Assembly: GCA_008632985.1 (NCBI GenBank)
Contig: QPGO01000127.1
Location: forward strand, 124,001 to 188,000
Length of the DNA: 64,000 nucleotides
Origin: Psammoneis japonica
Taxonomy: Eukaryota
Direction: 5' to 3'
Shown here: one piece after another, positions 1 through 64,000 of the stretch
How the letters are laid out: each line of letters begins with the position of its first letter
Position numbering within the stretch: position 1 is the first letter of the stretch
Position numbers and translations under genes: made by a program
Notes under the pieces: model-generated
Databases searched by the model: none
What the model saw: the letters and a program-made list of their open reading frames with translations, nothing else
What the model was told of the DNA's origin: nothing

Positions 1-461
1 CCTTCACTGTCGATCACCTTGGTGGTCTCGGCCACTTTGCCCACCGCTTGCTCTTTGGTTCTACATCCCCCCCCGTCTGCTCTCAGCCCAAGCCACCCTG
101 GTCCTCTTCCTCTGACCTTCATCACTCCGATGCCTCCTACTCCGCCTTCCTCTACGCTTTGTCGTCTCCGTCTGCAATCCTTCCCTCTGCTGACTCCGCA
201 TGGCGTCGCCTGTCCGCCGATCGCTTTGGAAGCACCTACCGTACAGCCACCCCATCCCAGTGGGCCACCCAAACTCTTGGCTACAACGTTGTTCTTCACC
301 TTTCTACGCACATCCTCCGATTCACCTCCTCTCTCCCTGCCCCCTCCTCACCCATACCTTCCACAAAACGCCCTTCGTCTTGCATCCATCGACCCTTTTA
401 CTCTACCGTCTCTACAGCTACCTCCGTGCCTCCCTCTGCTGTTACCTTCCGCTCTACATAG
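1..461 (+). mobile_element. 3' end of a non-LTR retrotransposon ORF with a restriction-like endonuclease (CRE/SLACS-type), cut by the window start
   Basis: The frame from nt 3 reads FTVDHLGGLGHFAHRLLFG, resembling the RLE motif (P)F.VE..G.LG..A..LL, then WRRL..RFG..Y....P.QWA...LG. Stop at 461. A second copy of the 3' end lies at ~41560-41730. Confidence 0.55.
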
Positions 462-617
462 GCTTCCTTAATCTTCTATTTTAAAAAACACCCGTAGTTC
501 AAGTGTATTTTACTCGGTGGTAGTCTTTTACTGCAAACCGGTCATCCCTTTTGAACTTAATCTATGAAAACTATGGAGTCGCAACAACTCCCCAACTGTC
601 GCTTCTGTTCTCACGCA

Positions 618-2054
618 TTAGGCCACCTTGCCCAAGGCCTGATCCAAATCAGAGATAATGTCCTCCACAGTTTCCAATCCAATGCTGAGACGAATCAATT
701 CAGGCGCAACTCCCGCCGCACGTAATTGGTCCTCCTTGAGCTGAGAATGAGTCGTGGTGGCAGGATGAATGGCAAGAGACCTGGCATCACCCACATTGGC
801 CACGTGCGAGAACAATCCAAGCGCGTCAATAAACTGTTGTCCCGCCGTGTTGGCATCGTCAGCATCCACTCCAAACACCACCATGGCACCACCCTTGCCC
901 TTTAGATACTTTTGAGCCTTTTCATACTCAGAGTCGGTAGGAAGTCCAGGATATTTGACCCACGCAACCTTGGGGTGGTCCTTGAGGAACTCTGCAACCT
1001 TGAGTGCGTTCTCGCAATGGCGCTCCATTCGGAGGCTGAGGGTCTCAATTCCCTGAATAATCATCCAAGCATTGTCGGGCGACAAGCATCCTCCAAGGTT
1101 CCTCAAGGGCACGGTAAGAGCACGTAGTTTGAAGGCGAGCGGAGCCAGTGATTCAGGTAGATCGTGTCCCCAACGCAGTCCAGCATAGGAGGTATCGGGA
1201 ATGTCGTAAAGCGGATGATGTCCGCCGCCCCAGTTGAATCCACCCTTATCGACAATAATACCGCCCAAACAGGCACCGTGTCCACCGATCCACTTGGTAC
1301 AAGAGTTGGCGAGAATATCGGCACCAAACTCAAAGGGTCGACAGAGGTAGGGAGTCGAAAAGGTCGAATCGACAATGAGTGGTAGACCCAAGGCGTGAGC
1401 GCGGTTGGCAATCTCTTCAATGTCAAAAATCTCTAGAGAAGGATTGGATACGGACTCACAGAAAAAGGCACGCGTCTTGTCGTCGGCCATTGCGGTAAAA
1501 TTATCCGGATCTCCGCCATCCACAAAGCGAACCTCGATTCCGAGATTCGGAAGAAGATCGTTAAACATGCTAAAGATTTTTGTTGCAGAAAGTATCAGGA
1601 ACGAGTGTGAGGAATTACCACGAGTCTCCATGATTCATGCAAGTCACATATAACATACTTACGTGTAAGTACCGCCATAAAGAGCAGAGGCCGAGACAAC
1701 GTTGTCACCCTTTGACGCAAGATTTGCAATACTGTAAAAGATTGCGTTGGTTCCTGACGCCACTGCTAAACCAGCAAGAGGATGACCACCCTCCAACTGA
1801 GCATAACGCGATTCCAAAACATGGTTGGTGGGGTTCATGAGGCGAGAGTAAATGTTTCCGAGCTCCTTGAGCGCAAACAAGTTGGCCGCGTGTTCTGTAT
1901 CACGAAATACAAACGGAGTGGTGCGGTAGACGGGCACTCCTCTCGGAGCGCCTTGTCCCAGACCAAACGTCGCTCCGGTATCAGGCTGATATCCTCCATG
2001 AAGAGCGATAGTGTCAAAGCCTTGCGGTTTCTTTGCTTTTTCTTCTTCAGACAT
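618..2054 (-). CDS. MET17: O-acetylhomoserine/O-acetylserine sulfhydrylase (Cys/Met metabolism PLP enzyme), 2 exons
   Basis: Motifs IYSRLMNPT, LYGGT, CESVSNP, VDSTFSTP, SCTKWIGGHG (PLP lysine), ANVGDARSLAIHPATTTHSQ. GT-AG intron 1662-1570 joins the two ORFs in frame (TYT|MFN). Confidence 0.95.
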
Positions 2055-2179
2055 CACTTGCGTTGCTGCTATGCTGTTCGTTTCAGATCTCTTTTCTGTG
2101 GTGATGTGGTGATGACTGGAGCGAGCAACGGTGTAACGTGATGTTGTGATGCGATGATGATGCCGGGGTTCGGGGTTCG

Positions 2180-2310
2180 CTATTCTCAGAAAAGATCTTG
2201 CACGTAGAATTCTACGTAAACTCTGGTATGGCGTTCCATGAAAGAATGCAGAAAAGTCTAGTAGTATCTTTTACGTAGAATTTTACGTGCAAGATCTTTT
2301 CTGAGAATAG
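2180..2310. repeat. 41-bp inverted repeat (1 mismatch) with 49-bp spacer, upstream of MET17
   Basis: 2180-2220 ctattctcagaaaagatcttgcacgtagaattctacgtaaa versus 2270-2310 tttacgtagaattttacgtgcaagatcttttctgagaatag. Confidence 0.95.
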
Positions 2311-3179
2311 ATTCCCGTTCGACGGATAGTCTCTACTACTAGCTATTTTAGAGGAATTCAAATTGGATTCTCTAGCTAGAGAGTGGTCCCAGGTAGGTAT
2401 GGCAATGCTTGTTGCACGCAGCTGAAACAGCGTTCATGCTAGAGTTCAACTTCATTCTTTTTTATTCTTCTGCGCCGCCGCGATCTTCGCGTGGTGCGAA
2501 CTGTCTTCGATGGGACACACCCGTCTTGTGTGCGTGGTAAAAATACATGCAAATCAACTTTTCACACATGAAACGCGATGTCTGATTTTATAACCTTGTG
2601 TGTCCAAGCTCCCTTGGATGAAATCAACCCACCTGCACGCAAACCACAGTTGCAACAGTCAAGCTGTTTCATCAGAAATAAAATCGTTGCATTGGCCCAG
2701 ATCCAGCCAGTTCCCAGACGATGCATCAGTCATGGATCGTGGCATGCATTCATTCGTTCTGCAGAGAAACATGCTATTTGCGTGTCTGTCATGGGACACA
2801 GTGCCCTGCACAGGTCGCCGCACTGTACGGCGTGAGGTGCTGTTGTGCAAAAATGTGTGGCAGAGCATTTCATGCTACTGGGGTACCGATGCGTACAATA
2901 ACGTGGCGGAAGATTGATTTGGACCTGTCGGGAAAGCACGAGACTCCCTGAACCTTGCCAGGTGGGAGATAATTCTACAATCCTTGATCAAGGTCTTTCT
3001 GGGTGACCGATGAGGCCCATACATCTAGGACAACACGAAGTCGATTTACATTCCTGTAGTAAGAGTACTAGAGGATTGTTTATAACACACATCTCAAACT
3101 CACGATTCGTGCTCTTTATCTTAATGCAGTGTCCGACCCTGTTGGGCCCTGATCTCTCGTAGAAAATTTCTCTAGCAGC

Positions 3180-4550
3180 TTACTCGGTTCCCTTCTTTCG
3201 ACGGAAGATCTTTCGATTCTTACCAAAGGAACGAATTCTCTCCATTCTTCTACTTCCGTTCTTTTTGCATTCTTGCGGCACTTCTACTTTGTGGGGTGCT
3301 TCGGGTATATCCTCCTCGGGTTCGTACCGAGACTTCAAGATAATGGTATGATAAATTTCGTCATTGTTATCATCGTGATGACCGCCTTCGGCATCTGCAA
3401 CATCCTCGGTCTCCCGTTCCGCATCGTCGCGAGGCGCATTGTCCTGAGTTCCTTGAACAGCTTCTTCCCTCTCTTCGTCACGATTCTTATTTTGTTGGAG
3501 CAACACGTCGTTGTCGTCGTTGCTTGTCTTACACTTGTGGTTGTAAGAAGCCTCCATCTCTTCGTTTCCACAGCCGCACCCAAAGATGGAAAATGGGCCA
3601 TTGTCAGGTGCCTCCATCATTTCGTCACGCTCCTCCAATTCGGTAAACTGCGTCTCTTCCTCGCTCATACATGTAACTGTGTCTTCACGAACGCTATAGC
3701 TGTTTTGCGTCTGAAGCTCCGTCTCTTCTTCGCTGAAAATGGTTTCGTCACGAACACTGTAGCTGTTTTGCGTCCGAGGTGACGCTACGTAGTCAGTTTC
3801 CGTGCTTTCGCTTTCATGCATGGGACGAATGCGATAGTTTTTCGATCTTGGAGAGGTGTGGGGATGGTCGTAGCTTTCTCCCCAATAGATTGGATCTTCG
3901 TCAGAATTCACAGCAAAAGATTTAATGCCGTTGTCATCACGATACGACGAGCTGTTTTGTTCAGTAATAGTAGGTAGCTGCATCGCCACTGGCGCCCTTA
4001 CGTCGGTACCACTTGAGTTGGTTTCAACAACCAAATTTTCTGATTTGGGTGTTGCTGCTGTCCCATCCAACGGAGAAATTAGACCCTGCGGCTCTCCTTG
4101 AATCGTAAGAGGCTTTGGGGGGTCAATCGCCAATTCCAACGCTGATCTGTCGGGTGCGCCTTTGAGAGAATGCGAGGCCGCTGCCAGAGCCATTGAAGCA
4201 ATGGTATCAGCTTGCTTCTTGGCTTTCCTCTTTTGGTTCCAACGTGGACCAATGCTGTTTGTGGACGCGAGAGAAACAGAATCGTTATCGGAGATATTAT
4301 GTCCCATCAAGGAAGACTTGGCAGCAGCTTTTGCGGTTTTCAGAGCTGTAGCTTGGGATCCACCAGCAGCTAGAATTGACCTTGCAGCAACCGTTGCTGT
4401 TTGTGTAGCCTCAGATATGATTTGGGCTTCCTCGGCCGGTGAAAGTGAGACTTGGCGATTTGCTTTCCACTTCTTACTCTTCTGTTTGCGTTGAGACGTG
4501 TGTGTATACTCCATTTCAGGATCCAACATTGCATCGTCGTGATCGTTCAT
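3180..4550 (-). CDS. Hypothetical acidic/low-complexity protein with an Ala-rich helical segment
   Basis: Long open frame with probable ATG at 4550. Segment ATQTATVAARSILAAGGSQATALKTAKAAA; internal repeat TQNSYSVR..T...EEET x2. Confidence 0.7.
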   Translation of the reverse strand: MNDHDDAMLDPEMEYTHTSQRKQKSKKWKANRQVSLSPAEEAQIISEATQTATVAARSILAAGGSQATALKTAKAAAKSSLMGHNISDNDSVSLASTNSIGPRWNQKRKAKKQADTIASMALAAASHSLKGAPDRSALELAIDPPKPLTIQGEPQGLISPLDGTAATPKSENLVVETNSSGTDVRAPVAMQLPTITEQNSSSYRDDNGIKSFAVNSDEDPIYWGESYDHPHTSPRSKNYRIRPMHESESTETDYVASPRTQNSYSVRDETIFSEEETELQTQNSYSVREDTVTCMSEEETQFTELEERDEMMEAPDNGPFSIFGCGCGNEEMEASYNHKCKTSNDDNDVLLQQNKNRDEEREEAVQGTQDNAPRDDAERETEDVADAEGGHHDDNNDEIYHTIILKSRYEPEEDIPEAPHKVEVPQECKKNGSRRMERIRSFGKNRKIFRRKKGTE

Positions 4551-4989
4551 CGCGGAGGTGACTTTTGCGATACGATCACTTTTGTAACGAACCGAGAAAC
4601 TGGCTTCCCAGCATGAACAACGCGGGAAAAAATGTGAAAATCGATCGCCAACACGTGGTGTTGGTTGCGACACAAACAACGAGCAAAAAGTGAGCGTTGC
4701 TTGGCGAGTGGCGATGGACGCCAGCTGCAATATGCTTTATATAAGATATATGATATACCATTCTTATTCTCTTTAGATTAGTATACAAACATAAATGGCA
4801 CTATTACAAAATTCATTACTACATAATACAACTCAATCAGTATCACAAATGTTGGAAAACAATTAGGCGGAGTCTCTTCATGAAAATCTTAGAAGCTAAT
4901 ATGTTCATATACTAAAACCCCACTCTTTTTACGAGTAGAAGGTGGAGTATGATACATGTATTTATACTCAAAAGTAATTATATGAACAT

Positions 4990-7900
4990 AGTTCTCTGCT
5001 TGTTTCGCGGTTCAGGCAGGATCCGACACACACTCTCCACTGTCATTTCGCGCCGACGCGTGTCGCTCGCTCCACTCAACACTCAACAAAAGCACCTGGA
5101 ATGATTCATGTGTGACAATTGTGGACCACTGTTGTGAATTTGATTTGTTTGGTGATGCATCCTTGCAGTTGGGAGTCAATTGTGCATCTCATCCCATTTT
5201 TTGGTTTTTGGGCAGCATGCTTAGAGCCACTTTGCATCGTGGTGGCGCTCGACTCCCTCAGTGCTCAACAAAAGCACCTGGAATGACTTGCGCATGACAA
5301 ATGACATTGTGGGATCATTTGGCAATGTGTCTTTGTGGCAAAGCAAGACTTGCATCTGGCCCTCGCCAAAGCGGTCACGCCAGAAAGCCCGCGGTTGTGT
5401 CGATTTTGCACACTGATGCTCTGGGCCTGCTGCTCCAGCTCTGGGTGTGCTGGCGCACAAGGGCTCGATTCCCATCACCGGCACATCATTTTTGCATTTG
5501 GTGCAATGAACTCCTTCAAAATCAGTTTTTCTTAAAATCAAAGGGTGAGTGCACACAAAACTTTTTTTTTGTGCACACTCACCTTTTGATTTTCGAAATG
5601 ATCAAATTTGAAGGAGTTTGGTGCTGTGCCAAACCGCACAGAAAATCAGCCTCTCACATGATGAAAAGCTCGTCACCTGGGGCTGGAACAGGCCTCTGCC
5701 ACTTGGAACTCAACAACAACTGGGATGGCTTCCACATGTTTGTTTGGTCCATTTCACATCATGTTGGTTTGTTTGGTCATGCAAAAATTTTGTTCGGCAA
5801 AACAAAAAGTGTGCGATTGAAGGCAGCAGCATGCGGCTGGGTTGCTGCGCCAGTCTGCAGCAGCTCTTTTGCATGCAACAACTTTGAAAGGCTGTGAAAA
5901 TCTTCCAAACAAACCAAATGACTGTCATTGAGAAATGTGCTCACCACAGCTGTGATGTTCAGTGGCAAATTTGTGTTTGTGTTGAAGGTGGGATTTGGAG
6001 GGTTGCATTGCACCCCGCACTCTGCCCGAGTGATCATGCAGGATTGTGACACATCCCCCAGCAAATGGAGTCAAGTGTGCTGCATGCTCCTGGCACACAG
6101 CAGCAAGACTCATCATCAAACAAACACATGATCATCTGGACAACATGCTGGGGGGGCTTCTCTGGACAGCAGCTGTTCAAAGAATCTTGTGCAGAATTTG
6201 TGCTGAAACAGTCTTTCAATCAAGCAGTGACACAGGATTCTGGTTGAATTCAGTGAACCCTGGACAGAGTTTGTGCAGCACATGTCTTTCACTTTGTGTG
6301 CCATGGCTGGCAGCCCAGCAAGACCGCGCAGATCCCATGTGCTTGAAGCACACTGCAGCAGCAGGAGAGCATTGCACACCACAGGAGAAGCATGGCAGAT
6401 TTCCCCAGTGGAGTGGCTCAATGACTTGGGCACTCCTTTTCTCAGAGAAAGGCCATGTGCAACATCCAGCTGCTTGCAAGAGTCAACGCATTGCAGTGAC
6501 GTGTTGCAGCCTTTAAATGTCACAAAGGTTGTGACAAAAACAACCTTTTGTCTGCATGCAGGCTGCATTGTGAATTCACAGTGGAGTGGCTCATTGCGTG
6601 ACCATCAGGCAGACAAAAGGTTGTGACAAAAATGACCTTTTGTCTGCATGCATGCTGCACATGTGCCCCCCCAGCCCTCCTGGTGTGTGGGCAGGTGGGG
6701 CTGCATGTGAGATGTTGGGCCTGCAGAATTCTGCATGTGAGCTCCACAGCAAAAGTGCCAGGCAATGAACACATGGATGATCGCTGACAGAAAAAAGCCA
6801 TTTCTTTGTGAATGAATGGGCTCCTCTCCACAATCAGATGTTGCAAGTTGTGCAAAGCAAAATCTTTCAGAACATGGGCAGCTGGCGCTTGTCTTTTGCC
6901 ACAAAGAAAACAGCCTGCTCTGCTGTTGCACATGCCATCTTGAGGGGCAAGAAAGGACAGCCCGGCCCCCAGCACATGACAAAGCCAAAAATGTGCTTGT
7001 GGAGACAATGACAAGCCACGCGCATGCAAAAACAAAGCTGGCAGTTTGTGAACAAAGCATGGTGGGTTGTCAGCTTTGGGCAGCTGCAGCAACCTGCAAC
7101 CTGGCAAGAATCATGCATTCATTTTCCACTGCCAAAGGTGGTGTGTGAGCTCTTTCAGCAGATTTGTCAATGTCAGGGGTTGCTGATCACAGGGGGGTGG
7201 GACAGCAAAAAAGAAAACAACACCTGGAGCAGGTGGAAAAGGAGAGAAAAGAGCCAAAGCTCACAAGGGGAGCAGGGAGCAGCGTCGTTGAAGCAGATAC
7301 AAAAAAAACAACCCCCCACTCACACAGGGGGGGGGGGGGCACAGAGACCACTGTTTCTCATTCGTTTCTGATCTGCACTGAAGGGACTGGAACACATCAG
7401 CAATGACCACCAAAATTGGCGTCAAATTTGCCACAGCATTGTTTTCAGTGGTGGGTGCTGCTTGTTGTCTTTTTGTTCAGCACAAATGGACAGGCTTGTG
7501 AATGACATCAGTGACTTTCAAGCACAAAGTTTTTGCACCCTTTTCTTGTGAAATTTGGTCCCCCATTTTAAAAGAAACCAATGTGCAAATGATGCCATTG
7601 AACCCAACATGTCTCAGCCAGTCTCAGCAGGCATTGCAGTGCAATGGAAGTCCATTTTTGGTGACCTTGTGCATCTGATTTCTTCAGGCAAGGTGTTGCA
7701 ACATGCAAAATCCTGTGAATGCAACAGGTCCATTTTGGCAAGAAGCATGCAACATTTTGCCTTTTTCTTCATGCAATCCATTGACACTGCTTCTGCAATC
7801 ACAAAGTTGAAAAAAGTTTTCAAAATGCAAACACGTGCAGAAACAGCCATTGAGGTGCTGGGTTGTTGGCCTCAGTTGAAACATTCAGTCATGCAGCCCT

Positions 7901-9985
7901 AACTTCAAAGTCAATCGTTGGTGTTCACAGTTGGTCTGCTGAGTCCAAGCTTCTTGGCCATGTGTGTGACACATGTGCACATGGTGACTGGCCACCAATG
8001 CATCACAGACCAAACCACAAGTTTCAATCAGCCTCAACAACATTCAACAATGTTTCACAAGGCCACAACAATCCAAGCAAAAGTCCCAACACCACTCAAC
8101 CAGTGAAGACAATGTTGGAAAACAACTGGGCAGAATCAAGACATTGACAGCAGCGCTGGAAAACAAAAACCAGGTGCAGTCTCTTTGTGCAAGCACATGC
8201 CACACACAAACACAGGACATTTTTTTACATTTGGTGGGCAGCGCAAGACAGAATCTGCACCCTTGTTCTTGTCCACACAGTGAAAAATGCGCACTGTCAA
8301 AAACCCCAGATGTGATGGAGGGCAGAAAGAAACAAAACATTTTGACCTTTCAAGAAAAGTGAAGGAGGGAAGGTGTGAGGAGCAAAGAGGGAAAACCTTG
8401 CCACACTGGGGTGGGTGGCAGGAGTCTCAGCAGCTGGGCTGTGCACCTAAATTTTGGTTTGCTCTTTGTCCAACTTCTCAGCACTTTTTTCAACTGGCCC
8501 ATGCTTGACTCTGAGAAAATCCTCATGCTCCTGATTTTGGGCCAGTTGCTTGGAGAGGATGCTGGGGAGGGGGGCAGTTCTTGAGGCCTGAAAAAAAGGA
8601 AACAACCAAAGGTGTCAGATGTCAGCAGCAAGCTGTGTGAAGAAAAAATTTTCAGAGCACAGGCAGTTGACTCTTTTGCCACAAAGAAAACTGCCACCTC
8701 TGCCACTCTGCACATGCAGCTTGCACCACATTTTGGGGGCAAGAAAAGACAATCCCTGGCAATTGATGACAAGGACAAAAATGTGCAGGGACAATGATGA
8801 GCCACATGCTTGCAAAAACAAAGCAGGAGGTTCATGCATTCATGCACAAAGTTTGGCAAGGCATCAGCTTTGAGCAGCAATGGTCTGGCAGCAAGAACCA
8901 TCCGTTCTCATTTAGATCTTTCAGCACATTTGCCAATGCCAGGTTGCTGATGAGCATCTCAACAGCGTCCTTCAGAAAAAAGGAAAACAGAGATGAAAGA
9001 GATGTGGCTCATTGGAAGCAGTTTCTGCAGAGCGCAGCGCATCATCAAGCCACACAAGACTTTGAGTGTGCAGCAACATGGTGGCAGCTGCACAAACATG
9101 ATTGAAAAAAACTTGCAAAAATGCATGCCACTCTGGCAAAAGCCACTCAATCATCTTGTCATCATTTAAAAGCGTCAACAAGCTCAGCCTCTGCCACGCC
9201 ATCTGTCTGGAGTCATTGTTGAGGAGCCTGTGCTTTGCTTGATTGCAGACATCCCCCCAAAGAAGAGCCCAGTGTGAGTGCACCAACTGCCACAGACCAG
9301 CTGTCTTTCTGACAATGACATTTCTCTTGGTGCTTTCATCAGAAACCTGACTCTCTCATTGTTTGCAGCTCTGGCAATGAATGAGCTCGACCTCTCTGCT
9401 CATGCTTCTGTTTGCCTGGCATCATTGTCAGGGCACCCGCCGACAACCCTTTTGACCGTGGGTCTCCCAAGGAACTGGTCAAGCTTTCCAAATGTGAGTG
9501 CCAGTTGCCACAGTTTGCAGCACAAACCTGGCTCCCCCGGCAAGTGTTGCAGCAAGAGCTGCTCTTCGTCTCTGTGCCCTGGCCTTTGCACAGCACACCT
9601 CATCGCCTCATCGAGCATCAGAGATTGGTGGAAAGCCAGCATCTCATTGGAAACAATTGCCATTGCTGGGCAACAGGTCATGGCCAGTTGTGGGGTCTTT
9701 GCCAAACAAACTTGTTCGAGGCTGTGATGTGCACTCTGCCCTGCTTCCCATGCTGAAGAAACATGGTGTGTGGTGGGCGGGCTCATCGCTTTGCCCCGTG
9801 AGCCCCCCTTTCTCTCCTGCTGCTCTGTGTGCTCCAACTGCCTCCATCAATCCTGTGAAGAAATGGCCCACTTCTAGGGTTGCTGTGCATGTGTTCACCA
9901 GCGATGGCGCATGCACTCGCGCCTGTGAGCCATCTGGCGCATGGCGCGCGGGGACCTGCCCGTCAACGCAACCGCCATCGGCCAT
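4990..9985. other. TpA/CpG-depleted, TpG/CpA-rich decayed domain A
   Basis: Only a handful of TA dinucleotides in ~5 kb. Six-frame ORFs here almost lack Tyr and are Cys/His/Gln/Met-rich. Contains internal degenerate direct repeats. Confidence 0.9.
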
Positions 9986-10126
9986 CTATCGACTGACGCC
10001 ATTGTTGTTCGGTTGTGCGGTTGGTCGTATGAACATTGATTAGGTCTAATTCTGCGTTGTGTTGGTTGATCAAAAACAATAACAGTGTCGTCTTTTCACT
10101 TCTTGTTGTGTTTTGCTAAGCTCAAG

Positions 10127-12869
10127 ATGCTTGTGTTTCAATGTTTGATTGCGTTGAGCACATTTCGAGCTGTACGCGGTTTCGCATACGCACCAAACTT
10201 TATCACGAAAATCATTGAACAAGACACTGGAATTGAACCGATTGGACTGTTGCAAGTCGAGGAGGAGACGGAAAAAATCAATGGTGTGGCAGAAGACATA
10301 AAGTTACATCGCCAGTGACAACCAGATTTCCCCCCGAACCCAATGGCTACTTACATTTGGGCCACGCCAAGGCGGTATCTTTTAATTTTGCAGTCGCACG
10401 CATGTTTGGAGGCACTTGCAACATGCGTCTTGACGATACGAATCCCAGTAAGGAAGGACAAGAATATGTAGATTCCATCTTGGAAGATGTGCGATGGATT
10501 CAGTCGGGTTTGTACGACGGAGATGCACCTTGGTCAGGATCGGTTCGGCAAACTTCCGACAATTTTGATTTGATTTATGATTGCGCTGTTGCTCTCATTA
10601 AGCAAGGCGATGCCTATGTTGATTCGCTTTCTGCGGAGGAAATGAGAGAGTACCGGGGAACTCTTACTGAACCTGGTAAAGATAGTCCTTATCGAAGTCG
10701 TAGTGTGGAAGAGAACCTTGATCTCTTTGCACGGGTAAGTTGGTGTCGTTTTTCGTAATACGTGTTAGTATGGCGCGCTTCTCTGCTCACTCTGATATGA
10801 TATTGTAATAATCATGTCATCCTCTTCTTTGCAGATGAAAGCAGGAGAATTTTCAGAGGGTGAATACATTTTGAGAGCAAAAATCGACATGGCCTCTCCG
10901 AACATTAACATGCGGGATCCTGCGCTGTTTCGCATCAAGCACGAGTCTCATCAGAGTACGGGCGACGAGTGGTGCATTTACCCCATGTATGACTTTAGTC
11001 ATCCCATTTCAGATGCTGTAGAAGGAATTACTCACTCACTGTGTACTCTGGAATTCGAGGATCATCGTCCATTTTATGATTGGACCGTGGAGAAACTGAA
11101 ATCTGCTGGTCTCCTGTCGGCCAATCCTCAACAAATTGAATTCAGTCGCCTGAATGTCAAGTAAGGATATTGATATCGCGAATGTGGAGTTTCGCCACTT
11201 GATTTAAAGTGCTTCTTACACACGTGTGCGTTTGCTTTGTAGGAACACGGTCTTGTCCAAGCGAAAACTGATTCAGTTAGTGGAGGATAAGCACGTGAGT
11301 GGTTGGGACGATCCACGCATGCCCACCTTGTCCGGGATGCGGCGAAGGGGTATTCCTCCAGCCGCGCTTCGGCTATTTTGTGAGAGAATGGGTATCAGTA
11401 AGTCAGACTCGAACATTGATTACAAGGTGCTTGAGGAGTGTGTAAGAGAGGAAATGGACGAAGTTTGCGCTCGTGCCTTTTGTATTTTGAAACCCCTCAA
11501 GGTGACCATTCAAAACTGGGGTGGCTCCACTCTCGAGGACTTTGATGTACCACGTCATCCAAAGAAGGAGGAAATGGGCGAAAGAACGATTCCTTTTGGG
11601 AAGCACCTGTATATAGAACGTAGCGATTTCTTCGATACGGAGGGTCCGGAAGGTGAAGCTACTGGCAAGGCGCCACCTAGAGGTTTCAAACGGCTTCTTC
11701 CTGGAGGACAGGTTAGGCTCAAATATGCATATGTCATTAGTTGCGATGAAGTCGTGAGAGATCCAAAAACCAATGAGCCGACAGAGTTGGTCTGCACCGT
11801 CTATCCTGAAACACGAGCGGGCGTGACGCCCGAAGGAATGAAACGAGTCAAGGGAATTATTCAGTGGGTGGAAGCTAGCTCTGGCATCAAGTGCAAAGTC
11901 AACCAATACGACAGACTATTCCTTACCGAGGAACCGGGAAAAGAAAGTGGAGACTACATCAAGGATATAAATCCCAACTCGCTAGAAGTTTTGGAAGGGG
12001 TGGTCGTCGAACCAAGTGTTGCCATGGATGCGCTCTCCATTCTTGCCGACATTCGTCAACAGGAAGAAACTGGAGTCGAAGGAGAAAAGATTTACCCCTC
12101 TCAGTTGGCCTATCAATTCGAACGCAGTGGGTACTTTGCATTGGATCCAGCTTCGACGGACATTGACAATCTGGTCTTTAATCGCGTGGTCACACTACGA
12201 GACACCTGGGGTATGGATAAAAGCAACGCTGGTCAGTCGCAACGAAAGCGAGGCGATGGTAAAAAGCAGCCGCAACAGAGAAAAAGGGGTGGCGGCGGAG
12301 GAGGAGGTAACAATGCCGTTGTGGAAGACATTCGCCGCCCAGCCCTTCGAGCAGCCACGATTTTGGAAGCTGGTCCCCATCCGGAAGCAGATAGTCTTAT
12401 TGTGTGTAAAGTGGATTGCGGCGACGTCTCTGAGGAAACAAAAGAACCCGAACCTCGAACTGTGGTGGCAGGCCTTGCTGGTAAAATTCCTTTCGACGAC
12501 TTGGTTGGAAGTAAAGTTGTTTGCGTCACCAACCTCAAGCCTGCGAAGATGCGTGGAATAGAGAGCACGGCAATGCTCCTGGCGGCGTCCGATGGCCAGG
12601 AAGGTGACAACGAAAAGGTGGAACTCCTGTCCGTGCCTGATGCTGTCCCGAACGGAGAACTTGTGTCGTTTGAGGGCAAGGAAGCGAGCGAACCTGATCC
12701 CATGATGAAGAGCAAAGGCGCCGTCAAGGCATGGGAACGAGCCAAGTCAGGACTCCAAGCAAATGCTGAAGGGGTGGCGACGTATGTGCAAGACGGGAAA
12801 GATTACCCAATGATTACTAGCGCTGGCCCAGTGAAGACGACGTCGCTGGTCAATGCTGACATTCAATGA
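10127..12869 (+). CDS. glnS: Glutaminyl-tRNA synthetase with N-terminal targeting peptide and C-terminal tRNA-binding OB-fold (Trbp111/EMAPII-like)
   Basis: [28 protein letters not shown] (HIGH), [16 protein letters not shown], then [30 protein letters not shown]. Introns 10735-10834 and 11161-11242. One frameshift near 10275-10305. Confidence 0.93.
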
Positions 12870-12968
12870 CGAGCGATGCGACTACAAAGTTAAACAGCAG
12901 AGTTAATCAGAAGCTACTAGAAGAGGAATTGTAACTCTTATACCGCCTTTGCAACTACCGCCTCAACT

Positions 12969-15584
12969 TTAGTGCACAAACTTGTGGTTACTGCTGTCAC
13001 GGGATAGTTCGTTTTGGTTCACGCTTTCCAAAAAGTCTGCGTTGCTCTTATCCTTTGGGACAACAGCATCAAAACAGTCGCGTTCCAGGTATGTCTTGAA
13101 CTCTAAACCCAAGTAATCAAACACGTCCTTCTCGGTCTCCGCCTCGAGGATGAGCTTGTCGGTGGGACGGGGAATATTTACAATGTTGGTGTTTCGAAAC
13201 AGTCCGTGGTCATTCAGCGACATTCCCTTTACTTTTCTGGTGTAGAGACGCATTGACCTGTTAAAATGTCCATTTCCTTTCGTGTTCAGAAGCACCATAG
13301 AAATGCATTAGATATCGCGTTATGGACTGCGAAACAAAAACGGAGACACCAAGACACATACCGATAAAGTACAGACTCGCAAACACTCGTTCACGGTAGG
13401 GATAGAACTTGATGTCGATACGTCTGCGTTTGCCGGGCACGACAGGAGAGCAAAATACACCCATGTATGAGGAAGAAGAGCCATATCCCATTGCCACTGC
13501 TTCGCTCGATTCATAGTCCTGGCTGCCATCGGTTGTATCCTCAGACTCGTCGAGGCCAGACAATCGCGTCAAGTGATGATAAATGTGCCCACGTTTCCTC
13601 AATCGCTCGGCTAGTTCGCTAATAGCTCCCCGCGGTGTGGTGGCGACAAAGTCGGGATGAGTAATGAGAATGTCAATGTCACCACACGAAACACTGCCTC
13701 GTCGATAGCTCCCCATGAGTTCCACAACGGCCTTGGGGAAGCGTTCCAGACACGCCTCTCGAACAATAGCTGCAATCGCTTCGACTTCCTTCCGCGTCAT
13801 TTTTTCTCGAAAGTCTTCATAACATTCGAGACCGACCAACTGGTTGCGGGTCAAGGTCGTCAGAGTACCCGATGACACTCCGGCACGAACCTGATCAATG
13901 CTCATAAAGCCCGCGTTCAGCAGCTCGCTTGCCTGGTGTTATAACGACGCGAATAGTGCATCCCATTTTGAGTGGTGTGAGATTGGTATCAAGAATGCAG
14001 TGCTCAACAGTTAAACTCACCCGTTTCGGTCCAACATCATATATATGTGTCAATTGGTCCATGGCGATACGGTCAGGATCTTTTTCAAACTCGATAACAC
14101 GCTGGCACTCGCCCGTTTCCAAGTATTCTCGAATCTTTTGTATAGTGGAAGGTCCAAATCCGTTAATGGCTTGCAATCGTTCCAACACGTCCTCGTCGTT
14201 TGTCACATTAAAGTCAAGGTTGCGCAGTCGACCAGCTACCCTTGTAAATGTGTATGCCCTCCATTCGTCTTGTGACTGCAAGGGACAATCTTGGTGGAGT
14301 TTGGCAAGCTTTGCAAAGAGATTGGATAATTCCATGTTTCTAAAGACGAGACGAGTATGAAGAGCATTGAGTGAGACTTATGCAAGAGTACCCAGAGTCA
14401 ACCATTGCTAAGGCATACCTTTGTTTGGGATTGCCATTTGACCCCTCGTTGGCGGTTTCGGCTGCCGGCTTTTTTGCCTCTGGCGGAGCCTGTTCAGCTT
14501 GCTTCTGTCGCCCGTTGGCAGGACAATTTTCCTTTTCAACTTTTCGTTTCTACAATATACAAGTAACAATGTTAGCCACTCCGCAGGCATATATACCAAA
14601 CGGTACTTTGCATACAGTTACCTTATTGTTTGCTGTAGTGGAAAATCCCAGTCCGTTCCACACCTGCGCAAAGGTTGGATCCTCGAGCGTGAGGCCTCGT
14701 GCTTTTGCCACCCAGTCTGGTTTTACAAGTTCAATCTCGTGCTTGTCGACAAATCCAGTCAATTCTCCCACGGTATCAAACTTGCAATGCTTGGCCAATG
14801 CTGGTGGAGGCACGCCAGATTCCACGACAATGTGTGTCACGCCTTTTGCAAGATCTTGAACAACAGTTGCGCCCTTGGATTTTGCAAACTGAGTCAAGCA
14901 ACCAATCCGAGTCTCTGACATGCTGGGTCCCAACGCTACAAAGAATAAGCAAAAGCCCTTTGCTTTTTTGTCTTCTATAACAAGAGACTCTTGCGATGAT
15001 TCGGCAGTCAAATCAACCGTATCTGGAATTTTCTTTTGCGGAGCAACGGCCGCTTTAGTTTTCTTTGCCACCGGTGCGTCAGCCGTCGGCTGAACTTCAC
15101 GCTTTTTCAATGCTTGTTCACTCTTTAACACCACTAATTCAAATTCCATTTTTCCAGATATCTGTAATTCTGCTGCACCAAGCGTTAGTATGGACCCCAC
15201 CTTGACTGGTACGGGTCCTAACCACTCGCCGCTACCTTGCGGAGGCGCTTTCTGCCCGTCGATTCTCGTTAGAAAACGGGCATTCACGCCCCTCACACTC
15301 ACGTATCCAACAACATCATCCCCATCCTTTGTATTCTTTGGTTGAGCATACGTAAATTTGACCATTTCACGAGAGAGTTTAAAGCCCCAGGCTTCCACGG
15401 GGCTGCACTTATTGCATTTCTGCTTGGGATTGCAATTGCAGGCGATTCGCATGGATTTCAAAAACTCGCGTCGTCCCAGAATCGTATTATTCTTCTCTAA
15501 ACAAATAACTGAAGCTTGATTCGTAGCATTAGCACGACGTGTAGGGAGCCAACCGTACTTAATGATGGTTGGCGATTCTGTCAT
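12969..15584 (-). CDS. POLL: X-family DNA polymerase (lambda-like) with BRCT and a putative FHA-like N-terminal domain, 5 exons
   Basis: BRCT-like (GVTHIVV..LVKPDWV), HhH GFGPSTIQKIREYLETG, MGSYRRG..CGDIDILIT, RRIDIK, YFIGNGHFNRSMR, TEKDVFDYLGL. In-frame GT-AG introns 14621-14550, 14418-14340, 14020-13933, 13361-13277. Confidence 0.9.
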
Positions 15585-15832
15585 GGTCACCCTATTTGTT
15601 TCGCTGTCTCATCATCAACTTTGAAACTCTCAACGCGATTTTGATTTGCGATCCAAGACAGTCTGACCATCTGTCCCATCGATTTCATTCTTTGCCCACA
15701 TCATCGTCCTTCTCTATCTCGCTCCCACGAAAGCTTGGCCTCCTGCTCTACTCTCTGCTCGTAGTGCATGGCGACAATCTCCACTCTCTAGTGGTAGCTA
15801 GAGTTGCTCGAGTAGAGGGCCCTCTCTGCTAG

Positions 15833-16895
15833 AGAGGACTTTGCATGGCAGGTGGCGGCAGGGCAGTTGAGACGCCACAGAAGGCAGTGGAGTGTTGTGT
15901 GATGCAGCATTGTGGCAAGGTTGCAACTGTTGTGGAGACCTTGCAAGGTCAATGGAGGCACTTGTTTGCATGCCGCCAATGGTTTCAGCACTGACCCTGT
16001 GAGGGCAAAGATGCATTTTATGTCCCCGAAGGTGGCGGAATCCGGGTTCTGGATTTTTGACAGAAACGCCATCGGGGACATTTTTCATGACCCCTTGGGT
16101 GCCAGGATGACGAAACGAGCATTTGTGCCCACGGGCAAAAAGCACCCTGCCAGGCGGAAGGCACCCGGAAAACAGTGCCCTGTTGGGCACTTTGCTTCTT
16201 TGCAGGGTGTCCGGCACGTGATGAACGCCCACAACATGCGCTGCAATCCTGCGAGCTCTGGCAGCTCTTTTGCAGCAACTCCCTCCAACCCAAGTTTTCA
16301 CATCAAGAAATCACACAAGCAACCATGAGCCATGAGCCACTCTCCCACCTGCTCCCACCCCTTCCAGCCACAAGACAATGCCTGCTTGCAGCACAGAAGA
16401 GTTGCTTGCATTGCACAGCAAAGAAGACGTTGACATTTTTGGCCTGACGGCTTCTCAAAATGCGCCTGCTGCTGGCGCAAGTGATGAGAGGCTGCTGTCG
16501 TCAACAAGGCAACCGACCGGCCATCAGGTGGCAAAAAACGTTTGTGTTTCAGTTTCCTGGCATCTTTGAGAAGGCAGCCGGTGAGCACATTTCTGCTTGG
16601 ATTTGCCCTTCTTCACATTGTTTTGATCAAAATCGAGCTCCATCATGCATTCTCAAATTGTTGGATGATCTGGCACTCTTCAAGATGAGCTGCCGGAAGG
16701 AGCACTCAGCACTTCTGTTGCTCATAAATTGCTTGTGTTGAGTGCCAACAAAATGGGTCATCCAAGGACAAAGCATGGCGTGACTGCTGCAACGAATCCG
16801 TGAGCTCCAAGAATGATGCCATCAAGTTGGGAGCGGTGATGGGGGTGATGGAGAAAACATCATTTTGCAGTTTAGATGGAGACGACTGACAAGCA
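15833..16895. other. TpA-depleted domain B (CpG largely retained)
   Basis: One TA seen between 15833 and 16724, while dozens of CG remain. No credible CDS. Confidence 0.85.
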
Positions 16896-17567
16896 CTGTA
16901 AACAATTTGGGCTATAAATCGAACATCCACAAGCGGCATGTCTTGGTTTGCGTGAGGCATAAAAAATAGACGTCAATCTGTTTTCGAGTGATTCTCCGTT
17001 ACGGAGAGACACACTTGCTGTGGACAATTCGAGTCACATTAAATCCTGGCTATATTTTTTTTGCTATTTTTGATTAGGAAGTTTTGGAAAGTGACAAATC
17101 TAGAATTGTCTAATTTTAAAAAAGTTACGTATTACAAATCTTGAGCTATGACGTTATGTATGTTGATAATCTAAAACTGTCCAGTTCTAGAATTGGACAA
17201 TTTAGTTCTCTATGCATAGAGAGCGAAATTGTGGGAAAATGTCCGAAAGACATCGTTTCGACTTTAATAAGTCATTTTGAAAGAAAGTTTCATAAATGGT
17301 TTTGAAAAGTACATTATTTTTAAGATATGTTCATAATCATCACTCTGTCGTGCTGTAGTAGGCATAAAAAGGTACTATGGTACCGGTATTGACCATTTTC
17401 AGTCATTTGACGCGATGTTTCAAGTTTTGGATCCTGCATGCAACCGTGGTTCCCGTCATGATTCCGACGCACGAGTATTCATGTTGTCCATTATTTCTAC
17501 TTTTGCTCTCGTTCGAAAGCATCTGCGGTAGAACAACTGCAAACCATCTCTCTCATATCAATCATTC

Positions 17568-19298
17568 ATGAAGTATTCAGCTCTGACTGTTTTTGGATTG
17601 CTCTCTGCAGCAACCATTGGGTTTGTCGCATGGGACAAAACTCGTTCCCACGAGTTCAAGATGACCAAGATGTCACCTCCGGAAGGACCAGGAGACGTTT
17701 CAAACACCCTCAATCTTGGTGCACATGAGCCGTGCTTCATCTGTGGAACAACAGATGGGGTTGTGGGTAACAAGGATGCAATGGTTTCGGCGCCTTCCTT
17801 TCTGCGCGGCATAGATGGCGGCAAGCATCATGGCGTTACTTGTGAACGCTACGACAACATGGGTGTGACCGGTAACATCGTCCCAGAGTTGTGTAACGAT
17901 CCTTTGCACAAAGCCTACATCGACGTACAATGCGAGTGTATGGCAAAGAAGAACGACGCGGACGCTGCGACGCCACCGGAAGGTGGTGTTCGAGAAGACG
18001 GTGGAGGGGAATACTTCCAAGATGCCAACCTCAAGCGCCTAGGCCTTCGGGTACACAAGCGAGCTCGAGATGGGGCAATTGGTCTCCAGTTGGCCGATGG
18101 CCGACCCATCACTCCCGACATTCTTGAAAAGATGCGCAACAGAATCAAGACCGGGGAGGGACGCAAGCTTGGTGACAAATCTGCAATTGTGATAGACAAT
18201 GGTTCAGGCCTTATTAAGGCCGGCTTTGCTGGCGACGATGCTCCCAGAGCAGTCTTTCCGTCAATTGTAGGCCGTCCCAAGCACCCAGGCGTGATGGTAG
18301 GGATGGGACAAAAGGATGCTTATGTTGGTGATGAAGCCTTTGCGAAACGTAGCATACTGACCATCAAACATCCTATCGAACATGGCATCGTGACCAATTG
18401 GGACGACATGGAAAAAATTTGGCATCACACGTACTACAACGAACTCCGTGTAGCTCCTGAAGAACATCCCGTGTTACTCACCGAAGCCCCTCTCAATCCG
18501 AAGGCAAATAGGGAGAAAATGACACAAATCATGTTTGAAACCTTCAATGCCCCACAATTCTATGTGTCAATCGCAGCCGTGCTCAGTCTATATGCGACCG
18601 GAAGAACCACAGGGATTGTTCTCGATGCTGGTGACGGTGTTACCCACGTTGTTCCAATTTATGAAGGCTATGTGCTTCCTCATGCTGTGAACAGGCTAGA
18701 CCTTGCAGGAAGAGACGTCACAGACTTTCTACGAACGATCCTGTCAGAACGCGGTTACTCATTCACAACTTCGGCTGAAAAAGAGATTGTCCGTGACATC
18801 AAGGAAAAATGTTGCTTCGTGGCTATCCACTATGATGACGAGATGCTAATGGCGTCCGTACGGAAACACGAACACGATCAGAACTACGAACTACCTGATG
18901 GTCAAGTCATTACTATCGGCGCCGAACGATTCCGTGCACCAGAAATGCTGTTCAAACCTCGTTTGATAGGTTCAGAGCAAAAAGGGATTCACAGGCTGGT
19001 GCATGATACGATTATGAAGTGTGATTCTGACACTTGGAAGGAATTGTATGGCAACATTGTGATGGCTGGCGGAAGCACCATGTTTGAAGGCATTGCAGAA
19101 AGGTTACAAAAAGAAGTGTATTACCTTGCTCCTGATGAAAGTGTGGTAGTCAAAGTAATTGCTCGTCCTGATCGAAAGTATTTGGCGTGGATTGGGGGCT
19201 CAATCCTTGCCAATCCAGAAGACTTTGAGGACAGGTGGATCACCAAGGACGAATACGACCAAGCGGGCCCATCAATTGTTCACAGAAAGTGCACTTAG
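17568..19298 (+). CDS. ACT: Actin-like protein with a 201-aa N-terminal extension (signal peptide, Cys-rich domain, RKL site)
   Basis: Single 576-aa ORF. Residues 202-576 are actin ([86 protein letters not shown]). N-terminus [22 protein letters not shown]. Confidence 0.9.
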
Positions 19299-22200
19299 CT
19301 TCATAGATTCCATGTTCAAGTTAGTTTTGACCCTTGTCGCCTACATTAGGGCTGTATCTATGTGCTCCTAGAGATGATTTGAAATGCACACCGTTGAGAA
19401 AATCTTGAGCAATTCCGCGTTCTAGATGAGACATTTTGGATGTCCAGTGCACTGGCTTGCTGGGCAAGAAGTGGTGAAGAGCAGGGCAAATGCAATGAGC
19501 TTGGTCATTTTTGGAGAGATTGGAGAGTGCTTTGTTGGATTGCAGATGGTGATTTTGTGAGAGGGGCAAGAGATGCTGTGATGTGATTTGAAACAATCTG
19601 TGCGCAGTTGTTCCACATTACTTTTGGTCACTGTGCACAATTGAGGATCATGGTTCGCATGCACAGCGCCAGTGCATCGCGCCTTCAAGATTGCTGTGAG
19701 GTGGCAGATGGCACTGTCAGCTTGTTGCACTCCTGCTGTTATTGTTTCAGGCCAGTCAGGATGTCTCCTGCATGCACAGTCAGATTGAAGAGGGTTTGCA
19801 TTCATCAAGACTGCCCCATTGACACACAGGAACAGTGGCAAGCTGCCTTGTCATTGTGGCTGAGCAGCCTGCCTCATCTGCCTTTGCCCAGCTTCACACA
19901 GCTCATGCCAGCCACAATGAGTGACTGCACCATGACACCCAACAGCAGAAAACAAGTCTTGTCTTGATGATGATGCTCCTCCCCTCTCATCTGTGTGTGC
20001 AGAGTGTGGAGGCTGTGGAGCACATTGGTGCTGGCCTGTGCTTTGTCCTCTTTCTGCTTGCTTGAATCTTTTGCTTTCAGGTGCACCCAAGCCTGCTGGT
20101 GCTCTGCACTTTCAGGCTAAAGCCCAGAGAACAGGGTCCATCAAAATTGAGAACATGCACTCCTCCTTGATTGGCCAACAGCCTCATGGCACTCAGCGCG
20201 ATGATCATGCTTCTAGATGCAATGTGCACATGCATTTGATGGGATGTTTGGGTGCTTTCTTGTCAGCCTTGGTGGTCAACGCTGTCTGTTGTTTGCCACT
20301 CCATTGGCACACAGTGTCTCTGCATCTCTCAGCACTTTGAAAAGCAGGCATGATTGGCTTCTTTGCCAAATTGGAAAGCTGGCACTGTTCATCACAGCAG
20401 CCCATACAAAGCCAAGCTGACCTTTGCACATTTTCAGTCAGCAATGTTCTTGATTTCCACATTTGACACTTTGCACTTGTCATTGAGCACGTTGAAAATT
20501 TTTCTTGGTGCTGCAGCACCAAATGCAGCCATTGGTTGTTCACACTCTTCAATGGAGTGGGTCCCCGGCACAGCTGGGACAAAAAATTGAGAAAATCAAA
20601 ATCCAGCGCAGTTGCTTTGAGTTGGAGGAGGATTCATCGGAGGTGTGCCTGTCTCATCCTGGGGTTGATGTGCATGACGAGGGGGGTGAGGGGGTGACAC
20701 ATCATCACACTTTGCGTTGGTGGGTTCTTTGCAGCATGGCTCTTTTTGCTTGCATTTGAAAGCCAACTCCAGGTTTCCTTGACTGCTTGGTTTGGTTTTG
20801 CCCATTTGGGGATTCCCCAAAATGGCAAGGGCAAGGGGGAATTGCCTTGCCCTTTTGGGGAACACCCAGGAAATGAGGGCAATTTGGCGGGAAGGAAAGG
20901 CTGAAAGGGGTCAGGGGAAGGATCAAAAAATGAGTGCCGCGCGGCAATTCCCATCTTGTTTTACATGGGCGGGTGTGCTGTTTGTCACATCATCTGGCCA
21001 GCCAGAGCCAGCCATGGTCTGCCGCCAATGACCATGACAGATGCATTGACAAATCAACACAAAGCATCCCCTTGTGGTGCAACAAGGGAAGAACAACTTT
21101 GCCATTCAATCATGCACATTGACATTGCTCACAAGGTGTCTGCAAAAGTGGCAGCCATGCTCTGATGGGAGGGGCTCCAGTCCTCTTTGGAAGTGGTGCC
21201 GCACAAAGCTGTCGAGTTCCTGCACAGCCTGTTCTGTGAGTTGTGGGTGTGGCCACCTTCCACAGCTCTTCACTTTGCTTGTTTGATTGACTGTTCCTCA
21301 GACATGCTTCAAATGGTGAGCTCATTTTGACCACAAAGAAGCAGCTTCAAATTGGCGATCTGTTTTCTGTGTGGATTGTGCGCAACATTCCAGCATCTCT
21401 GATGTCACACAGGGAACATTCAATCTCCTAAAATGATCCTTTGCAAACTCAAACTGGACTGACAACAAGATCATCTCATCACCCATGAGCTGCAGCACTG
21501 TCTTGCAACCAAAGCAGCTCTTTGCAAAGTTGATTTTTGAGCTGATTTCAGCTCTCAAACCAAGAGCATTCAAAACATTTTTGTGCTGCTGAGCTGCTGT
21601 TGACTGTCATGATCATGAGCTCCTTTCCATCTCTAAGACAGTGCTGCAATGATGTCAGCGGGGCACTCAAATGTTTTGCACTTTGTTGCGGAATCTTCTG
21701 TTTGTTCTCAAATTGAGCTGCCCACAAGACATCTCAATCCATGCAAGACAAACAAGTGCCAGGCCGTCAGATGTTGTGATCTTGCCTTTTGGTGGAGACC
21801 GTGGTGGCAGCAAGCACACACAGCTTGCTTGTTTGAGCTCCCACCAACAGGAAAGATGGAAACTCAGCAATTTGTTCAATTCTCTTTGGCAATGATTGAA
21901 AACAGATCTGAGTGTCAACACAAGATGCAGCAATGTCCATCCAAAACAAAGACTTCTCCAAGAGCTTCATGGTCTCATCCAACCATGCCCCAGATGACTG
22001 GAGCATGGTGTTTGTCAACAATGACACCCTGGTGAGGAATCAAGTGAAAGAGAAGCAAATTGCTGTTCAGCCAGTCGTTGGTCATTTGTGACAAAATTGC
22101 AAGGTGAAAAAGCAACAAACAAGTCACACCTGCTTTGGATTTTTGCCTTTTGTTGATGTCATTGATTGTCAAGATTGTGGCCAAAGAAGATGCAATGTCT

Positions 22201-22325
22201 CAAAAAATGTGTGAACCAAGAAGAGGGCAACAAGCAATGTGCTGCAGGTTTCATGACAATTGATGTGGTGTCAGCAGCTCACAACAGCTGTGAACTGATG
22301 AATGCCACCATCATTGAAAGACATT

Positions 22326-22983
22326 GTTGGGGATGGCAGTGGAGCCTGGAGTTGTGCAGATGCAGTGAGAGGTTCAAAACCTCTGGAAGATGGCCCAACA
22401 TCTTACATCTTCTGTCATTGGCACAACATCTTTAGGCAATGGAGTTGGGAATGTCCACCATGCAGGAGATCACAAAGATGTCAAAGACCAAACTTCTGGA
22501 AGTGGATCAACCACAAAAGAGCAAGGAGATCACTCCTCTTGTTCCTTTGTAGAAACCCAAAAGTGATTGAAAAATTGCTTGGGAGTTTCAGTCTGCTGCT
22601 TCTGTCATGGACTTTTGCTTCATGGGCAGATGAGTTGGAAGTGAGTGGACGACATCCTGATCCAATGTTTTGTCCTGTCCTTTGCACATGACTCCATCTG
22701 CAGATGAGCTGAGATGCGAGAACTGAGCCAACTGCACCAAATCCAGATGCATGATCTCCAACAAGCCAATGAGGATCAAGCTCTGAACTAGATGGAACCA
22801 ACAGAGAGAGCAGAGAGGCAAGTTGCCAAGATGTGCCCAGGTGACTGGCAATCAATTTTGTCTTGCAACAAGCAGGAATTGCTCGTGGGAGGCTTGGATT
22901 GATCCCCCAAGCAGTCCACAGACCCACCCAGGTCATCCATGAAAGTGCAGCCCTGCTTGTTGGTGTCTGGCAAGCCACATCCA
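22326..22983 (+). repeat. ~660-bp degenerate direct repeat, copy 1 (copy 2 at ~27011-27683)
   Basis: Shared blocks include catgcaggagatcacaaagat and gagtttcagtctgctgcttctgtcatggacttttgcttcatgggcaga. Confidence 0.9.
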
Positions 22984-23052
22984 GAAGGGGTTGCCAAATG
23001 GATGCAATTGCCATGACAGACCACAGACTGCACTGCACAACAAAAACCATGC

Positions 23053-23317
23053 TCCACCCTGTTCAAACTCTCAGCAGGCAAAGAAACATTTCATGAACAC
23101 TGTTGCCACTCTGGATGACATCCCTGTGGCCCATGCACAAAATCTGTGTGTGGCCAGTCCAGTGCTGAAAAGGCCCTGTGGAAATCCACCCTGTTCAAAC
23201 TCTCAGCAGGCAAAGAAACATTTCATGAATGCTGTTGCCACTCTGGATGACATCCCTGCAGCCCATGCACAAAATCTTGTGTGTGGCCAGTCCAGTGCTG
23301 AAAAGGCCCTGTGGGAA
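23053..23317 (+). repeat. 132-bp tandem duplication
   Basis: Units start at 23053 and 23185 (tccaccctgttcaaactctcagcaggcaaagaaacatttcatgaa...). Confidence 0.95.
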
Positions 23318-25236
23318 CCATCATGTCCAACCTGGGTGGCGGATGAGACCAAACATGGCACAATGACTGGCCAAGCAAGGTGCGAGAGAGCACAAGGAAT
23401 GTGGTTCATGTCATCACAACCCAAGACAGTCTCTGAAGAATCACAGCAATTTCAAAAATGTGTCATTTGGAGACATCTGATCCCCAATGTTTTAGAAAGA
23501 CATTTGTGAAATCAGCACCAAGGCACAGAGAACAGATGGCTGATGGATGGGGCACACACAAGTGGATGAATCGGCAAAGCCAGCCCATCCTCAGTTTTTT
23601 GCATTTGAGGTTTGTTGTGCTGGTTGTGTGTGGAAGCCTTGTGGACAGTGCAGCCAAATCCAAGTCTCCCTCTGCTTTTTTCTTTTTCCCCCCAGCCCAC
23701 CCCTTCAACCTGACAAAGTGCACAGAGGGCTCAGGACAGATCTGCAGTGGTGGTCCTGATGTGGTCCAAAAACCAGGCACAGTCAAAAGCACCCTTCTTC
23801 CCAGTTTTGCAGTCATTGCTCTCATGGACACAAGCAGCAAGGGTGAGGCCACATTGCCCCATGATGACATTGAAAAAGGCAAGAAGGTCTTCATCAAGCT
23901 GGCGCAATTCTTTGGTGACATGGGTCTTCACCAGCTCCTCTGGCTCATGTTGGCGCAGACAGTTGCCGGCATTGTCAATGGCTTGCACTCCTGCTTTCTC
24001 TTCTGCTGATGGTTTTGTGCCAAGGGCTTCCTTGGCATGGTGTGGTGTTGGTGCCTGTGGGCACTTGCACTTGGGGTTGACAAACATGCCCTTGAAGAGA
24101 GAACGCGTGTGTCATTCGGGTGTGTGTTCTTTGCCAGTGAACTCTTCAAGCTTGAGAGGATGGCCCTAAACTGGTTGGGGTTGGATGACAAACCTTGTTG
24201 CACGCGTTGATTGTCATTCAGTGCATTTTGTTGGTTCCTTTGATTCTGTCCACCTTGATTTTGGCAACCCTGTCCTTGGCTCCCATTGTTGCCTGGACAA
24301 ACGGGTGGGCTGTTGGTTGTCCTGCCATGGCATTGTCACTGGCAGGTGGGGGTTGAGCACTGTTGGCACTCATTCTCTGTGTGGTGCATTCCACATTCCT
24401 GGGATTGCAGCAGATGGGATCATTTGTGGGGCATTGCCCTGCTTGAGTGTCACACATGATGACCACCCTGGTGGCCATGAAACCTGCAACAGCGCCAGCA
24501 CTGCCAGCTGTGATGTGGGTTCATTTGAACCTGCTGACTCTGTCACCCCCTGGGAGACCCTTGTGCATGTTGCAGTCCTGCCAGGTTGCCCATGTTGGTC
24601 CAGTGCCTCCAGAGGAGTCAAGGGAGTCTGTGAGCATTGCCAGTCATTCAGCAAGTGCAATGTTCAGATGGTGAGCGCTTTAAGCTCTTTGGACAGTGCC
24701 GCCATCTCAGAGTTGTTCCGCATCCAGAGTTTGTGCTTTCTTACTTCGGCGGTTCTTCAAAATTGATTCCAAAATGAAAACAAGTTGATTTCTTTTGCGT
24801 GACTGTCACACGGCGCGTTCAGCTCCATACCTTTCAGTCAGAAGGAAGAGTAAACAACAATCAGCTGTCCATCTTAATTTGTTACGCAATAGAATGAGAC
24901 GAACCCATGGTCATCATCTCATTCGATACGATTGTTCTTTGGGCATGAGGTCGACGTGGTCCTCGTCTGAGCCGTCCAGCTCTATCAGTTAGCCTAAGGT
25001 ACTTCTCCGCTTACGGTGTCTCGGTAAGCCAGTCTACAGCGGCCAAGTCCAGTACTTTTGGGAGAATGTCATTGAAAGGTCAATGTAATCATGTAATCTA
25101 TGTACGGCGGTAACCCGTTCTCTCACTACTCGATGGTGCATTCGTAAGTTGCTCATTCATGCATTCAATCAAGATGCTCCATAAAGTGTTTCTTAATAGT
25201 TGAACTACTACTATGCATGCCTATCGATACTTCTTG

Positions 25237-26385
25237 TCAGTAGTCGTCGAGGTCAAGATCATCTTCCAGGCGTTTTCGGATATGCCTGTTCCACCGTCTC
25301 AGCTCAGATGGCGGGACAGCGTGGCAGCCAAGATTTTCAAATACAGTCCACATCTCGTCCATGTCTTGGGCAGTAAGTAAGCGAATGCCATGCCATTTGA
25401 AACTCTGATATAGACAGGATCCTGGCGCCGTCTCTTCATCTTTATCTGTTCGGATGTGCGCCCAGCTCCCGCTGATTTGCTTGACAAAATGTTCCTTGCA
25501 ATGCACATCACAAAATTCTTGATACTCTTGAAGCTCGTCACAGGTCAAGCCTTGGATACCAGCACGCTGCAAAGCGTCCAGGTGCAAGTGTCTCGAAGTT
25601 CTCCATTCCACACCAATGAAGCCTTCACGACCAAACATTTCAATGCGTATTGCTCTCAAAGGAGGAAGCTCGCAAGTCTTTTCATGATGTGGTAAGGTAA
25701 AGTATTGATAAAACATTCTGTACGGGATCAATTGCCGGGTTCTAACCTCCACGTGAACCTGACCGGCGTCGAGACAATCCACTGGAGAGCAGTGAATTTG
25801 TCCACAGCGCTGACACGGACTATCTAGATCCGGATTATTGCACAATATAACCTCGGCAATACCACCCTCTAAATGATTGTGAATGAATTTGTGTGGATAC
25901 GTTACCCAAATAAAGTCACCTTCCTTGTGTTCGCCCAAACCTTGTCCATGGATTGCAGGCCATGTGTGTATTGAAATCATTGATATTGGCGTCCCGTCAT
26001 TCAGTGCATCACGCGGTTGTTGGTCAATCCAGTCAGCCCGGAATACTTTTGTTTGATTTGGCTGCAGCCGTATCCCATCCGGAAACCTCGGAAGAAAGGA
26101 CTGAATCCTGCATTTAAGGACACTTGCCAAGTCCGGTGTTGTCGTCGTTGTTGTCTCAATGGCATCATCAACTTGCCCCTGATCCTGCTGTACTAGCGTC
26201 GTCGACTCTGCTAACGCAGCCTCGACTGAGTGAGATATCTCCATAACCAACAACAGTTCCCATGTCCGGAATGTCAACGGATGATGGACGGCAAGTTCTT
26301 CTTCTTCTTCATGGTGGTGAGTTCTTGCACCATTGGCTGCCTCACTGGCATTTGCTTCTTCGGCACGTTTCTCTTCAGTCTCCAT
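25237..26385 (-). CDS. Hypothetical protein (382 aa)
   Basis: Long ATG-initiated ORF with normal dinucleotide and amino-acid composition, between two decayed domains. No family recognised. Confidence 0.7.
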   Translation of the reverse strand: METEEKRAEEANASEAANGARTHHHEEEEELAVHHPLTFRTWELLLVMEISHSVEAALAESTTLVQQDQGQVDDAIETTTTTTPDLASVLKCRIQSFLPRFPDGIRLQPNQTKVFRADWIDQQPRDALNDGTPISMISIHTWPAIHGQGLGEHKEGDFIWVTYPHKFIHNHLEGGIAEVILCNNPDLDSPCQRCGQIHCSPVDCLDAGQVHVEVRTRQLIPYRMFYQYFTLPHHEKTCELPPLRAIRIEMFGREGFIGVEWRTSRHLHLDALQRAGIQGLTCDELQEYQEFCDVHCKEHFVKQISGSWAHIRTDKDEETAPGSCLYQSFKWHGIRLLTAQDMDEMWTVFENLGCHAVPPSELRRWNRHIRKRLEDDLDLDDY

Positions 26386-26764
26386 AGCGTCCGATCAAAA
26401 ATGGTAGATATGGGAAAACGAGATCAGCCTTTTATTCACTTGTTTGGTTCGTTCCAACTACTTAGGTCGACCACAATCACAATTACATTAGATGCGGTCG
26501 AAAAAGCAACAATCAGCCTTTCAAAATATGCAAAATCAACACCAATTGGCATCGGCGAGAGCATCAGAAGAGGGGTATCTCGTATCTCGCGACAAGGCAC
26601 TGGACTCAAGAAAGAGCTTTTTCGACTCGGACTTGATGAGCGGAATGTAATCTGTTTGGACTGTTGTCCCGACAGAAAAACAAACTTGCTTAAATGCACA
26701 CTCACCGGCGTCACAACGGCATTACGCCAAGATCTCACTGATGGGAAAGCTCTGCCGGCATGTA

Positions 26765-28728
26765 GACTGACCGCTCTGCGCTGCACGTCCCAGGCGGGAT
26801 CGGCTCCCACCTCCGACAGACCAAGAGTGGCGATGCCGGCCCGAAGTTGTGCAGTGTCCTCCTGGATGACGACATTGCGCTGCGACACAAATTTCCACTT
26901 GTGGTTGCTCCAGGAAGCCCCTCCAAGGTGGGTTGTTCCGTGGGTTCAGAAAATTGAGGATGATTCCAAGCCTGCCTGGCGATGAGGAAGATGCCTCACC
27001 ACAGGAGTGTGTTGAGGATGGCAGTGGAACCCAGAGTTGTGCAGATGCAGTGAGCGGTTTAGAGCATCTGGAAGATGGCCAAACAACATCTTCCGTCATT
27101 GGCACACCATCTTCTGGCAACAGAGTCGGGAATGTCCGCCATGCAGGAGATCACAAAGATCTCAAAGACCAAATTTCTAGAAGCAGATCAACCACAAAAG
27201 AGCAAGGAGATCACTCCTCTCGTTCCTTTGCAGAGACCCAAAAGCAATTGAAAAATTGCTTGAGAGTTTCAGTCTGCTGCTTCTGTCATGGACTTTTGCT
27301 TCATGGGCAGAGTTGGAAGTGAGCAGACATTCTGTTCCAATGTTTCACTGCCATCCTGTCCTTTGCACATGACTCCATCTGCAGACGAGCTGAGATGTGA
27401 GAACTGAGCCAACTGCAAATCCAGATGCATGATCTCCAAGCCAATGATGATTGAGCTCTGAACCAGATCATCTCCACCTCGTCCACCGACAGAGCCAACA
27501 GAGAGAGCAGAGAGGCAAGTTGCCAAGATGTGCCCAGGTGACTGGCAATCAACATTGTCTTGCAACAAGTCAGAGTTGCTCATGGGAGGCTCAGATTGAT
27601 CCCCTGGCCAAGCAGTCCACAGACCTGCCCAGGTCATCATGAAAGTGCAGCCCTGCTTGTCAGCATCTTGCAAGCCACATCCAGGTCAAATTTTTCTGGA
27701 GCTTTCCAGTGTGTGTGCTTGTTGTGCCAAAGCAAAGTTGGCAATGGGCCCAAGAACTTTGTCCCATCATGTGTTGCAAAATGGAGCAACTGTGCTCACA
27801 CAAAATTGTGCTCATCTCAGCAACTGTGAATGGGCTTGCAGTCACCCAGAGCTGACTGCAAGCACACTGGTTGCCAGCCTTTTCCAGAAAGGCACCACAG
27901 CTTGTTTGCTGCAAAAGGATGATTTTGGCAAAAATCAACAACTTTCCTGTTGTGGTGGCAACTTCACAAAATCTGACAATTGGAGGCCAAAGCACAAGCT
28001 TGCAACCCTGGATGAACAGCTCAGTCTTAATGGCACAAGCATCAGCAGGTAATTTGTTCTCCCCAAGATCATCACACCAGGGGCAGCTGGCTTCAACCAA
28101 AGTCACAACAGCACGCAGATGAGCTCTGGAGGAGGATCCCTGCCATTGCAGATGACACATGTGCCAAGGGAGTGCAAGCCAGCATTGAAGGTTTTGGCAC
28201 TCACAAAAATGGCACAGCGCACATCTGCCTCATGTTTTGGTTTGACACTCTTCACTGTGGTGGTGTGTCAACCACACCTGTCATGTGTGAGTGGATGACC
28301 AGCAAGCCAGGGCCACATGCTGTGTTGATGACAGCCACTGAGTCCATGGCCAGTGCCAGGTCAATTTCCATCAACAGAGAAGAGCCATGTGGATGCTCAC
28401 AGTCCATTGATCAGCACCAGGACTGAGACCAGTTTTGTCAGTTTGGAGGAGTTGAGTGTGAGATTGAGGTTGGATTTTGAGCAGAGTGCCATCAAAAACA
28501 CCCTCCTTGAGCCAAGCACGTCAAAGGAGGTGAGCATGTCATGTCCTGACCATCACTCATCTTCTGGCAATTGGTTCCTTTGTCAGTGGATCATGGGGCA
28601 GAAGTCTGACTGTGCCAGCCCAGTTTTGTGATGGCCACCAACCTGTGTCGTCTGCACTGCCGCCTGTCAGATGCTGCCTTGTTGCACTTTGGGGCATTGT
28701 GCCGATGCCGAGTTCCAGAGGTGCTCGC
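26765..28728. other. TpA/CpG-depleted decayed domain D
   Basis: TA nearly absent. CG survives only at the edges. Contains repeat copy 2 and most of the VMO-I pseudogene. Confidence 0.88.
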
Positions 28729-28910
28729 ATAATTTCTGCGCCTCACCTGTTGGTGGGCTTCTAACTAGGAAACCTACAAGCAGGAACTACAGGATTCGAT
28801 TTGAGTGCAAGGGAGACAGATCGAAAGCAACCTCAAGATGGTGGCAAGAACTTTTTGTTGAAGATGGGTCAATACTACTTTGTGTCTCTGGCACTGAAAA
28901 ATCACAACTG
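28170..28910 (+). pseudogene. Decayed 3' copy (including 3' flank) of the VMO-I gene at 49497-50702
   Basis: Colinear with ~50110-50857, e.g. tcttctggcaattggttcctttgtcagtgg versus tcttctggtaattggttcctttggcagtgg, and agcaggaactac in both. Has indels and stops. Confidence 0.9.
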
Positions 28911-29492
28911 TCGCACGCTTCCCGGCAGAAGAACTTCAGAAAAGACACAATGCGGAACGTTCTGCCATTGCTCTTGTTGACTGTGACAGCATGCCACGAG
29001 CAAATGCCGTCAGAACCCTGGGCGGTATGCCCATCCATCTCACAGAAATGCGGATGCTCAGAAGGTTTGTCGGCCGCCTCTTGCCGTTTGTGAAGAAGGA
29101 GATGACACGCGGCCTTCGCTTGGAGATTGTATTCTGCGATGCGATGTTGTTGACGACGGTGAGCATTCGGAATGATTTGCCATAGAAATCTGGAGCGCCT
29201 GCTCCCCCGGAATGAAGTTCAGTCCAGAAGGCATTGGCAATCACTTGAGTGTCTGGATGCGATCTGACGTTTTGCAAGGCGCATGGCTTGTATTGCGAAT
29301 CTTGTACTGTGTCCCGATCGTCTTGTCGTACTTTTGCTGCATATCTCAATTCGACGTCACGACGCATCCGACGTATTGGCGAAACAAAGACAATGTTTTG
29401 CGTAATACATGACTTGGACGAGAGGTTGAGCAAAACGAAACTCCAGAGTTCAGCTCGCATACGGTAGGCGTTGTACATGCATAGAATCAACC

Positions 29493-31118
29493 TTATGTAA
29501 AAAACTGCTGTCGCTTCTGTTCACACTCTTTTGTCATTGTCCAACCGCAACATATGTTGTAGTCTCTGTTCTCCAATTCTTGCATGCATATCGGCTCGCG
29601 CGAAAGGCCACATCCGTCCCGCAAAAAATCAAACAGCAGCATGTGAAAGCCTGAACAACAATTTCCAAACACGAGTGATGCATGGAAATGCATTTGTATC
29701 ACGAGTATAGAGTTAAAGAACACATCTTCCGACGAACCCTCAAACTCGCTCGGCCGCCCAGAGTTTTGTATCACGTCCTCGCGATTAATGATAAAATCAA
29801 AGGGCATTTTCAATGACACATTCTTTTGGTAGAGATCAATCTTGTCCATGACACTGCTGTCTTCCGAAGTCACAACAAGGTAAGGACGACGATTAGGGTA
29901 TTTTTCAAACGCTTCGTTTGCCAGTGCCATGTATGCTTCAAATTCCAAGCAAGTGCTTTCGCCTTTGCATTTGTCGCTCCCTCGAATCGGCATTCCCACT
30001 AGTATCGTTTCCGACCGATTGACAGTCGCATTGCGGTGATTTGTAGGTGGCATAATTTCTTCAAGTCGTTTGGTAAGTTTCGTCTTTAGAGAAGGACTCG
30101 GCTGCAACATGTATAGAGAGACGGCATGATGAATCTTGTTTCGAATAAACGCATATTCCCCTTGTCCTCTTTTAGAACTGTTCATTGCAGGAGGCGTGTG
30201 ACTGAGTCTGGCTAGCGCTGCTTCCAATATCTGGGCAAAGGAGGGATCTGTGCTTGTTTGAACAAGGATTTGAACCAGCCAACGCGCTCTCTCGCGCACT
30301 TTCTCTGTTACCTTTGTCATAATTCCTCTTTTGTTGTTTTCGACAGTGTCCCGGAGAAAGTAGTCAAACTCAGCATTCACCACCCGCGCTTCATTAGCTT
30401 CTCTTGGTAATGTAAAGTCATTATGCATATTTGGAGATTGCGTCAGGTTCAGCAGATATGGATCTTTTGTTAGATTCGTCATGTTGCAGTGTGTAGTCGG
30501 AGCAAATTGCCAGGGGACTTGTTTGATGCGTTGCCAGTCAGTGGCATGGGTAAAATACGGAATCCGGTCCATTGAAAGCGCAACGAAGAATGGGGGGACA
30601 GCAAATCCTCTTAGCGTGGCGCCCAAACCAAGACCCGGAAGCGCTGACACCAAGTACTTTGCTTGTCGACAGTCGTATTGAGGAGTTGGGCTGCCAAATT
30701 GTCCCGATGGTTTCCCTCCCGCTTCTAATACTGGCCTATGAAGCATATCATAAATGCTCAGGTAAATAAGCCTAAATTCCCAATCATCGACTTGGCTATC
30801 ATTTGACGCATTCCTTGTGTTTTCTCCGTGTATGAAAGTCCGGAAAGGACTTTCTTCATGGCATATTGTGTTTCCCAAAATTGACTCAATTGCTTCCAAC
30901 AACTCCTTTGTTTCCTCTGAGTTCAATATTACATCTTTATTTGGTGAAATCTGTATCGGCAATCCTTTTTCCGGTTTGTTGGTTGTAATTGCTTCAGTTT
31001 CTCTACTACTCCAAGCAGGCAGCACCGTTGTCAATTGAGGACCGACCGTAACTTGCAGTAGCACCACAGTCACAATACACAGAAGCACCAGAAAGTTGAT
31101 CCTAACCGTGTTGTTCAT
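29493..31118 (-). CDS. Type II membrane glycosyltransferase, alpha-1,6-fucosyltransferase (GT23/FUT8/NodZ)-like, paralog 1
   Basis: N-terminal TM; GLGLGA; VGMPIRGSDKC (compare VGxHxRxxDK); YLVVTSED; FGNCCSGF. Intact frame. Confidence 0.7.
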   Translation of the reverse strand: MNNTVRINFLVLLCIVTVVLLQVTVGPQLTTVLPAWSSRETEAITTNKPEKGLPIQISPNKDVILNSEETKELLEAIESILGNTICHEESPFRTFIHGENTRNASNDSQVDDWEFRLIYLSIYDMLHRPVLEAGGKPSGQFGSPTPQYDCRQAKYLVSALPGLGLGATLRGFAVPPFFVALSMDRIPYFTHATDWQRIKQVPWQFAPTTHCNMTNLTKDPYLLNLTQSPNMHNDFTLPREANEARVVNAEFDYFLRDTVENNKRGIMTKVTEKVRERARWLVQILVQTSTDPSFAQILEAALARLSHTPPAMNSSKRGQGEYAFIRNKIHHAVSLYMLQPSPSLKTKLTKRLEEIMPPTNHRNATVNRSETILVGMPIRGSDKCKGESTCLEFEAYMALANEAFEKYPNRRPYLVVTSEDSSVMDKIDLYQKNVSLKMPFDFIINREDVIQNSGRPSEFEGSSEDVFFNSILVIQMHFHASLVFGNCCSGFHMLLFDFLRDGCGLSREPICMQELENRDYNICCGWTMTKECEQKRQQFFT

Positions 31119-31787
31119 GACAAACAAATTCTCTTGCCTCTACTATTGTCAATTACATCCCTGCACCCACAACACAACCAGGTATGGAAAACACAACAAA
31201 CAACTCGGCAAAATTGAAAAAAATGAAAAAAAGCAAGAAGAAAATCAATTCACGAACGTGACTGAAAATCATTCTGACGTCACTCTTGTATCCCAACCTG
31301 ACCTACCACGCGCGCGGGCGACGCGCGCTTTCGGCCGATGCGGAACATTGCGTGTTTGAACTAACAAGTTTGAATCCAAATTGAGGCACACCTACCTACC
31401 AGCCATGTTGGAGATGGAACTAGCTAGAACTGGATCGGCGATACCCCTTCCAGAAAATGACATCAGAGGGAGGGAGGACTGCAACGGACGGATCAGGGCA
31501 TGTTGCAATGACTAGACTTCCAACGAGAAAAAAGAAAGCCTGAAGTAACGAACATTTAGGAGCTAGAACAGCACTGTCACAGGACATTTCTTAGTAGATT
31601 AGATGCCATTAAGATGTCCAGTTCTTCTCTACTCTAGAGCGCCCTAAATGACGTATGCGACACATCACTTGACTTTCTGGGAAAGCTGCACAGCTCTCCC
31701 AACTAGCTGAGCTCGACCTACTTCGAATTGCAATTGCGTACCGCATTCCAATTTCGATAATACGGCGAATCTCTAGTAGCTAGCCGG

Positions 31788-31936
31788 CAGAACAAGACCA
31801 TTGTAGATCCACTGAGTATCATGCCAAGTTGAGCTGACAGCATCGTCTTTGTAGTACTCTGGCTAACAGAACAAAACCGTCGCAGGTCCACTGAGTATCA
31901 TGCCAAGTTGAGCTGGCAGCGTCGTCTTTGTAGTAC
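31788..31936 (+). repeat. 70-bp direct repeat, period 79
   Basis: 31788-31857 versus 31867-31936, 7 differences, all transitions. Confidence 0.9.
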
Positions 31937-32076
31937 CGACGGGTTCCGAGTATGATATATCGTAGAAAGATCTTGGTTGTGCATCTTTCTGGAGGTGCAA
32001 TTGCTGTTCAATGATACTTCTTTTCTCCCATTCCCCTGAGAGGATTGACTGTGGATAAGCTGCGAACCACCCGAGC

Positions 32077-33591
32077 TCACTTCTGTGAAAAATACTGTTT
32101 TCGATGCTCTTGGCACTCACGGGTCATTGTCCAAACGCAACACATGTTGTATTCTCTATTCTCCAGGTCCTGTAGACAGGTCTGATCTGTTGAAAGGCCA
32201 CATCCTTCCCGCGCAAAATCAAAGAGCAACATATGAAAGTTGGAACAGCAATTTCCAAACAAAAGCGTTGCATGAAGTTGCATCTGAATTGCAAGCAACG
32301 AATTGAACCAAACGTCCTCGGACGACCCAGCAAATCTTCTTGGCTTTCCAGAATTCTGTGACACATCGTTACGATTCACTATGAAATCAAAAGAGGCCGA
32401 CGAGTTGTATGAATCAATGTCGTTCATAATGGAGCTGGCCTCAGAAGTCACAATGAGGTGTGGGCGCTGATTGGGATATTTTGCGAACGTTTCGTTCGCC
32501 AACGCCATGTATGTTTCAAATTTAAGCACGTGCTCTCTCTTATGCATTTGTCACTTCCTCGAATCGGCAGTCCCACAAGTGTCTTTCCTGTAGTGGTATC
32601 CGCACTTGGCATGATTGTTTCGAGTCGTTGTGCTAGTTTCGTCTTGACAGAGGGACTCGGCTGCATCAGATAAAGAGACACGGCATGATGAAACTTGTTA
32701 AAAATAAAGGAATACTCTTCTTGTCCCTGTTTCTCGTAATTCATTGCCGGAGGTGTATGATTGAGCTTTGCAAGAGCTTGTTCTAATACTTGAACAAAGG
32801 ACGGGTCTGTGACGGTTTGGACAAGTTCTTGCACCAACCAGCTAGCTCTTTCGGACACCTTTCGTGTTACCCTGGTCATAATTCCTCTTGTGTTCTGTTC
32901 GATGTCATCTCGAATGTCAAAGCCATAGTCAGCCTTCACCGCCTGTATTTCATGTACATCGTTTGGTAAAGTAAAGTCGTTCTGAACACTGGGGAGTTGC
33001 GTCTTGTTCAACATATAAATATCTTTTGTTAGATTCGTCATGCCGCAGTGAGTTGTAGGAGCAAATTGCCAGGGGACTTGTTTGATGTGATGCCATACAG
33101 GGGCATGGGTTAAATACGGATCCGACCCATTGAAAGCGCAAGAAAGAATTGCGGAACAGCATATGCTCGCAATGTCGCACCCAAACCTAGACCCAGAACG
33201 GTTGACACCAAGTACTTGGCTTGGTGACACTCATATTGAGGGGTGGGGTTTCCAAACTGCCCCAATGGTTTTCCTCCCGCTCCTAGTACTGGTCGGTGTA
33301 GCATATCATAAATACTCAGGTAAATCATCTTGAATTCCCATGCCTCAATTTGAATGATATCTGATGCGTTCCAAATTTGTTTTTCTGGCATGAGAGTTCG
33401 GAAAGAACTTTTTTCGTGACACATTGTGCTTCCCAAAATAGATGTAATGTTTTCGAACAACTTTGTTCTTTCGGCTTTCCGCTCTCAATCATCTCGTCCG
33501 TCCATTGCAGGGCAGTCAACTCAGGTCCGTTGGCGAGTTGTAATATAACCTCCAGCAGCACCAGGATTTTGAGCCAATCTGTACACTTCAT
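32077..33591 (-). pseudogene. GT23-like paralog 2 with three 1-nt frameshifts (pseudogene or assembly indels)
   Basis: Four ORF pieces (33591-, 33460-, 33230-, 32547-) tile the paralog 1 protein. Breaks near 33460, 33120 and 32523. Confidence 0.75.
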
Positions 33592-34036
33592 GGCAAACAA
33601 TTTGTCTTAAGCTTCATTTTCATCGCAAAAGAGAATGAAAATTGCAATGCACAATCAAAATAAAGAGAGCGCCGATACAATGTAAAGAGATTGAAAGAAG
33701 TTCGGCGTTGCAACAGAAGCGACACAAGCAAAAGACAAAACAGAAGCGAGAGCACAACAGACAACACACAACACGCACCGATCGCGATGCAAGAAAAAAA
33801 TTGAAAAATCTTCGACGGCTAAAGCACATATGCCCAAACAATATAGTCAGACACTTTCCATCTAAACATTGTGTGGAAGCGCATGTTTCAAAAAGGTCAA
33901 AAGATCAGAAAAAGGTTTAACTTATGCTACGGTAGTCTTAAAAACAGATAATGTAGATTTTGGTGTCTCGTTGACGTACATACTAACAAGTACATGTAGT
34001 ATTTCCTCTGCGCTGACGCAGTTATTTGAGTTCAGA

Positions 34037-35295
34037 CTAAAGCTCTTCCTTCGCTCCTAAAACTTTGGCGCATTGCGGGTTCGTCATTATCATGGTCTTG
34101 CCCTCTGATGATCGCCCCGGTCGGATGGCATCCCTAACTGCATCCGTGACTCGCTCCAGCGGAAAGACCTTACCGGTTTGCGGCACTAAGACACCCGACT
34201 TGAGGTAGTTCATGGAAGTTCTCATGAAGTTGCGTCTTTCAGCCAGAGATCGATCTTCCATATCATGTTTGAGCCAGTATCCTTTACTTGTCACTCTGCG
34301 GAAGACTCTTGCTGCAACAGATCCTGAACAGTCCATGCCTCCTAAAGCTCCATAAACGAGTACAGTTCCTCCATCCCGTACAGCCGTTTCTAATATGGCT
34401 GTCATATCTCCTGCGACAGGATCAATGGCTCCGTATGCGCCATGTCCCTCAGTAATGGCCATCACGCGCTCCACAATATCTTCACCATCCGCCGTACAGA
34501 TGACGTGATTGTCATTTTCCGACGATCCTAATTTCTGGAGCTCTTCGACTTGTTCACACCGGCGCACGGTTGAAATGACATGCAGACCCCGTGCGTTGGC
34601 AATTTGAACAAGCTGTTTTCCCAGCGAGCTTCCTCCAGCTGCTTGGAGAACGTACGATCCTTGCGGGGCATCCATCACATCGAGCATGCCGATGGCTGTA
34701 AGAGGGTTGTTGATCGATTGAGCTGCACTGGTATCATCAACTGAATCCGGCACCAAAATAACGTTTTCAACGGGAACAATCACGTATTCCGCCCAGGATC
34801 CTCCGTCTTGGGCATGGCATCAGAATCCATTATATGAGGCACGACGCGACTTCCAACTTTCAAACCCTTGAGGTCCAACGGTATATTGGTTTCAGGACCA
34901 ATTGCAGCAACGACTCCAGTTCCCTCCATCCCCGCCACGGCAGGCATAGATGTAGGAACAAAACCAGGATAAACACCCATCAACACGTACATTTCGGCAA
35001 AATGTACCGGCATGTAGGTCATGCGCACCAAGAGTTCGCCCTCTTCGGGAACTGGAATGTCCGTCTCAACAACTTTGACTGTTGAAAGAGGATCTAAAAG
35101 GAAGGCAACATAACAGTAGGTAAGCCAAGTTGCGTACGCAACGACAGTCCAAGGGGTATTCATGACTTTCGTACCTTCGGAATTGAATTCCTCAATGACA
35201 ACTTGCTTCATCTTTCCGTCTCCAGCGCAGCCTTCGTTTGCAATGGCATAGCCAAAGAGAATGACTGAAACGACGGAAAGGCAAGTAAAGTGCAT
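34037..35295 (-). CDS. Medium-chain dehydrogenase/reductase (enoyl-reductase/quinone-oxidoreductase-like) with signal peptide
   Basis: P.P.EGELLVRM...PVH, GVYP, PAVAGMEGTGVV, GSWAEY, INNPLTA, AAGGSSLGKQLVQ, VLVYG. In-frame intron 35174-35094; 1-nt frameshift near 34809. Confidence 0.85.
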
Positions 35296-35741
35296 ATTGC
35301 TTAGTCTAATGCTTTGGTTTGGATGTTGCAGCAAGAAAATGACAAGCGAGAAATTGTTCGTGCATTCGTTTTCGCATTTCCCGAAACAGTGCTCAGAAGC
35401 GCGAAGCGGCTGATGTCTGATGTCAACTCACTTCAACTTGAGCACGCACGGGACAGCGCGAAGACGTTAGCCAGTCCACGCACCCGTGGAGCTTCTTTCA
35501 GGCCAGTCAAAGACAAACAAATAGCCTTGTCGATGCAATGTCGTACGGTAGGTAAGCAACACGACGTCCCGCCCCTTTGTTTCGCCTATTGGAGTTACAA
35601 TTGTAGAAACGTCCCTCGACAGCGTTTGGTCTCGTAGGACAACAAAATATTGTCTAGTTGCCACCAAAAGTTTCCAGCCGAACTCGATGTCGTGAGCAAT
35701 TCAAGAAAGACGAGATTCACTTTTAAACGTCGACTTTGTAG

Positions 35742-37374
35742 TCAAGCAATGCTTTTCTCGTTTTCCGAAAAATATCGCTTTCGCTGTTCTTTGCATTCGG
35801 GTGTCTTTGTCCAAGAACAGCACATGTTGTATTCTCTGTTTTCCAAGTCTTGCATGCACGTAGGCAGCTCTCGTGATAGGCCGCATCCTTCCCTCACAAA
35901 GTCAAACAGCAACATGTGAAAGTTGGAACAACAGTTTCCAAACACACGAGTTGCATGAAAATGCATCTGCATGGCGAGCAACGAATTAAACATAACTTCC
36001 TCGGACGACCCATGAAACTCTTTTGGCCTTCCTGAGTCTTGCGCTACATCGTTGCGATTGACGACAAAGTCAAACGAGACATCCAACGATGCGTTGTTTT
36101 GGTAGTGGTTGATCTGGTTCATAATGTTACTGTCTTCCGAAGTCACGATGAGGTATGGACGTTGATTGGGATATTGATTCTGGAATGTCTCTTTTGCCAA
36201 TGACATGTACGTTTCGAATTCCAGGCATGTGCTTTCAACCTGGCATTTGTCAGTCCCCCGAATCGGCATCCCCACCAATGCTACTTCTGATTGATCCGTC
36301 ACACTGTTTGTGTGTGGCATTATTTCCGCGATTCGCTGGGACAGTGATGCTTTTACAGAAGGACTCGGCTGAAGCAAGAATAGAGATATTGCATGATGAA
36401 TCTTGCTGAGAAGATATGGATATTTCCATTGATCACTCCCTTTAGAGTGAATGATCGGTGGTGTGTGCCTCAGCTTTTTTAAAGCCTGCTCCAATACCTC
36501 AGCAAAGGATGGGTCCGGGTGTAATTGAACAAGTTCTTGCACAAGAACACGCGCTCGTTCGAAAACCTTGAAAGAAGCGGTACTCAATACTCCACTCTTG
36601 TCGCTTTCGACAGCGCTGCGAACCGAGAACATATAGTCTACAACCACAACCTGTTCATCCCTCACGAAATCGGGCAAGGTAAAATTGTTCTTGGCGTTTG
36701 GTGATAGAGTCGTATTCAACACAATAGCGTGTTCTGTGAGATACGACGTGTTGCAATGAGTCGTGGGAGAAAACTGCCAAGGGACCTTGTTGTTACGCTT
36801 CCAACCAGGATTATCTAGAAAGTAGGGAATCCGGTCCATGGAGAGCGCAATCAAAAAGTAAGGAACGAGATAAACCCGCACTGCCGCACCCAAACCAAGC
36901 ACCGGATATGGCGTCGCCACGTATTTTGCATCGCTACACTCGTACTGAGGCGCGGGGCTCCCAAATTGTCCCAATGGCTTTCCCGCTTCGATTATAGGTC
37001 TATGGATTAAATCGTGGATACTCAAGTAAATGAGTTTAAACTCCCAATCATCGACTTGACTTGCATCTGATGCATTCCAGATTTGTTTTCCAGGCTTAAG
37101 GCTGCGGAAATCTCCTTTTTCGTGACATATTGTGTTTCCCAACACGGACTCGATCTTTCCAAACAAGTCTGCTTGCTCATGACTGGTCTCTGTATCGCTC
37201 GTCTCTAGACTTCGTCGTGATAGTCCTTTTCGTGCTTCGACTGTTATCTCTTCGGTATGACGTAGCAGGTTAAGAGTCGTCGTCAAGTAGTGGGGGTCCG
37301 ATGATGACTTGCAGTATTACCACAACAACGATAAGCAGCAACAACTGAAGTTTGAGCCAACTTGTGTGATTCAT
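35742..37374 (-). CDS. GT23-like paralog 3 (one frameshift at a C5 run near 37292-37296)
   Basis: The MNHTSWLKLQLLLIVVVVILQVIIGP leader joins the 514-aa ORF if one C is removed. Same motifs (VGMPIRGTDKC, YLIVTSED, FGNCCSNF). Confidence 0.75.
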
Positions 37375-37732
37375 GAGACACAAATAGATATTCTCGTTTG
37401 TACTTCTGACAAGGACGACTCTTGCGCAGCAGATCTCTCATAACATCGTTTCTCTCGCAGTCTCTTACGGTACCACTTCTTCCGAATCGCCAACAGCATG
37501 ATGTGCTTGTTTCAGTCTGTTCTCCGCGGTCATTATTGTGCCTCAATTTGTTTTTTAAGCCCACCATGCAAATGACCCAAAAACTATGTCCGTCCACTAT
37601 GATATTTTGAATACAAGTACCACACAAGGTACCATACATTTATCTCCTCATTTTTTTTTCCAGCGTAACTGTAGCATAGAAAGTCACAACCCAAAGTAGT
37701 TATTGCTAAACCAGGCATGAGCATGAAGGGAC

Positions 37733-40700
37733 ATGGCGCCTTTACCTCTTTTCTTAATAGCGGCTGTTATAATGCTATGTTGTAATCCACTTGTCAAGGC
37801 CGGTTTTCCGAGCAACATGAGTGCACGAGATAAAGAAAAACTCGGGGGCATGATGAACGGACAACTTGCGATCCCCGATGCCATGCCGCTGTTTGTAAAG
37901 TACAAAAACAACAAAGGCAAAAGGGTTGCAAAGCGCTGGGCAAAGAACAAAAAGTTTGTAAAACATTTTCCAAAGCGCAAAATTGTGATTCTTCATGCCA
38001 AAAACAGCACCGCTCTTAGGATTCTCACCAAGAGCCGCGTCATTGCCTACGTCGAACCGGTTCACAAGGTGCATGCTCTGCCAGTAGGCGAGCATATACG
38101 AATGCTACATGCTCGTGTTTTAGAGGAACATATTGGCTATGGAGTCAAAATGGTACAGGCAGACAAATTATGGGACCTTCCTGCATCAAAGGACAAAATC
38201 ACGGTATGCGTCATCGACAGCGGATACGGGTTGGGGCACCCTGATTTGCCTAGCTTGGACAACAACGTTACTGGAACTTCGACAAGAACTGGCGATTGGA
38301 GACAAGACGGGTACGGTCATGGTACACATTGTTGTGGGATTATTGGCGCGGTTGGCGGCAATGACATGGGGGTTACAGGTGTGATAAGAGATCCTGCAAG
38401 ATTCAAGTTCCACATTGGAAAATGTTTGGATAGCAACGGAGACGGTACTGAGGGCGAAGTGTTGGATGCGTTCGACAAATGTAGAGATGCCGGAGCAAAA
38501 GTCATTAGCATGAGTCTAGGTGGAGACGATTACAGCGAGTCAATCCGGAGTGCTTGTAAGGATGCCTATGATGAAGGTGTTCTCGTGGTTGCTGCATCTG
38601 GGAATGGGGGGAACTCAGACTATTCATACCCAGCGTCGTTCCCAGAGGTCGTGTCCGTTGCAGCTGTTGATCAATTTATGAAGGTCGCTAGTTTCTCTCA
38701 ATACAACGACCAAGTAGAGATCAGTGCGCCTGGGGTTGATATTATTTCCACAGTCGTGACTAACAACGGACAAGATTTCGGCTACGAAAGATGGTCGGGA
38801 ACATCAATGAGTACTCCGTTCGTTGCTGGAGTAGCTGCAATGGTTTGGTCATACTTTCCTGAGTGCTCCAACAACCAGATCAGAAATGTTCTTATTCGAA
38901 CTGCAAAAGTTAGAGGTCGCCCCGGATGTAATGACGAGCTGGGGTTTGGCGTCGTACAAGCCAAGGATACATATGAACTGCTTAGGAAAGACGGATGCAT
39001 TGCAGGCGGCTTAGATCCTGCCATTTTGTCGGATGGCGCGGTGGGGGGGTGTCTTCAGGACCCACTGTATACAGCGTCTCCCACGGAAGCTCCCACCCCA
39101 TTCAGCTGTGAAGAGACGGTGTTTCGACTCGAGTTAACCACCGACAACTGGGCCGAGGAGACTTCATGGGTGGTAGCAAACTCTTCCAACGAGGTTGTGG
39201 GTTCCGGTGGGTCATACCGTGATTCCAACGTGTATACCGAGAACCTGTGCTTACCTCCTGATGAGTACACTTTTACTTTACGGGATTCCGGCAAGGATGG
39301 AATTTGTTGTGCTTATGGTCAAGGAGGCTATGAAATTTATTTCGATGAAAAACTTGTAAAGAAGGGTGGAAAGTTTGAAACTGAAGACACGGCTCTTTTT
39401 GGAGAGGTGTATGAGACCGACATAACGCCATCTCCAACCGCAACTTCCAGTGTGTGTCAAGATGACAACAAATGGACTTTCGTTACTTCTAGAGGAGTTA
39501 CAAAGAAATGCAAGTATTTGAAGGTGGATTCTACTTCGCGGTGCAAGCTTTTGGGGATCAACAAATCTGGAAAGGCCACTTCTGGCTTCTTCTCTTGCCC
39601 AGTTACTTGTGGTAGATGTTCCCCAAGGCTACCATCATCTCCTGTTACTTCGTCGCCAATGTCTAAGTCTTCAGAAGTGCCAATGACGTTGCTACCAACA
39701 ATATCAACATCACCTCCATCACCACAGCCTACAATTTCGCCTACCAAGTCTCCGACAAGCGTATCAACTGGAAGGTCAACGACGTTTCAGCCTACAGTAT
39801 TACCATCGTTTCCGCCTAATACTTTTCCACCGACGCCATCACCGACAACCCGGCCAACAGCGCTGCCGTCTTCGCAGCCTACAATGTCATCTACACAATA
39901 TCCCACTGCGCTGCCGACACTCCCTCCAATCTCACCTTCAGCATCACAAGACAAATCGTTGACAGTCGTACCGACAGAAGCCCCGACGTTAGCCGCTCCC
40001 ACTCCACCGACGCCAGCTCCAACCCCAACTGAGGCACTGCATACCAAAAGCCCGACATTGTCTCCAACTATGGCGCCCCCACCGCGGACGCTGGCCCCAA
40101 CTACAAAGTCGCCTACCAAGATGCCAACAAGATCTCCGACATTATCACCGACCGTAGCTCCCACGCCACCGCCGCTACCCGACGAGCCGTGTGATACCAA
40201 TTATTGCAATTTCTACGACATTGCCTGTGTCAAGGAATCCAAATTTCCGTATATCTCTACTTCGAATGGGGAGTCATATCTATGCTGTGTAGGCTCCGGC
40301 TTTTGTAAGGACTATCGAGATGGCAGAAACCCCTCCAGTGTTCAAGGTAGCAGCTATGATTACCTCTGCTGTCGGGGGAAGCAGACATGCTCCGGTTCGC
40401 ACATTGAACTACCTCGCAAGGGAGCTTGCTGCCAAAGCACAAATTCCTGCAAGTTCTCAACGTTTACGAGATCCAATTCCATATCTGGTAGCATTGGACT
40501 GAGGTGTGAAGGCACTCAATCCTGCAAAGACACCGACTTTAAGAATGCTGGGCCGATGGACTTTTGCTGCACAAGCGACGGAGATCAGACGTGTGCAAGA
40601 ATGATTGAACCTGACATGGATAGCAGGGTGAATATGTTGACAAGAGATCCTCCCACCATCCCATCAGCACCAGAAACAGTATTAGCCCCAAGCACGGCTC

Positions 40701-41191
40701 TCGAAGAGCCCCCAACCGCACCACCTGACGAGCCGTGTGATACAAATTATTGCAATTTCTGCGACATTGCGTGTGTCAAAGAATCCAAACTTCCATACAC
40801 CGCTACTGTGAATGGGGAATCGTATTTGTGCTGTGTAGGCGAAAGCACATGTAAGGACTACCGAGAAGGCAGCAAACCCTCCAGTGTTGCTGGCCATGGC
40901 CATGATTATCTCTGTTGTCGCGGAAAGCATACATGCTCCGATTCACAAGTTGAGCTTCCTCGAAAAGGTGGTTGTTGCCAAAACATAAAGGCATGCAAGT
41001 CTTCGACATTTACGAGGTACAATTCCATTTCTGGCAGTATTGGACTAAGGTGTGAAGGTACCCACGCCTGCAAAGATTCTGACTTTAGGGGCGCTGGGCC
41101 AATGAACTTTTGCTGTATCAACGAAAAAGATAAAGCTTGCAGTAGAATGATTGACCTGGAAGCAAGCAGTCAGGTGGTCTTCTTACCTTGA
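37733..41191 (+). CDS. Secreted subtilisin-like (S8) protease with C-terminal accessory domains, Pro/Thr/Ser linker and two Cys-rich repeats
   Basis: Signal peptide; triad VCVIDSG / HGTHCCG / SGTSMSTPFVAG; AASGN oxyanion site; RVL before the catalytic domain; repeats starting PDEPCDTNYCNF x2. Confidence 0.93.
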   Translation: MAPLPLFLIAAVIMLCCNPLVKAGFPSNMSARDKEKLGGMMNGQLAIPDAMPLFVKYKNNKGKRVAKRWAKNKKFVKHFPKRKIVILHAKNSTALRILTKSRVIAYVEPVHKVHALPVGEHIRMLHARVLEEHIGYGVKMVQADKLWDLPASKDKITVCVIDSGYGLGHPDLPSLDNNVTGTSTRTGDWRQDGYGHGTHCCGIIGAVGGNDMGVTGVIRDPARFKFHIGKCLDSNGDGTEGEVLDAFDKCRDAGAKVISMSLGGDDYSESIRSACKDAYDEGVLVVAASGNGGNSDYSYPASFPEVVSVAAVDQFMKVASFSQYNDQVEISAPGVDIISTVVTNNGQDFGYERWSGTSMSTPFVAGVAAMVWSYFPECSNNQIRNVLIRTAKVRGRPGCNDELGFGVVQAKDTYELLRKDGCIAGGLDPAILSDGAVGGCLQDPLYTASPTEAPTPFSCEETVFRLELTTDNWAEETSWVVANSSNEVVGSGGSYRDSNVYTENLCLPPDEYTFTLRDSGKDGICCAYGQGGYEIYFDEKLVKKGGKFETEDTALFGEVYETDITPSPTATSSVCQDDNKWTFVTSRGVTKKCKYLKVDSTSRCKLLGINKSGKATSGFFSCPVTCGRCSPRLPSSPVTSSPMSKSSEVPMTLLPTISTSPPSPQPTISPTKSPTSVSTGRSTTFQPTVLPSFPPNTFPPTPSPTTRPTALPSSQPTMSSTQYPTALPTLPPISPSASQDKSLTVVPTEAPTLAAPTPPTPAPTPTEALHTKSPTLSPTMAPPPRTLAPTTKSPTKMPTRSPTLSPTVAPTPPPLPDEPCDTNYCNFYDIACVKESKFPYISTSNGESYLCCVGSGFCKDYRDGRNPSSVQGSSYDYLCCRGKQTCSGSHIELPRKGACCQSTNSCKFSTFTRSNSISGSIGLRCEGTQSCKDTDFKNAGPMDFCCTSDGDQTCARMIEPDMDSRVNMLTRDPPTIPSAPETVLAPSTALEEPPTAPPDEPCDTNYCNFCDIACVKESKLPYTATVNGESYLCCVGESTCKDYREGSKPSSVAGHGHDYLCCRGKHTCSDSQVELPRKGGCCQNIKACKSSTFTRYNSISGSIGLRCEGTHACKDSDFRGAGPMNFCCINEKDKACSRMIDLEASSQVVFLP

Positions 41192-41479
41192 GATCATATG
41201 AGAGTTGCGGGCGAGCACTGGTGCACTCTGAGGAAATAACATTTGTCCGTGCATCCTCCATTTCAGCAGGTAGACAATGACGCTACGTGACAAAAATGCT
41301 CTCTCTTAGAGGGAAGCCCTGAAGCGGACTTTGGTAATATAGTGGGTGCTGTTCGGGTAAACGCATTATTACTGCGAGAATTCGTGACTCGAATCTATCA
41401 CTGCTAGCTCTCTTAGACAGGGCCCCATCGATAGTAACTCTACTCTACTCTTTAGATAGTAGCCAGCTACTAACTAGCT

Positions 41480-41497
41480 AGAGAGAGAGAGAGAGAG
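41480..41497. repeat. (AG)n microsatellite inside a CTAG/TAG-rich tract
   Basis: agagagagagagagagag. Confidence 0.9.
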
Positions 41498-41559
41498 CAC
41501 GGCACTGTTAGAGAGTAGGGCCTACTCTCTACTCTCTTGCTGGATGGCAAAGATTGCAC

Positions 41560-41730
41560 TTCCGGAATGCTCTCCGATTTACCTCGTCTCTTCCCGCTCC
41601 GTCATCACCCAATCCCTCTACCAAACGCCCTCTACCAGGTCCTGCGTTTTGTGCCCGTTTTATTCTGCCGTCACTGCAGCCACTTCCGTGCCTCCGTCTG
41701 CTGTTCCCTTCCGCTCTACATGGGCTCTTT
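41560..41730 (+). mobile_element. 5'-truncated 3' fragment of the non-LTR element at 1-470
   Basis: Matches ~310-470, e.g. tccgtgcctccgtctgctgttcccttccgctctacat versus tccgtgcctccctctgctgttaccttccgctctacat. Confidence 0.75.
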
Positions 41731-41774
41731 CACTTTGCACTTAGTGTAAAATGACCTTCACTTTCGGACCTCGT

Positions 41775-44540
41775 AATGAGGCACTTCCCCCTGTCTTTTC
41801 CAGCGCAGAGCATGGCAGGAAATGTCACACAACTTTCTTGCCAAACCAGGTGGGCATGAGCACAAAGGGACATGGCACCTTCACCTCTTTTCCAACAATG
41901 GTTGCTGCAATGCTGTTGCAATCCACTTGTCAAGGCCAGTTTTCCAAGTGACAGCATGAGCGCACAAGATGAAGAAAAAATGCAGCGCAAGACGAGCTGA
42001 CAAAAGCTGTGATTTTCCTGACACTTTTGCCATTGTCAGCAAAGCACAAAAACAACAAAGGCAATGAAATTGCAAAGAAATTGGGCAATGAACAAACAGG
42101 CAAGGTTGAAGACCTGCTTTCTCTCTCAAAGCTCAGAACCGGGTGGGGGTGGCTCTTGATGCAAAAACAGCACACCGCACTTCCAAGGTGTGCACTCTGA
42201 CTGCTGGAGCAAGACAAGCCTGTGCAGGTGTGGCATGCTTGTGTTCTGGAGAAAGCCATTGACCACAGCTTCAAAATGGTGCAGATGAAAAGGTGGTGCT
42301 CCTTGCAGTGTGCATTGCAATGAACAAAATCACAGCATGCACCATTGGCAGCAGAGCAGGTGTGGGTTGCAGCACCCCATGATCTGACTGGCACTGCTGA
42401 ACCTTTCAGAAGAACTGGGGATTAGAGACAGTTTGGGTGTGGTCACAGCATGCGCCACTGTTGTGACATTGTTGGTGGTGCCATTGGCAGCAAAATGATG
42501 CTGCAGGGGCTGCACATGCACAAGATGCAAGAAAGGGCAAGACAAAAGTTTCATGCACACACTGAAAACATTTGGATCAAAACAGAGACAGCATTGAGGG
42601 CAGCACATTGGGTGCATTGAAAAATTGTAAAAGTGCCAGAGCAAAAGACGTTGGCATGAATCCAGATCGTGATGACTGCAGCAAATTAATTTGTGGCATT
42701 CAACTTGCAAGGGTTCTCATGGTGAAGGTGTTTTGCTGGCAGTTGGCACAAAAGGACATTGTGAGATTTAGACCATTGACAACCAGCCACAGCCCCAGAG
42801 GCCAGCCATGACGGTTGATCAGCTCACAAACATCTCAGCTTTCTCTCAGTGTGACAGACAAGCAGCCTCCAGAGCCCAAGCCAAGAAGCTGCCAATGACA
42901 TCACCATCAACAGCACCACCATCATGATTGCAGCCTGCACAATGCCATCTCTTGTGCCAAATCTCCAGCAATGATGACAGCTGGAAGACCAACAACATTT
43001 CAGCCTGCAGCATTGACTCACTGTCATTTCTGCCTGGTGTTTTTCCACTGACGCACCACCATCAGCAGCACTGCCACCACTGTCATGGCCTGCAATGTCA
43101 CCCAGCTCCAGAAATCTCCCATGGGGACACAGACATTTCCTTCAATCTCACCTTGAGCATGTCACAAAACAAAACAATCACCGAACAAGACCATGCTGGC
43201 AGTGTGCTAGAAGCACCAACACCAGCTGCTGCCACTCCACACATGGTGCCAACTCCAACCCAAACCAAGGCACTTCAGTGTGCCAATGACCCAGCACTGT
43301 CTCCAACTTTGGCTCTCCCACTGCATTGATGCTGACCCCAGCCACAACCTTCTTGCCTGCCAAGATGCAACCAGCAAGGCAGATCTGTGACGTTGTTGCT
43401 GGCCGCAGCTTTTGTGCTGCTGCTGCCACCATCCAGCAAGCCATGGGATGACTGAGATTGCAAAAGTCCCTTGCTCAGCATTGCTGGCCCCACCAGCATG
43501 GTTGTGGCTGTGTGGTGGTCACATTTTTTGTTGCAGAAAAAGCAAGCATGCTCCAACTCACAACAGCTCAAAAATGTGGTCACACTGGCTGCCACAACAC
43601 AAAAACATGTTTTTGGCATTTGTCAGGCACACACCTCCATTTTTGGTGTCACTGGACCAAGGTGAAGGGGGGGGGCACAAAGCCTTGACAAAGACACCAG
43701 TGCACTGTCATCACCACCAAGAAAGACTGGCTTCAGCAGAGAGCGACTGACCTGGCTCGAAGCATGCAGCCAGGTGGTTTCCTCACTTAGAGACCCACCA
43801 AAAGTTGTGTGGAGTGCTGGCACATTCTCAGCAAAGAGCTCCAGTTGTCTGTGTGGATCAGATCCAGCCCCACTTGAGCATGAGAGAGAGAGAGAGATGA
43901 CGGTGCTGAGCCACAAAACTGCTCTCCAGCGGCGGTTGTCTGTGCAAGCAAATGCCATGTTTGCCCTGAGTGTGTTGTGAACTTGGCATTTTGACTCCAA
44001 ATGCCACCACCATTTTTCCAAATGTGCCCTGGTTCTTTCTCCACTGGTGGCAAATTTTCTGTTGATGGCAAAGCGCCGCCAAACAACACCTCACCGCCAG
44101 GGCACAGCAGGGGCACACGGATGACACAAGGGAGAGTCAATCGGAGGTGGCATTTGAAGGCTTCTGAACCCAAGAAATGAGTTCGTTAGTGCACATTTTT
44201 CACACACAAACCACAGCAAAATTTGTGGCATTGCGCTGAATTGGAGCCAGTTCCGCCAGAGCATCATGCGCGCGACATTGCGAGGCATTGTGTTTGTGCA
44301 GATGATGCACCACTGCTCTCTGGCAGAAGGAAGCCCTTCTCAACTGACTTCAACAACAAAGTGGGTGCCGTTGTGTTGGCGGGCAGATGCATTGCTGCGA
44401 GAATTCGTCACTCGGGTGCTCTCGCTTGTGATGCTCACCGACCCTGTGGCACGAGCGTCCGCCAAATCAATTTTATTCCCGGACTGCACTGACCTGGCAG
44501 TTCTTGTTCCCGCCAAGAAACACTTTGTCCTTTGCGAACA
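41775..44540. other. TpA/CpG-depleted decayed domain E
   Basis: TA almost absent. CG returns at ~44220, before TA does. Confidence 0.88.
41843..43795 (+). pseudogene. Decayed, internally deleted tandem copy of the subtilisin gene
   Basis: Colinear homology from the 5' UTR (aagggacatggcaccttcacctcttttc) through the catalytic N-half, linker and Cys repeat to the stop region (caggtggtttcctcacttagaga versus caggtggtcttcttaccttgaga). Confidence 0.9.
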
Positions 44541-44792
44541 GTATGACATTCACGTGCGCAGGACAAACTCATGTACATTACATATGCCCGTGCCATTGTC
44601 TTGTTTTGTCACCTACCCGCGAACTTGCAAATTGCACACAAAGTTGCGAATTACAGTAATCTGTCTTGTTATTGTAGCAACACTCAAGCGCAACTCAGCC
44701 GTGTTCAATAACAGGACAAAGTAATTCAATCATTACTGTACCTCTAGGGAGTCAGTCAAGGTCAACGAGCAAAAGCAATCGCAGCGAGCACG

Positions 44793-46326
44793 ATGCAGCA
44801 CGTGTCATTGTTGCTGGTTGTGGTGGCGTTCTCTGTCTTAGCTTCAGCTCAGTTGGAATCGTTTAAGAAATGTGATGGTGATTGCCGTGGTGAGGACATG
44901 TTATGCGACTTTGGTTTAAACTGCTACGTTCGAGATGACAAAGAAATCATTCCTGGTTGTGAAAACGAAAGCGCAACAGCTGGCAGAGGAGTAGATTTGT
45001 GTTACGTCCCACCTCCCGGCACCCTCGTATATTCTGGCGATGATTACAATGGCGTGTACTTACCTGAGAACACTTTTCCTTTGAAGGCGTGCCAGGTAAA
45101 AGAATTCTCTCCAATTTTTCTCGGAGAATCAAAAATGTGTTTGTGCCGTCGTGACCGTCGTCCCTCACTTGAACGCCGTTTGAATTATCTCCGTATCCTC
45201 TCTACAGGGTGACTGCGATGTGGACAGTGAATGTGAGGGAACGTTGCTCTGTTTCCAGCGTGATGGGGTTGAAGAGGAAAGTACCTTTTTCTTTTTTTAA
45301 TGCGTTTGATCCTCCTTTTTCGCTAACCTGCGGCCTTTCTGAATAAATCGATAGGTTCCTGGCTGTGTCGGAAAAGGCGGCGAGTCAAGGGATTACTGTT
45401 ATGAGCCAAAACAAAAGCCGCCGCCAGTTAAAGAAACTCCAGCACCTTCTCAACGAAAACCAAAAGTCACTCCAAGTCCAACTATGCCACCGCAACCAAA
45501 GCCGGCAAAAGAGACTGAAGCTCCAACTGCGTCTCCAACAATAGACGAATCCTCATCAGGCAATCTTCCCCAACTAAAACTGCTCGATGATGAGTCACTC
45601 CTTCCTTACACAGAGTGTGAAGGGAACTGTAACGGAAATGATTCAGTATGTGGTAATGGGCTTTCATGTTTCGTTCGCAAGTGGAGAGAAGTTGTTCCGG
45701 GGTGTCAAGGCCGCGGAGAGAAGGGAGCGCATTACTGTTATGTACCTCCACCAGGAGTACTTGTCTTTACGAGCTTGACAAAAAGTACACTCGATAGGTG
45801 CGAGGGGCGATGTGAAACTAGTGCTGATTGCAAGGACGGACTATCGTGCTTCATCAGGGAAAAAGAAGAGGAGGTAAGATCCTTTGTGTGCACCAGCAAC
45901 TATTTAAGTGATGAAATTGTTTCAATGGCATTCCTTTCTCAATCTCAGGTTCCTGGGTGCGATGGCATTGGCATTGATACGGTCAATTATTGTTACGATG
46001 AGAAGGATGGCCCACCACCAACCGATTCGCCGACGAGGCTCGAGCCCACGAAGGCACCAAAAGCAAAGAAGCCCACAACAAGCCCCACGCTATCACCAAG
46101 TATCCCAGCATCAACAAAGAAGATCCATTCACCAATGATCAACCCAAATTGGCGCCCTTGGTACGCGAATCCTCGCTGGACAAACCAAAAAGCTGAATAC
46201 AATAGGAATCAGGCCAATGGTCACCAGCATACCTATTGGACAAAATGGCGCCTTGGGAAGTCGCACAAATATCCTCACTGGAAATATGGAAAAGCTGAGC
46301 ACAAGGGAAATTCTAATTGGAATTGA
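44793..46326 (+). CDS. Secreted frustulin-like protein (acidic Cys-rich repeats, Pro-rich linkers, W/Y/K/H-rich tail), 4 exons
   Basis: Signal peptide; four repeats C[DEQ]G[DNR]C....C..GL.CF.R.....VPGC......YCY. Introns ~45096-45207, ~45281-45354, ~45874-45948. Confidence 0.8.
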
Positions 46327-46732
46327 ATGTTGAGGGGAGGCATTACACAAGAATGCGCGACGAAGAAAACCCGAGAAGACGAGATCCGAGACAAACCGCC
46401 GTGCTGCAAAGAAACACCACGGTGACGCACGCTGATCTTTCATGTATATGTATCGATTCTCACATGCACCACCGGTATGTGGGTGCGCCAAGTGCCATGC
46501 CAACTCCTGCGCAATGTTGCGCTGTCCCGCCTCAGCTTGTTCAACTGTTCCATTCTCTAGGATACACTAAGCAAAAGCTTTAGGACTCCACCAGTCGAAG
46601 CGGTCTTGATCCATACCACGCAATCGCAGGTACACACAAAAGCGTATGTAACAGCCACATAAGTCTGTCGAGTTCAAACGAGGATATGCAGCGAGAGTTC
46701 CCTCACTAGCATGAATCCTGTTTAAGCCGTGT

Positions 46733-47821
46733 TCAATTGCTGTAGCCTTCGTTATAACGAGCAAGAACGTTGTCCCACATGGATTGAAGTTCGTAGCCCA
46801 TGGTCCTTAAATATTCATTTGAGGCACTCGAGTTGCAATGCCTTTTTTCATAAAAGAGAAAGGGTGGCAAATATGTTGCATCCTTGTGCATACTTTGCAC
46901 AATGTCGCAATCTAAACCCTCGGTGTCAATCAATACAAAGAGCGTATTTCCAGCAAGGAGCTCGTTGAAAGCTATTGTTCTCACTCTTGTCTCAACAATA
47001 TAATCCGAAAGTTGGAGATTATTCTGTCTCCAAAGGAAGCTATGCTTCATAAGCGTTTTCTTGTCAAAGGACGAAATTTGACTCGCCCAAGGAGGAAACT
47101 TGACTCGGCTCTGGGAATCGTATCCTGTATGCACATCGATTGTGTCCTTGATGGCATAGAAAATCAAATCATTGTCTCCATTCGTTTCAGGAACAATGCC
47201 GGCATGAATGGTTTTGAAGGTACACAGAGAACTGTGCTTCTTCACTTGCTCTTTAAGCTGTGCGTAATTCGTGGGCGATGCCTCAATCATTGTGTATTCG
47301 AATCGGGACCGTCTCATTTTTTCCGGCAACGATTCTAGCAGTGCTGTAATGCCCCAAGCAAATGGATCATTTACTTCCCAACCAGTGTGTGCACCAATTT
47401 GCAAAATCTTTACGGGCTCCTGCGTGTCGTACAACATATCCATTAATTTGCCCACGAAATTCCCCTTGCAAAGGCCCTCCCACAAGTCTCCATAAGATTC
47501 TTCCTTGTTGTTGCACACTGTATCATTGGCACGGATAAAGTCAGATTCATAGCGTTCCATATCGAAACGCAACGTGGCAAGAGTTCCGTTGTTGAAATCC
47601 ATCAGAGGCTTTAGGAATGTTGAAAAAGCGCAAGCGGCAAACACTAGAGTGCAAATTCTGCGGCTACTAGGTTTCGTTGCAATGTACAATAGGCCGCCAA
47701 AGATACCCCGACGTTGTCGTACTACTGATAGAGAAGCCATTGTCTTCCCGTCATTGTTCCGTCGCATAAAACAGGCTCTGTCTCTTGTGCTGCTGCTGCT
47801 GTTGCCGTTCATTATTGTCAT
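46733..47821 (-). CDS. FkbM-family methyltransferase-like membrane-anchored protein
   Basis: LQIGAHTG..NDP, MIEASP.NY..L, QISSF, LIDTEGLDCDIV, YEKRH; hydrophobic N-terminal segment. Confidence 0.8.
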   Translation of the reverse strand: MTIMNGNSSSSTRDRACFMRRNNDGKTMASLSVVRQRRGIFGGLLYIATKPSSRRICTLVFAACAFSTFLKPLMDFNNGTLATLRFDMERYESDFIRANDTVCNNKEESYGDLWEGLCKGNFVGKLMDMLYDTQEPVKILQIGAHTGWEVNDPFAWGITALLESLPEKMRRSRFEYTMIEASPTNYAQLKEQVKKHSSLCTFKTIHAGIVPETNGDNDLIFYAIKDTIDVHTGYDSQSRVKFPPWASQISSFDKKTLMKHSFLWRQNNLQLSDYIVETRVRTIAFNELLAGNTLFVLIDTEGLDCDIVQSMHKDATYLPPFLFYEKRHCNSSASNEYLRTMGYELQSMWDNVLARYNEGYSN

Positions 47822-48432
47822 CTCTTCTTTTTGTCATTGGCACGCCGTAGTGTTAGAACACCCTATCTACTGTAGCTGGCAGAACCAGTTGGCGACCTTC
47901 ACAAGCTACAGTATTTGGAGATTTTGAGCGAATGAGTTTTGGTGTTACATTGTGGATTGGGCCCTATCATACAGTACTACTGTAGTTTTTAAAAAAGTAC
48001 GGAGCGTTGAACGGATTATTTTCAACGGCTCAACGGATGGAGGGAAAAGGTGATCGAAAAGTAGTCGAATGGTTCGTTCGACAACAATTTGCAGTCCGCG
48101 CGCCCTATTTTTTATTATTGCTTTGAACACCTCATGTTCAATGTTGAATCAGAATGTTGTTGAAATGGTGGCGATGAGAGAGGCGCACGACCGCTGCCGC
48201 AGATCGCTGTCGCCTACAGTATATTATATCCCAATTATACGTAGTATTCGTAAACTTGCTCTTATCTTATCTGCTGTAAAACGAAACGATCCATCGCCAG
48301 GATTGACTTCAAGATTTTTTTTGTTCAGGAACAGTGCACGCGTGGATGTTACCATGTGCACCCACTCCTTTTTGTCAGCGGACAACGACTAGTAGAGATT
48401 CGTATTATTTCAAACTGCAATATCTGATATTC

Positions 48433-48900
48433 ATGGTGGACTTTGATCTCTGGATAAGGAAAACACGAAAAGATACTGCAGGAAACTATACGGGAAATGA
48501 AATTATGCGAAAAGCTGCCCTACAAGCAGGTGCATCTAACGATGAGATTGTTTCGATTGAATGGCGAAACAAGACAAAACTATTGTGACAGTCGTTCTTT
48601 CTGTGGATGACATTGATATCTTGGAAGGCATGAAAGACGACGAAATGGATAAAGATGAATCTGGATGTGACGGCGTGTTGACGGAGCCGCGCATGTTTGA
48701 TGCTTGCAAAGGCTTTGACGTGATTTGTGAGTATGAGGACCCCAGAAAGAAAAAGGACACGTCAATTGAAGGAAAGGTGGCGGAACGTAACGAGAATGTG
48801 ACTGCAATCAATGTCAAGGGAAGAATTTGTAGGATCAAGAACGAGCTCGTTCAACGCGTGCGACTTCCAAAAGCAAGGAAAGAAAAGGGTGTGCGTCAAC
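48433..48900 (+). pseudogene. RimP-like (ribosome maturation factor) fragment, frameshifted and apparently internally deleted
   Basis: IVSIEW|KQDKTIVTV then VLTEPRMFDACKGFDV....IEGKVAERNE..TAINVKGR...IKNELVQRVRLP resembles the RimP Sm-like C-terminal half. Confidence 0.4.
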
Positions 48901-49496
48901 AAATTCGAATTATGACATGGGCCATGCTACTACCAGAATCAATCAAGAAGGCGTATGTCGAACCAAAAAACGGCTACCTTGCTACCAATAGAAGTTGCGT
49001 AGATCGAAAAGAAGAAGAAGGGGCAGTATCCCGAGCTTATATACATGCTGGTAAGTTTTCTTTTTGTACATTTGCGAACTCTGTTTGCACCGCGTCTCTG
49101 ACGAAGAAATATTTTCCGTGTACACATCCAGTTCTGACTTGCCAGCATCCTTTGTTTGCTTGATGGTTGTTGTCAGTAGAAGTAGTTGTCAGGCAGCCGA
49201 ATCGTCGATACTATTCACGACCAAAATCGCGACCACGGCCAATCGGGAATAACAAGTTGAATCTTGGAAAGCAGGTGATTCGTGATCTGTCTGTGCGCCG
49301 CCGCTGCGCTGACTTCAGCACCAGACCCCTCTACCGGTATCGTACATGGCTACGCATTGGCCGTACTGGAAGTGCACAAGCAGTTTTGAGTTGGTCGCGG
49401 AATTTGCCGCCACCCGGGATCCGGCGCTCGACTTTGCCTACCGAAATAAGTTGCTCACAAATTCGATAAACAACAAACAACGCAAAAAGATCCAAG

Positions 49497-50702
49497 ATGA
49501 AATTCTCTGCTGCAGTCTTCCTCGTCCTTGCAAAGAACTTTGCTCATGGCGGAGCCGCTGATCCCCGTAGCCTCCGCGGCTCGAAGGATGGCGACAGCAT
49601 GGATGCTGTATTCACCCCTCCTCTCTGCGAAGAGCCGGGAAACAAGCGAGCTTCTCTCCTGGAAAAAGATATTGTAGATAAGACAATTGAGCCAGGTGTG
49701 TTTGGTGATTGGAAACCATGGCAAGTTGAGGAGAAAGGCGGATTTTATGCATGCGGCGCTCGAGTCCGATTCCAGGACTTTGGCGAGCACAAAGACGACA
49801 CTTCCGCCAATGCTCTCGAGCTTACGTTCTGTTCACTCTTGGATTGGCGCGCACAAAGTGAGAAAAAAATCAACGATGGCCTCTTTGGTGACTGGAAGAA
49901 GAAAAAGATGTGCCCTTACGGCTCATTTATCAACGGAGCTCAAGTAAGGTTCGATGACTTGGGCGGCCACGAGGACGAAACTACACTCAATGGATTGAAG
50001 ATTCATTGTAAGAATCCTATGTCAGGAGCTACACAGTGGGTAGAAGTTGAAAAGGGACTCTTTGGAGATTGGAAGAGCCCAACTATTGTTGACGATAAAT
50101 ATGTGAAGGGAGCACGAGTCAGAGTCCAAGATTTCGGCGTTCATAAAGATGATACAGCATGGAATGGCCTTCACTTTAGGTTTGACAATCTTCACTATGG
50201 TGTATCAACCAAGCCTGTTATTGGAGAGTGGAGGACCGGTGAGTCTGGGCCGCGTGTGTCGACGACAGTCACTCAGTCCATGACTACTACAAGGTCCACT
50301 TCAGTCAGCCGGGAAGAGTCGTACGGATTCTCGCAGTCCATCAGTGCCGGGTTTGAGACCAGTTTCTTTGGTTTCGGAGGAGTTGAATGGGAGATTGAGG
50401 TTGGATTTGAGCAAGCGTTTACAACGGAGAGAGCCGTCGAGAACACCCTCGAGTTAAGCGTCTCGAGGGAGGTGAGCGTGTCGTGTCCGGACAACGATTC
50501 GTCTTCTGGTAATTGGTTCCTTTGGCAGTGGGTCATGGAGCAGAGTTCTGACTACACCGGCCCCGGTTTTGAGATGACCACCAACCATGTCGTTTGCACT
50601 GCCGGCTATCAGAAGCCTCCTCGTTGCCCTTTGGGGTATTGCGCGGATGCCGAGTGCCAGACGTGCTCCTATGAGTTCTGCGCCTCGCATATTAGTAACT
50701 AG
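49497..50702 (+). CDS. Secreted protein: VMO-I beta-prism domain plus Ser/Thr-rich beta segment and Cys-rich C-terminus
   Basis: Signal peptide, RSLRG; three repeats G.FGDW....G(A)RVR.QDFG.HKDDT..NG; tail WQW...C....PPRCPLGYC....CQTC. Confidence 0.8.
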   Translation: MKFSAAVFLVLAKNFAHGGAADPRSLRGSKDGDSMDAVFTPPLCEEPGNKRASLLEKDIVDKTIEPGVFGDWKPWQVEEKGGFYACGARVRFQDFGEHKDDTSANALELTFCSLLDWRAQSEKKINDGLFGDWKKKKMCPYGSFINGAQVRFDDLGGHEDETTLNGLKIHCKNPMSGATQWVEVEKGLFGDWKSPTIVDDKYVKGARVRVQDFGVHKDDTAWNGLHFRFDNLHYGVSTKPVIGEWRTGESGPRVSTTVTQSMTTTRSTSVSREESYGFSQSISAGFETSFFGFGGVEWEIEVGFEQAFTTERAVENTLELSVSREVSVSCPDNDSSSGNWFLWQWVMEQSSDYTGPGFEMTTNHVVCTAGYQKPPRCPLGYCADAECQTCSYEFCASHISN

Positions 50703-50999
50703 CAGGAACTACCGGTGGAACAGAGTGATATTAGTTGAGAGAAATGACGAATCGAAAACAGCCACAATATAGTAGCAAGACGATTTATTGTTCAAGATGG
50801 TTCAACGTTACTTTTTCTGTGTCTGCGTAGCGCCTTTGGTAGTGAAGAATCACAACTTCCTCTCTACTTATAGTAGTTTCTCCTGCAACTACCCATCTGT
50901 TACCATATGTCATTCTCCCGCAAACTATCAGTCTCATGATCAGAAACTAGTAACTGCGAGGAAACCCTGGGCCTCGTTATCTTCTGTCTTATGAACAGT

Positions 51000-52184
51000 C
51001 TACGCGGAGAGCTCGCTCAACAGACCGACAGATGGATTGAGGTTCTTGAACTTGTGCATAATGCCAATCTCATTTTCGTTTGGCTGGTAGATAATTAAAA
51101 TTGGAATGTCGTTTACGTCCACCACACTCTGCATCGGAGAGTGATAAATGGTTCCATCTAGCGTTTGTTGAATGTTTGCCCAATTGGTCTGGTTATACCC
51201 TCGACCCAAACACGTACTCCAAAACGGAATGCTCTTGTTGGGGTCGCTGGCAATCGAGTCCACCAGCATTCGTATTTCGTTTGGATTACTGCCTCGTTTC
51301 GTGTCAAATGGAACGAGGCGTGTCACATTTCCGCCATCACGTTCCCCAGCACCAGACCATCGAGAGCGGTAGTCGACCGACTGATTGACATAGTCAAAGT
51401 CCCGAGACAAACCCTCACAAACAGCGGCAGACACAACGTCGTTAGTGCTCAAGTACGATCCAGTTCTCGCCAGTTCCTTCTTCTTGGACTTGATTTTGTT
51501 TGTGCTGAGCATGACTTTTTGCGTTTCGGGAAACCCGCAAACGGCGTACACAATCAGCATCATGATCATGGAGAACCAAAATGTGGGATTCGTGACTTGA
51601 TGCGTAAAGTCAAAGACGGTTGCTTCTTTGGATTCCCATGTAATGGGAGGAGGCATGGGTTTCTTGTTTAAAATACAATTGAGTTCCTCGACGAGCATGT
51701 AATAGACTCGGCCATCGCCAATGGCGTGCGAGACGCGTGGAGCGTAATACACGTACCCGTCCGGCAGTTGCATCACGTGAACACCAAACAGCGGTAGTTT
51801 CTCCTTGAGTTCTTCGGTACCCTTTTTCGAAGGAGGAATGAGAGGTTCAATGTTTGCTTTGACATATGCTTCCAATTCAGAGGCATTGTTGCAAATCGAT
51901 TTTGGGCTGGGAATACCAGCGGGTGTCGGTAGGACATGAACAAAGCTGTCGTACTTGCCCGTCTCTACAAATACTCCCGGACCTGTTTGTTTGTTTCCAA
52001 AGAACAAAGTACCGGAAAGGATGGGATTTCGATCCACCAATCGATGAACTGACGCTTCAAGGTCCTCAAGGTTGATGTTCTTCCCAATGTTGTGTGTAAT
52101 GACGGTTTGAGCCACACCAATCGTCATGGTGCGAAAGAAAAAGCCCGTATGGACGGTAATCACCTTGCTGGAGGAAGACGACAT
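51000..52184 (-). CDS. HXXXD-type (BAHD/condensation-like) acyltransferase
   Basis: LV.RNPILSG, PLFGV, VSHAIGDG..YY, YLSTNDVV, TNW. Confidence 0.75.
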   Translation of the reverse strand: MSSSSSKVITVHTGFFFRTMTIGVAQTVITHNIGKNINLEDLEASVHRLVDRNPILSGTLFFGNKQTGPGVFVETGKYDSFVHVLPTPAGIPSPKSICNNASELEAYVKANIEPLIPPSKKGTEELKEKLPLFGVHVMQLPDGYVYYAPRVSHAIGDGRVYYMLVEELNCILNKKPMPPPITWESKEATVFDFTHQVTNPTFWFSMIMMLIVYAVCGFPETQKVMLSTNKIKSKKKELARTGSYLSTNDVVSAAVCEGLSRDFDYVNQSVDYRSRWSGAGERDGGNVTRLVPFDTKRGSNPNEIRMLVDSIASDPNKSIPFWSTCLGRGYNQTNWANIQQTLDGTIYHSPMQSVVDVNDIPILIIYQPNENEIGIMHKFKNLNPSVGLLSELSA

Positions 52185-52552
52185 GGTAGCATATCATTCA
52201 CATCGCATACAAGAAGAGAGTGTGTTTCTCCCAACAACTAAACGGATGCATCGACAAAGGAACAACGAGGAAACAACAACAGAGAAGAATCCGATCAAAA
52301 ACGAGTTGAACTCGTTGGATGCAATTTTTGGAATTTCAATGCTATCCTCATATCTGTAGCAAACCAAATAATGACGTCACATGATCTCATTTTTTCTTCG
52401 GAAGTTTCCCTCCGACGCAAGATGCGGGACAAGATGAGAAGTACAACAGCAGGTTCAACATAGCAGCACATAACCGAGAGGCGAGATCAATGCGACAACC
52501 CAATTTCAAAAGTACATCCGATACATTTTCCCTAGCACATCCCTAGTTGAAC

Positions 52553-54172
52553 ATGTTGGTTCGCTTTGCTACATTCGCTTACAGATCTATGGCTCGTTGG
52601 TCGAGGAGGCAGTTACTAAGAACAACAACGACGACGACAACAACACGTTTAACATGCTTTTCCACAATTTCCAACAAAAATCAAGAAGATACACCTTCTG
52701 TTAATCCCATCAATGGCGATTTGGATGATTTGTGTCGCAAGCACATGGATGTGCCCGCTCAAGAGTTTGCCATGGGATGCAGTTTTCTCCACAAGGTTGC
52801 ACTGGGAATTTCGGTAGATGAATTGGAACAAATTCTAGAGGAACGACCGTCGTTGGTGAATTTTCGTGACTACGATCGAAGAACACCGCTTCATGTAGCT
52901 GCCTCCGAGGGACACGCCGACATTTGCAAGCTACTCGTCGAGCATGGGGCCTTGATTAATCGGAGTGACCGGTGGGGTGGATCGCCTTTAGATGATGCGC
53001 ATCGGCACAAGCATGCCGAGGTGTTTGAGCTGTTGCGCAAGGTCGGAGGTGCTTTTGGAAGTCCGTCTCAAGCCAATAATTTCATAACGGCGGCATCCGA
53101 AGGTGATGTCGAAGAAGTTAAGGCATTGTTGGAATTTGGAAACATTGATATAAATCAGGGAGATTATGACAAGAGGACGGCTTTGCACTTGGCGAGCTCA
53201 ACGGGTCACTTAGAGATGGTTCAATTGCTTTGTGACGCGGGAGCCGATACCAATGTGGAGGATCGATGGGGAAACCGGCCTCTGGACGATGCCCATAACG
53301 AAAACCATCAAGAGTGTGTCGAAATTTTGACAGAGTTTGGAGCCAAGTCGTCTGCGACTCCAGTTTTGGGACAAGAAGCATTGTTGGATTTGATGCATCA
53401 ATACGGCAAAATGCGAGACGGTGTGCTCTCCATGGATTGGCACGACGTGAAGGATCTCTTGGTGGGTATCGGCAAGGAACCAACCGACGAGGTTGTGCAA
53501 AAGCTCTTTCAAGTGGCAGATTCGGACCACGATGGTGTAATTCACCCACACGAATTCATTGCCAACAGCGAAACCTTTTTAGGAGGCCGGCCTGCAAGAA
53601 TTATTCTCGTTGTAGGCGGTCCCGGCAGTGGCAAGGGTGTATTATCAGAGAGACTGGTCAAGGAGTGTGGTGTCGTCCACTTGTCCTCGGGAGAGTTACT
53701 TCGAGACGAAGTGGCACAGGGCACAGAACTCGGCAAGCAAGTGGAAGAAATTATGAAGTCGGGCGGTTTGGTGAGCTCGGCCATTATGGTGACACTCATG
53801 CAAAAGCGCATGAAGGACCATCCCGGAAAACGTATATTGTTGGATGGGTTCCCAAGGTCTCAGGAAAACGCACAAGATCTCGTGACGCTATGCGGCAAAC
53901 CGGAACTAGCTTTGCATCTGACGTGTGATGATACTGTCTTGTTGGAGCGCATCATGAAGCGTGGTGAAAGTGGAGAACGAGCCGACGATAATTTCCAAAC
54001 CGCCATTCAGCGGGTACGAACCTATCACAAGTACCATCAAGTCACGTTGGATTTTCTGAGAGCCGAAAATGTTCCAGTTGTCTTTTTGGATTGTTCCGCC
54101 ACACCCGACGGTGTTTGGGAGCAGCTGCGATCCATTGGACGGCTCATGAGATCGACTGTGAAACTTGTGTAG
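52553..54172 (+). CDS. Ankyrin-repeat / EF-hand / adenylate (UMP-CMP) kinase fusion with a probable mitochondrial presequence
   Basis: DYDRRTPLHVAASEGH-type ANK pairs x2; ADSDHDGVIHPHEF EF-loop; GGPGSGKG, HLSSGELLR, LLDGFPR, RADDN. Confidence 0.9.
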   Translation: MLVRFATFAYRSMARWSRRQLLRTTTTTTTTRLTCFSTISNKNQEDTPSVNPINGDLDDLCRKHMDVPAQEFAMGCSFLHKVALGISVDELEQILEERPSLVNFRDYDRRTPLHVAASEGHADICKLLVEHGALINRSDRWGGSPLDDAHRHKHAEVFELLRKVGGAFGSPSQANNFITAASEGDVEEVKALLEFGNIDINQGDYDKRTALHLASSTGHLEMVQLLCDAGADTNVEDRWGNRPLDDAHNENHQECVEILTEFGAKSSATPVLGQEALLDLMHQYGKMRDGVLSMDWHDVKDLLVGIGKEPTDEVVQKLFQVADSDHDGVIHPHEFIANSETFLGGRPARIILVVGGPGSGKGVLSERLVKECGVVHLSSGELLRDEVAQGTELGKQVEEIMKSGGLVSSAIMVTLMQKRMKDHPGKRILLDGFPRSQENAQDLVTLCGKPELALHLTCDDTVLLERIMKRGESGERADDNFQTAIQRVRTYHKYHQVTLDFLRAENVPVVFLDCSATPDGVWEQLRSIGRLMRSTVKLV

Positions 54173-55087
54173 TCTTGATTTTTGGTATCATGCTGTTCAA
54201 TTTTGAGATACAGAAAGGTTGATAGCTTCCTTTTTTTTTAAAACTAAATGCAGGTCTGAGAAAATGACATTGCAGTCAGCGAGCGTACGAACCAATCACA
54301 AGTGCCACAATAAGTCTTTTCTATTGTTCCTATGGCGTTTGGGAGCAGCTTCTTTTCATCGAACAGCCCATGACATCGACTATGAAACTAGCTATAGCTA
54401 CTCTAGCTAGGAGTAGAGAGTAGAGTACAGTATGTATGTACCGGGTAGCGTATGTACGGTACTTGAGAGCTTTGTTAGTCCTGTGAGTCGGATTGATGAT
54501 TCGGGCATGTCTGTACTGCGTCCGAAACCCGAATGAGTTCGCGGATGATGAGCCAGAGGAGGGCAATAGAAAAAGTAGATGGCTTCCCCCCACTTAAGAG
54601 TCGCGTTTTTGGGAAGCCATAAAACTTTTTTCCAAGAAGATTGGTTAAGCCCGTTTTTAAATGTTCCATAAGCGTTAAATGTGTCGAAAATCTGTTTAAC
54701 GCTATGCGGTCATCGCTTGTCATACAAAGTGGTGTAGAAAGTTGTCTTTTTCACATGCTTCCGGAACGGATCATCGAACTATTTTTCTTCTTTCCTTTAA
54801 TAATGTAGAGCACCGGTGAATTGTGTTAAGTATCAAGTTGCCTTTTACTTATGAATTTCGGACATTCTCACACCCAACGGACTTGCCGAGCAAATTCAAC
54901 ACGCTGTCATCACGAAGAACGTTTCGTGTTTGCTCCACGAGAGACAACGGCTAATCGTGCTTTTCGAGATGGCATTGCCCCGTGCCCCGTTGATTGTTTT
55001 TTCTTCAAAGGTAAACCTGCACAGTAGATTCATTGATAGCATCAAAGAGTGCACTCCTAGTCATCACTGCAGTGTTCGCAAGACACC

Positions 55088-57606
55088 ATGTCAGCCCGTA
55101 CAGATGATGTTGCTATTGGTCATGCCGCTGATTCACGAAATGGGCCGGAAACCGATGAGAACTCGGCCTGGAACGGTATGTTTCAGCGACTTTTGAAGTA
55201 TAAGCAGAGGCATGGCCATTGCTTAGTTCCAAAGAGCTACGAGAGGGATCCAGAGTTGAGCATGTGGATTCAGAATCAGCGCACATGCTCTGTGACTCAG
55301 GAGCACGTGGAGAAGCTGGATTCAATCGGATTTGCTTGGTCTGCCCATGATCAGGACCATCATTCTTGGAAGAGAATGCTCAAAGCTCTGAAGAAGTACA
55401 AGCGTGAGAACGGTAACTGCCTTGTACCACGAAGCCATCCACAACTGGGTCCATGGGTGGCCCGCGTGCGGACTGACAAAGCCGAGAATCGTCTGGACCC
55501 TGACTGCAAGAGGATTCTTGACGACCTCGGCTTTGTCTGGAGACTTATTGACAATGATGCGACGCCTCCATCAGAGTCCTGGGACTCCATGTATGCGCGG
55601 TTACAGGAATACAAACAAGTTCATGGTAACTGTGCAGTCTCTCAGCACTACGACGACGATCCTAAGCTTGCAGACTGGTGAGTTCTTAGCTCTTTCCTCT
55701 TGCGACATTCGTGCTATTGATGATGCCGTCATCCTTCTCTACCGCGTCTCTGCGTTCATCATGAGACCGAGCATGTTGGCATCGCAGCTTTGTCATCACC
55801 AGCGTTGCAGAGAGTAGCGCAGATAGGAGAACCAGCCAGTTCAGACGTCCTGCTGCCTATACTCTAGAGAATATGTGCAGCAGCAGGCGGAGCTTCGTAC
55901 CATATTCTTGCGTTCTTGCGGATATGATGGTCTCTCTATCTGTCCTCTGGGTAGCTGATGTTGTCTGTGGCGCGTCTCTGCTCACCCCAACACATTGTTT
56001 CAACTGCGGTCATACGTGTGTCCTCAGTTTTTGTGCTCGCGTATATGGTGTTGCTTCTCGTATCGCATACATGCTCATCGCCCGCAGAGTCCGTCGCGTG
56101 ATGCTACTAAGCAGGCTTTCTTCCTTTTGGCCAAGAAAGAGAAGAAGCTTGCATCACATGACCTGCTGCCTCTGATTTGAGTCATCGGTGGGCGCATATT
56201 CGCTTGTTCGTCTTTGTTACACCTTACGATATTTCTCGGCTCAGACGGAGCACCTTCGCATTCTGACAATCACTTGAGTGGGTTATATGCGCTTTCTGAC
56301 TTTTTCCCGTATGGTTTTGTATTGTATTAGGGTTGACAAGCAGCGAAACCTGAAGAACAACGACCGCTTACGAAAAGAAAGAAAGCAAAAGCTGGACGAA
56401 ATCGGTTTCCCATGGAGCGTTACCCACGACACTTGGGATGCGATGTTTTCGCTCTTGGAAGAGTACAAGAAGAACCACGGTGATTGCCTCGTTCCCCTCA
56501 CTTTTCCTCAATACCCCAGACTTGGAAGATGGGTGAAAGAGCAACGTAAAAAGAAGGATTACATGCTGGAATCTCGCAAAGAGAGACTGGATTCTCTTGG
56601 TTTTGTGTGGTCCGTCCCAACTGCTAAATGGGAGAAGATGTTTGAAGCACTGGTAAGAGCAGCCCAAGCGTGTTCGTTTCTGAGAGAGCCTTTTTTGTTG
56701 GTATATCTCAAATATTTGTTGATATGTCTCGTTTCATCCTATTTCTTCTTCTACTAGATGGAATACAAGAGAGAAACAGGCAATTGCAATGTACCTAAAC
56801 GATATCCTCGCAATCCACCCCTTGGGCGATGGGTCCATAATCAGCGCCTTCGAAGGCACGCTACCCCTCTGGATCGCCTAAAAAGACTTGATGCTGTCGG
56901 ATTCTTTGATGCGACCTGGGCGAATAGACGGAAGAGGGCGCTGTCGGAGGCCGAAGCGTCTAATTCCTCACCACCAAACAGTAAGCAAGCTGATGCAGAC
57001 GACCACGAAGAGGACGGTATACCTCAAGAGGTGCAGGTTCCTACGCAAGTGGCTATCGGTAATAGAAGTAGAAGCGTGCCATCGCCGCGTCGTGCTCGCA
57101 CTGCCCGCCGACGAGTCCCGGATGCTGCAGTCTCGTCGTCTTGCACAGCACCGCCAAGTATATTACCGAGATTGGAGCCAAGTGACAACAATGTTACTGC
57201 AACTGATCGACAGCCACCGCGAGCGTTGCAGCCTCTTGCCCATTACCATGCTCTTGGACCGGGACCCGAGCTGATGTACCGGCGGGGGTACGCAGTTCCA
57301 CGTGAAGAATACAGCAGCCCACTATCACCGGCACGTCGTGCCACTACTGCGCTTCCACCCATTTCTTACAATGACCTGGTGCTCCCAACTGTTTCATCTT
57401 CTCTTGCTTTGAGCCAACCAAGCACCATGGTGGTGAGTCTTCCAACTGTTTCGACGCTTTCACCCACTCAGATAATGGCAATGAATGGGTATCAACGGCG
57501 TCAGATCGAAAATCTGCTCCATATGCAGAACCTGAGACGGATGCATTACAATATGGGCCCGCCCCAGCTTTTCCCTCTCCGGAACGACAATGAAAACAAC
57601 TTGTGA
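55088..57606 (+). CDS. Helicase-associated (HA) domain repeat protein, 3 exons
   Basis: Five repeats W..M...L..YK..HG.C.VP......L..WV..QR.......LD..GF.W. In-frame introns 55678-56330 and 56653-56757. Start uncertain. Confidence 0.85.
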
Positions 57607-57825
57607 GGAATGACAGGCACAATATCCCAAGAAGGAAATCCGAGCCGCATATCATGATTTTGTTACTCTATTCAGTGTATTGTTTATGATGAGTTAACCT
57701 TGTATATATACTTCATTTTTCTTACTCAAGAAACGTGGCAAGACAATGAGTTCGCCACGCCACCATATTTGGATGTGCATTCTAGATAATAACTGATGCA
57801 GGAATCATAGCTTTTGGTAGTTTTA

Positions 57826-58970
57826 TTACTCTTGTGTCAGAATGCGTGGCTTGAGAATGACATAACCCTTGTCTTCGCATGACTCGACGTATCCCGCAAA
57901 GGGTTCTGCTTCTTCAAACAACTCTTGTCTCATGGCTAGCAATTGGTGACAATACAGTACCGTCATTTCTTGTTCCACTTCAATTCCATCCAGTTCCAAA
58001 GCAAAAGGATCTTCAATGAGCGCAATACTTTCAAAGAGCGCCGTCAGGGCGAGCGACGTAAAGACACAAAACAAAATGCCCACCGCCAAGGAATTCAATT
58101 CGTGCGCCAGTTCGGCATAGTAGGGAGCATAAAAGGGTGGAAACAGCACCGAAAAGAGTCGTGCAAAACTACGCAACGCTTGGGGTGATCGATAATGCTT
58201 GAGCATTCGAAGCTTTTCCAAACGCTCCACCACCATGCGTTCCCATTGACGCAACCGTGTCGCCTCGTTGGGAGGGAGTCCCTCTTGTTTTAATACTTCA
58301 CAATACTTTGACAACCGTCCCATGCGTCTCAGAATTAAATCAAATAATCGAAATGCCACTTTTAACGTGGCGGCTGCTTCTCGTCGTCCATTGGGCATGA
58401 TGCGATGCCGTGCTCGACTATAATTGGGAAGCGTCAAGAATCGACCAAGTTCCTTGCCAATGCCAATCATTTCGACCAAGACCTCATCCGAGTGTTGCAA
58501 TGAATCCAAGACGTACCAGCTCGACCACTATTGGCCTTGTCTGCCTTTCTCCAATCCCAACAAGCATGAGCAATGTACAATTCCAACATGGTTGCTCGAA
58601 TCGTTGAAATGTGATCGAGTCCCTGTTCTCGTCGGGAAAAGGTTATGCCAATCGAGCCGACATGGGTGTAATGATGGCAAACGACAACAAAACAAAGTCC
58701 ATGGCGGTTCCGTTAAAGCTAGCTGTATCTTGTGTCGCATAGTACGTGTAGAGCGTCAAACATATACTGAGCGTTGTGCTGAGCACCGTTTCCAACGAAA
58801 TCAAATGCAAGACAAAAATACCAAGAGACGAAAAGGCATTTTGAAGAAAGAGTGAAATGGGATTGTGATGAGCGTTTCGACGGACCTTCTTCACTTTGTT
58901 GGAGTGATGTTGTAGTTCTGGTTGCTGTCGTCAAGGGACGACGGCTGTCTTCGTTGGAGGATGTCGTCAT
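57826..58970 (-). CDS. Bestrophin-like membrane protein (several 1-nt frameshifts in this assembly)
   Basis: TM pairs; F.RREQ.L; YRSPQALRSFAR.F....PPFYAP; LIEDPF...LDGI. Frame breaks near 58900, 58655 and 58510. Confidence 0.6.
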
Positions 58971-59216
58971 GGTTGATGTTCTGATTTTTTGGGCGGGAAA
59001 CGACCTGGAATTCCATGCGCGCGTTCGCGGCAAAACTTTGCGCCACAAACCGTGGAACACACTGCCTACGTACAGACGACTATCTGGCCGTGGTGCTATT
59101 TCCACGTAGATTTTGTACTGATTTTGTACTGATTTCCTACGTACGTTGAATTTGCGGTGGTGCACGGATCGGATTTCCAAAGATTTCCAAAAAAAATTGC
59201 GGGAAAACCATAAACC

Positions 59217-60782
59217 ATGGCGGACGACGATTTCATTGACGTTTCTGTCGCCCAAGATGGCGGAGTCAAAAAGCGCATCCTCCAACAAGCACCCGACGAT
59301 GCCAAGGGGCCGCCTGAAAAGGGAAACATTGTGACGGCTCACTACACGGGTACGTGATTATGAAAACGTGTTTCTCAGTCGAGCTTTTCTTATGGTAGAT
59401 CTTGTTGTTGTACTGAATTCATGCCTTACACTTACTCCTACTATACCCAATACTATCATATTATAGGCACACTCGCAAGTGACGGTTCCAAGTTTGATTC
59501 CAGTGTCGATCGAGGCAAGCCGTTTGAATTCACCATTGGCGAAGGAAATGTCATTCGTGGTTGGGATGAGGGATTTGCCACCATGAAGGTGGGCGAAAAG
59601 GCCTTGTTGGAGATTAGCAGCGACTACGGTTACGGCGCCGCGGGATCACCACCGAAAATCCCCGCCAATGCCACACTCCACTTTGAAGTCGAGTTGTTGG
59701 GATTCAAGGAGAAACAAAAGGAAAAATGGCAAATGACAGACGCGGAGCGAATCGAACTGGCCAACAAACTCAAGCAAGAAGGAACGGCTCTCTTTCAGAA
59801 AAAGGAATTTGCCGAGGCTGCTGAAAAGTACAAGGAAGCAGCCAACATGGCGGTCGGTGAAGGCATCAAGGGTGAGGATATTCCACAAGACGAACGTCCC
59901 CTTTTCGTGTCGTGCAATTCCAACGCAGCCATGTGCCTGATCAAGCTGGAAGAGTATCAAGACGCCATTGCCGCTTGCAATCAAGTCTTGGAATTGGAAC
60001 CCAAAAACATCAAGGCCCTCTATCGTCGCGGTGTTTCCTACATGCATACCGATCTCATGGACAATGCGAAAAAGGATCTCTTGGCAGCATACGAGTTGGA
60101 CAAAACCAACAAGGACGTGCGTCGTGCTTTGCAGGAATACAAGCAAAAGGCTGCCGCTCTCAAGAAGAAGGAAAAGCAAGCCTTTGGAGGTATGTTTGGT
60201 AAAGTCAGCATGTACAATGACAAAAAGGGTGTCATTGTGCCCAATGCGGACGGGAACAATCCGCACGTGTATTTTGATATCAAACACGGTGACGAGAGTC
60301 TCGGTCGAATTGTCTTTCAGCTATATGCCGACATTACTCCCAAGACGGCTGAGAATTTCCGTGCTCTTTGCACCGGAGAAAAGGGCAAGGGAACTTCGGG
60401 ACACGAGTTGCATTTCAAGAATTGTACCTTTCATCGAGTCATTAAGGACTTTATGATTCAGGGCGGAGATTTTACAAAGGGCGATGGTACCGGTGGAGAG
60501 AGTATCTATGGCGAGCGCTTTGACGATGAAAACTTTGTCATTAAGCACACCAAGGGTGGACTGTTGAGCATGGCGAATGCGGGAGTAAACACCAATGGAA
60601 GCCAATTCTTCATCACGAGCAAGGATACGCCGCATTTGGATAGCAAACACGTTGTCTTTGGCCATGTTGTGGAGGGAATGGATATTGTGCGAAAAATTGA
60701 ACTGGTTGAAAAAGGAGAGAATGACAAGCCTCTTGTGGATGTCGTCATTGAGGATTGTGGGGAAATTGATTACAAGGAATAA
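59217..60782 (+). CDS. FCBP: Dual-family immunophilin: FKBP - TPR - cyclophilin, 2 exons
   Basis: [82 protein letters not shown]. Intron 59350-59466. Confidence 0.95.
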
Positions 60783-61732
60783 GAGTGTCCTAGAGAATAC
60801 TTTCGAGTGTGCTCCATAAGACGCTCATCGTAGGCTCCTTGTACCAAGCATTTGTCATTCAGTAGCTTTAATTCACACTCCTGTACAAGTGATAGTCAAT
60901 TTTGATTCTTCTTTTGCCGCTCTTGTTCGCAAGAGTGGTGGTGGCGTTTTTGATGTTTGTCATCTTCAGTTTTGAAGGATGAATAATGTACTCAACGGAA
61001 AGAACGGTTGTTTTCGCGCCACAAATAATTGCGTCCGCGAAAAAGCGCGGAACGGACAAATTGAGCGCCAAAATTCCGACACATTTCAATTTATGGACAC
61101 TACATAACGCAGCATGTACCCATCATCGCAACATGCCTCCGTCGTCCAAAGGATGAGCTGTAGTTGTAGTGTCCTTTGCATTGAAAATGCATATCTGGCG
61201 ATGTGTCAATTGCATATTTTTCAACAACGTGCAGAACGCGCCAACACGCTGCTGCCAGAAGGTGAGGCGCAAAAAACAATGATTGCTGTACTAGGAGCGC
61301 ATTGCGAGGTTGCTTATGTTTTACAGTACGCTTCCATGATATAATAAATTCTTCTAGATCGGGACACAAGAAGCTATTCGTATATTCGCGAAAGATGCAT
61401 TTTTCTCATTGTTTCACCGTGAAGGAATCAATGGGATAGCGGTTGATGTAGCATGTAGCATCAGAGGAAACGGACTGCTGTATTACTGGCTGTGAGTGCC
61501 ACTTATTTTATTTCAGTTTGTTTGTGATATCACCACAGTGACTAGCGTGTTACAATCCTGTCCAAAGGTCTCTTCAGTATCGGGAATTGAACAAGAAAAT
61601 CCCAAAATGTTTGAGCGAAAATGCATCATCGACTTGATGCATGTGCGTCCATCGCAGGCATGTCTTATGGATCACTTCAAAACCCAAAACGAAACAAGGG
61701 TTCAAAAAGAAGGGCACGTATGATCCATCTTC

Positions 61733-63181
61733 ATGCTAATATCTTCTCTCGACATGACTTCTTCTCCCCCCAATGTCGTCACACCCGAAAAGCAATCACC
61801 GAACGATGATGCGTGTGAGAAGAGCGTTTGCGTTGCTGGTGGCGGTCTCGTGACCAATTCTACTTTAGGAAGTCAGAAAGGTATCGACCCGCGGTCTGAT
61901 GAATCTTATCCATCGCCAATAGAGGTGCAGTGTGATACCAGTGAATATGCTACTCCCAACATTATTTCCCCGGTGCAAGCCGGCGCCAGCGCAATACGGG
62001 GCGCTGCCGATTCGAAACGCAAGGAAAAGGTCCCCTATAAAGTGAAAGAACAGGCTGGTCTCAGGGCTGACGAGACCACCAGAGATCACCCAGCCAGTGG
62101 ATTCCACCAACACGATCGTCTGAATCTTTTCAGATGGATTTTATCGGAAGAAGATCTTTTGTTAGAAACGATGCAGCCGGACAACGCTTGTCCGTTCCCT
62201 CGGCGTTCTTGGTTGGTGGCAAATGCGAGCTGCATTTTCGTTCAAACTATCATGATCTACCTAGTCGTTGTCATCATTACGCATCTTGTCAAGACTGTCA
62301 TGTTCACAAGGAAGTCTTGTGCATCAGATACCAGTGTCGGATCAAGTACCACCGCAGCTGTAGATCCTGTGAAAGAAAAGCTCGACACGAGTCGTACTCT
62401 ATTCATTGACGGCGACTACGACGGTGCCTTGGAGGAACTCTACAAGGGCCTTGCTATTTCTCAAGAAGCCTTGGAAAAGGCACAGATTGACTCGGCTACT
62501 TGTCACAATGACATTGGTGTTATTCTTCAAAAGCAAGGTAATCACAAGCAAGCCTTGAGGCAACATCGCAAGGCACTCGCCATGTGCAAGGCCGTCTTTG
62601 GCAAGACCCATCCAGACGTTGCGGAATGCCACAACAATATCGGTTTGGTATTTGAAGAGCAGAAGCGCTACGATGAAGCCTTGGTGCACTATCACAAGGC
62701 ACTTTCAATCCACAAGGCTGTCCGTGGCAAAAATCATCCCGACACTGCTTCGAGTTACAATCACATTGGATTGGTTCTGAACCGGCAAGGCAATTATACT
62801 GCCGCCTTGGAAGAGTTTGAAAAGTCACTATCGATTCGCAAATCCACCCTTGGTAAGGATCATCCCGACACGGCTGAGAGTTACAAGAACATTGGCGTGG
62901 CTCTGGCCAACTGGGATGACTACAGTGCGTCCGTCGTGGAGCTTGAAAAGGCGCTTGAGATTTGTCAGGCCGCCGTGGGCAACGACCACCCTGATACTGC
63001 AATTGTACACTACAGCATTGGCCTGGCTCTTGCTAAAGAAGGCAGCCATGTGGATGCCTGGGCTTCGTTTCGAAAGGCTCTAGCCATTCGTGAAGAGGTT
63101 TTGGGACTAACCCACCCACAAACCGTGGCTACTCGTAAAAGCATGAAGGAAATGGAAACAAAAATCCGTTTATGCAGCTAG
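61733..63181 (+). CDS. TPR-repeat protein (kinesin-light-chain/nephrocystin-3-like 42-aa repeats) with one TM segment
   Basis: Repeats G..HPD[TV]A..Y.NIG......G.Y..AL..F.KAL.I. Start uncertain (61733 or 61754). Confidence 0.85.
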   Translation: MLISSLDMTSSPPNVVTPEKQSPNDDACEKSVCVAGGGLVTNSTLGSQKGIDPRSDESYPSPIEVQCDTSEYATPNIISPVQAGASAIRGAADSKRKEKVPYKVKEQAGLRADETTRDHPASGFHQHDRLNLFRWILSEEDLLLETMQPDNACPFPRRSWLVANASCIFVQTIMIYLVVVIITHLVKTVMFTRKSCASDTSVGSSTTAAVDPVKEKLDTSRTLFIDGDYDGALEELYKGLAISQEALEKAQIDSATCHNDIGVILQKQGNHKQALRQHRKALAMCKAVFGKTHPDVAECHNNIGLVFEEQKRYDEALVHYHKALSIHKAVRGKNHPDTASSYNHIGLVLNRQGNYTAALEEFEKSLSIRKSTLGKDHPDTAESYKNIGVALANWDDYSASVVELEKALEICQAAVGNDHPDTAIVHYSIGLALAKEGSHVDAWASFRKALAIREEVLGLTHPQTVATRKSMKEMETKIRLCS

Positions 63182-63312
63182 AAGAAAATCCTTAGTAGTG
63201 AAAACCATACGGTAATTAGCAAGATGGTTACATGTAATGTATGTATACTGTAATCCTCAGTGCACTCGACAACTTATATATGATATAGCTAGCACTTTCC
63301 TTGTTCGTCCTG

Positions 63313-64000
63313 TTATGAATTATTCCGGCTATTACTGCGAGACAAACTTGAATCCAACAATGGCGGCATGTTCGCCTTTTCTTTCAGTGTTTCAATTTCT
63401 CTTGTCAATATTTCAACACACTCATCCATTGTTGGTCTCTTTTTTGCATTGCTATCCCAACACCTCTGCACAAGATCCTTGAGTGCCCCGGGCCATTTGG
63501 GATCGACGGGTGGGCGTTGGTTTCCAATCGCGACATGACGGAGGTGCGCCGTCTTGGTTAAAATGTCATTAAAGGGACTGCTGAGCGCCAGCACTTGCCA
63601 AAGCAACAGTCCAAAGCTGTACACATCCACCTTGTAATTGTATCTACGACAGAGTGCCACTTCGGGAGCCATGTACCGCCGACTGCCCGTTTCTGCCGAC
63701 AACTTGTACACATCGTCCGCGGACCACGTGTCGAGGTGTTTGGCGAGTCCAAAGTCAAACAGCTGAACGTCACCGTCCACCGTCAGGCCACAATTTTCGG
63801 GCTTTAAATCTCGAAACATAATGTGGTGTTGGTGCAAGTATTGAAGAGCCGACGCCAAATCCAAAGCAACGGTCAGCCGTTCGCACAAAAACAATTGTCG
63901 ATTGCGTCGCAACGAAAGGGGCATGTAAAGACGAGTCAAGCGTTGTTTGGAATACTCTTTCCATACTCGCAAACGCTTGTCCAGAGTCGAGTGTAGCAAA
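63313..64000 (-). CDS. Protein kinase (TKL-like), C-terminal part; 5' end outside the window
   Basis: YLH...IMFRDLKPEN, DFGLAK, TGSRRYMAPEV, DVYSFG, CW....KRPTM. Confidence 0.9.
   Translation of the reverse strand, partial: LLHSTLDKRLRVWKEYSKQRLTRLYMPLSLRRNRQLFLCERLTVALDLASALQYLHQHHIMFRDLKPENCGLTVDGDVQLFDFGLAKHLDTWSADDVYKLSAETGSRRYMAPEVALCRRYNYKVDVYSFGLLLWQVLALSSPFNDILTKTAHLRHVAIGNQRPPVDPKWPGALKDLVQRCWDSNAKKRPTMDECVEILTREIETLKEKANMPPLLDSSLSRSNSRNNS

Follow-up and report, generated by a model that had tools for sequence, protein, structure and literature searches.

The analysed window is a 64,000-nt stretch of the Psammoneis japonica genome (GCA_008632985.1, contig QPGO01000127.1, positions 124,001-188,000, forward strand), in which five islands of what appears to be repeated or pseudogenic DNA sit between probably expressed diatom genes. 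The features referred to below are as follows, with dinucleotide content given as counts or as observed/expected ratios (o/e).

37727..41191, + strand: intact subtilase ORF (Peptidase_S8; Pfam PF00082, E 3.8e-50)
49470..50702, + strand: intact VOMI-domain ORF (Pfam PF03762, E 4.1e-25)
4990..9985, no strand: domain 1; TA 11 (o/e 0.03), CG o/e 0.27, CA 1.82, TG 1.79
15831..16895, no strand: domain 2, a short island; TA 3 (o/e 0.05), CG o/e 0.47
19424..24830, no strand: domain 3, a mosaic island; TA 17 (o/e 0.05), CG o/e 0.17
26764..28730, no strand: domain 4; TA 4 (o/e 0.03), CG o/e 0.23
41775..44540, + strand: domain 5; TA 8 (o/e 0.05), CG o/e 0.25

Both intact genes are normal in TA and CG composition, and the best named homologues of the subtilase are all diatom proteins. 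The 16,201 bp (16.2 kb) of the five domains hold only 43 TA dinucleotides, where the density outside them (1,957 TA in 47,799 bp) predicts about 660. This bears out a preliminary description of this DNA, which had reported five TA- and CG-poor, TG/CA-rich domains with edges that lie no more than 52 bp from those recomputed here. TA o/e is 0.03-0.05 in all five domains, against 0.59 in the window outside them and 0.6-0.9 in the intergenic flanks, where it stays at that level as far as the domain edge. CG o/e is likewise reduced (0.17-0.47 versus 0.95), TG and CA are enriched (1.64-1.95 versus 1.2) to nearly the same extent as each other in every domain, as expected of a strand-symmetric change, and AA/TT is not lowered. 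The frequency of TpA is 0.0027 in the domains and 0.041 in bulk, and the longest TA-free gap is 981 bp inside the domains and 224 bp outside. A scan of the whole window in 300-bp windows returned the five domains and one 300-bp intragenic stretch in which CG and TG/CA are normal; no further segment that is both TA-poor and TG/CA-rich was found in the window, and the same criterion found none in 38 unrelated or related metagenome loci (352 kb in total). The dense open reading frames almost without tyrosine that had been remarked on earlier follow the same pattern: of all six-frame residues, 0.06% are Tyr inside the domains and 2.4% outside, and the stop triplets of the domains comprise 41 TAA and 27 TAG against 785 TGA. 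Since the islands lose TAA and TAG and gain ATG, gene-finding programs will predict long spurious ORFs there.

At least two of the five islands are, from their alignments, dead copies of nearby genes. Domain 5 is a decayed and shortened tandem paralogue of the subtilase gene, whose end lies 584 bp upstream; it is matched by residues 1-229 of the subtilase (tblastn) and, in blastn, by the following segments, with homology that takes in the 3' flank of the gene.

Subtilase 37700-37954, domain 5 41835-42099 (73.5% identity)
Subtilase 38418-38544, domain 5 42564-42690
Subtilase 39703-40124, domain 5 42906-43368
Subtilase 41139-41193, domain 5 43736-43793
Subtilase 41297-41391, domain 5 44314-44414

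The right part of domain 4 (28131-28730) is similarly a decayed partial copy of the VOMI gene, 21 kb away: 50071-50814 aligns with 28131-28881 at 71% (blastn), residues 202-401 match at 48-50% (tblastn), and the homology extends 150 bp past the TA-free edge of the domain. The left part of domain 4 (27010-27684) is a copy of a repeat in domain 3 (22325-22984). Repeats are also found within domain 1 (6843-7041/8628-8827 and 5060-5104/5242-5286), which has no match in Pfam, although a control showed the Pfam test to be blind on such DNA. In contigs built independently from the reads of one DNA run, whose sample is the likely source of the assembly, domain 2 is multi-copy in the genome (summed word depth 133-258 versus about 60 in its flanks), with sister copies that carry TA or CG at positions where the window has TG or CA. 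Domain 3 combines a high-copy element at about 20673-21339 (word depth about 2,090), a local tandem duplication (23053-23201/23185-23333) and a single-copy right third (word depth 62 at 23341-25341).

The direction of change was polarised against the intact paralogues in the window, on the assumption that intact genes have kept the ancestral state; these paralogues are old (65-73% identity), with about 17% divergence outside TA and CG sites. Of 43 sites at which the intact gene has TA, 39 read CA (21) or TG (18) in the decayed copy, and 54 of 72 CG sites read CA (35) or TG (19) while four are kept. TG and CA themselves are largely retained in the decayed copies (55/77 and 81/102). The A>G change per adenine is 0.44 at TpA and 0.14, 0.12 and 0.13 at ApA, CpA and GpA, and for C>T the rate per cytosine is 0.39 at CpG and 0.08-0.20 in other contexts. 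The less-converted sister copies agree: of the 27 variant places listed in the domains, seven read TA and six read CG in a sister but TG or CA in the window, and four others belong to two CA/TG doublets. These data uphold the earlier proposal of a second, domain-restricted process of A->G change at TpA. As a separate observation, C>T is also raised at CpT (0.20 versus 0.08-0.09).

The repeat shared by domains 3 and 4 records the same changes. Its two copies differ at 59 of 643 positions, 33 of them at YpR steps, including 11 TG/CA doublets, seven CG present in one copy only and four TA present in one copy only. By our estimate this implies about 0.8 conversion per YpR site per lineage against a background of about 0.02 per base, and conversion stayed active after the duplication. 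TG or CA outcomes do not form strand-coordinated runs (z -0.1 to -1.0). The mutation happened in place, since the VOMI homology continues past the edge of domain 4 and sister copies retain TA or CG.

CpG decay and TpA erasure leave separable footprints at the domain edges. With ten edges pooled, the first 100 bp suffice for TA o/e to drop from 0.81 to 0.10, while CG o/e declines inward through 0.85, 0.76, 0.37, 0.42, 0.37 and 0.29 to an interior value of 0.15; at the left edge of domain 1 the last flank TA is at 4989 and the next at 5222. The switch to normal composition, first put at about 100-300 bp, thus resolves into a change of TA density within less than 100 bp and one of CG over 100-500 bp. 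That TpA is lost from the very edge while CpG loss deepens inward points to two overlapping processes.

The base 3' of the target adenine also matters. In the paralogue alignments, conversion of T[A]N is highest for TAC (19/30), followed by TAT (10/23), TAA (7/21) and TAG (6/22), and where the two strands of a site differ in context, 17 of 23 changes fell on the adenine followed by a pyrimidine (p 0.035). TGC/GCA is the top trinucleotide gain in the domains (ratio 1.86), and the surviving TA sites are enriched for YTAR (28/43 in the domains versus 310/1,963 outside; Fisher p 1e-12). At the 5' position only T is accepted, and the adenine of C-A is spared. The 3' preference is relative, as YTAR sites in the paralogue alignments are converted too (7/8). 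Judged from these counts, the target motif appears to be T[A]Y, a trinucleotide that points to an enzyme class. In tRNA, the natural substrate of TadA/ADAT enzymes is U33-A34; these enzymes edit tRNA, whereas the diatom islands are domains of chromosomal DNA. The chemistry would nevertheless be alike (A to I, read as G), and TadA-derived DNA editors are described as having an inherent YAC preference, with one variant favouring YAY over YAR (PMC12528748), which parallels T[A]Y over T[A]R here. A TadA-like deaminase, one of the candidates first put forward, fits this 3' context, with T[A]Y favoured and TAG worst, and a TadA/ADAT-like enzyme is the best fit to it, although we infer the acting enzyme from its footprint.

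Our composition, edge and paralogue data suggest a model in which repeated and pseudogenic DNA was probably rewritten in place by two processes, each a context-specific transition that acts only within the islands; the evidence for this two-process reading is the end state of the domains together with one paralogue comparison. The first process would convert A:T to G:C at TpA on either strand, each hit independent of its neighbours, in the order TAC > TAT > TAA, TAG, and would stop abruptly at the island edge. It is most likely of TadA/ADAT type, an adenine deaminase that may be directed by chromatin or methylation to DNA marked as silent or repeated, where it would deaminate A to I, a base read as G. 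The second would convert C to T at CpG, presumably through deamination of 5-methylcytosine, and would deepen from the edges inward. TG/CA would be the sink common to both.

The preliminary description knew of no account of such a genome-defence signature in diatoms. Our literature search found no diatom report of TpA-specific hypermutation, but the process itself has been described, as the signature was measured directly in the rhizarian Bigelowiella natans in a 2026 preprint. According to the main text of that preprint, mutation-accumulation lines gained 231 mutations in two viral regions, of which 230 were A->G or T->C changes, every one at TpA, and the genome holds 124 TpA-poor, CpA+TpG-rich clusters; TpA frequency in low-TpA coding sequences is 0.0018 versus 0.041 overall, the TpA-poor coding sequences include host-like Pfams, and a TadA/ADAT2-like deaminase is proposed there too (Mettrop et al., bioRxiv 10.64898/2026.01.13.699255). 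The diatom process matches this regional A:T->G:C hypermutation. Both are confined to domains and combine exclusive A->G/T->C change at TpA with TpA depletion and CpA/TpG enrichment, all five domains fall within cut-offs of the B. natans type for that combination, and the saturated TpA frequencies are close (0.0027 in the diatom, 0.0018 in B. natans, with 0.041 in bulk in both). The two differ in host, a stramenopile diatom as opposed to a rhizarian, and in that the targets documented in the preprint are viral, whereas two of the diatom targets are copies of host genes (subtilase and VOMI). The diatom domains also lose CpG, with a spatial profile of its own, and show the 3'-pyrimidine preference; the main text of the preprint contains no mention of CpG and does not discuss such a preference. 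The rate is measured in B. natans and inferred in the diatom. If this reading holds, TpA hypermutation is not confined to one chlorarachniophyte: it also operates in diatoms, a phytoplankton group of major importance that is genetically tractable, and reaches saturation there. In the window, host gene duplicates are struck while their intact sisters are spared. Any assembly can easily be scanned for the signature (TA o/e <0.1 with TG/CA >1.5).

Two other processes invite comparison. Repeat-induced point mutation (RIP) changes C to T at CpA and so creates TpA, mutates both copies of a duplication, and depends on cytosine methyltransferase-like enzymes (RID/DIM-2). The diatom islands resemble RIP of ascomycete fungi in the irreversible mutational inactivation of repeated DNA and in domains that have sharp limits and carry a transition-type dinucleotide signature; they differ in losing TpA and gaining CpA/TpG, and in that the intact subtilase and VOMI sisters are spared. 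Fungal RIP was rejected on these grounds. Decay of methylated CpG is known for diatom transposons (PMC6604790, a source that cites methylation of about 6% of the P. tricornutum genome). The islands share with it CpG->TpG/CpA change that is limited to repeats and pseudogenes and strongest in their interior, but, with 5mC presumed here, it explains only half of the signature.

More tentatively, it is possible, though we would not call it probable, that an enzyme-driven genome defence acting as RIP in reverse is present in diatoms and, more broadly, across much of the SAR supergroup, in which a DNA adenine deaminase of TadA/ADAT ancestry would act on entire silent or repeated chromatin domains, permanently erase TpA (as TAY) together with the TAA/TAG stops and Tyr codons that contain it, and target viruses, transposons and redundant copies of host genes. 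If so, the presence of host-gene copies among its targets means that it would decide the fate of duplicates and seed long spurious ORFs.

Among the alternatives, the same regional process might act through thymine. A TET/JBP-type or other enzyme could modify the T of R[T]A to a base such as 5-hydroxymethyl- or 5-formyl-uracil, which would mispair with G during replication and yield T->C. In dinoflagellates 5hmU lies preferentially at TpA, and 5-formyluracil does mispair with G; moreover, A->G on one strand is T->C on the other, inseparable by sequence alone, the outcome is strand-symmetric, and R[T]A is an equally valid way to write the motif. We nonetheless consider this unlikely, as we know of no thymine hydroxylase with a matching context preference and of no such modification in diatoms, while the ranking of TAC first and of YAY over YAR matches that reported for TadA-derived DNA adenine deaminases (PMC12528748).

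Dispensing with dedicated machinery altogether, old, compact and unexpressed DNA could accumulate ordinary lesions that form spontaneously and escape repair (A deaminated to hypoxanthine, 5mC to T), with the bias set by lesion chemistry or repair. The age of the paralogues (65-73% identity) makes long exposure possible, and CpG decay is an ordinary passive process, but we judge this quite improbable: to our knowledge spontaneous deamination of A has no strict requirement for 5'-T and 3'-Y, the adenines of ApA, CpA and GpA are at background, the intergenic flanks hold their TA up to the edge, and YpR conversion of about 0.8 per site was reached while the background was about 0.02 per base. The B. 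natans signature, moreover, is reported at about 1000-fold the background rate (bioRxiv 10.64898/2026.01.13.699255). A slower, domain-specific bias acting over a long time may also be considered.

The co-occurrence of both signatures in the same domains could suggest instead that the A:T changes are secondary to CpG deamination, with T:G mismatches drawing in non-canonical mismatch repair, in whose patches an error-prone Pol eta-like polymerase would make errors of the WA->WG type that make up the spectrum of Pol eta. This candidate of the preliminary description does not fit, since ApA is untouched, its A>G rate (0.14) being close to that of CpA and GpA with AA/TT o/e not lowered; the outermost 100 bp have also lost their TpA completely at a CpG o/e of still 0.76, and the TpA signature of B. 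natans comes almost without G:C->A:T change, as its preprint reports (bioRxiv 10.64898/2026.01.13.699255). We regard it as very unlikely.

The very sharp TA edges recall insertion boundaries, as would arise if the sequence had been edited before it integrated, by an ADAR-like enzyme acting on RNA or a deaminase acting on cDNA with subsequent retro-insertion, or if the islands were foreign DNA of intrinsically odd composition. This is highly improbable given that domain 5 is a tandem genomic duplicate including 3' flank homology, that the VOMI homology spans an edge of domain 4, and that the two copies of one repeat kept diverging in place by TG/CA doublets. RNA or cDNA editing would be one-stranded and ADAR favours UAG, with a 3' G; ADAR-type RNA editing fixed by retro-copying was rejected because TG is close to CA in every domain and TAG is converted less often than any other context (6/22).

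A sequencing or assembly artefact, with modified bases mis-called (5mC as T, modified A or T as G or C), scarcely merits credence even though TA and CG are both plausible modification targets and all runs found derive from a single sample, probably the assembly source, because strand-specific misreading at a palindromic step would leave every site in two versions at odds with each other, where one clean sequence is seen, and because paralogous copies differ by fixed TG/CA versus TA/CG states. The artefact that the preliminary description had named as its own possible undoing fails on the reads themselves: over stretches of 1.6-5.4 kb the independent read-derived contigs agree with the domains to within 0-1 differences, at the word depth of single-copy DNA (58-62), and they span the domain edges at a depth equal to that of the flanks.

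Our dinucleotide counts, made in sliding windows and over whole domains, confirm five domains in the window from which TpA has been almost entirely erased. These domains and the intact sister genes of two of them are as follows:

4990-9985: domain 1
15831-16895: domain 2
19424-24830: domain 3
26764-28730: domain 4; by sequence alignment the VOMI-domain gene 49470-50702 has a partial paralogue in its right part
41775-44540: domain 5; by nucleotide and protein matches a tandem paralogue, in shortened form, of the subtilase gene 37727-41191
37727-41191, plus strand: intact subtilase gene, sister of domain 5
49470-50702, plus strand: intact VOMI-domain ORF, sister of the right part of domain 4

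The 16,201 bp of the domains contain 43 TpA steps, against about 660 predicted from the density outside them, while the remaining 47,799 bp of the window contain 1,957. The observed/expected ratio (o/e) of TA is 0.03-0.05 in the domains and 0.59 outside; that of CG is 0.17-0.47 against 0.95, and those of CA and TG are 1.64-1.95 against approximately 1.2. The surplus of TG and CA roughly equals the deficit of TA and CG, and CA and TG are about equal in each of the five domains. Gaps free of TA reach 981 bp in the domains and at most 224 bp elsewhere in the window, where a 300-bp scan found no sixth domain. Tyrosine accounts for 0.06% of six-frame residues in the domains, and the stop triplets are 785 TGA, 41 TAA and 27 TAG; ORF lengths are close to those expected by chance with TGA as the sole stop, as estimated from trinucleotide frequencies. 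The preliminary description of five such domains is thus borne out, its edges differing by at most 52 bp from those used here. The o/e of AA/TT in the domains is slightly above that outside. Elsewhere, an ORF at 59364-60782, which joins FKBP, TPR and cyclophilin domains and so combines two kinds of prolyl isomerase, includes a 365-bp stretch with two TAs and normal CpG; this seems to reflect codon usage and not a further domain.

The domain signature is present in reads as well as in the assembly. Three coded runs were available, all from one sample that is probably the assembly's own. Contigs assembled from the first DNA run (X1) show 0-1 differences from the window across records of 1.6-5.4 kb, which lie within domains and extend across the edges (23285-27215 and 27523-30000 among them), and word depth at the domain records is approximately 60, equal to the depth in flanking genes. 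A base misread on both strands of a palindromic step would yield two clashing versions of each site and never one clean contig; an artefact of assembly or long-read calling is therefore excluded by the clean X1 contigs, which come from that one sample and do not represent an independent strain. At position 23803, in the single-copy portion of domain 3, the window reads A (CA) and the X1 contig reads G (CG) at a depth of 62.2 of 62.2; this mismatch may reflect different haplotypes or an error in the assembly, and it is the type of site where ongoing CpG change would show.

Taking the intact subtilase and VOMI genes as a proxy for the ancestral state, we find that, of 43 sites with TA in the intact gene, 39 read CA (21) or TG (18) in its decayed counterpart. 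The earlier proposal of a second process, changing A to G at TpA, was therefore right. CG became CA (35) or TG (19) at 54 of 72 sites and is unchanged at 4, while TG was kept at 55 of 77 sites and CA at 81 of 102. With strands folded, the A>G fraction per adenine is 0.44 at TpA, where the ceiling is 0.5, and 0.12-0.14 at ApA, CpA and GpA; the C>T fraction per cytosine is 0.39 at CpG, 0.20 at CpT and 0.08-0.09 at CpA and CpC. The CpT excess, seen in the paralogue alignments 28131-28726, 41835-42099, 42564-42690 and 42906-43368, might reflect a weaker third context or an artefact of polarisation.

The changed adenine tends to carry a 3' pyrimidine, the converted fraction being 19/30 for TAC, 10/23 for TAT, 7/21 for TAA and 6/22 for TAG. 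Where the two strands offer unequal contexts, the predicted strand changed at 17 of 23 sites (p 0.035), and the largest trinucleotide gain in the domains is that of TGC/GCA (ratio 1.86). The TAs that survive are in the context YTAR, which is poor on either strand, in 28 of 43 cases, against 310 of 1,963 outside (odds ratio 10, p 1e-12). TG and CA outcomes at neighbouring sites are independent in all five domains (runs-test z -0.1 to -1.0), so that the pattern is one of many single hits on both strands; processive single-strand bursts, as in kataegis or a single round of RIP, are ruled out by the same test. An activity resembling DNA polymerase eta should also affect ApA, where A>G is at the level of CpA and GpA. 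ADAR favours UAG. Editing of the ADAR type would be expected on one strand, and TAG is the worst context here. Fungal RIP has the opposite signature and mutates both copies. All three match the domains less closely than the hypermutation discussed below.

Loss of TpA and loss of CpG differ in how they approach the domain edges. With the ten edges pooled, TA o/e is 0.81 immediately outside the edge and 0.10 over the first 100 bp of the domain, a step that is partly by construction because the edges were set by TA positions. CG o/e across the same edges runs 0.85, 0.76, 0.37, 0.42, 0.37 and 0.29, reaching 0.15 beyond 500 bp inside, and this lag does not follow from the way the edges were set. 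The lag argues against one enzyme or repair patch making both signatures.

Apart from the domains, the window is ordinary gene-dense DNA, and since every named homologue of its subtilase is a diatom protein (identity at most 49%), the organism is a diatom. Domain 5 shares five collinear nucleotide matches with the intact subtilase gene, including the 3' flank, and a protein match over residues 1-229. The VOMI homology of domain 4 extends 150 bp past the TA-free edge, which is therefore not the boundary of an insertion or duplication. A 690-bp repeat is common to domains 3 and 4. Domain 2 is multi-copy in the X1 contigs, as are parts of domain 3; single-copy DNA makes up the right third of domain 3. 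The segment 20673-21339 of domain 3 is a high-copy element, with a summed depth of about 2,090 for X1 contigs at least 85% alike, against about 60 for single-copy DNA, and one variant place present in 38 contigs. A local tandem duplication in domain 3 (23053-23333, approximately 132-150 bp, 92.7% identity) postdates most of the conversion. With stops read as X, six-frame scanning detected no Pfam family in domains 1 and 3 (12 frames) and none in domains 2, 4 and 5 (18 frames), where the known subtilase and VOMI pseudogenes, our positive controls, were also missed; period-3 signal in the domains is approximately 1.0 (noise), as it is in the domain 5 control, and the negatives of both tests consequently carry no weight. 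Searches with fifteen long domain ORFs at E<=1 returned noise only, 454 candidates included no homologue of the domain 3 ORF 22481-23062 on the minus strand, and no tRNA or Rfam elements were found at the domain edges.

Comparison between copies indicates that these sequences changed in place and went on changing after duplication. Among 27 listed variant places inside domains (182 further rows lie outside this tally), sister copies have TA where the window has TG or CA at 7 and CG where it has TG or CA at 6; two CA/TG doublets account for 4, the window keeps CG against TG in the sister copies at 2, and 8 are unrelated changes. Of 643 positions aligned between the copies of the repeat in domains 3 and 4, 59 differ, 33 of them at YpR steps, comprising 11 TG/CA doublets, 7 sites where just one of the two copies has CG and 4 where just one has TA. 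From these, each lineage converted about 0.8 of the sites that were still unconverted at the time, against about 0.02 divergence at ordinary sites, a rough estimate that assumes both outcomes to be equally likely and pools TA- and CG-derived doublets; the ratio of conversion to ordinary divergence is, again roughly, of order 10^2.

The five domains are best regarded as a second, independent occurrence, in a different lineage, of a TpA hypermutation that has just been described in Bigelowiella natans. In that preprint, 231 of 302 nuclear mutations in mutation-accumulation lines fell in integrated giant-virus and virophage regions, and 230 of these were A->G or T->C, every one on TpA (10.64898/2026.01.13.699255). 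The regional rate, approximately 6e-7 per site per generation and about 1000-fold above background, was seen in some lines only; the genome holds 124 clusters poor in TpA and rich in CpA and TpG, as well as 324 predicted coding sequences at a TpA frequency of 0.0018 against 0.041 overall, and the authors propose an ADAT2-like deaminase (10.64898/2026.01.13.699255). The signature here is the same and the figures are close, with a TpA frequency of 0.0027 against 0.041; the main text of the preprint mentions neither CpG, diatoms nor the 3' neighbour (10.64898/2026.01.13.699255). New from this window are the TAY motif, the targeting of host gene duplicates with their intact sisters spared, and the separable CpG-decay overlay. 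DNA editors derived from TadA are described as having an inherent YAC preference, with YAY > YAR in one variant, and the context ranking in the domains is likewise YAY > YAR (PMC12528748). What goes beyond the pattern itself is inferred: the enzyme, a role in defence, and the signal for targeting, which may be silent chromatin, repeat recognition or methylation. No report of TpA-erased diatom domains was found in the literature searched, which covered few subscription journals, and passages of two mutation-rate papers, one on mutation accumulation in P. tricornutum, describe none. By the same criterion, TA-free domains were present at 0 of 38 metagenome loci (352 kb), which were found through the neighbouring Glu/Gln-tRNA synthetase ORF and, at no more than 70% protein identity, include no close relative.

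The second run from the sample (X2) is labelled 'DNA?' yet resembles cDNA, its contigs omitting intervals of 72-100 nt bounded by GT..AG or CT..AC; at 10531-15610 these skips give the intron positions of the Glu/Gln-tRNA synthetase gene and of a BRCT-domain gene. Its transcript-like contigs stop 39-420 bp short of the domain edges, placing the domains tightly packed between expressed genes; X2 cover across the domains is next to nil, which we do not take as evidence of silence. At the outer end of domain 4 (26764-26985), the outermost 120-220 bp lack TA at normal CpG density, overlap the end of an ORF at 26230-26985 (plus strand) and lie 39 bp from the end of the transcript-like contig 25250-26725. 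A 79-bp tandem repeat (31788-31936, 1.9 copies, 90% matches) lies in DNA of normal composition. The highest transcript-contig depth of the stretch covered belongs to a single-exon actin-domain ORF at 17532-19298, which carries a 215-residue N-terminal extension ahead of the actin fold.

Follow-up and report, generated by a model that had tools for sequence, protein, structure and literature searches.

Nested footprints of TpA erasure and CpG decay in five domains of a diatom contig

RIP, which acts in Neurospora and other ascomycetes, is a transition hypermutation of duplicated DNA; it occurs in sharp domains, with some leakage into the flanks. It kills transposons and gene copies, makes TpA from CpA and mutates both copies. 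Deamination of 5-methylcytosine causes the CpG decay of methylated repeats; it turns CG into TG or CA and cannot remove TA. ADAR-type A-to-I editing acts on double-stranded RNA and gives A-to-G changes on both strands, with a preference for U or T on the 5′ side and for UAG sites.

Transposon methylation in diatoms is treated in PMC9998398. A DNA mutator aimed at TpA has so far been described in a single 2026 preprint, in an unrelated alga (10.64898/2026.01.13.699255). In the accessible part of that text, Mettrop et al. (bioRxiv 10.64898/2026.01.13.699255) reported that integrated NCLDV and virophage DNA of Bigelowiella natans is hypermutated specifically at TpA. In mutation-accumulation lines, two integrated viral regions mutate ~1000× faster than the rest of the genome; of the 231 mutations that arose in the hypermutable regions, 230 were A-to-G or T-to-C changes, each of them at TpA. 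The cut-offs given are 0.43 or below for Rho_TpA and 1.52 or above for Rho_CpA+TpG; by term search, the accessible text holds no word beginning with 'CpG'. Full-text searches of the literature gave no account of diatom TpA erasure or of how it relates to CpG decay, the B. natans preprint being the only relevant source. What is new here is the nested relation of TA erasure to CpG decay, which refines a barely described phenomenon and is not its discovery.

Five TA-erased domains in a gene-dense window

The window, that is, the whole stretch of 64 kb that we analysed, is gene-dense eukaryotic DNA with a GC content of ~0.47 and with long ORFs that have few introns. By Pfam, its ORFs include actin-like, subtilase, VOMI-domain, glutamyl/glutaminyl-tRNA-synthetase-like, cyclophilin/FKBP and 'helicase-associated' domain proteins. 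For one orphan protein, the closest Atlas cluster is most frequent in Bacillariophyta (score 0.97), a lead that agrees with a diatom. All counts, pairs and borders reported below come from this one window, which has 10 domain borders. Domain limits were set from the positions of TA, giving five domains, A to E; the TA o/e values are already corrected for local A + T content. Inside the five domains, TA o/e is 0.02–0.04, compared to about 0.58–0.59 outside, and CG o/e is 0.15–0.47, compared to about 0.94–0.95 outside. CA and TG o/e are 1.6–1.96 in the domains and ~1.2 outside. With the domain interiors pooled (13,606 bp), TA o/e is 0.04 and CG o/e is 0.14; in the ten pooled edge zones (2,502 bp), the corresponding values are 0.05 and 0.68. 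The domains, their parents and their halos are listed below; a halo is the zone between the TA border and the CG border, where TA is gone and 50–70% of the CG is left.

Domain A, 4990-9986: TA o/e 0.03, CG o/e 0.24, CA/TG o/e ~1.8; very high-copy repeat near 6034-6700
Left halo of A (A_left), 4990-5479: 490 bp, 1 TA, 22 CG (o/e 0.66)
Right halo of A (A_right), 9902-9986: 85 bp, GC 0.71, 12 CG; alone too short for a significant absence of TA
Domain B, 15831-16872: TA-erased island of 1,042 bp, 2 TA, about half of the CG kept
Core of B, 16253-16427: CG-free and TA-free, 175 bp; 0 CG, with 9.9 expected at the outside level
Domain C, 19424-24827: TA o/e 0.04, CG o/e 0.15; no left halo
Right halo of C (C_right), 24676-24827: small
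Domain D, 26764-28729: CG-keeping edge zones at 26764-26883 (to ~27055 by the limits of an earlier, sequence-only reading) and 28649-28729
Parent of the 3′ end of D (D3), 50033-50706 (49973-50706 by the wider limits used below), plus strand: unmutated, part of the VOMI-domain ORF 49497-50702
Domain E, 41775-44473, plus strand: hypermutated tandem copy of a subtilase gene unit, collinear with 37654-41405, with ~950 bp of internal loss
Right halo of E (E_right), 44074-44473: 400 bp, 1 TA, 22 CG (o/e 0.76)
Parent of E, 37654-41405, plus strand: unmutated, with the intact 1152-aa subtilase ORF 37733-41191 and its 3′ flank

None of the 29 stop-to-stop ORFs of domains A–D has a Pfam match at E 0.01 or better. 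The domains hold repeated DNA, because the summed contig depth (DNA run of the same sample, baseline ~60) is far above baseline in parts of A and C, reaching 25,544 at 6034-6700 and 1,813 at 20708-21374, respectively, and is 2–4× baseline over B. The segments 6034-6700 and 20708-21374 are very high-copy repeat pieces, and no protein family was found for either of them.

A second run, X2, is listed as 'DNA?', yet in the region 10531-14339 its contigs skip GT..AG or CT..AC introns (10733-10834, 11160-11243, 13275-13361 and 13931-14020); it behaves like RNA or cDNA. One single X2 contig in this region spans two convergent genes. No X2 contig cover was seen over domains A and C, which is not evidence of silence. 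The three runs listed are all of one sample, and their descriptions mention neither bisulfite nor enzymatic-methyl sequencing.

Domain B is flanked by the start codons of two divergent ORFs, at 15584 (minus strand) and 17568 (plus strand). The sequence-only reading had described B as holding one TA and dozens of CG. Its stretch 15833-16724 (892 bp, GC 0.53) contains one TA, at 16019; from base composition 49.7 would be expected, and from the outside o/e 29.2 (Poisson P 6.5e-12). Its 29 CG (o/e 0.47) exceed the interior-level expectation of 8.9 (P 7.8e-8) and fall short of the outside-level expectation of 58.9 (P 1.3e-5). The counts of one TA and many CG are thus correct; however, CG in B is about half depleted and is missing altogether from the core at 16253-16427. 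B is only 1 kb long, so it would be nearly all halo, with a fully decayed centre of 175 bp. Blastn found no relatives of B within the window; in a search with purine/pyrimidine recoding the best score was 50 bits, which is at noise level. The repeat search found no terminal repeats around B.

Direction of change in duplicated DNA

Two domains contain mutated copies of genes of which the parents are in the window. Domain E was compared to its subtilase parent, and D3 (28031-28769), a mutated copy of the VOMI-domain gene part 49973-50706, was compared to its VOMI-domain parent; pair counts were taken from reliably aligned columns. The collinearity between E and its parent is clearest with both sequences recoded to purines and pyrimidines. 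In each pair one copy alone was mutated and the parent was spared. The downstream subtilase copy, E, is erased in both TA and CG and is full of TGA stops, and the upstream copy keeps the 1152-aa ORF.

In E, 82 of 109 parental TA were changed to CA (47) or TG (35) and two were kept; similarly, 82 of 113 parental CG were changed to CA (48) or TG (34) and nine were kept. The same directions were found in D3, where 22 of 25 parental TA became CA (13) or TG (9) with one kept, and 26 of 35 parental CG became CA (19) or TG (7) with four kept. The loss of TA is an A:T-to-G:C change; therefore, 5-methylcytosine deamination, which is C to T, cannot yield it. The proposal of the sequence-only reading that TA loss is a separate process and not a by-product of this deamination is well supported by the two pairs. 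Outside TA and CG contexts, E differs from its parent at 0.212 per site for A:T-to-G:C and 0.204 per site for G:C-to-A:T, values in which the old divergence of the two lineages masks any specificity.

Repeats shared between or within domains also differ at these doublets. The two copies of a 0.68-kb repeat in C and D (22325-22985 and 27010-27685) differ by 11 TG/CA doublets, and two more such differences are present in a 133-bp tandem repeat inside C (23053-23186 and 23185-23319). The repeat copies therefore were mutated independently, in place, after they had formed. For the C/D repeat, C has TG where D has CA in nine of the 11 doublets, from which it follows that each domain has its own strand bias. 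This bias agrees with the base skews, T over A and G over C in domain C, and A over T in domain D.

The domain interiors hold 34 TA, which are mostly of the form YTAR (TTAG, TTAA, CTAA and CTAG). Counted on both strands, 82% of the flanks 5′ to interior TA are pyrimidines, compared to 42% outside. Most of the TA remaining in E were newly made, because the parent has CA or TG at these places. Judged from these flanks, the mutator may prefer TA followed by a pyrimidine. The CG that survive in interiors and halos are enriched in GCGC, GCGG and CCGC; a G is located 5′ to them at a frequency of 0.38–0.39 in interiors and halos, compared to 0.23 outside. Since the surviving CG have the same G-rich flank bias in halos and interiors, the same CG-removing process acts in the halos.

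The assembly was also compared to the contigs of the same sample. Among the differences listed (40 of 58), we excluded 19 at 22370-22504, which derive from the D paralogue; at least 11 in-domain variants are usable. Six of the 11 are CG versus TG/CA, and one, at 8449, is TA/TG at a remaining TA. Two of the 11, at 5294 and 16775, are CG/CA variants located in halos. The in-domain variant sites listed are 5294, 5795, 5895, 8449, 16775, 20199 and 23803. These variants hint that both processes are recent or still running.

A TA step and a CG ramp at the domain borders

Change-point fits placed the CG border inside the TA border at nine of the 10 borders, by 30 to 490 bp.

Larger offsets: A_left, 490 bp; B_right, 445 bp; B_left, 422 bp; E_right, 400 bp
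Smaller offsets (up to 152 bp), within count resolution: C_right, 152 bp; D_left, 120 bp; A_right, 85 bp; D_right, 81 bp; E_left, 30 bp

For C_left, the fit put the CG border 463 bp outside the TA border, with a support interval that reaches the TA border and thus includes coincidence; the reverse halo at this place (18961-19424, low in CG and normal in TA) was taken as noise in actin-like coding sequence. In the metaplot of the 10 borders, TA o/e drops from 0.63–0.81 to 0.00–0.04 within the first 100 bp, whereas CG o/e falls gradually, along a ramp of 300–600 bp. The step is best seen at A_left, where the domain adjoins a TA-rich tract of 260 bp (4731-4989, 39 TA). The border at 4989/4990 is sharp; because the last TA before it is at 4989 and the next one is at 5222, the border of the mutator is sharp within a few bases next to TA-rich DNA.

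We divided the window into 160 non-overlapping segments of 400 bp. Of these, 31 are low in both TA and CG, six are low in TA with a CG o/e of 0.50–0.60, 122 are normal and one is of the reverse type; this single reverse segment is borderline and straddles D_right. CG depletion is therefore nested within a wider TA depletion.

The sequence-only reading had reported a halo with CG present and TA absent at four places along the larger domains. Within its limits, 4990-5480 has 1 TA and 23 CG (o/e 0.69), 26765-27055 has 0 TA and 14 CG (o/e 0.57), and 44190-44470 has 0 TA and 16 CG (o/e 0.80); 9880-9985 has 0 TA and 12 CG (o/e 1.04), with 1.8 TA expected (P 0.17). In each of the four, CG is commoner than expected from the interior level (P 2e-5 to 2e-9), and the absence of TA is significant in three of them, 9880-9985 being too short. 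The halos are therefore real as TA-free, CG-containing zones, with 0–1 TA and 12–23 CG; they are partly decayed and not CG-intact, as 30–50% of the CG was lost. In the long halos CG o/e is 0.54–0.76, and halo GC is 0.52–0.71, the highest within the domains. Individually robust halos number only four or five among the 10 borders: A_left (490 bp), both flanks of B (422 and 445 bp), E_right (400 bp) and, by the wider limits given above, the 291-bp D_left. The edge zones at A_right (85 bp), D_left (120 bp), D_right (81 bp) and E_left (30 bp) are too short for a significant absence of TA on their own.

Borders were classified as 5′-facing or 3′-facing by the orientation of our own ORF-based gene models, since the contig ends give no transcript starts; for A_right, the orientation was taken from a spliced contig in which plus-strand GT..AG introns are joined back to 10531. 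At the six 5′-facing borders (A_left, A_right, B_left, B_right, D_left and E_right), CG o/e per 100 bp is 0.92, 0.30, 0.53, 0.56, 0.37 and 0.31 over the first 600 bp and ~0.2 thereafter. The first 100 bp inside each of the six borders, 600 bp in all, have a CG o/e of 0.92 and no TA. At the four 3′-facing borders (C_left, C_right, D_right and E_left), the values over the first 500 bp are 0.49, 0.23, 0.28, 0.07 and 0.04. The offsets of the two classes differ with a one-sided Mann–Whitney P of 0.019, in a post hoc comparison of ten borders classified by our own ORF-based gene models. We hypothesize that halos are wider where the 5′ end of the neighbouring gene faces the domain. Such a contrast would fit cytosine methylation being kept off promoters, with the TA mutator not being kept off.

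The sequence-only reading had suggested that TA erasure spreads further or acts faster than CpG decay. TA loss is saturated; therefore, it would take the form of a step even with a single graded targeting profile common to both processes, for which, by our estimate, a TA:CG rate ratio from roughly 5 upwards is enough. 'Reaches further' and 'acts faster' both fit the data of the window equally.

Origin of the halos and comparison with known systems

We consider it probable that two different mutational processes act on the same silent, repeat- and duplicate-derived domains and leave nested footprints. The first would be a TpA-directed A:T-to-G:C mutator, which would turn TA into TG or CA on either strand; it would be saturated across each whole domain and would stop at a border that is ~100 bp sharp or less. 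The second would be CpG decay to TpG/CpA, slower or weaker towards the domain edges and at its floor only 300–600 bp inside; it would most likely be 5-methylcytosine deamination. We infer that the CG loss is 5-methylcytosine-driven and that the two processes involve different enzymes. By analogy, the TpA mutator of B. natans, which acts alone in the accessible account, supports a separate TA process. One shared targeting profile with a faster TA reaction fits the data as well as two different domains.

It is unlikely that the halos are simply younger, as they would be if silent domains grew outward or if B were a recent insertion. Under this explanation the spatial targeting would be the same and only 'acts faster' would apply: TA erasure would be fast and enzymatic and CpG decay slow and spontaneous, so young parts would be TA-free and CG-rich. 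The TpA rate of ~1000× baseline given in the accessible text on B. natans agrees with it. So do the CG/CA variants at 5294 and 16775, and so does a 77-bp repeat inside the A_left halo, of which the two copies differ at CG versus TG/CA; decay there looks to be in progress. However, the halo of E was duplicated together with the interior of E, and only a later spreading of silencing could be the cause there. In the E halo bin (44194-44493), five of 10 parental CG were kept, compared to four of 102 inside (Fisher P 2e-4), and for parental TA the numbers are one of 19 and one of 85 (P 0.33). The alignment of the E halo is poor in parts, with one block that is unambiguous (parent 41297-41405, E 44314-44429; identical in 80 of 106 columns) in the parental 3′ flank. 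In this block TA went from eight to zero, and four of six CG were kept (P 1.8e-4 compared to the interior). As E arose from one duplication, the age of the DNA cannot cause the difference in CG between halo and interior. At the edge of D3, likewise, four of nine parental CG were kept, compared to none of 26 inside (P 2.4e-3). The D copy of the C/D repeat, which is near the edge, still has CG at five places where the deep C copy has TG or CA, and two cases are the other way. Also against a pure age effect, halo width would depend on which end of the neighbouring gene is faced, which would point to a spatial cause. The age explanation is compatible with the two-process reading and is not exclusive of it.

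A single mutator with specificity for both TA and CG is quite improbable in our view. CG would be its poorer substrate, and the halos would be the low-dose edges of one profile; examples would be a deaminase complex with the A of TpA and the C of CpG as its targets, or a biased repair that drives every YpR step to CpA/TpG. Such a mutator would account for TA and CG ending in the same products in the same domains, for the partial decay of halo CG, and for CG loss never being found without TA loss among the 400-bp segments, of which the sole reverse one is borderline. The CA:TG ratios of TA- and CG-derived sites are also indistinguishable, 47:35 and 48:34 in E (Fisher P 1.0) and 13:9 and 19:7 in D3 (P 0.37), as a single strand-asymmetric machine would give too. 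However, opposite chemistries, A-to-G and C-to-T, would be needed. In the accessible data on B. natans, the only experimental system, the TpA mutator made A-to-G or T-to-C changes in 230 of 231 cases, and in the NCLDV region the G:C-to-A:T rate is ~175× below that of A:T-to-G:C. Moreover, with a CG o/e of 0.92 and no TA in the pooled first 100 bp of the six 5′-facing borders (600 bp), a large rate ratio of the two reactions would be needed.

The high GC of the halos follows from TA erasure. At the E edge, GC is 0.466 in the parent and 0.537 in the halo copy; in the interior of E, it is 0.500 in the parent and 0.499 in the copy. The interior is unchanged because 73 A:T-to-G:C changes at TA were offset by 84 G:C-to-A:T changes at CG, and GC is raised in the halo because the A:T-to-G:C gains were not offset by C-to-T losses. 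Given the parental 0.466, the halo therefore owes its high GC to TA erasure that was not accompanied by full CG decay. Global alignment hints at CG gain in halos (T-to-C or A-to-G at TG/CA), in parts where it is mostly unreliable; the unambiguous block has only two such gains. Chance or base composition, by which halos would be GC-rich stretches with rare TA and common CG, can hardly be the cause: the halos are indeed the most GC-rich parts of the domains (0.52–0.71) and the four short ones are individually non-significant for TA, but TA o/e is 0.05 over the 2,502 pooled bases despite the A/T correction, all 55 outside 250-bp windows with GC ≥0.54 hold at least two TA (medians 7–8; 0 of 55 with fewer), and the parental sequence of the E halo had 8 TA in 109 bp at a GC of 0.466. 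The objection that higher GC alone explains the halos, which the sequence-only reading had raised against itself, is rejected for the long halos.

For the two-process reading, a more specific form may be proposed as a tentative possibility. The TpA mutator would be aimed by a methylation-independent chromatin state and would fill the whole untranscribed intergenic space, ending sharply, to the nucleotide, at most a few hundred bases from the neighbouring start codons; cytosine methylation would be a second, narrower layer, held several hundred bases off the 5′ ends of genes. If this is true, the TA footprint marks the borders of silent chromatin permanently in the sequence, and halo width records the reach of promoter protection into silent domains. 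More generally, if TA erasure can be separated from CpG decay in space or rate, the TA mutator needs no dense cytosine methylation. In that case, plain sequence, by the TA border and the CG ramp, could map the borders of silent domains and their relation to promoters, and halos and small islands such as B would be natural places for measuring each rate separately.

Compared to known systems, the changes resemble ADAR editing in being A-to-G with a 5′ T on both strands; different from them, ADAR edits RNA and not the genome. The leftover TA, which are mostly YTAR and include both TAG and TAA, are also a poor fit to the UAG preference. Like decay of 5-methylcytosine, the domains show CG changed to TG/CA, confinement to silent repeat DNA and graded loss at the domain shores; unlike it, TA was removed as well. 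RIP is similar as a transition hypermutation of duplicated DNA in sharp domains. However, RIP changes C to T at CpA and raises TpA, and here TpA is erased and CpA/TpG is enriched; RIP also mutates both copies, whereas only E was mutated here, and the parent subtilase has its 1152-aa ORF, a Peptidase_S8 match and normal TA.

Among the described systems, B. natans was compared as far as the accessible text of the preprint allows. B. natans is a chlorarachniophyte and the window is from a diatom. The targets there are viral integrations, and here they are a subtilase tandem copy, a VOMI-domain gene fragment and repeats. Erasure is near-complete in the window, compared to a Rho of 0.45 for the NCLDV region of B. 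natans; it is overlaid by CpG decay, a subject that is not treated in the accessible preprint text. In both, TA on either strand is changed to TG or CA, and the changes strike silent or foreign DNA and leave ordinary genes alone; the values found here, 0.02–0.04 for TA and 1.6–1.96 for CA/TG, fall within the B. natans cut-offs.

Follow-up and report, generated by a model that had tools for sequence, protein, structure and literature searches.

A diatom-type gene for an actin-fold protein that appears to be routed into the secretory pathway

A single uninterrupted reading frame on the forward (+) strand of the window (the whole 64-kb stretch analysed, to whose positions and strand all features below refer) encodes a 576-aa protein (17568..19298) in which a hydrophobic leader, a six-Cys module and a conserved linker precede a complete actin domain. 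The architecture suggests that, in this diatom-type gene, an actin fold is routed into the secretory pathway. The chimera proposed in the original prediction, in which an actin copy is joined to a secreted-type 5' half, is supported as real by its recurrence in a protein of a second organism (P0122) and by the surface-type nature of the module. On the sequence data, it is considered somewhat probable that the gene is functional, is restricted to a lineage and codes for an actin-fold protein of the secretory pathway.

The frame opens with an ATG and ends with a TAG stop codon (19296..19298); according to the ORF list and the translation it contains no interruption, as originally claimed, and the translation agrees with what was quoted earlier. 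Among the 35 ORFs with 60 aa or more that overlap 16000-21000, the fusion ORF ranks first by length, with a runner-up of 167 aa, and the stop-to-stop frame containing it begins at 17532, just 12 codons upstream of the ATG. When scored against host codon usage, the extension reaches +0.20 bits/codon in frame, while its two alternative frames give –0.26 and –0.29, and the actin part reaches +0.18 bits/codon; in-frame usage is host-like across all three parts of the extension. A Pfam scan of 45 long frames left out 7, namely six overlapping alternative frames and the fusion ORF itself. In run X2, one contig of 1834 bases (17507..19343; depth 378) begins 61 bases ahead of the ATG, ends 45 bases past the stop and looks like a candidate transcript, although the kind of run X2 is not on record; X2 does not cover the gene flanks, which carries no evidential weight. 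The extension/actin junction at 18170 is bridged by contigs from both X1 and X2. The contigs of both runs lack three letters present in the window (17747..17749), corresponding to one Thr codon of CGTTDG, and thus reveal an in-frame allele. No second copy of the fusion gene was found within the 64-kb window.

The leader, residues 1-22 (17568..17633), aligns with that of P0122 and is read as a signal peptide, possibly as a signal anchor. It contains K2 and then a hydrophobic run, residues 4-22, which is the sole hydrophobic segment of the protein (Kyte-Doolittle 1.71; the only one >1.4 in 576 aa) and corresponds to the hydrophobic leader noticed at the outset. The leader of P0122 (MK, a hydrophobic stretch and SGSAA/Q) is a signal peptide of textbook type. 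In the window copy, cuts are possible, by eye, after G18 or A21, and a clean –3/–1 site is absent, unlike in P0122; this is a point against the main reading. Cutting after G18 would place Phe at +1, reminiscent of a diatom plastid-type signal, and an aromatic Phe at this position is typical of diatom plastid pre-sequences. The stretch after the leader holds D, E and the Cys module. A bipartite signal that would send the protein, instead of into secretion, to the complex plastid or to the periplastidal compartment is nevertheless very unlikely, since P0122 has Gln at +1 and then an acidic stretch, and a disulfide-type module common to surface-type repeat proteins does not resemble a transit peptide; in addition, no periplastidal-directed actin appears in the available part of a Phaeodactylum survey (PMC3101018).

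The hydrophobic run of 18-19 residues, with its very short N-flank and with flank charges that, in a by-eye count, are about balanced, could also be taken as a reverse signal anchor, which would leave the protein tethered to the membrane and its actin domain on the cytosolic side, where the Cys module would bind zinc (its CxxC and CxC pairs, with His, are potential metal ligands). This topology is quite unlikely, since the hydrophobicity of 1.71 is like that of the P0122 and P0128 leaders and not like that of the P0123 and P0127 anchors (2.2-2.5), the P0122 leader is classically cleavable, and the other carriers of the module have a surface-type architecture.

The Cys-rich module of the original prediction is confirmed as a six-Cys repeat unit of an unnamed family. 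It spans residues 54-125 (17727..17942), with C56, C59, C92, C109, C122 and C124, the remaining cysteines of the protein being at 415, 416, 485 and 575. A module profile (17 unique modules) gives one match in the window, with E 6.4e-24, among 986 six-frame segments. The six Cys, like two Gly, form invariant columns across the aligned module proteins (7/7), and the fusion's module has both the CxxC / C / C / CxC spacing and the two Gly. Among the seven extension matches (see below), P0124 was left out of the module analysis, since only residues 86-116 matched and the Cys pattern was absent, and five contain the module as 2-4 tandem copies accompanied by Pro/Ser/Thr-rich spacers. These unnamed repeat proteins (P0123, P0125, P0126, P0127 and P0128) have the pattern CxxCG...TC...G..G.I...C...CxC, with its six invariant Cys, in common with the fusion but are devoid of actin, whereas the fusion has one module and a linker that is unique to it. 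The copies sit behind a leader in P0128 and after a strong transmembrane segment in P0123 and P0127 (Kyte-Doolittle 2.2-2.5). The sequences thus support the six-Cys module as a repeat unit of leader- or transmembrane-bearing proteins with Pro/Ser/Thr-rich spacers. No Pfam family was found for the extension or for the other module proteins.

The seven extension matches come from an exhaustive phmmer search in which the 201-aa extension was compared with 1.84 billion representatives (E<=0.001). The best of them, P0122 (E 1.7e-29), is a 236-aa fragment on a 1003-base contig, in which leader, Cys module, linker and AVVIDNGSGMMKAGF... follow each other in a single frame that runs into the actin start and stops at actin residue ~38. 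P0122 is the only known relative with the fusion; it shows the same arrangement in a second organism, in one frame and behind a classical signal peptide. Its extension is 41-43% identical to the window copy, and the conservation is patterned. The Cys module is 24/72 identical, with all six Cys kept, and the linker core, residues 148-194 (18009..18149), is 34/47 identical, nearly matching the actin start (28/32). The two spacers are poorly conserved and contain indels, with 3/31 identical residues and 17 gap columns in residues 23-53 (17634..17726) and 4/22 identical residues in residues 126-147 (17943..18008). Given the identities of the Cys module and of the linker core, the fusion is conserved and under selection.

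The best-conserved part of the extension is thus the 47-residue linker core and not the Cys module, a feature overlooked in the original prediction. No relatives of the linker core outside the fusion were found among the 1.84 billion representatives, in a PDB profile search or in the ESM Atlas, and the PDB profile search with alignment A2 gave 0 matches at E<=10. AlphaFold2 modelled the extension with a mean pLDDT of 56.8; in this low-confidence model the linker core is folded as helix, beta-hairpin and helix (pLDDT 60-74), and Foldseek of the extension model against the PDB returned nothing at E<=0.001. The full-protein AlphaFold2 model on alignment A3 has a mean pLDDT of 38.6, low even across the actin domain; alignment A4 (75 rows) was set aside because in it the linker was wrongly aligned to the first copy in tandem actins. 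In a complex prediction, the linker (140-201) and the actin domain (202-576) scored 0.28 vs a mark of 0.34, which speaks neither for nor against a contact.

Other searches for relatives were directed at longer proteins and at other collections. No relatives of residues 1-201 were found among proteins of 316-1008 aa in a word-indexed search, and alignment A2, searched against proteins of 355-2000 aa, likewise gave none, while a search with the whole protein found nothing but conventional and tandem actins, the extension being covered by none of them. P0053, P0071 and P0076, inspected individually, are tandem or chimeric actins. In the metagenome search 60 stretches matched a pattern and one (L001) passed tblastn; with no Cys pattern and no actin, it was judged a chance match. 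Viral contigs contained no fusion relative, the ESM Atlas gave no usable match, the exact fusion protein is absent from a 15-billion collection, and full-text literature searches found no description of a signal-peptide actin. The existence of a single fragmentary relative, with no full-length one in the length-limited, metagenome or viral searches, counts against the main reading.

The gene lies between two domains that had been described as decayed while the gene had escaped decay. The dinucleotide content agrees with this description: the TA obs/exp ratio is 0.04-0.19 at 16001-17000, 0.00-0.09 at 19501-24500 and 0.39-0.57 within the fusion gene, which resembles other genes of the window. 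Such a location, between TA-depleted, repeat-like domains, would also suit a young or decaying functionless chimera, kept by chance in a transposon-rich region, as would an actin that is faster-evolving than canonical actin (see below) and the finding of just two occurrences among 1.84 billion representatives. Nevertheless, the frame of 576 codons is intact and normal in dinucleotide content, its codon usage is host-like, the allelic indel is in frame, and a relative with an extension as divergent as that of P0122 has kept the frame, every one of the six Cys and most of the linker core (34/47), all of which makes the absence of function highly improbable.

The linker is followed by R199-K200-L201 (RKL; 18162..18170), a candidate processing site and the protein's only RxL. 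Its position was given correctly in the original prediction, and the count of 375 aa after it is arithmetically right (576 minus 201 = 375); by contrast, the significance attached to "exactly 375" does not stand, and the role of RKL as a pro-site is weakened. The number is a coincidence, because 373 positions align with actin and two insertions of one residue each make up the rest; as actin D11 is matched by D210, actin position 1 is K200 and not G202. A single RxL is unremarkable compared with the 2.2 expected (5000 shuffles; P(<=1) = 0.34, not significant), and the alignments disagree on the RGL of P0122, found at residue 194 and 8 residues ahead of VIDNGSG (3 residues for RKL in the window copy), which is paired with RKL in alignment A2 and unpaired in A1. 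Residues 23-198 of the window copy contain no RxL, while P0122 has an RRL at residue 27. The substitution L185V abolishes the single RxL of canonical actin, a weak point, as this is one of 40 deviating positions.

The actin start is, as claimed, devoid of Met, the nearest in-frame ones being M189 upstream (18132..18134) and M243 downstream. M189, the sole in-frame Met near the actin start, may be an internal start for a cytosolic form, and the main product could then be a cytosolic divergent actin, made from M189 or from a shorter transcript, with the long form being minor or regulatory and the extension not travelling with the actin. M189 lies 13 residues ahead of G202, P0122 likewise has a Met a few residues off, the ATG at 17568 lacks a purine at –3 and a G at +4, and a cytosolic form would meet the cytosolic chaperonin that normally folds actin. 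However, the Met of the window copy and that of P0122 do not align, and the linker core just upstream is conserved as protein (34/47), in frame with actin in both organisms. Leaky scanning to M189 is disfavoured by several ATGs between 17568 and 18132, among them an out-of-frame one at 17630 and the in-frame codons of M32 and M35, and the X2 contig is continuous from 17507. Production of a mainly cytosolic actin is therefore regarded as unlikely.

The complete actin domain, residues 202-576 (18171..19295), is 269/376 identical to a scallop actin. Pfam Actin (PF00022) matches residues 204-575, which cover the profile from position 4 to 409 (of 410; E 3.5e-133; 444.6 bits vs a cut-off of 27), and the best solved relative, the conventional actin of Acanthamoeba (4efh_A, PDB 4EFH), aligns with the fold from end to end (residues 204-575 to 5-374; E 5.4e-188). 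The searches returned only conventional actins, to which the fusion actin is 72-74% identical, presumably far above the identity usual for Arps (Arp1-Arp10). The identity is about equal to a diatom actin piece (201/295) and to the scallop actin (207/295), which between them share 250/296; as both canonical actins are closer to each other than to the fusion copy, the latter evolves faster.

The nucleotide loops, the D-loop and the H73 region have been retained, as originally proposed: the P1 loop, the P2 loop, the sensor loop with H73, H161, the D-loop and the adenine/ribose contacts are kept. At the positions taken here to be the nucleotide contacts of actin, D11-G15, K18, D154, G156-V159, G182, R210, K213, E214, G301, G302, M305 and K336 are identical, and M16L, S155A, T303S and Y306F are changed. 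The phosphate loop includes an NGS sequon (N211), which the ER could glycosylate, an observation that goes against the main reading. The proposed divergence of the C-terminal part is reflected in the subdomain identities (SD1 80% and SD2 78% vs SD3 66% and SD4 62%). The protein terminates, as noted, with HRKCT.

In total, 40 positions differ from residues on which at least 90% of 98 actin alignments agree, including Q137A, L185V, R290W, L349P and T351D. The loss of the catalytic Gln137 and of several residues of the barbed-end cleft had been overlooked in the earlier reading. On the helix of the barbed-end cleft, whose residues line the cleft, NPEDFEDR replaces SLSTFQQM at residues 549-556 (19212..19235), with the changes S348N, L349P, S350E, T351D, Q353E and M355R; with L349P, T351D, M355R and the C-terminal F375T the cleft is recharged, and Y143, A144, G146, T148, G168, Y169, I341, I345 and L346 of the cleft are kept. 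Among the filament contacts, R290W, I289T, V287S and the plug (F266L/L267I/M269S) are changed and the D-loop is kept, while the acidic N-terminus is absent, actin positions 1-6 being K L G D K S after 199 extra residues. Gln137 is replaced by A336 (18573..18575), with Ala in 0/98 unique actin alignments and Gln in 98%; low ATPase activity is reported for Q137A actin in the available part of the source (PMC10062479).

As to the mechanism, the leader would mediate co-translational entry into the ER, and the six-Cys module would form a disulfide-bonded domain, as in its other, surface-type carriers. The actin domain would lie on the same side of the membrane as the module, luminal or extracellular, because a second hydrophobic segment is absent. 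The linker core, with its almost actin-level conservation, probably acts on the actin domain as a cap or a folding aid, and the basic junction RKL could be cut by a diatom RXL-type protease. The nucleotide pocket of the actin domain is kept, but Gln137, Phe375 and Arg290 are gone, together with the acidic N-terminus and several residues of the cleft; on these grounds it is predicted that nucleotide is bound and poorly hydrolysed, and that neither canonical filaments are formed nor canonical cleft ligands bound. The most likely role would be that of a binding or scaffold module of a luminal or extracellular matrix, rather than of the cytoskeleton, although scaffold, adhesion and decoy functions are speculation. 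Against the main reading stands the requirement of actin folding for the cytosolic chaperonin CCT, which has no known counterpart in the ER. That a genuine actin folds and works within the secretory pathway or extracellularly is given a low probability; the linker would then replace the chaperonin as a folding aid or cap, and the actin, freed by cleavage of the basic junction, nucleotide-holding and non-hydrolysing, would assemble or bind partners in a luminal/extracellular matrix such as the silica deposition vesicle, the mucilage or the cell surface.

The diatom secretory precursors silaffins, cingulins and Silicanin-1, according to the available part of the source, have a signal peptide and then a pro-region ending in RXL, which is removed by an unknown protease (PMC5525289). 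Compared with these precursors, P0122 has its RRL at residue 27, soon past the leader, whereas the window copy has no leader-proximal RXL and no Lys/Ser-rich or NQ-rich silica-type regions, and its cleavage is putative. A luminal diatom actin would find a parallel in sponge biosilica, where an actin called 'silactin' is reported inside the silica skeleton as a patterning scaffold (PMC9009123). However, 'silactin' is an ordinary animal cytoskeletal actin for which no signal peptide is claimed in the available part of that source (PMC9009123), and nothing found here ties the fusion gene to silica. Chlamydomonas NAP1 and the fusion actin are both drifted actin paralogues with the fold kept, but NAP1 is a stand-alone cytosolic actin, for which the available part of the source describes no leader, Cys module or linker (PMC6541019). 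With respect to conventional actin, which begins with Met and an acidic tip, the fusion has instead a 201-residue secretory-type extension and differs by Q137A, S155A, R290W, L349P, T351D, M355R, F375T and a partly changed plug; it is 72% identical, whereas canonical diatom and scallop actins share 84-92%. The primate POTE-actin chimeras, like the window fusion, contain actin as the C-terminal domain of a longer gene-fusion protein, but there the actin is joined to an ankyrin protein, cytosolic or membrane-associated, unlike a leader plus disulfide-type module, and the lineage is unrelated.

In general, actin is regarded as strictly cytosolic or nuclear. In the available part of the Phaeodactylum survey no signal-bearing actin is reported (PMC3101018). 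A conserved gene in which a secretion leader and a surface-type module precede a near-complete actin challenges, for at least two organisms, the cytosolic/nuclear-only view. It raises the questions of whether an actin fold can mature without the cytosolic chaperonin, what the conserved linker does to the actin domain, and which partners are bound by an actin that is predicted to be non-hydrolysing and has a rebuilt barbed-end cleft.

The proposed fusion gene is a single open reading frame of 576 codons on the forward strand (17568-19298), whose stop-to-stop frame begins just 12 codons upstream of its ATG. Of the 35 ORFs with 60 aa or more that overlap 16000-21000, none is longer and the next has 167 aa; the translation of the fusion frame matches the sequence quoted in the original prediction. 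Pfam assigned one family to it, Actin, at residues 204-575 (E 3.5e-133), a profile match that places the protein in the actin family, and its best relative of solved structure is Acanthamoeba actin (4efh_A; 204-575 aligned to 5-374, E 5.4e-188). The extension ahead of the actin domain (residues 1-201) holds the sole hydrophobic segment of the protein (residues 4-22), six cysteines (56, 59, 92, 109, 122 and 124) and, at its end, an RKL motif (residues 199-201, bases 18162-18170). This had been read as a processing site preceding an actin of exactly 375 aa. RKL is indeed the only RxL of the protein, but one RxL is unremarkable against the 2.2 expected in shuffled sequences (P 0.34); likewise, 375 residues do follow it, but the number carries no weight, being the sum of 373 aligned positions and two single-residue insertions. 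Since D210 pairs with actin D11, actin position 1 is K200.

Codon usage taken from neighbouring genes gives each of the extension's three parts a positive in-frame score, of +0.19 to +0.24 bits per codon, with lower scores in the other two frames; for the actin part the score is +0.18 bits per codon. The gene was described as having escaped decay between two decayed domains, and its composition bears this out: its dinucleotides are ordinary (TA observed/expected 0.39-0.57), against 0.00-0.19 at 16001-17000 and 19501-24500. Throughout the flanking domains (16001-17000, 19501-24500 and 27001-28500), TA stands at 0.00-0.19, CG is mostly low (0.00-0.65) and TG+CA is raised to 1.5-2.0. As for the DNA junction, contigs of one sequencing run, X1, bridge 17658-18109 and 18081-19548, and a single 1834-base contig of another, X2 (depth 378), spans 17507-19343, that is, the ORF with 61 and 45 further bases. 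Because both runs come from one sample, possibly the source of the window, their contigs cannot count as separate confirmation of the assembly. The X2 contig is transcript-like, which is only a hint, the kind of run not being on record. Contigs of both runs lack 3 bases at 17747 relative to the window, an in-frame allele with one Thr codon fewer inside the Cys module.

A phmmer search with residues 1-201 against 1.84 billion representatives returned seven proteins at E<=0.001, headed by P0122, a 236-aa fragment encoded on a lone 1003-base contig (E 1.7e-29). In one frame this fragment presents a classical leader (MK, 14 hydrophobic residues, SGSAA/Q), the six-Cys module, a linker as in the fusion and, at the end of the record, 34 residues that Pfam assigns to Actin. 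Identity to the fusion protein is 7/22 in the leader, 3/31 in the pre-region (with 17 gap columns), 24/72 in the Cys module with all six cysteines kept, 4/22 in the spacer, 34/47 in the linker core (148-194) and 28/32 at the start of actin. Although only 41-43% identical over the extension, the two proteins share an open frame, the cysteines and a linker that hardly varies, a pattern of conservation that speaks against a chance reading frame, an overlooked intron or a defunct chimera. The fusion protein is very probably real, and a functionless chimera is highly improbable. No further relatives of the extension emerged from two length-limited protein searches (316-1008 aa and 355-2000 aa), none of the fusion from a metagenome scan and a viral contig scan, and no usable match from ESM Atlas searches; the exact protein is absent from the protein collection looked up, and no second copy was found within the 64-kb window.

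Five of the seven matches (P0123, P0125, P0126, P0127 and P0128) consist of two to four tandem copies of this six-Cys module, which is about 70 residues long; P0124, matched over 31 residues only and without the Cys pattern, was left out of the module analysis. A pattern search gave 27 modules, 17 of them unique, which align with six invariant cysteines, and six Cys and two Gly are invariant in the seven-protein alignment. The carriers look, from their predicted architecture, like surface proteins: P0128 has a leader at its start and long Pro/Ser/Thr-rich spacers, while in P0123 and P0127 the modules come after an acidic N-terminal region and one strong transmembrane segment (Kyte-Doolittle 2.2-2.5). 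The module matched no Pfam family and, by sequence search, no solved structure, and in the window it is present at the fusion gene only. The linker core had no relative beyond P0122 in phmmer, PDB sequence profile and Atlas searches. In a low-confidence model of the extension (mean pLDDT 56.8; linker 60-74), without structural match in the PDB, the linker is a helix, a beta-hairpin (LGLRV / IGLQL) and a helix. As a second hydrophobic segment is absent between module and actin, both are predicted to lie on the same side of the membrane, whichever side that is; a reverse signal anchor, leaving the actin in the cytosol, is distinctly unlikely.

The actin domain is identical to scallop actin at 269 of 376 positions, with 80% identity in subdomain SD1, 78% in SD2, 66% in SD3 and 62% in SD4. 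It matches a canonical diatom actin piece at 201/295 and 87/100 positions and, in the same comparison, scallop actin at 207/295 and 88/103, while diatom piece and scallop actin share 250/296 and 98/107. Since it is about equally far from two actins that are closer to each other, the fusion's copy is, on these distances, evolving faster than canonical actin. Separately, the 656-aa transcriptome-derived protein P0053 is made up of pieces from two or more different diatom-type actins, probably through an assembly error; the middle one looks like a second, somewhat divergent actin.

Compared with 98 unique full-length actin alignments, 40 positions of the domain depart from a consensus of at least 90%. 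The P1 loop, the sensor loop with His73, His161, most of the P2 loop, the adenine/ribose contacts, the D-loop and the W-loop are kept. The changes fall at positions whose functional labels we take from the general actin literature: the active site (Q137A, Ala occurring in 0/98 alignments, and S155A), the N-terminus, where the acidic tip is replaced and reads KLGDKS, the barbed-end cleft helix and C-terminus (S348N, L349P, S350E, T351D, Q353E, M355R, F375T), SD3 contact residues (V287S, I289T, R290W), the plug (F266L, L267I, M269S) and K326V. Three features of conventional actin were tested and are lacking: Gln137, an acidic N-terminus that is free, and the set formed by the cleft residues and Phe375. 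Gln137 is described as hydrogen-bonding the attacking water, and Q137A filaments as having low ATPase (PMC10062479, in excerpt); the Q137A crystal entry 8gt4 is the third-ranked PDB match of the fusion protein. The picture is of an actin fold predicted to hold nucleotide, to hydrolyse it poorly and to have rebuilt filament and cleft interfaces.

Around the fusion gene, Pfam was run on 38 of the window's 45 long frames, leaving out six overlapping alternative frames and the fusion ORF, and 15 gave families, most in long uninterrupted frames: a Cys/Met PLP enzyme, Glu/Gln-tRNA synthetase parts with a tRNA-binding domain, a DNA polymerase beta-type palm with BRCT, a 1154-aa subtilase, VOMI, ankyrin with EF-hand and adenylate kinase, helicase-associated (HA) domains, FKBP with TPR and cyclophilin, TPR proteins and a kinase. 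Judged from its sequence, the region is intron-poor eukaryotic nuclear DNA. Several forward-strand frames are composite: 59364-60779 unites FKBP, TPR and cyclophilin, and hence two different prolyl isomerases, in one protein; 52547-54169 has ankyrin repeats together with a pair of EF-hands and an adenylate kinase domain; and 11208-12866 carries the class I Glu/Gln-tRNA synthetase C-terminal domains followed by tRNA_bind, with an upstream exon likely because the catalytic part begins mid-profile. HA domains were matched in three stretches at 55061-55678 (+) and one at 56758-57603 (+). The subtilase frame (37727-41188, +) lies 18 kb away from the fusion gene and encodes a protease of secretory type; its Peptidase_S8 domain covers residues 156-408, and the long C-terminal part is without family.

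We consider entry of the fusion protein into the secretory pathway reasonably likely. The leader would take the chain into the ER, where the six-Cys module would form disulfides; the conserved linker could cap the actin domain or help it to fold, and cleavage may take place at the basic junction. Silica-associated precursors of diatoms are described as typically bearing RXL pro-regions, which a protease of unknown identity takes off (PMC5525289, in excerpt). P0122 has RRL at 27, RNL at 115 and RGL at 194, and two alignments differ on whether its RGL pairs with the RKL of the fusion; cleavage at RKL is possible but rather doubtful. Against the secretory mechanism count the dependence of actin on the cytosolic chaperonin, an NGS sequon in the phosphate loop of the actin domain and the imperfect cleavage site of the leader; a cytosolic actin initiated internally from M189 is unlikely. 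Plastid or periplastidal targeting, for which a leader cut after G18 would supply a Phe at +1, is very unlikely; a survey of Phaeodactylum did not find an actin of this kind (PMC3101018, in excerpt).

Chimeras that end in an actin, as the fusion protein does, are known from primate POTE-actin genes. Divergent second actins are known too, for example NAP1 (PMC6541019, in excerpt). A full-text literature search, outside whose reach lay a 2015 comparative study of diatom actins, turned up no actin preceded by a signal peptide, and the terms "signal peptide", "secreted" and "fused" are all absent from a 2024 review of actin evolution (PMC12050087). Diatom work takes actin to stay outside the lumen of the silica deposition vesicle (PMC3000822), and actin has been reported within sponge silica (PMC9009123, in excerpt). 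If the fusion protein does follow the secretory route, its actin module would probably serve for binding or as a scaffold, either in a lumen or outside the cell.

Follow-up and report, generated by a model that had tools for sequence, protein, structure and literature searches.

How does a broken copy of a gene come to lose almost all of its TA dinucleotides, and most of its CG, when the intact gene beside it keeps both? The question is raised by a 64,000-nt stretch of the diatom Psammoneis japonica (assembly GCA_008632985.1, contig QPGO01000127.1, positions 124,001-188,000, forward strand), hereafter the window, whose own numbering is used throughout. An intact subtilase (peptidase S8) gene lies on the plus strand at 37733..41191 and is the parent of a degenerate copy on its 3′ side. 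The parent open reading frame encodes 1152 aa counted from the ATG (1154 aa from stop to stop), with Pro/Thr-rich linkers and two C-terminal Cys-rich repeats. Its membership of the S8 family is given by the Pfam Peptidase_S8 domain (PF00082, E = 3.8e-50) and by D162, H196 and S358, which we take to lie in the Asp-His-Ser triad motifs of that domain; in an 11-sequence alignment D162, H196, G356, T357 and M359 are invariant and S358 is nearly so. The parent has no intron. Its dinucleotide content is normal (rho TA 0.68, rho CG 0.82), with a rho(TA) that is the highest among 14 genes measured (range 0.42-0.68).

An earlier note on this DNA had placed the dead copy at 41843..43795. The copy is indeed found there, but that interval is too narrow, as a transition-tolerant alignment resolves two collinear plus-strand segments that together span 41796-44479, about 700 bp more. 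Segment 1 (41796..42865) matches parent 37656-38717, that is, 77 bp of 5′ flank and codons 1-328, and segment 2 (42866..44479) matches parent 39652-41446, comprising linker, the Cys-rich repeats, which are poorly preserved, and ~255 bp of 3′ flank; the segment 2 alignment scores 648 against a maximum of 84 over 20 shuffles. At the junction of the two, 934 bp of the parent (38718-39651), including the catalytic Ser region, are deleted, and segment 1 contains stops and frameshifts, with the Asp162 catalytic codon changed to Gly. This deletion, the many indels and 10% transversions mark the copy as an old and real pseudogene. Plain blastn recovers only three short pieces of it, and transition-tolerant scoring was needed for the rest. 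The same alignment also extends leftward to 37407/41545 through a weak, pyrimidine-rich stretch, and this extension was discounted. Neither a poly(A) tail nor a target-site duplication was seen when looked for at the copy ends.

We find that TA and CG are nearly absent from the copy, with a rho(TA) of 0.05 compared to 0.68 in the parent. A standard-scoring local alignment of parent 37656-38722 to copy 41796-42870 (707 matches, 258 mismatches, 202 gap columns; 73% identity) retains TA at 1 of 45 sites, with 20 now CA and 18 TG, and CG at 2 of 41, with 18 now CA and 9 TG, while retention of the remaining 14 dinucleotides lies between 42% and 78%. The well-aligned parts of the transition-tolerant alignment give the same picture, with 1/67 TA kept (29 to CA, 28 to TG) and 3/86 CG kept (39 to CA, 26 to TG); over all aligned parts the values are 2/108 and 9/123, and a per-zone count for segment 1 gives 1/46 for TA and 1/46 for CG. 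A>G is found at 32/67 TpA sites compared to 63/343 sites following A, C or G (Fisher p = 1e-6), the enrichment that the earlier note had expected, and T>C at 29/67 TpA sites compared to 59/254 elsewhere (p = 0.002), so that rates are not equal across contexts; outside TA and CG contexts altogether, A>G occurs at 21/228 and T>C at 23/171. Transitions from A:T to G:C are concentrated on TpA, yielding TpG and CpA, and CG to TG/CA is in excess over other contexts, as in CpG decay. Biased gene conversion is ruled out, since the change is TpA-specific rather than a general shift from AT to GC. The fates of TA are divided evenly between CA and TG (46:38), while among those of CG, CA exceeds TG (55:35), and a runs test on strand clustering detects none for TA (47 runs, 43.2 expected) or CG (41 runs, 43.8 expected); the TA fates thus carry no pointer to processive action of an enzyme on a single strand.

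The direction of change is fixed by an outgroup of ten diatom subtilases. Parent and copy differ non-synonymously at 168 codons, 121 of which have an outgroup majority of at least 50%, and this majority agrees with the parent at 71, with the copy at 5 and with neither at 45. Tyr136, Tyr165 and Tyr299 are Tyr in 10/10 outgroups and Tyr279 in 9/10, and at these four positions the copy reads His, Cys, Gln and His. Because the outgroups back the parent and invariant Tyr residues are replaced in the copy, the changes ran from TA to CA/TG and from CG to CA/TG, and did so in the copy only; the TG/CA states of the copy are not ancestral. The earlier note's reading of an intact parent and of losses in the copy is therefore borne out, and all seven of the parent-to-copy examples that it quoted are found in the alignments. 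It had also held that only one of two copies is hit, unlike classical RIP, and this is what we observe, as the parent is unmutated. The direction is also opposite to that of RIP, with CA to TA found at 2/132 sites compared to 29/67 for TA to CA.

The loss of TA is sharply bounded. The TA-poor domain (41775..44541) contains 8 TA in 2767 bp, with normal TA density on either side, and the flanking genes are unaffected (rho TA 0.68 in the parent and 0.50 in the next gene along). Its edges fall within ~20-60 bp of the limits of detectable homology, a placement that a target defined by homology also predicts. Nested within the domain is a CG-poor core at about 41805..44073, which leaves a TA-erased margin of normal CG density (44074..44541); at the aligned sites of this margin, which cover 44074-44479, TA is kept at 1/22 and CG at 5/14. 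The same nesting recurs along the window, where 5/5 CG-poor stretches lie inside TA-poor domains and the TA-poor domains overrun them by about 250-860 bp at 8/8 outer edges, and one further TA-poor domain has normal CG. The earlier note had attributed both losses to one process; both are real, but the different domains and the different strand symmetry (46:38 for TA compared to 55:35 for CG) indicate that they are probably the products of two.

Contigs from a public sequencing run reproduce both parent and copy, at single-copy k-mer depths of 56.7 and 64.1, respectively, and one of these contigs differs from the assembly at 8 letters in 2075 in the copy. Between the assembly and the run contigs we count 11 differences in the 2767 bp of the copy domain compared to 2 in 4327 bp of parent-side sequence (p = 0.001), although the run is perhaps from the assembly's own sample, in which case all 13 could be allelic and need not mark independent lineages. 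Ten of the 11 copy-domain differences are CG or TA against CA/TG, and those at CG sites go in both directions, 4 and 4. Background change outside TA/CG contexts is expected to have re-created ~115 TA in the domain, compared to the 8 present, and five of the seven of these that can be aligned stand opposite a parental CA or TG and are thus new TA. Double transitions between CA and TG are enriched 2.2-2.7 fold over other dinucleotides, an excess with p = 3e-5 in the transition-tolerant alignment but only p = 0.076 under standard scoring. Given how few TA have been re-created, and given the differences that persist between assembly and run contigs, TA erasure appears not to have stopped early, and either persists or came late. 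A late single burst also fits the lack of re-created TA.

Several other duplicated sequences in the window are spared these changes. The spacer from parent to copy (41192..41774), which contains a (GA)n tract as well as a short dispersed repeat, is unmutated; this repeat (about 41572-41726, with related sequence at window 315-464) retains TA and CG even though it adjoins the copy and occurs many times in the genome, at roughly 25 genome equivalents, with a summed k-mer depth of 1474 in bin 41497-41737 compared to 57-64 in the flanks. No local repeats were found in a search of the spacer. A three-member tandem family of 73-75% nucleotide identity and an internal repeat of the parent (79% identity) are likewise unmutated, so that the earlier note's proposal of host-gene duplicates as the target stands in that a host-gene copy is struck, but duplication as such is probably not the trigger. 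A probably dead paralogue at 32080-33484, with two frameshifts, also has its TA and CG not erased, and here death alone may be insufficient, the copy may be young, or the frameshifts may be assembly errors. Elsewhere in the window, the 3′ half of a VOMI-domain gene is present as a degenerate plus-strand fragment at 28124..28910, which aligns to the intact plus-strand source region at 50060..50860 (ORF 49470-50699 and 3′ flank; Pfam VOMI E = 4e-25), whose gene has normal dinucleotides (rho TA 0.49, rho CG 0.89). This fragment is non-tandem and a second host-gene copy with the same signature, keeping TA at 3/27 (11 to CA, 10 to TG) and CG at 5/37 (18 to CA, 7 to TG), in a mutated tract that fades ~200 bp short of the end of homology. 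A Pfam scan of 129 stop-to-stop ORFs of at least 110 aa gave no match in the other TA-poor blocks, and tblastn of 37 window proteins against five TA-poor blocks returned the subtilase and VOMI copies only.

A full-text search of the literature for TpA erasure in diatoms found no description of it, and the sole match was a preprint on the chlorarachniophyte Bigelowiella natans (Mettrop et al., bioRxiv 10.64898/2026.01.13.699255), in which integrated NCLDV and virophage DNA is reported to hypermutate specifically at TpA. According to the text of that preprint, 230/231 mutations in two viral hypermutable regions of mutation-accumulation lines are A>G or T>C, all at TpA, and hypermutation is seen in 11/15 lines for one region and 6/15 for the other; the NCLDV region, which is the larger one, is transcriptionally silent and occurs in a single copy (10.64898/2026.01.13.699255). 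The likeness to our locus, as far as the preprint describes it, extends to TpA becoming TpG and CpA on both strands, to sharply bounded domains with neighbouring genes unaffected, to a target that can be single-copy, and to long-term TA depletion with enrichment of CA and TG. The differences are that P. japonica is a stramenopile and B. natans a rhizarian, that the target here is a host-gene copy (subtilase, with VOMI as a second case) rather than DNA of viral, transposon or other foreign origin, that erasure is near-saturated here (rho TA 0.05 compared to 0.45 in the NCLDV region), that a CpG-depleted core is nested within our domain, while the words 'CpG', 'diatom' and 'pseudogene' are absent from the preprint's main text, and that the rate there was measured in real time. 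The preprint also lists 24 enriched Pfam families in TpA-depleted B. natans CDS 'of likely host origin' (10.64898/2026.01.13.699255), and its cases may already include host-gene copies. As for CG, diatom transposons are reported to be CpG-methylated via DNMT5a (PMC9998398), and the change of CG to TG/CA in our copy is restricted in the same manner to a core that is presumably silent. Such decay explains only half of the pattern, as it is narrower than the TA-poor domain and strand-biased (55 CA compared to 35 TG).

The reading that we favour, at a probability of about 0.7, is that the copy arose long ago as a segmental duplicate of the subtilase gene next to it, is now dead, and lies in a putatively silenced chromatin domain, on which two context-specific transition processes have acted, guided by state and not by homology. 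One would convert CpG to TpG/CpA, most simply by deamination of 5-methylcytosine at presumably methylated sites; the other, faster and strand-symmetric, would convert TpA to TpG/CpA, with the signature seen in silent integrated viral DNA of B. natans. The domain would be chosen as silent, dead DNA between active genes and not by its homology to the parent. As for the chemistry, the leading candidate is a TadA/ADAT2-like enzyme that deaminates DNA adenines preceded by T to inosine, which would then be read as G; alternatively, T or A at TpA may carry a modification that is mutagenic. More tentatively, and in our judgement short of even odds, diatoms and chlorarachniophytes might share a chromatin-guided DNA base editor that either deaminates adenine or modifies T or A, and that removes TpA for good from whatever DNA is silenced, be it dead host gene copies, transposons or viruses, and whose footprint would run ahead of and beyond CpG methylation decay.

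Several other explanations can be weighed against these data. RIP, known from Neurospora and other Pezizomycotina, changes CpA to TpA in both copies of a duplicated sequence and stops as the copies diverge; it depends on a RID-type methyltransferase and is premeiotic in timing. Our locus resembles it in that dense, context-specific transitions have killed a duplicated gene copy over a tract roughly as long as the duplication, so that a RIP-like, homology-triggered defence with A:T to G:C chemistry, in which the duplicated segment is detected and sets the tract, would account for the match of the TA-poor domain to the homology within ~20-60 bp at both ends and for two independent host-gene duplicates bearing the signature in one window. 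We nevertheless consider it improbable. TpA is destroyed here and created by RIP, C to T at CpA is all but missing, only one copy is struck, with the parent untouched even at synonymous and flanking TA, and erasure continued past, or came after, a drop in identity to ~70%, when RIP would have stopped. The unmutated tandem family, internal repeat and dispersed repeat, the single-copy NCLDV region described in B. natans, and the early fading of the VOMI tract all argue against homology as the trigger. Origin as a retrocopy, from an RNA hyper-edited by an ADAR-like A-to-I activity after U prior to reverse transcription and insertion, seems highly implausible, even though the copy is roughly transcript-sized, the intronless parent offers no intron test and ADAR favours adenines preceded by U, a preference stated in the B. 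natans preprint (bioRxiv 10.64898/2026.01.13.699255). Editing acts on one strand, and here TA to TG (28) and TA to CA (29) are equal and interleaved; moreover, the 3′ end of the copy shows no trace of a poly(A) tail, TA loss runs ~60 bp beyond the homology, and editing explains neither the loss of CG nor the polymorphism still present.

Equally hard to credit is a sequencing or assembly artefact, in which modified bases were miscalled in long reads and the true DNA retains its TA and CG. Modified bases can give systematic miscalls in nanopore assemblies, and the platforms of assembly and run are unrecorded. Against this, the independently built run contigs reproduce parent and copy nearly letter for letter, the CG differences go in both directions, and the deletion, indels and transversions are those of an old pseudogene. 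The last alternative, which we rate as unlikely but ahead of a RIP-like defence, keeps the same domain targeting and replaces a dedicated deaminase by passive decay of a modified base at TpA, either a thymine of the 5-hydroxymethyluracil type or a mispairing adenine. In dinoflagellates, 5-hydroxymethyluracil takes the place of part of the thymine, with a preference for TpA. Because TA reads the same on both strands, T>C cannot be distinguished from A>G, and the even fates, the lack of strand clustering, as for independent single-site events, and the parallel with the CpG loss inside these domains are all consistent with such decay. On the other side, the literature matches listed for diatom and 5-hydroxymethyluracil all concern dinoflagellates, and hypermutation in B. 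natans occurs in a subset of lines and is read by the authors, in the text of their preprint, as a regulated activity. The sequence itself favours neither deaminase nor modified-base chemistry.

A broken duplicate stripped of TA and CG, next to a working gene left untouched, suggests that the reach of this unusual process is not limited to transposons and includes silent DNA of the host. The parent and copy, taken with the outgroups, provide clean proof of polarity for a TpA-erasing process, and they go beyond what transposon data alone can offer in indicating that ordinary host DNA is a substrate, that the process is not guided by the presence of a second, homologous copy, that TA erasure apparently did not stop early, and that it is separable from CpG decay by extent and strand symmetry. 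In genomes of this kind, the process would mislead gene finding, the annotation of repeats and molecular dating, as erased DNA, which lacks TAA and TAG stops, carries long spurious ORFs and drops below BLAST detection, as with the three short matches here. If enzymatic, it would represent a naturally occurring editor of adenine in DNA that works strictly at TpA and, if an editor is indeed shared between diatoms and chlorarachniophytes, a widespread eukaryotic pathway of irreversible inactivation that runs in the direction opposite to RIP.

The window is eukaryotic and gene-dense, with a G+C content of ~48%, and carries an intact subtilase gene, the parent, as an uninterrupted reading frame at 37727–41191 on the forward strand (ATG at 37733; peptidase S8, Pfam E = 3.8e-50). 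Its named best relatives are from diatoms (Skeletonema, Thalassiosira, Ditylum and Proboscia; 39–50% identity), which places the source organism among the diatoms. An 11-sequence alignment shows D162 and H196 without variation and S358 nearly invariant. The C-terminus holds two Cys-rich repeats of ~145 aa each (40177–40613 and 40723–41158; 79% identical), preceded by long Pro/Thr/Ser-rich linkers; a Pfam search returned no match to either repeat. Position 40215, within the first repeat, reads TAC (Tyr) in the assembly and TGC (Cys) in a contig of a public sequencing run, a difference of TpA vs TpG inside an active gene; the matching place in the second repeat is Cys.

Downstream of the parent, on the same strand, lies a degenerate duplicate that plain blastn detects only as three short pieces and that tblastn with the parent protein finds across three frames, with in-frame stops, at 28–63% identity. 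Standard local alignment pairs parent 37656–38722 with copy 41796–42870 (707 matches, 258 mismatches, 202 gap columns). Because the process consists of transitions, we re-aligned the two with transitions tolerated, and find that the copy comprises two collinear forward-strand segments, 41796–42865, paired with parent 37656–38717, and 42865–44479, paired with parent 39652–41446 (score 648; the best of 20 shuffles scored 84). The junction is a clean deletion of parent 38718–39651, with loss of the region of the catalytic serine. With codon 162 also changed from Asp to Gly, the copy is dead. The earlier note, made from sequence alone, had described a dead subtilisin copy beside an intact parent, and all seven of its parent-versus-copy examples are found in the alignments, but its coordinates (41843–43795) left the copy ~700 bp short of its real extent, 41796–44479. 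Its interpretation is otherwise supported, with two further corrections, to the number of processes and to the trigger.

Since a single hit destroys a TA, dinucleotide survival is a fairer measure of loss than per-base rates. In the standard alignment TA is kept at 1/45 sites (20 to CA, 18 to TG) and CG at 2/41 (18 to CA, 9 to TG), with the remaining 14 dinucleotides kept at 42–78%; in the well-aligned parts of the transition-tolerant alignment the values are 1/67 (CA 29, TG 28) and 3/86 (CA 39, TG 26). Over all parts, TA is kept at 2/108 with strand-even fates (46 CA, 38 TG), and CG at 9/123 with fates skewed to CA (55 vs 35), a skew also seen (18 vs 7) in a degenerate VOMI-domain gene fragment at 28124–28910 (+). 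Outside CpG, G>A (35/206) exceeds C>T (10/134; p = 0.013); replication or antisense transcription are possible sources of strand-biased cytosine loss in erased gene copies. The predicted enrichment of A>G at TpA is borne out, at 32/67 vs 63/343 elsewhere (p = 1e-6), with T>C at 29/67 vs 59/254 (p = 0.002).

Ten diatom subtilases, aligned without gaps over 300 codons, served as outgroup. Parent and copy differ non-synonymously at 168 of these codons. At 121 of them one residue is shared by at least 50% of the outgroups, and it is the parental one in 71 cases, that of the copy in 5 and a third residue in 45. Parental Tyr136 (TAT), Tyr165 (TAC) and Tyr299 (TAC) are Tyr in 10/10 outgroups and His, Cys and Gln, respectively, in the copy; Tyr279 (TAT; 9/10) is His. 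Leu262 (CTA), Val328 (GTA) and Arg128 (CGT), likewise conserved, read CCA, GCA and TGT. On this sequence comparison the parent retains the ancestral states, and TA to CA/TG and CG to CA/TG are changes that arose in the copy, as the earlier note had proposed. Only one of the two copies is altered: rho(TA) is 0.05 in the copy and 0.68 in the parent, the top value of 14 window genes measured (0.42–0.68).

Contigs of the run, which may share its sample with the assembly, reproduce both loci, which rules out an assembler or polishing artefact: one contig covers the parent with 2 differing letters, and another spans copy 41699–43774 with 8 in 2075. The k-mer depths are alike (parent 56.7, copy 64.1), showing that both loci are single-copy.

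TA and CG losses differ in extent. The copy sits in a TA-poor domain at 41775–44541, with 8 TA left, and is CG-sparse only over ~41805–44073; in 44074–44479, aligned TA is kept at 1/22 and CG at 5/14, and CG density is normal. The window has five TA-poor domains, and 5/5 CG-poor stretches fall within such domains, which exceed the nested stretches by roughly 250–860 bp at 8/8 outer edges. The domains at 4991–10020, 19371–24820 and 26701–29180 have CG-poor cores, and a Pfam scan of their ORFs of at least 110 aa found no family match; 22325–22984 and 27010–27684 belong to a single repeat (85% identity between them) and have both been erased. The domain at 15821–16890, between a PolX/BRCT gene and an actin-like gene, has normal CG density and a single TA in 15831–16724, so TA can be erased without a CpG-depleted core. 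From domain extents and strand symmetry, TA and CG loss are probably two processes, rather than the single one assumed before.

Is duplication the trigger? Both edges of the copy's TA-poor domain lie no more than ~20–60 bp from where homology ceases to be detectable, as homology-driven erasure would have it, and host-gene duplicates are indeed hit: the VOMI fragment, 22 kb from its source gene region (50060–50860, +), keeps TA at 3/27 and CG at 5/37. But its erasure fades ~200 bp before homology ends, and the parent is spared although homologous to the copy. TA and CG content is also normal in a three-member tandem family (73–75% nucleotide identity) and the parent's internal repeat (79%), and a short pyrimidine-rich dispersed repeat (41572–41726 and 315–464; 77% identical) adjoins the erased copy yet retains both dinucleotides. 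Many run contigs stack on 41664–41727 in this repeat (summed depth 1474 vs ~60 in flanks). These observations show that erasure at the copy is independent of homology to a second copy; duplicates are hit, as proposed, but these data do not support duplication as the trigger. The middle tandem gene (32080–33484, −) matches its intact paralogues only when three reading frames are combined, without intervening sequence, implying two frameshifts, yet its rho values are normal (TA 0.50, CG 0.85); either this is a recent dead duplicate left unerased, or the frameshifts are indel errors of the assembly. RIP alters both members of a duplication and acts in the opposite direction; here, as the earlier note held, the parent is untouched.

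The copy is old, with transversions at 75 of the 739 sites that lie outside TA/CG contexts, and background rates predict ~74 TA re-created by transitions and ~41 by transversions; the 8 present rule out an early burst at duplication followed by quiescence. Five of the 7 remaining alignable TA lie opposite parental CA or TG and are thus newly arisen. Assembly and run contigs differ at 11 positions in the 2767-bp copy domain, and the 4327 bp compared on the parent side hold 2 (p = 0.001); of the 11, 8 are CpG vs TpG/CpA, in both directions, 2 TpA vs CpA/TpG and 1 a transversion. Double transitions between CA and TG are 2.2–2.7-fold over other dinucleotides (p = 0.076, standard alignment; 3e-5, transition-tolerant), an excess that repeated passage of sites through TA or CG would produce. 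We found no strand clustering of TA and CG fates in the copy. These data fit a continuing process of erasure; a late burst may be responsible instead.

DNMT5a CpG-methylates diatom transposons (PMC9998398), and the CG half of the pattern would be explained most simply by CpG methylation, presumably also at the copy. A literature search found a TpA-erasing process described only in a 2026 Bigelowiella natans preprint, and nothing for diatoms. In mutation-accumulation lines of that organism, two integrated viral regions, the larger reported as silent and single-copy, mutate ~1000x faster than the remaining genome; 230/231 mutations in these regions are A>G or T>C, all 230 at TpA, and an ADAT2-like DNA adenine deaminase is proposed (10.64898/2026.01.13.699255). 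Host-like Pfam families occur among its TpA-depleted CDS, and its main text mentions neither diatoms, CpG nor pseudogenes (10.64898/2026.01.13.699255). We infer both the erasure chemistry and the silencing state of the copy. This locus adds outgroup-based proof of polarity, evidence of host DNA as a substrate, independence from homology, a constraint on when erasure took place, and a core of CpG decay nested in a wider TA-erased domain.
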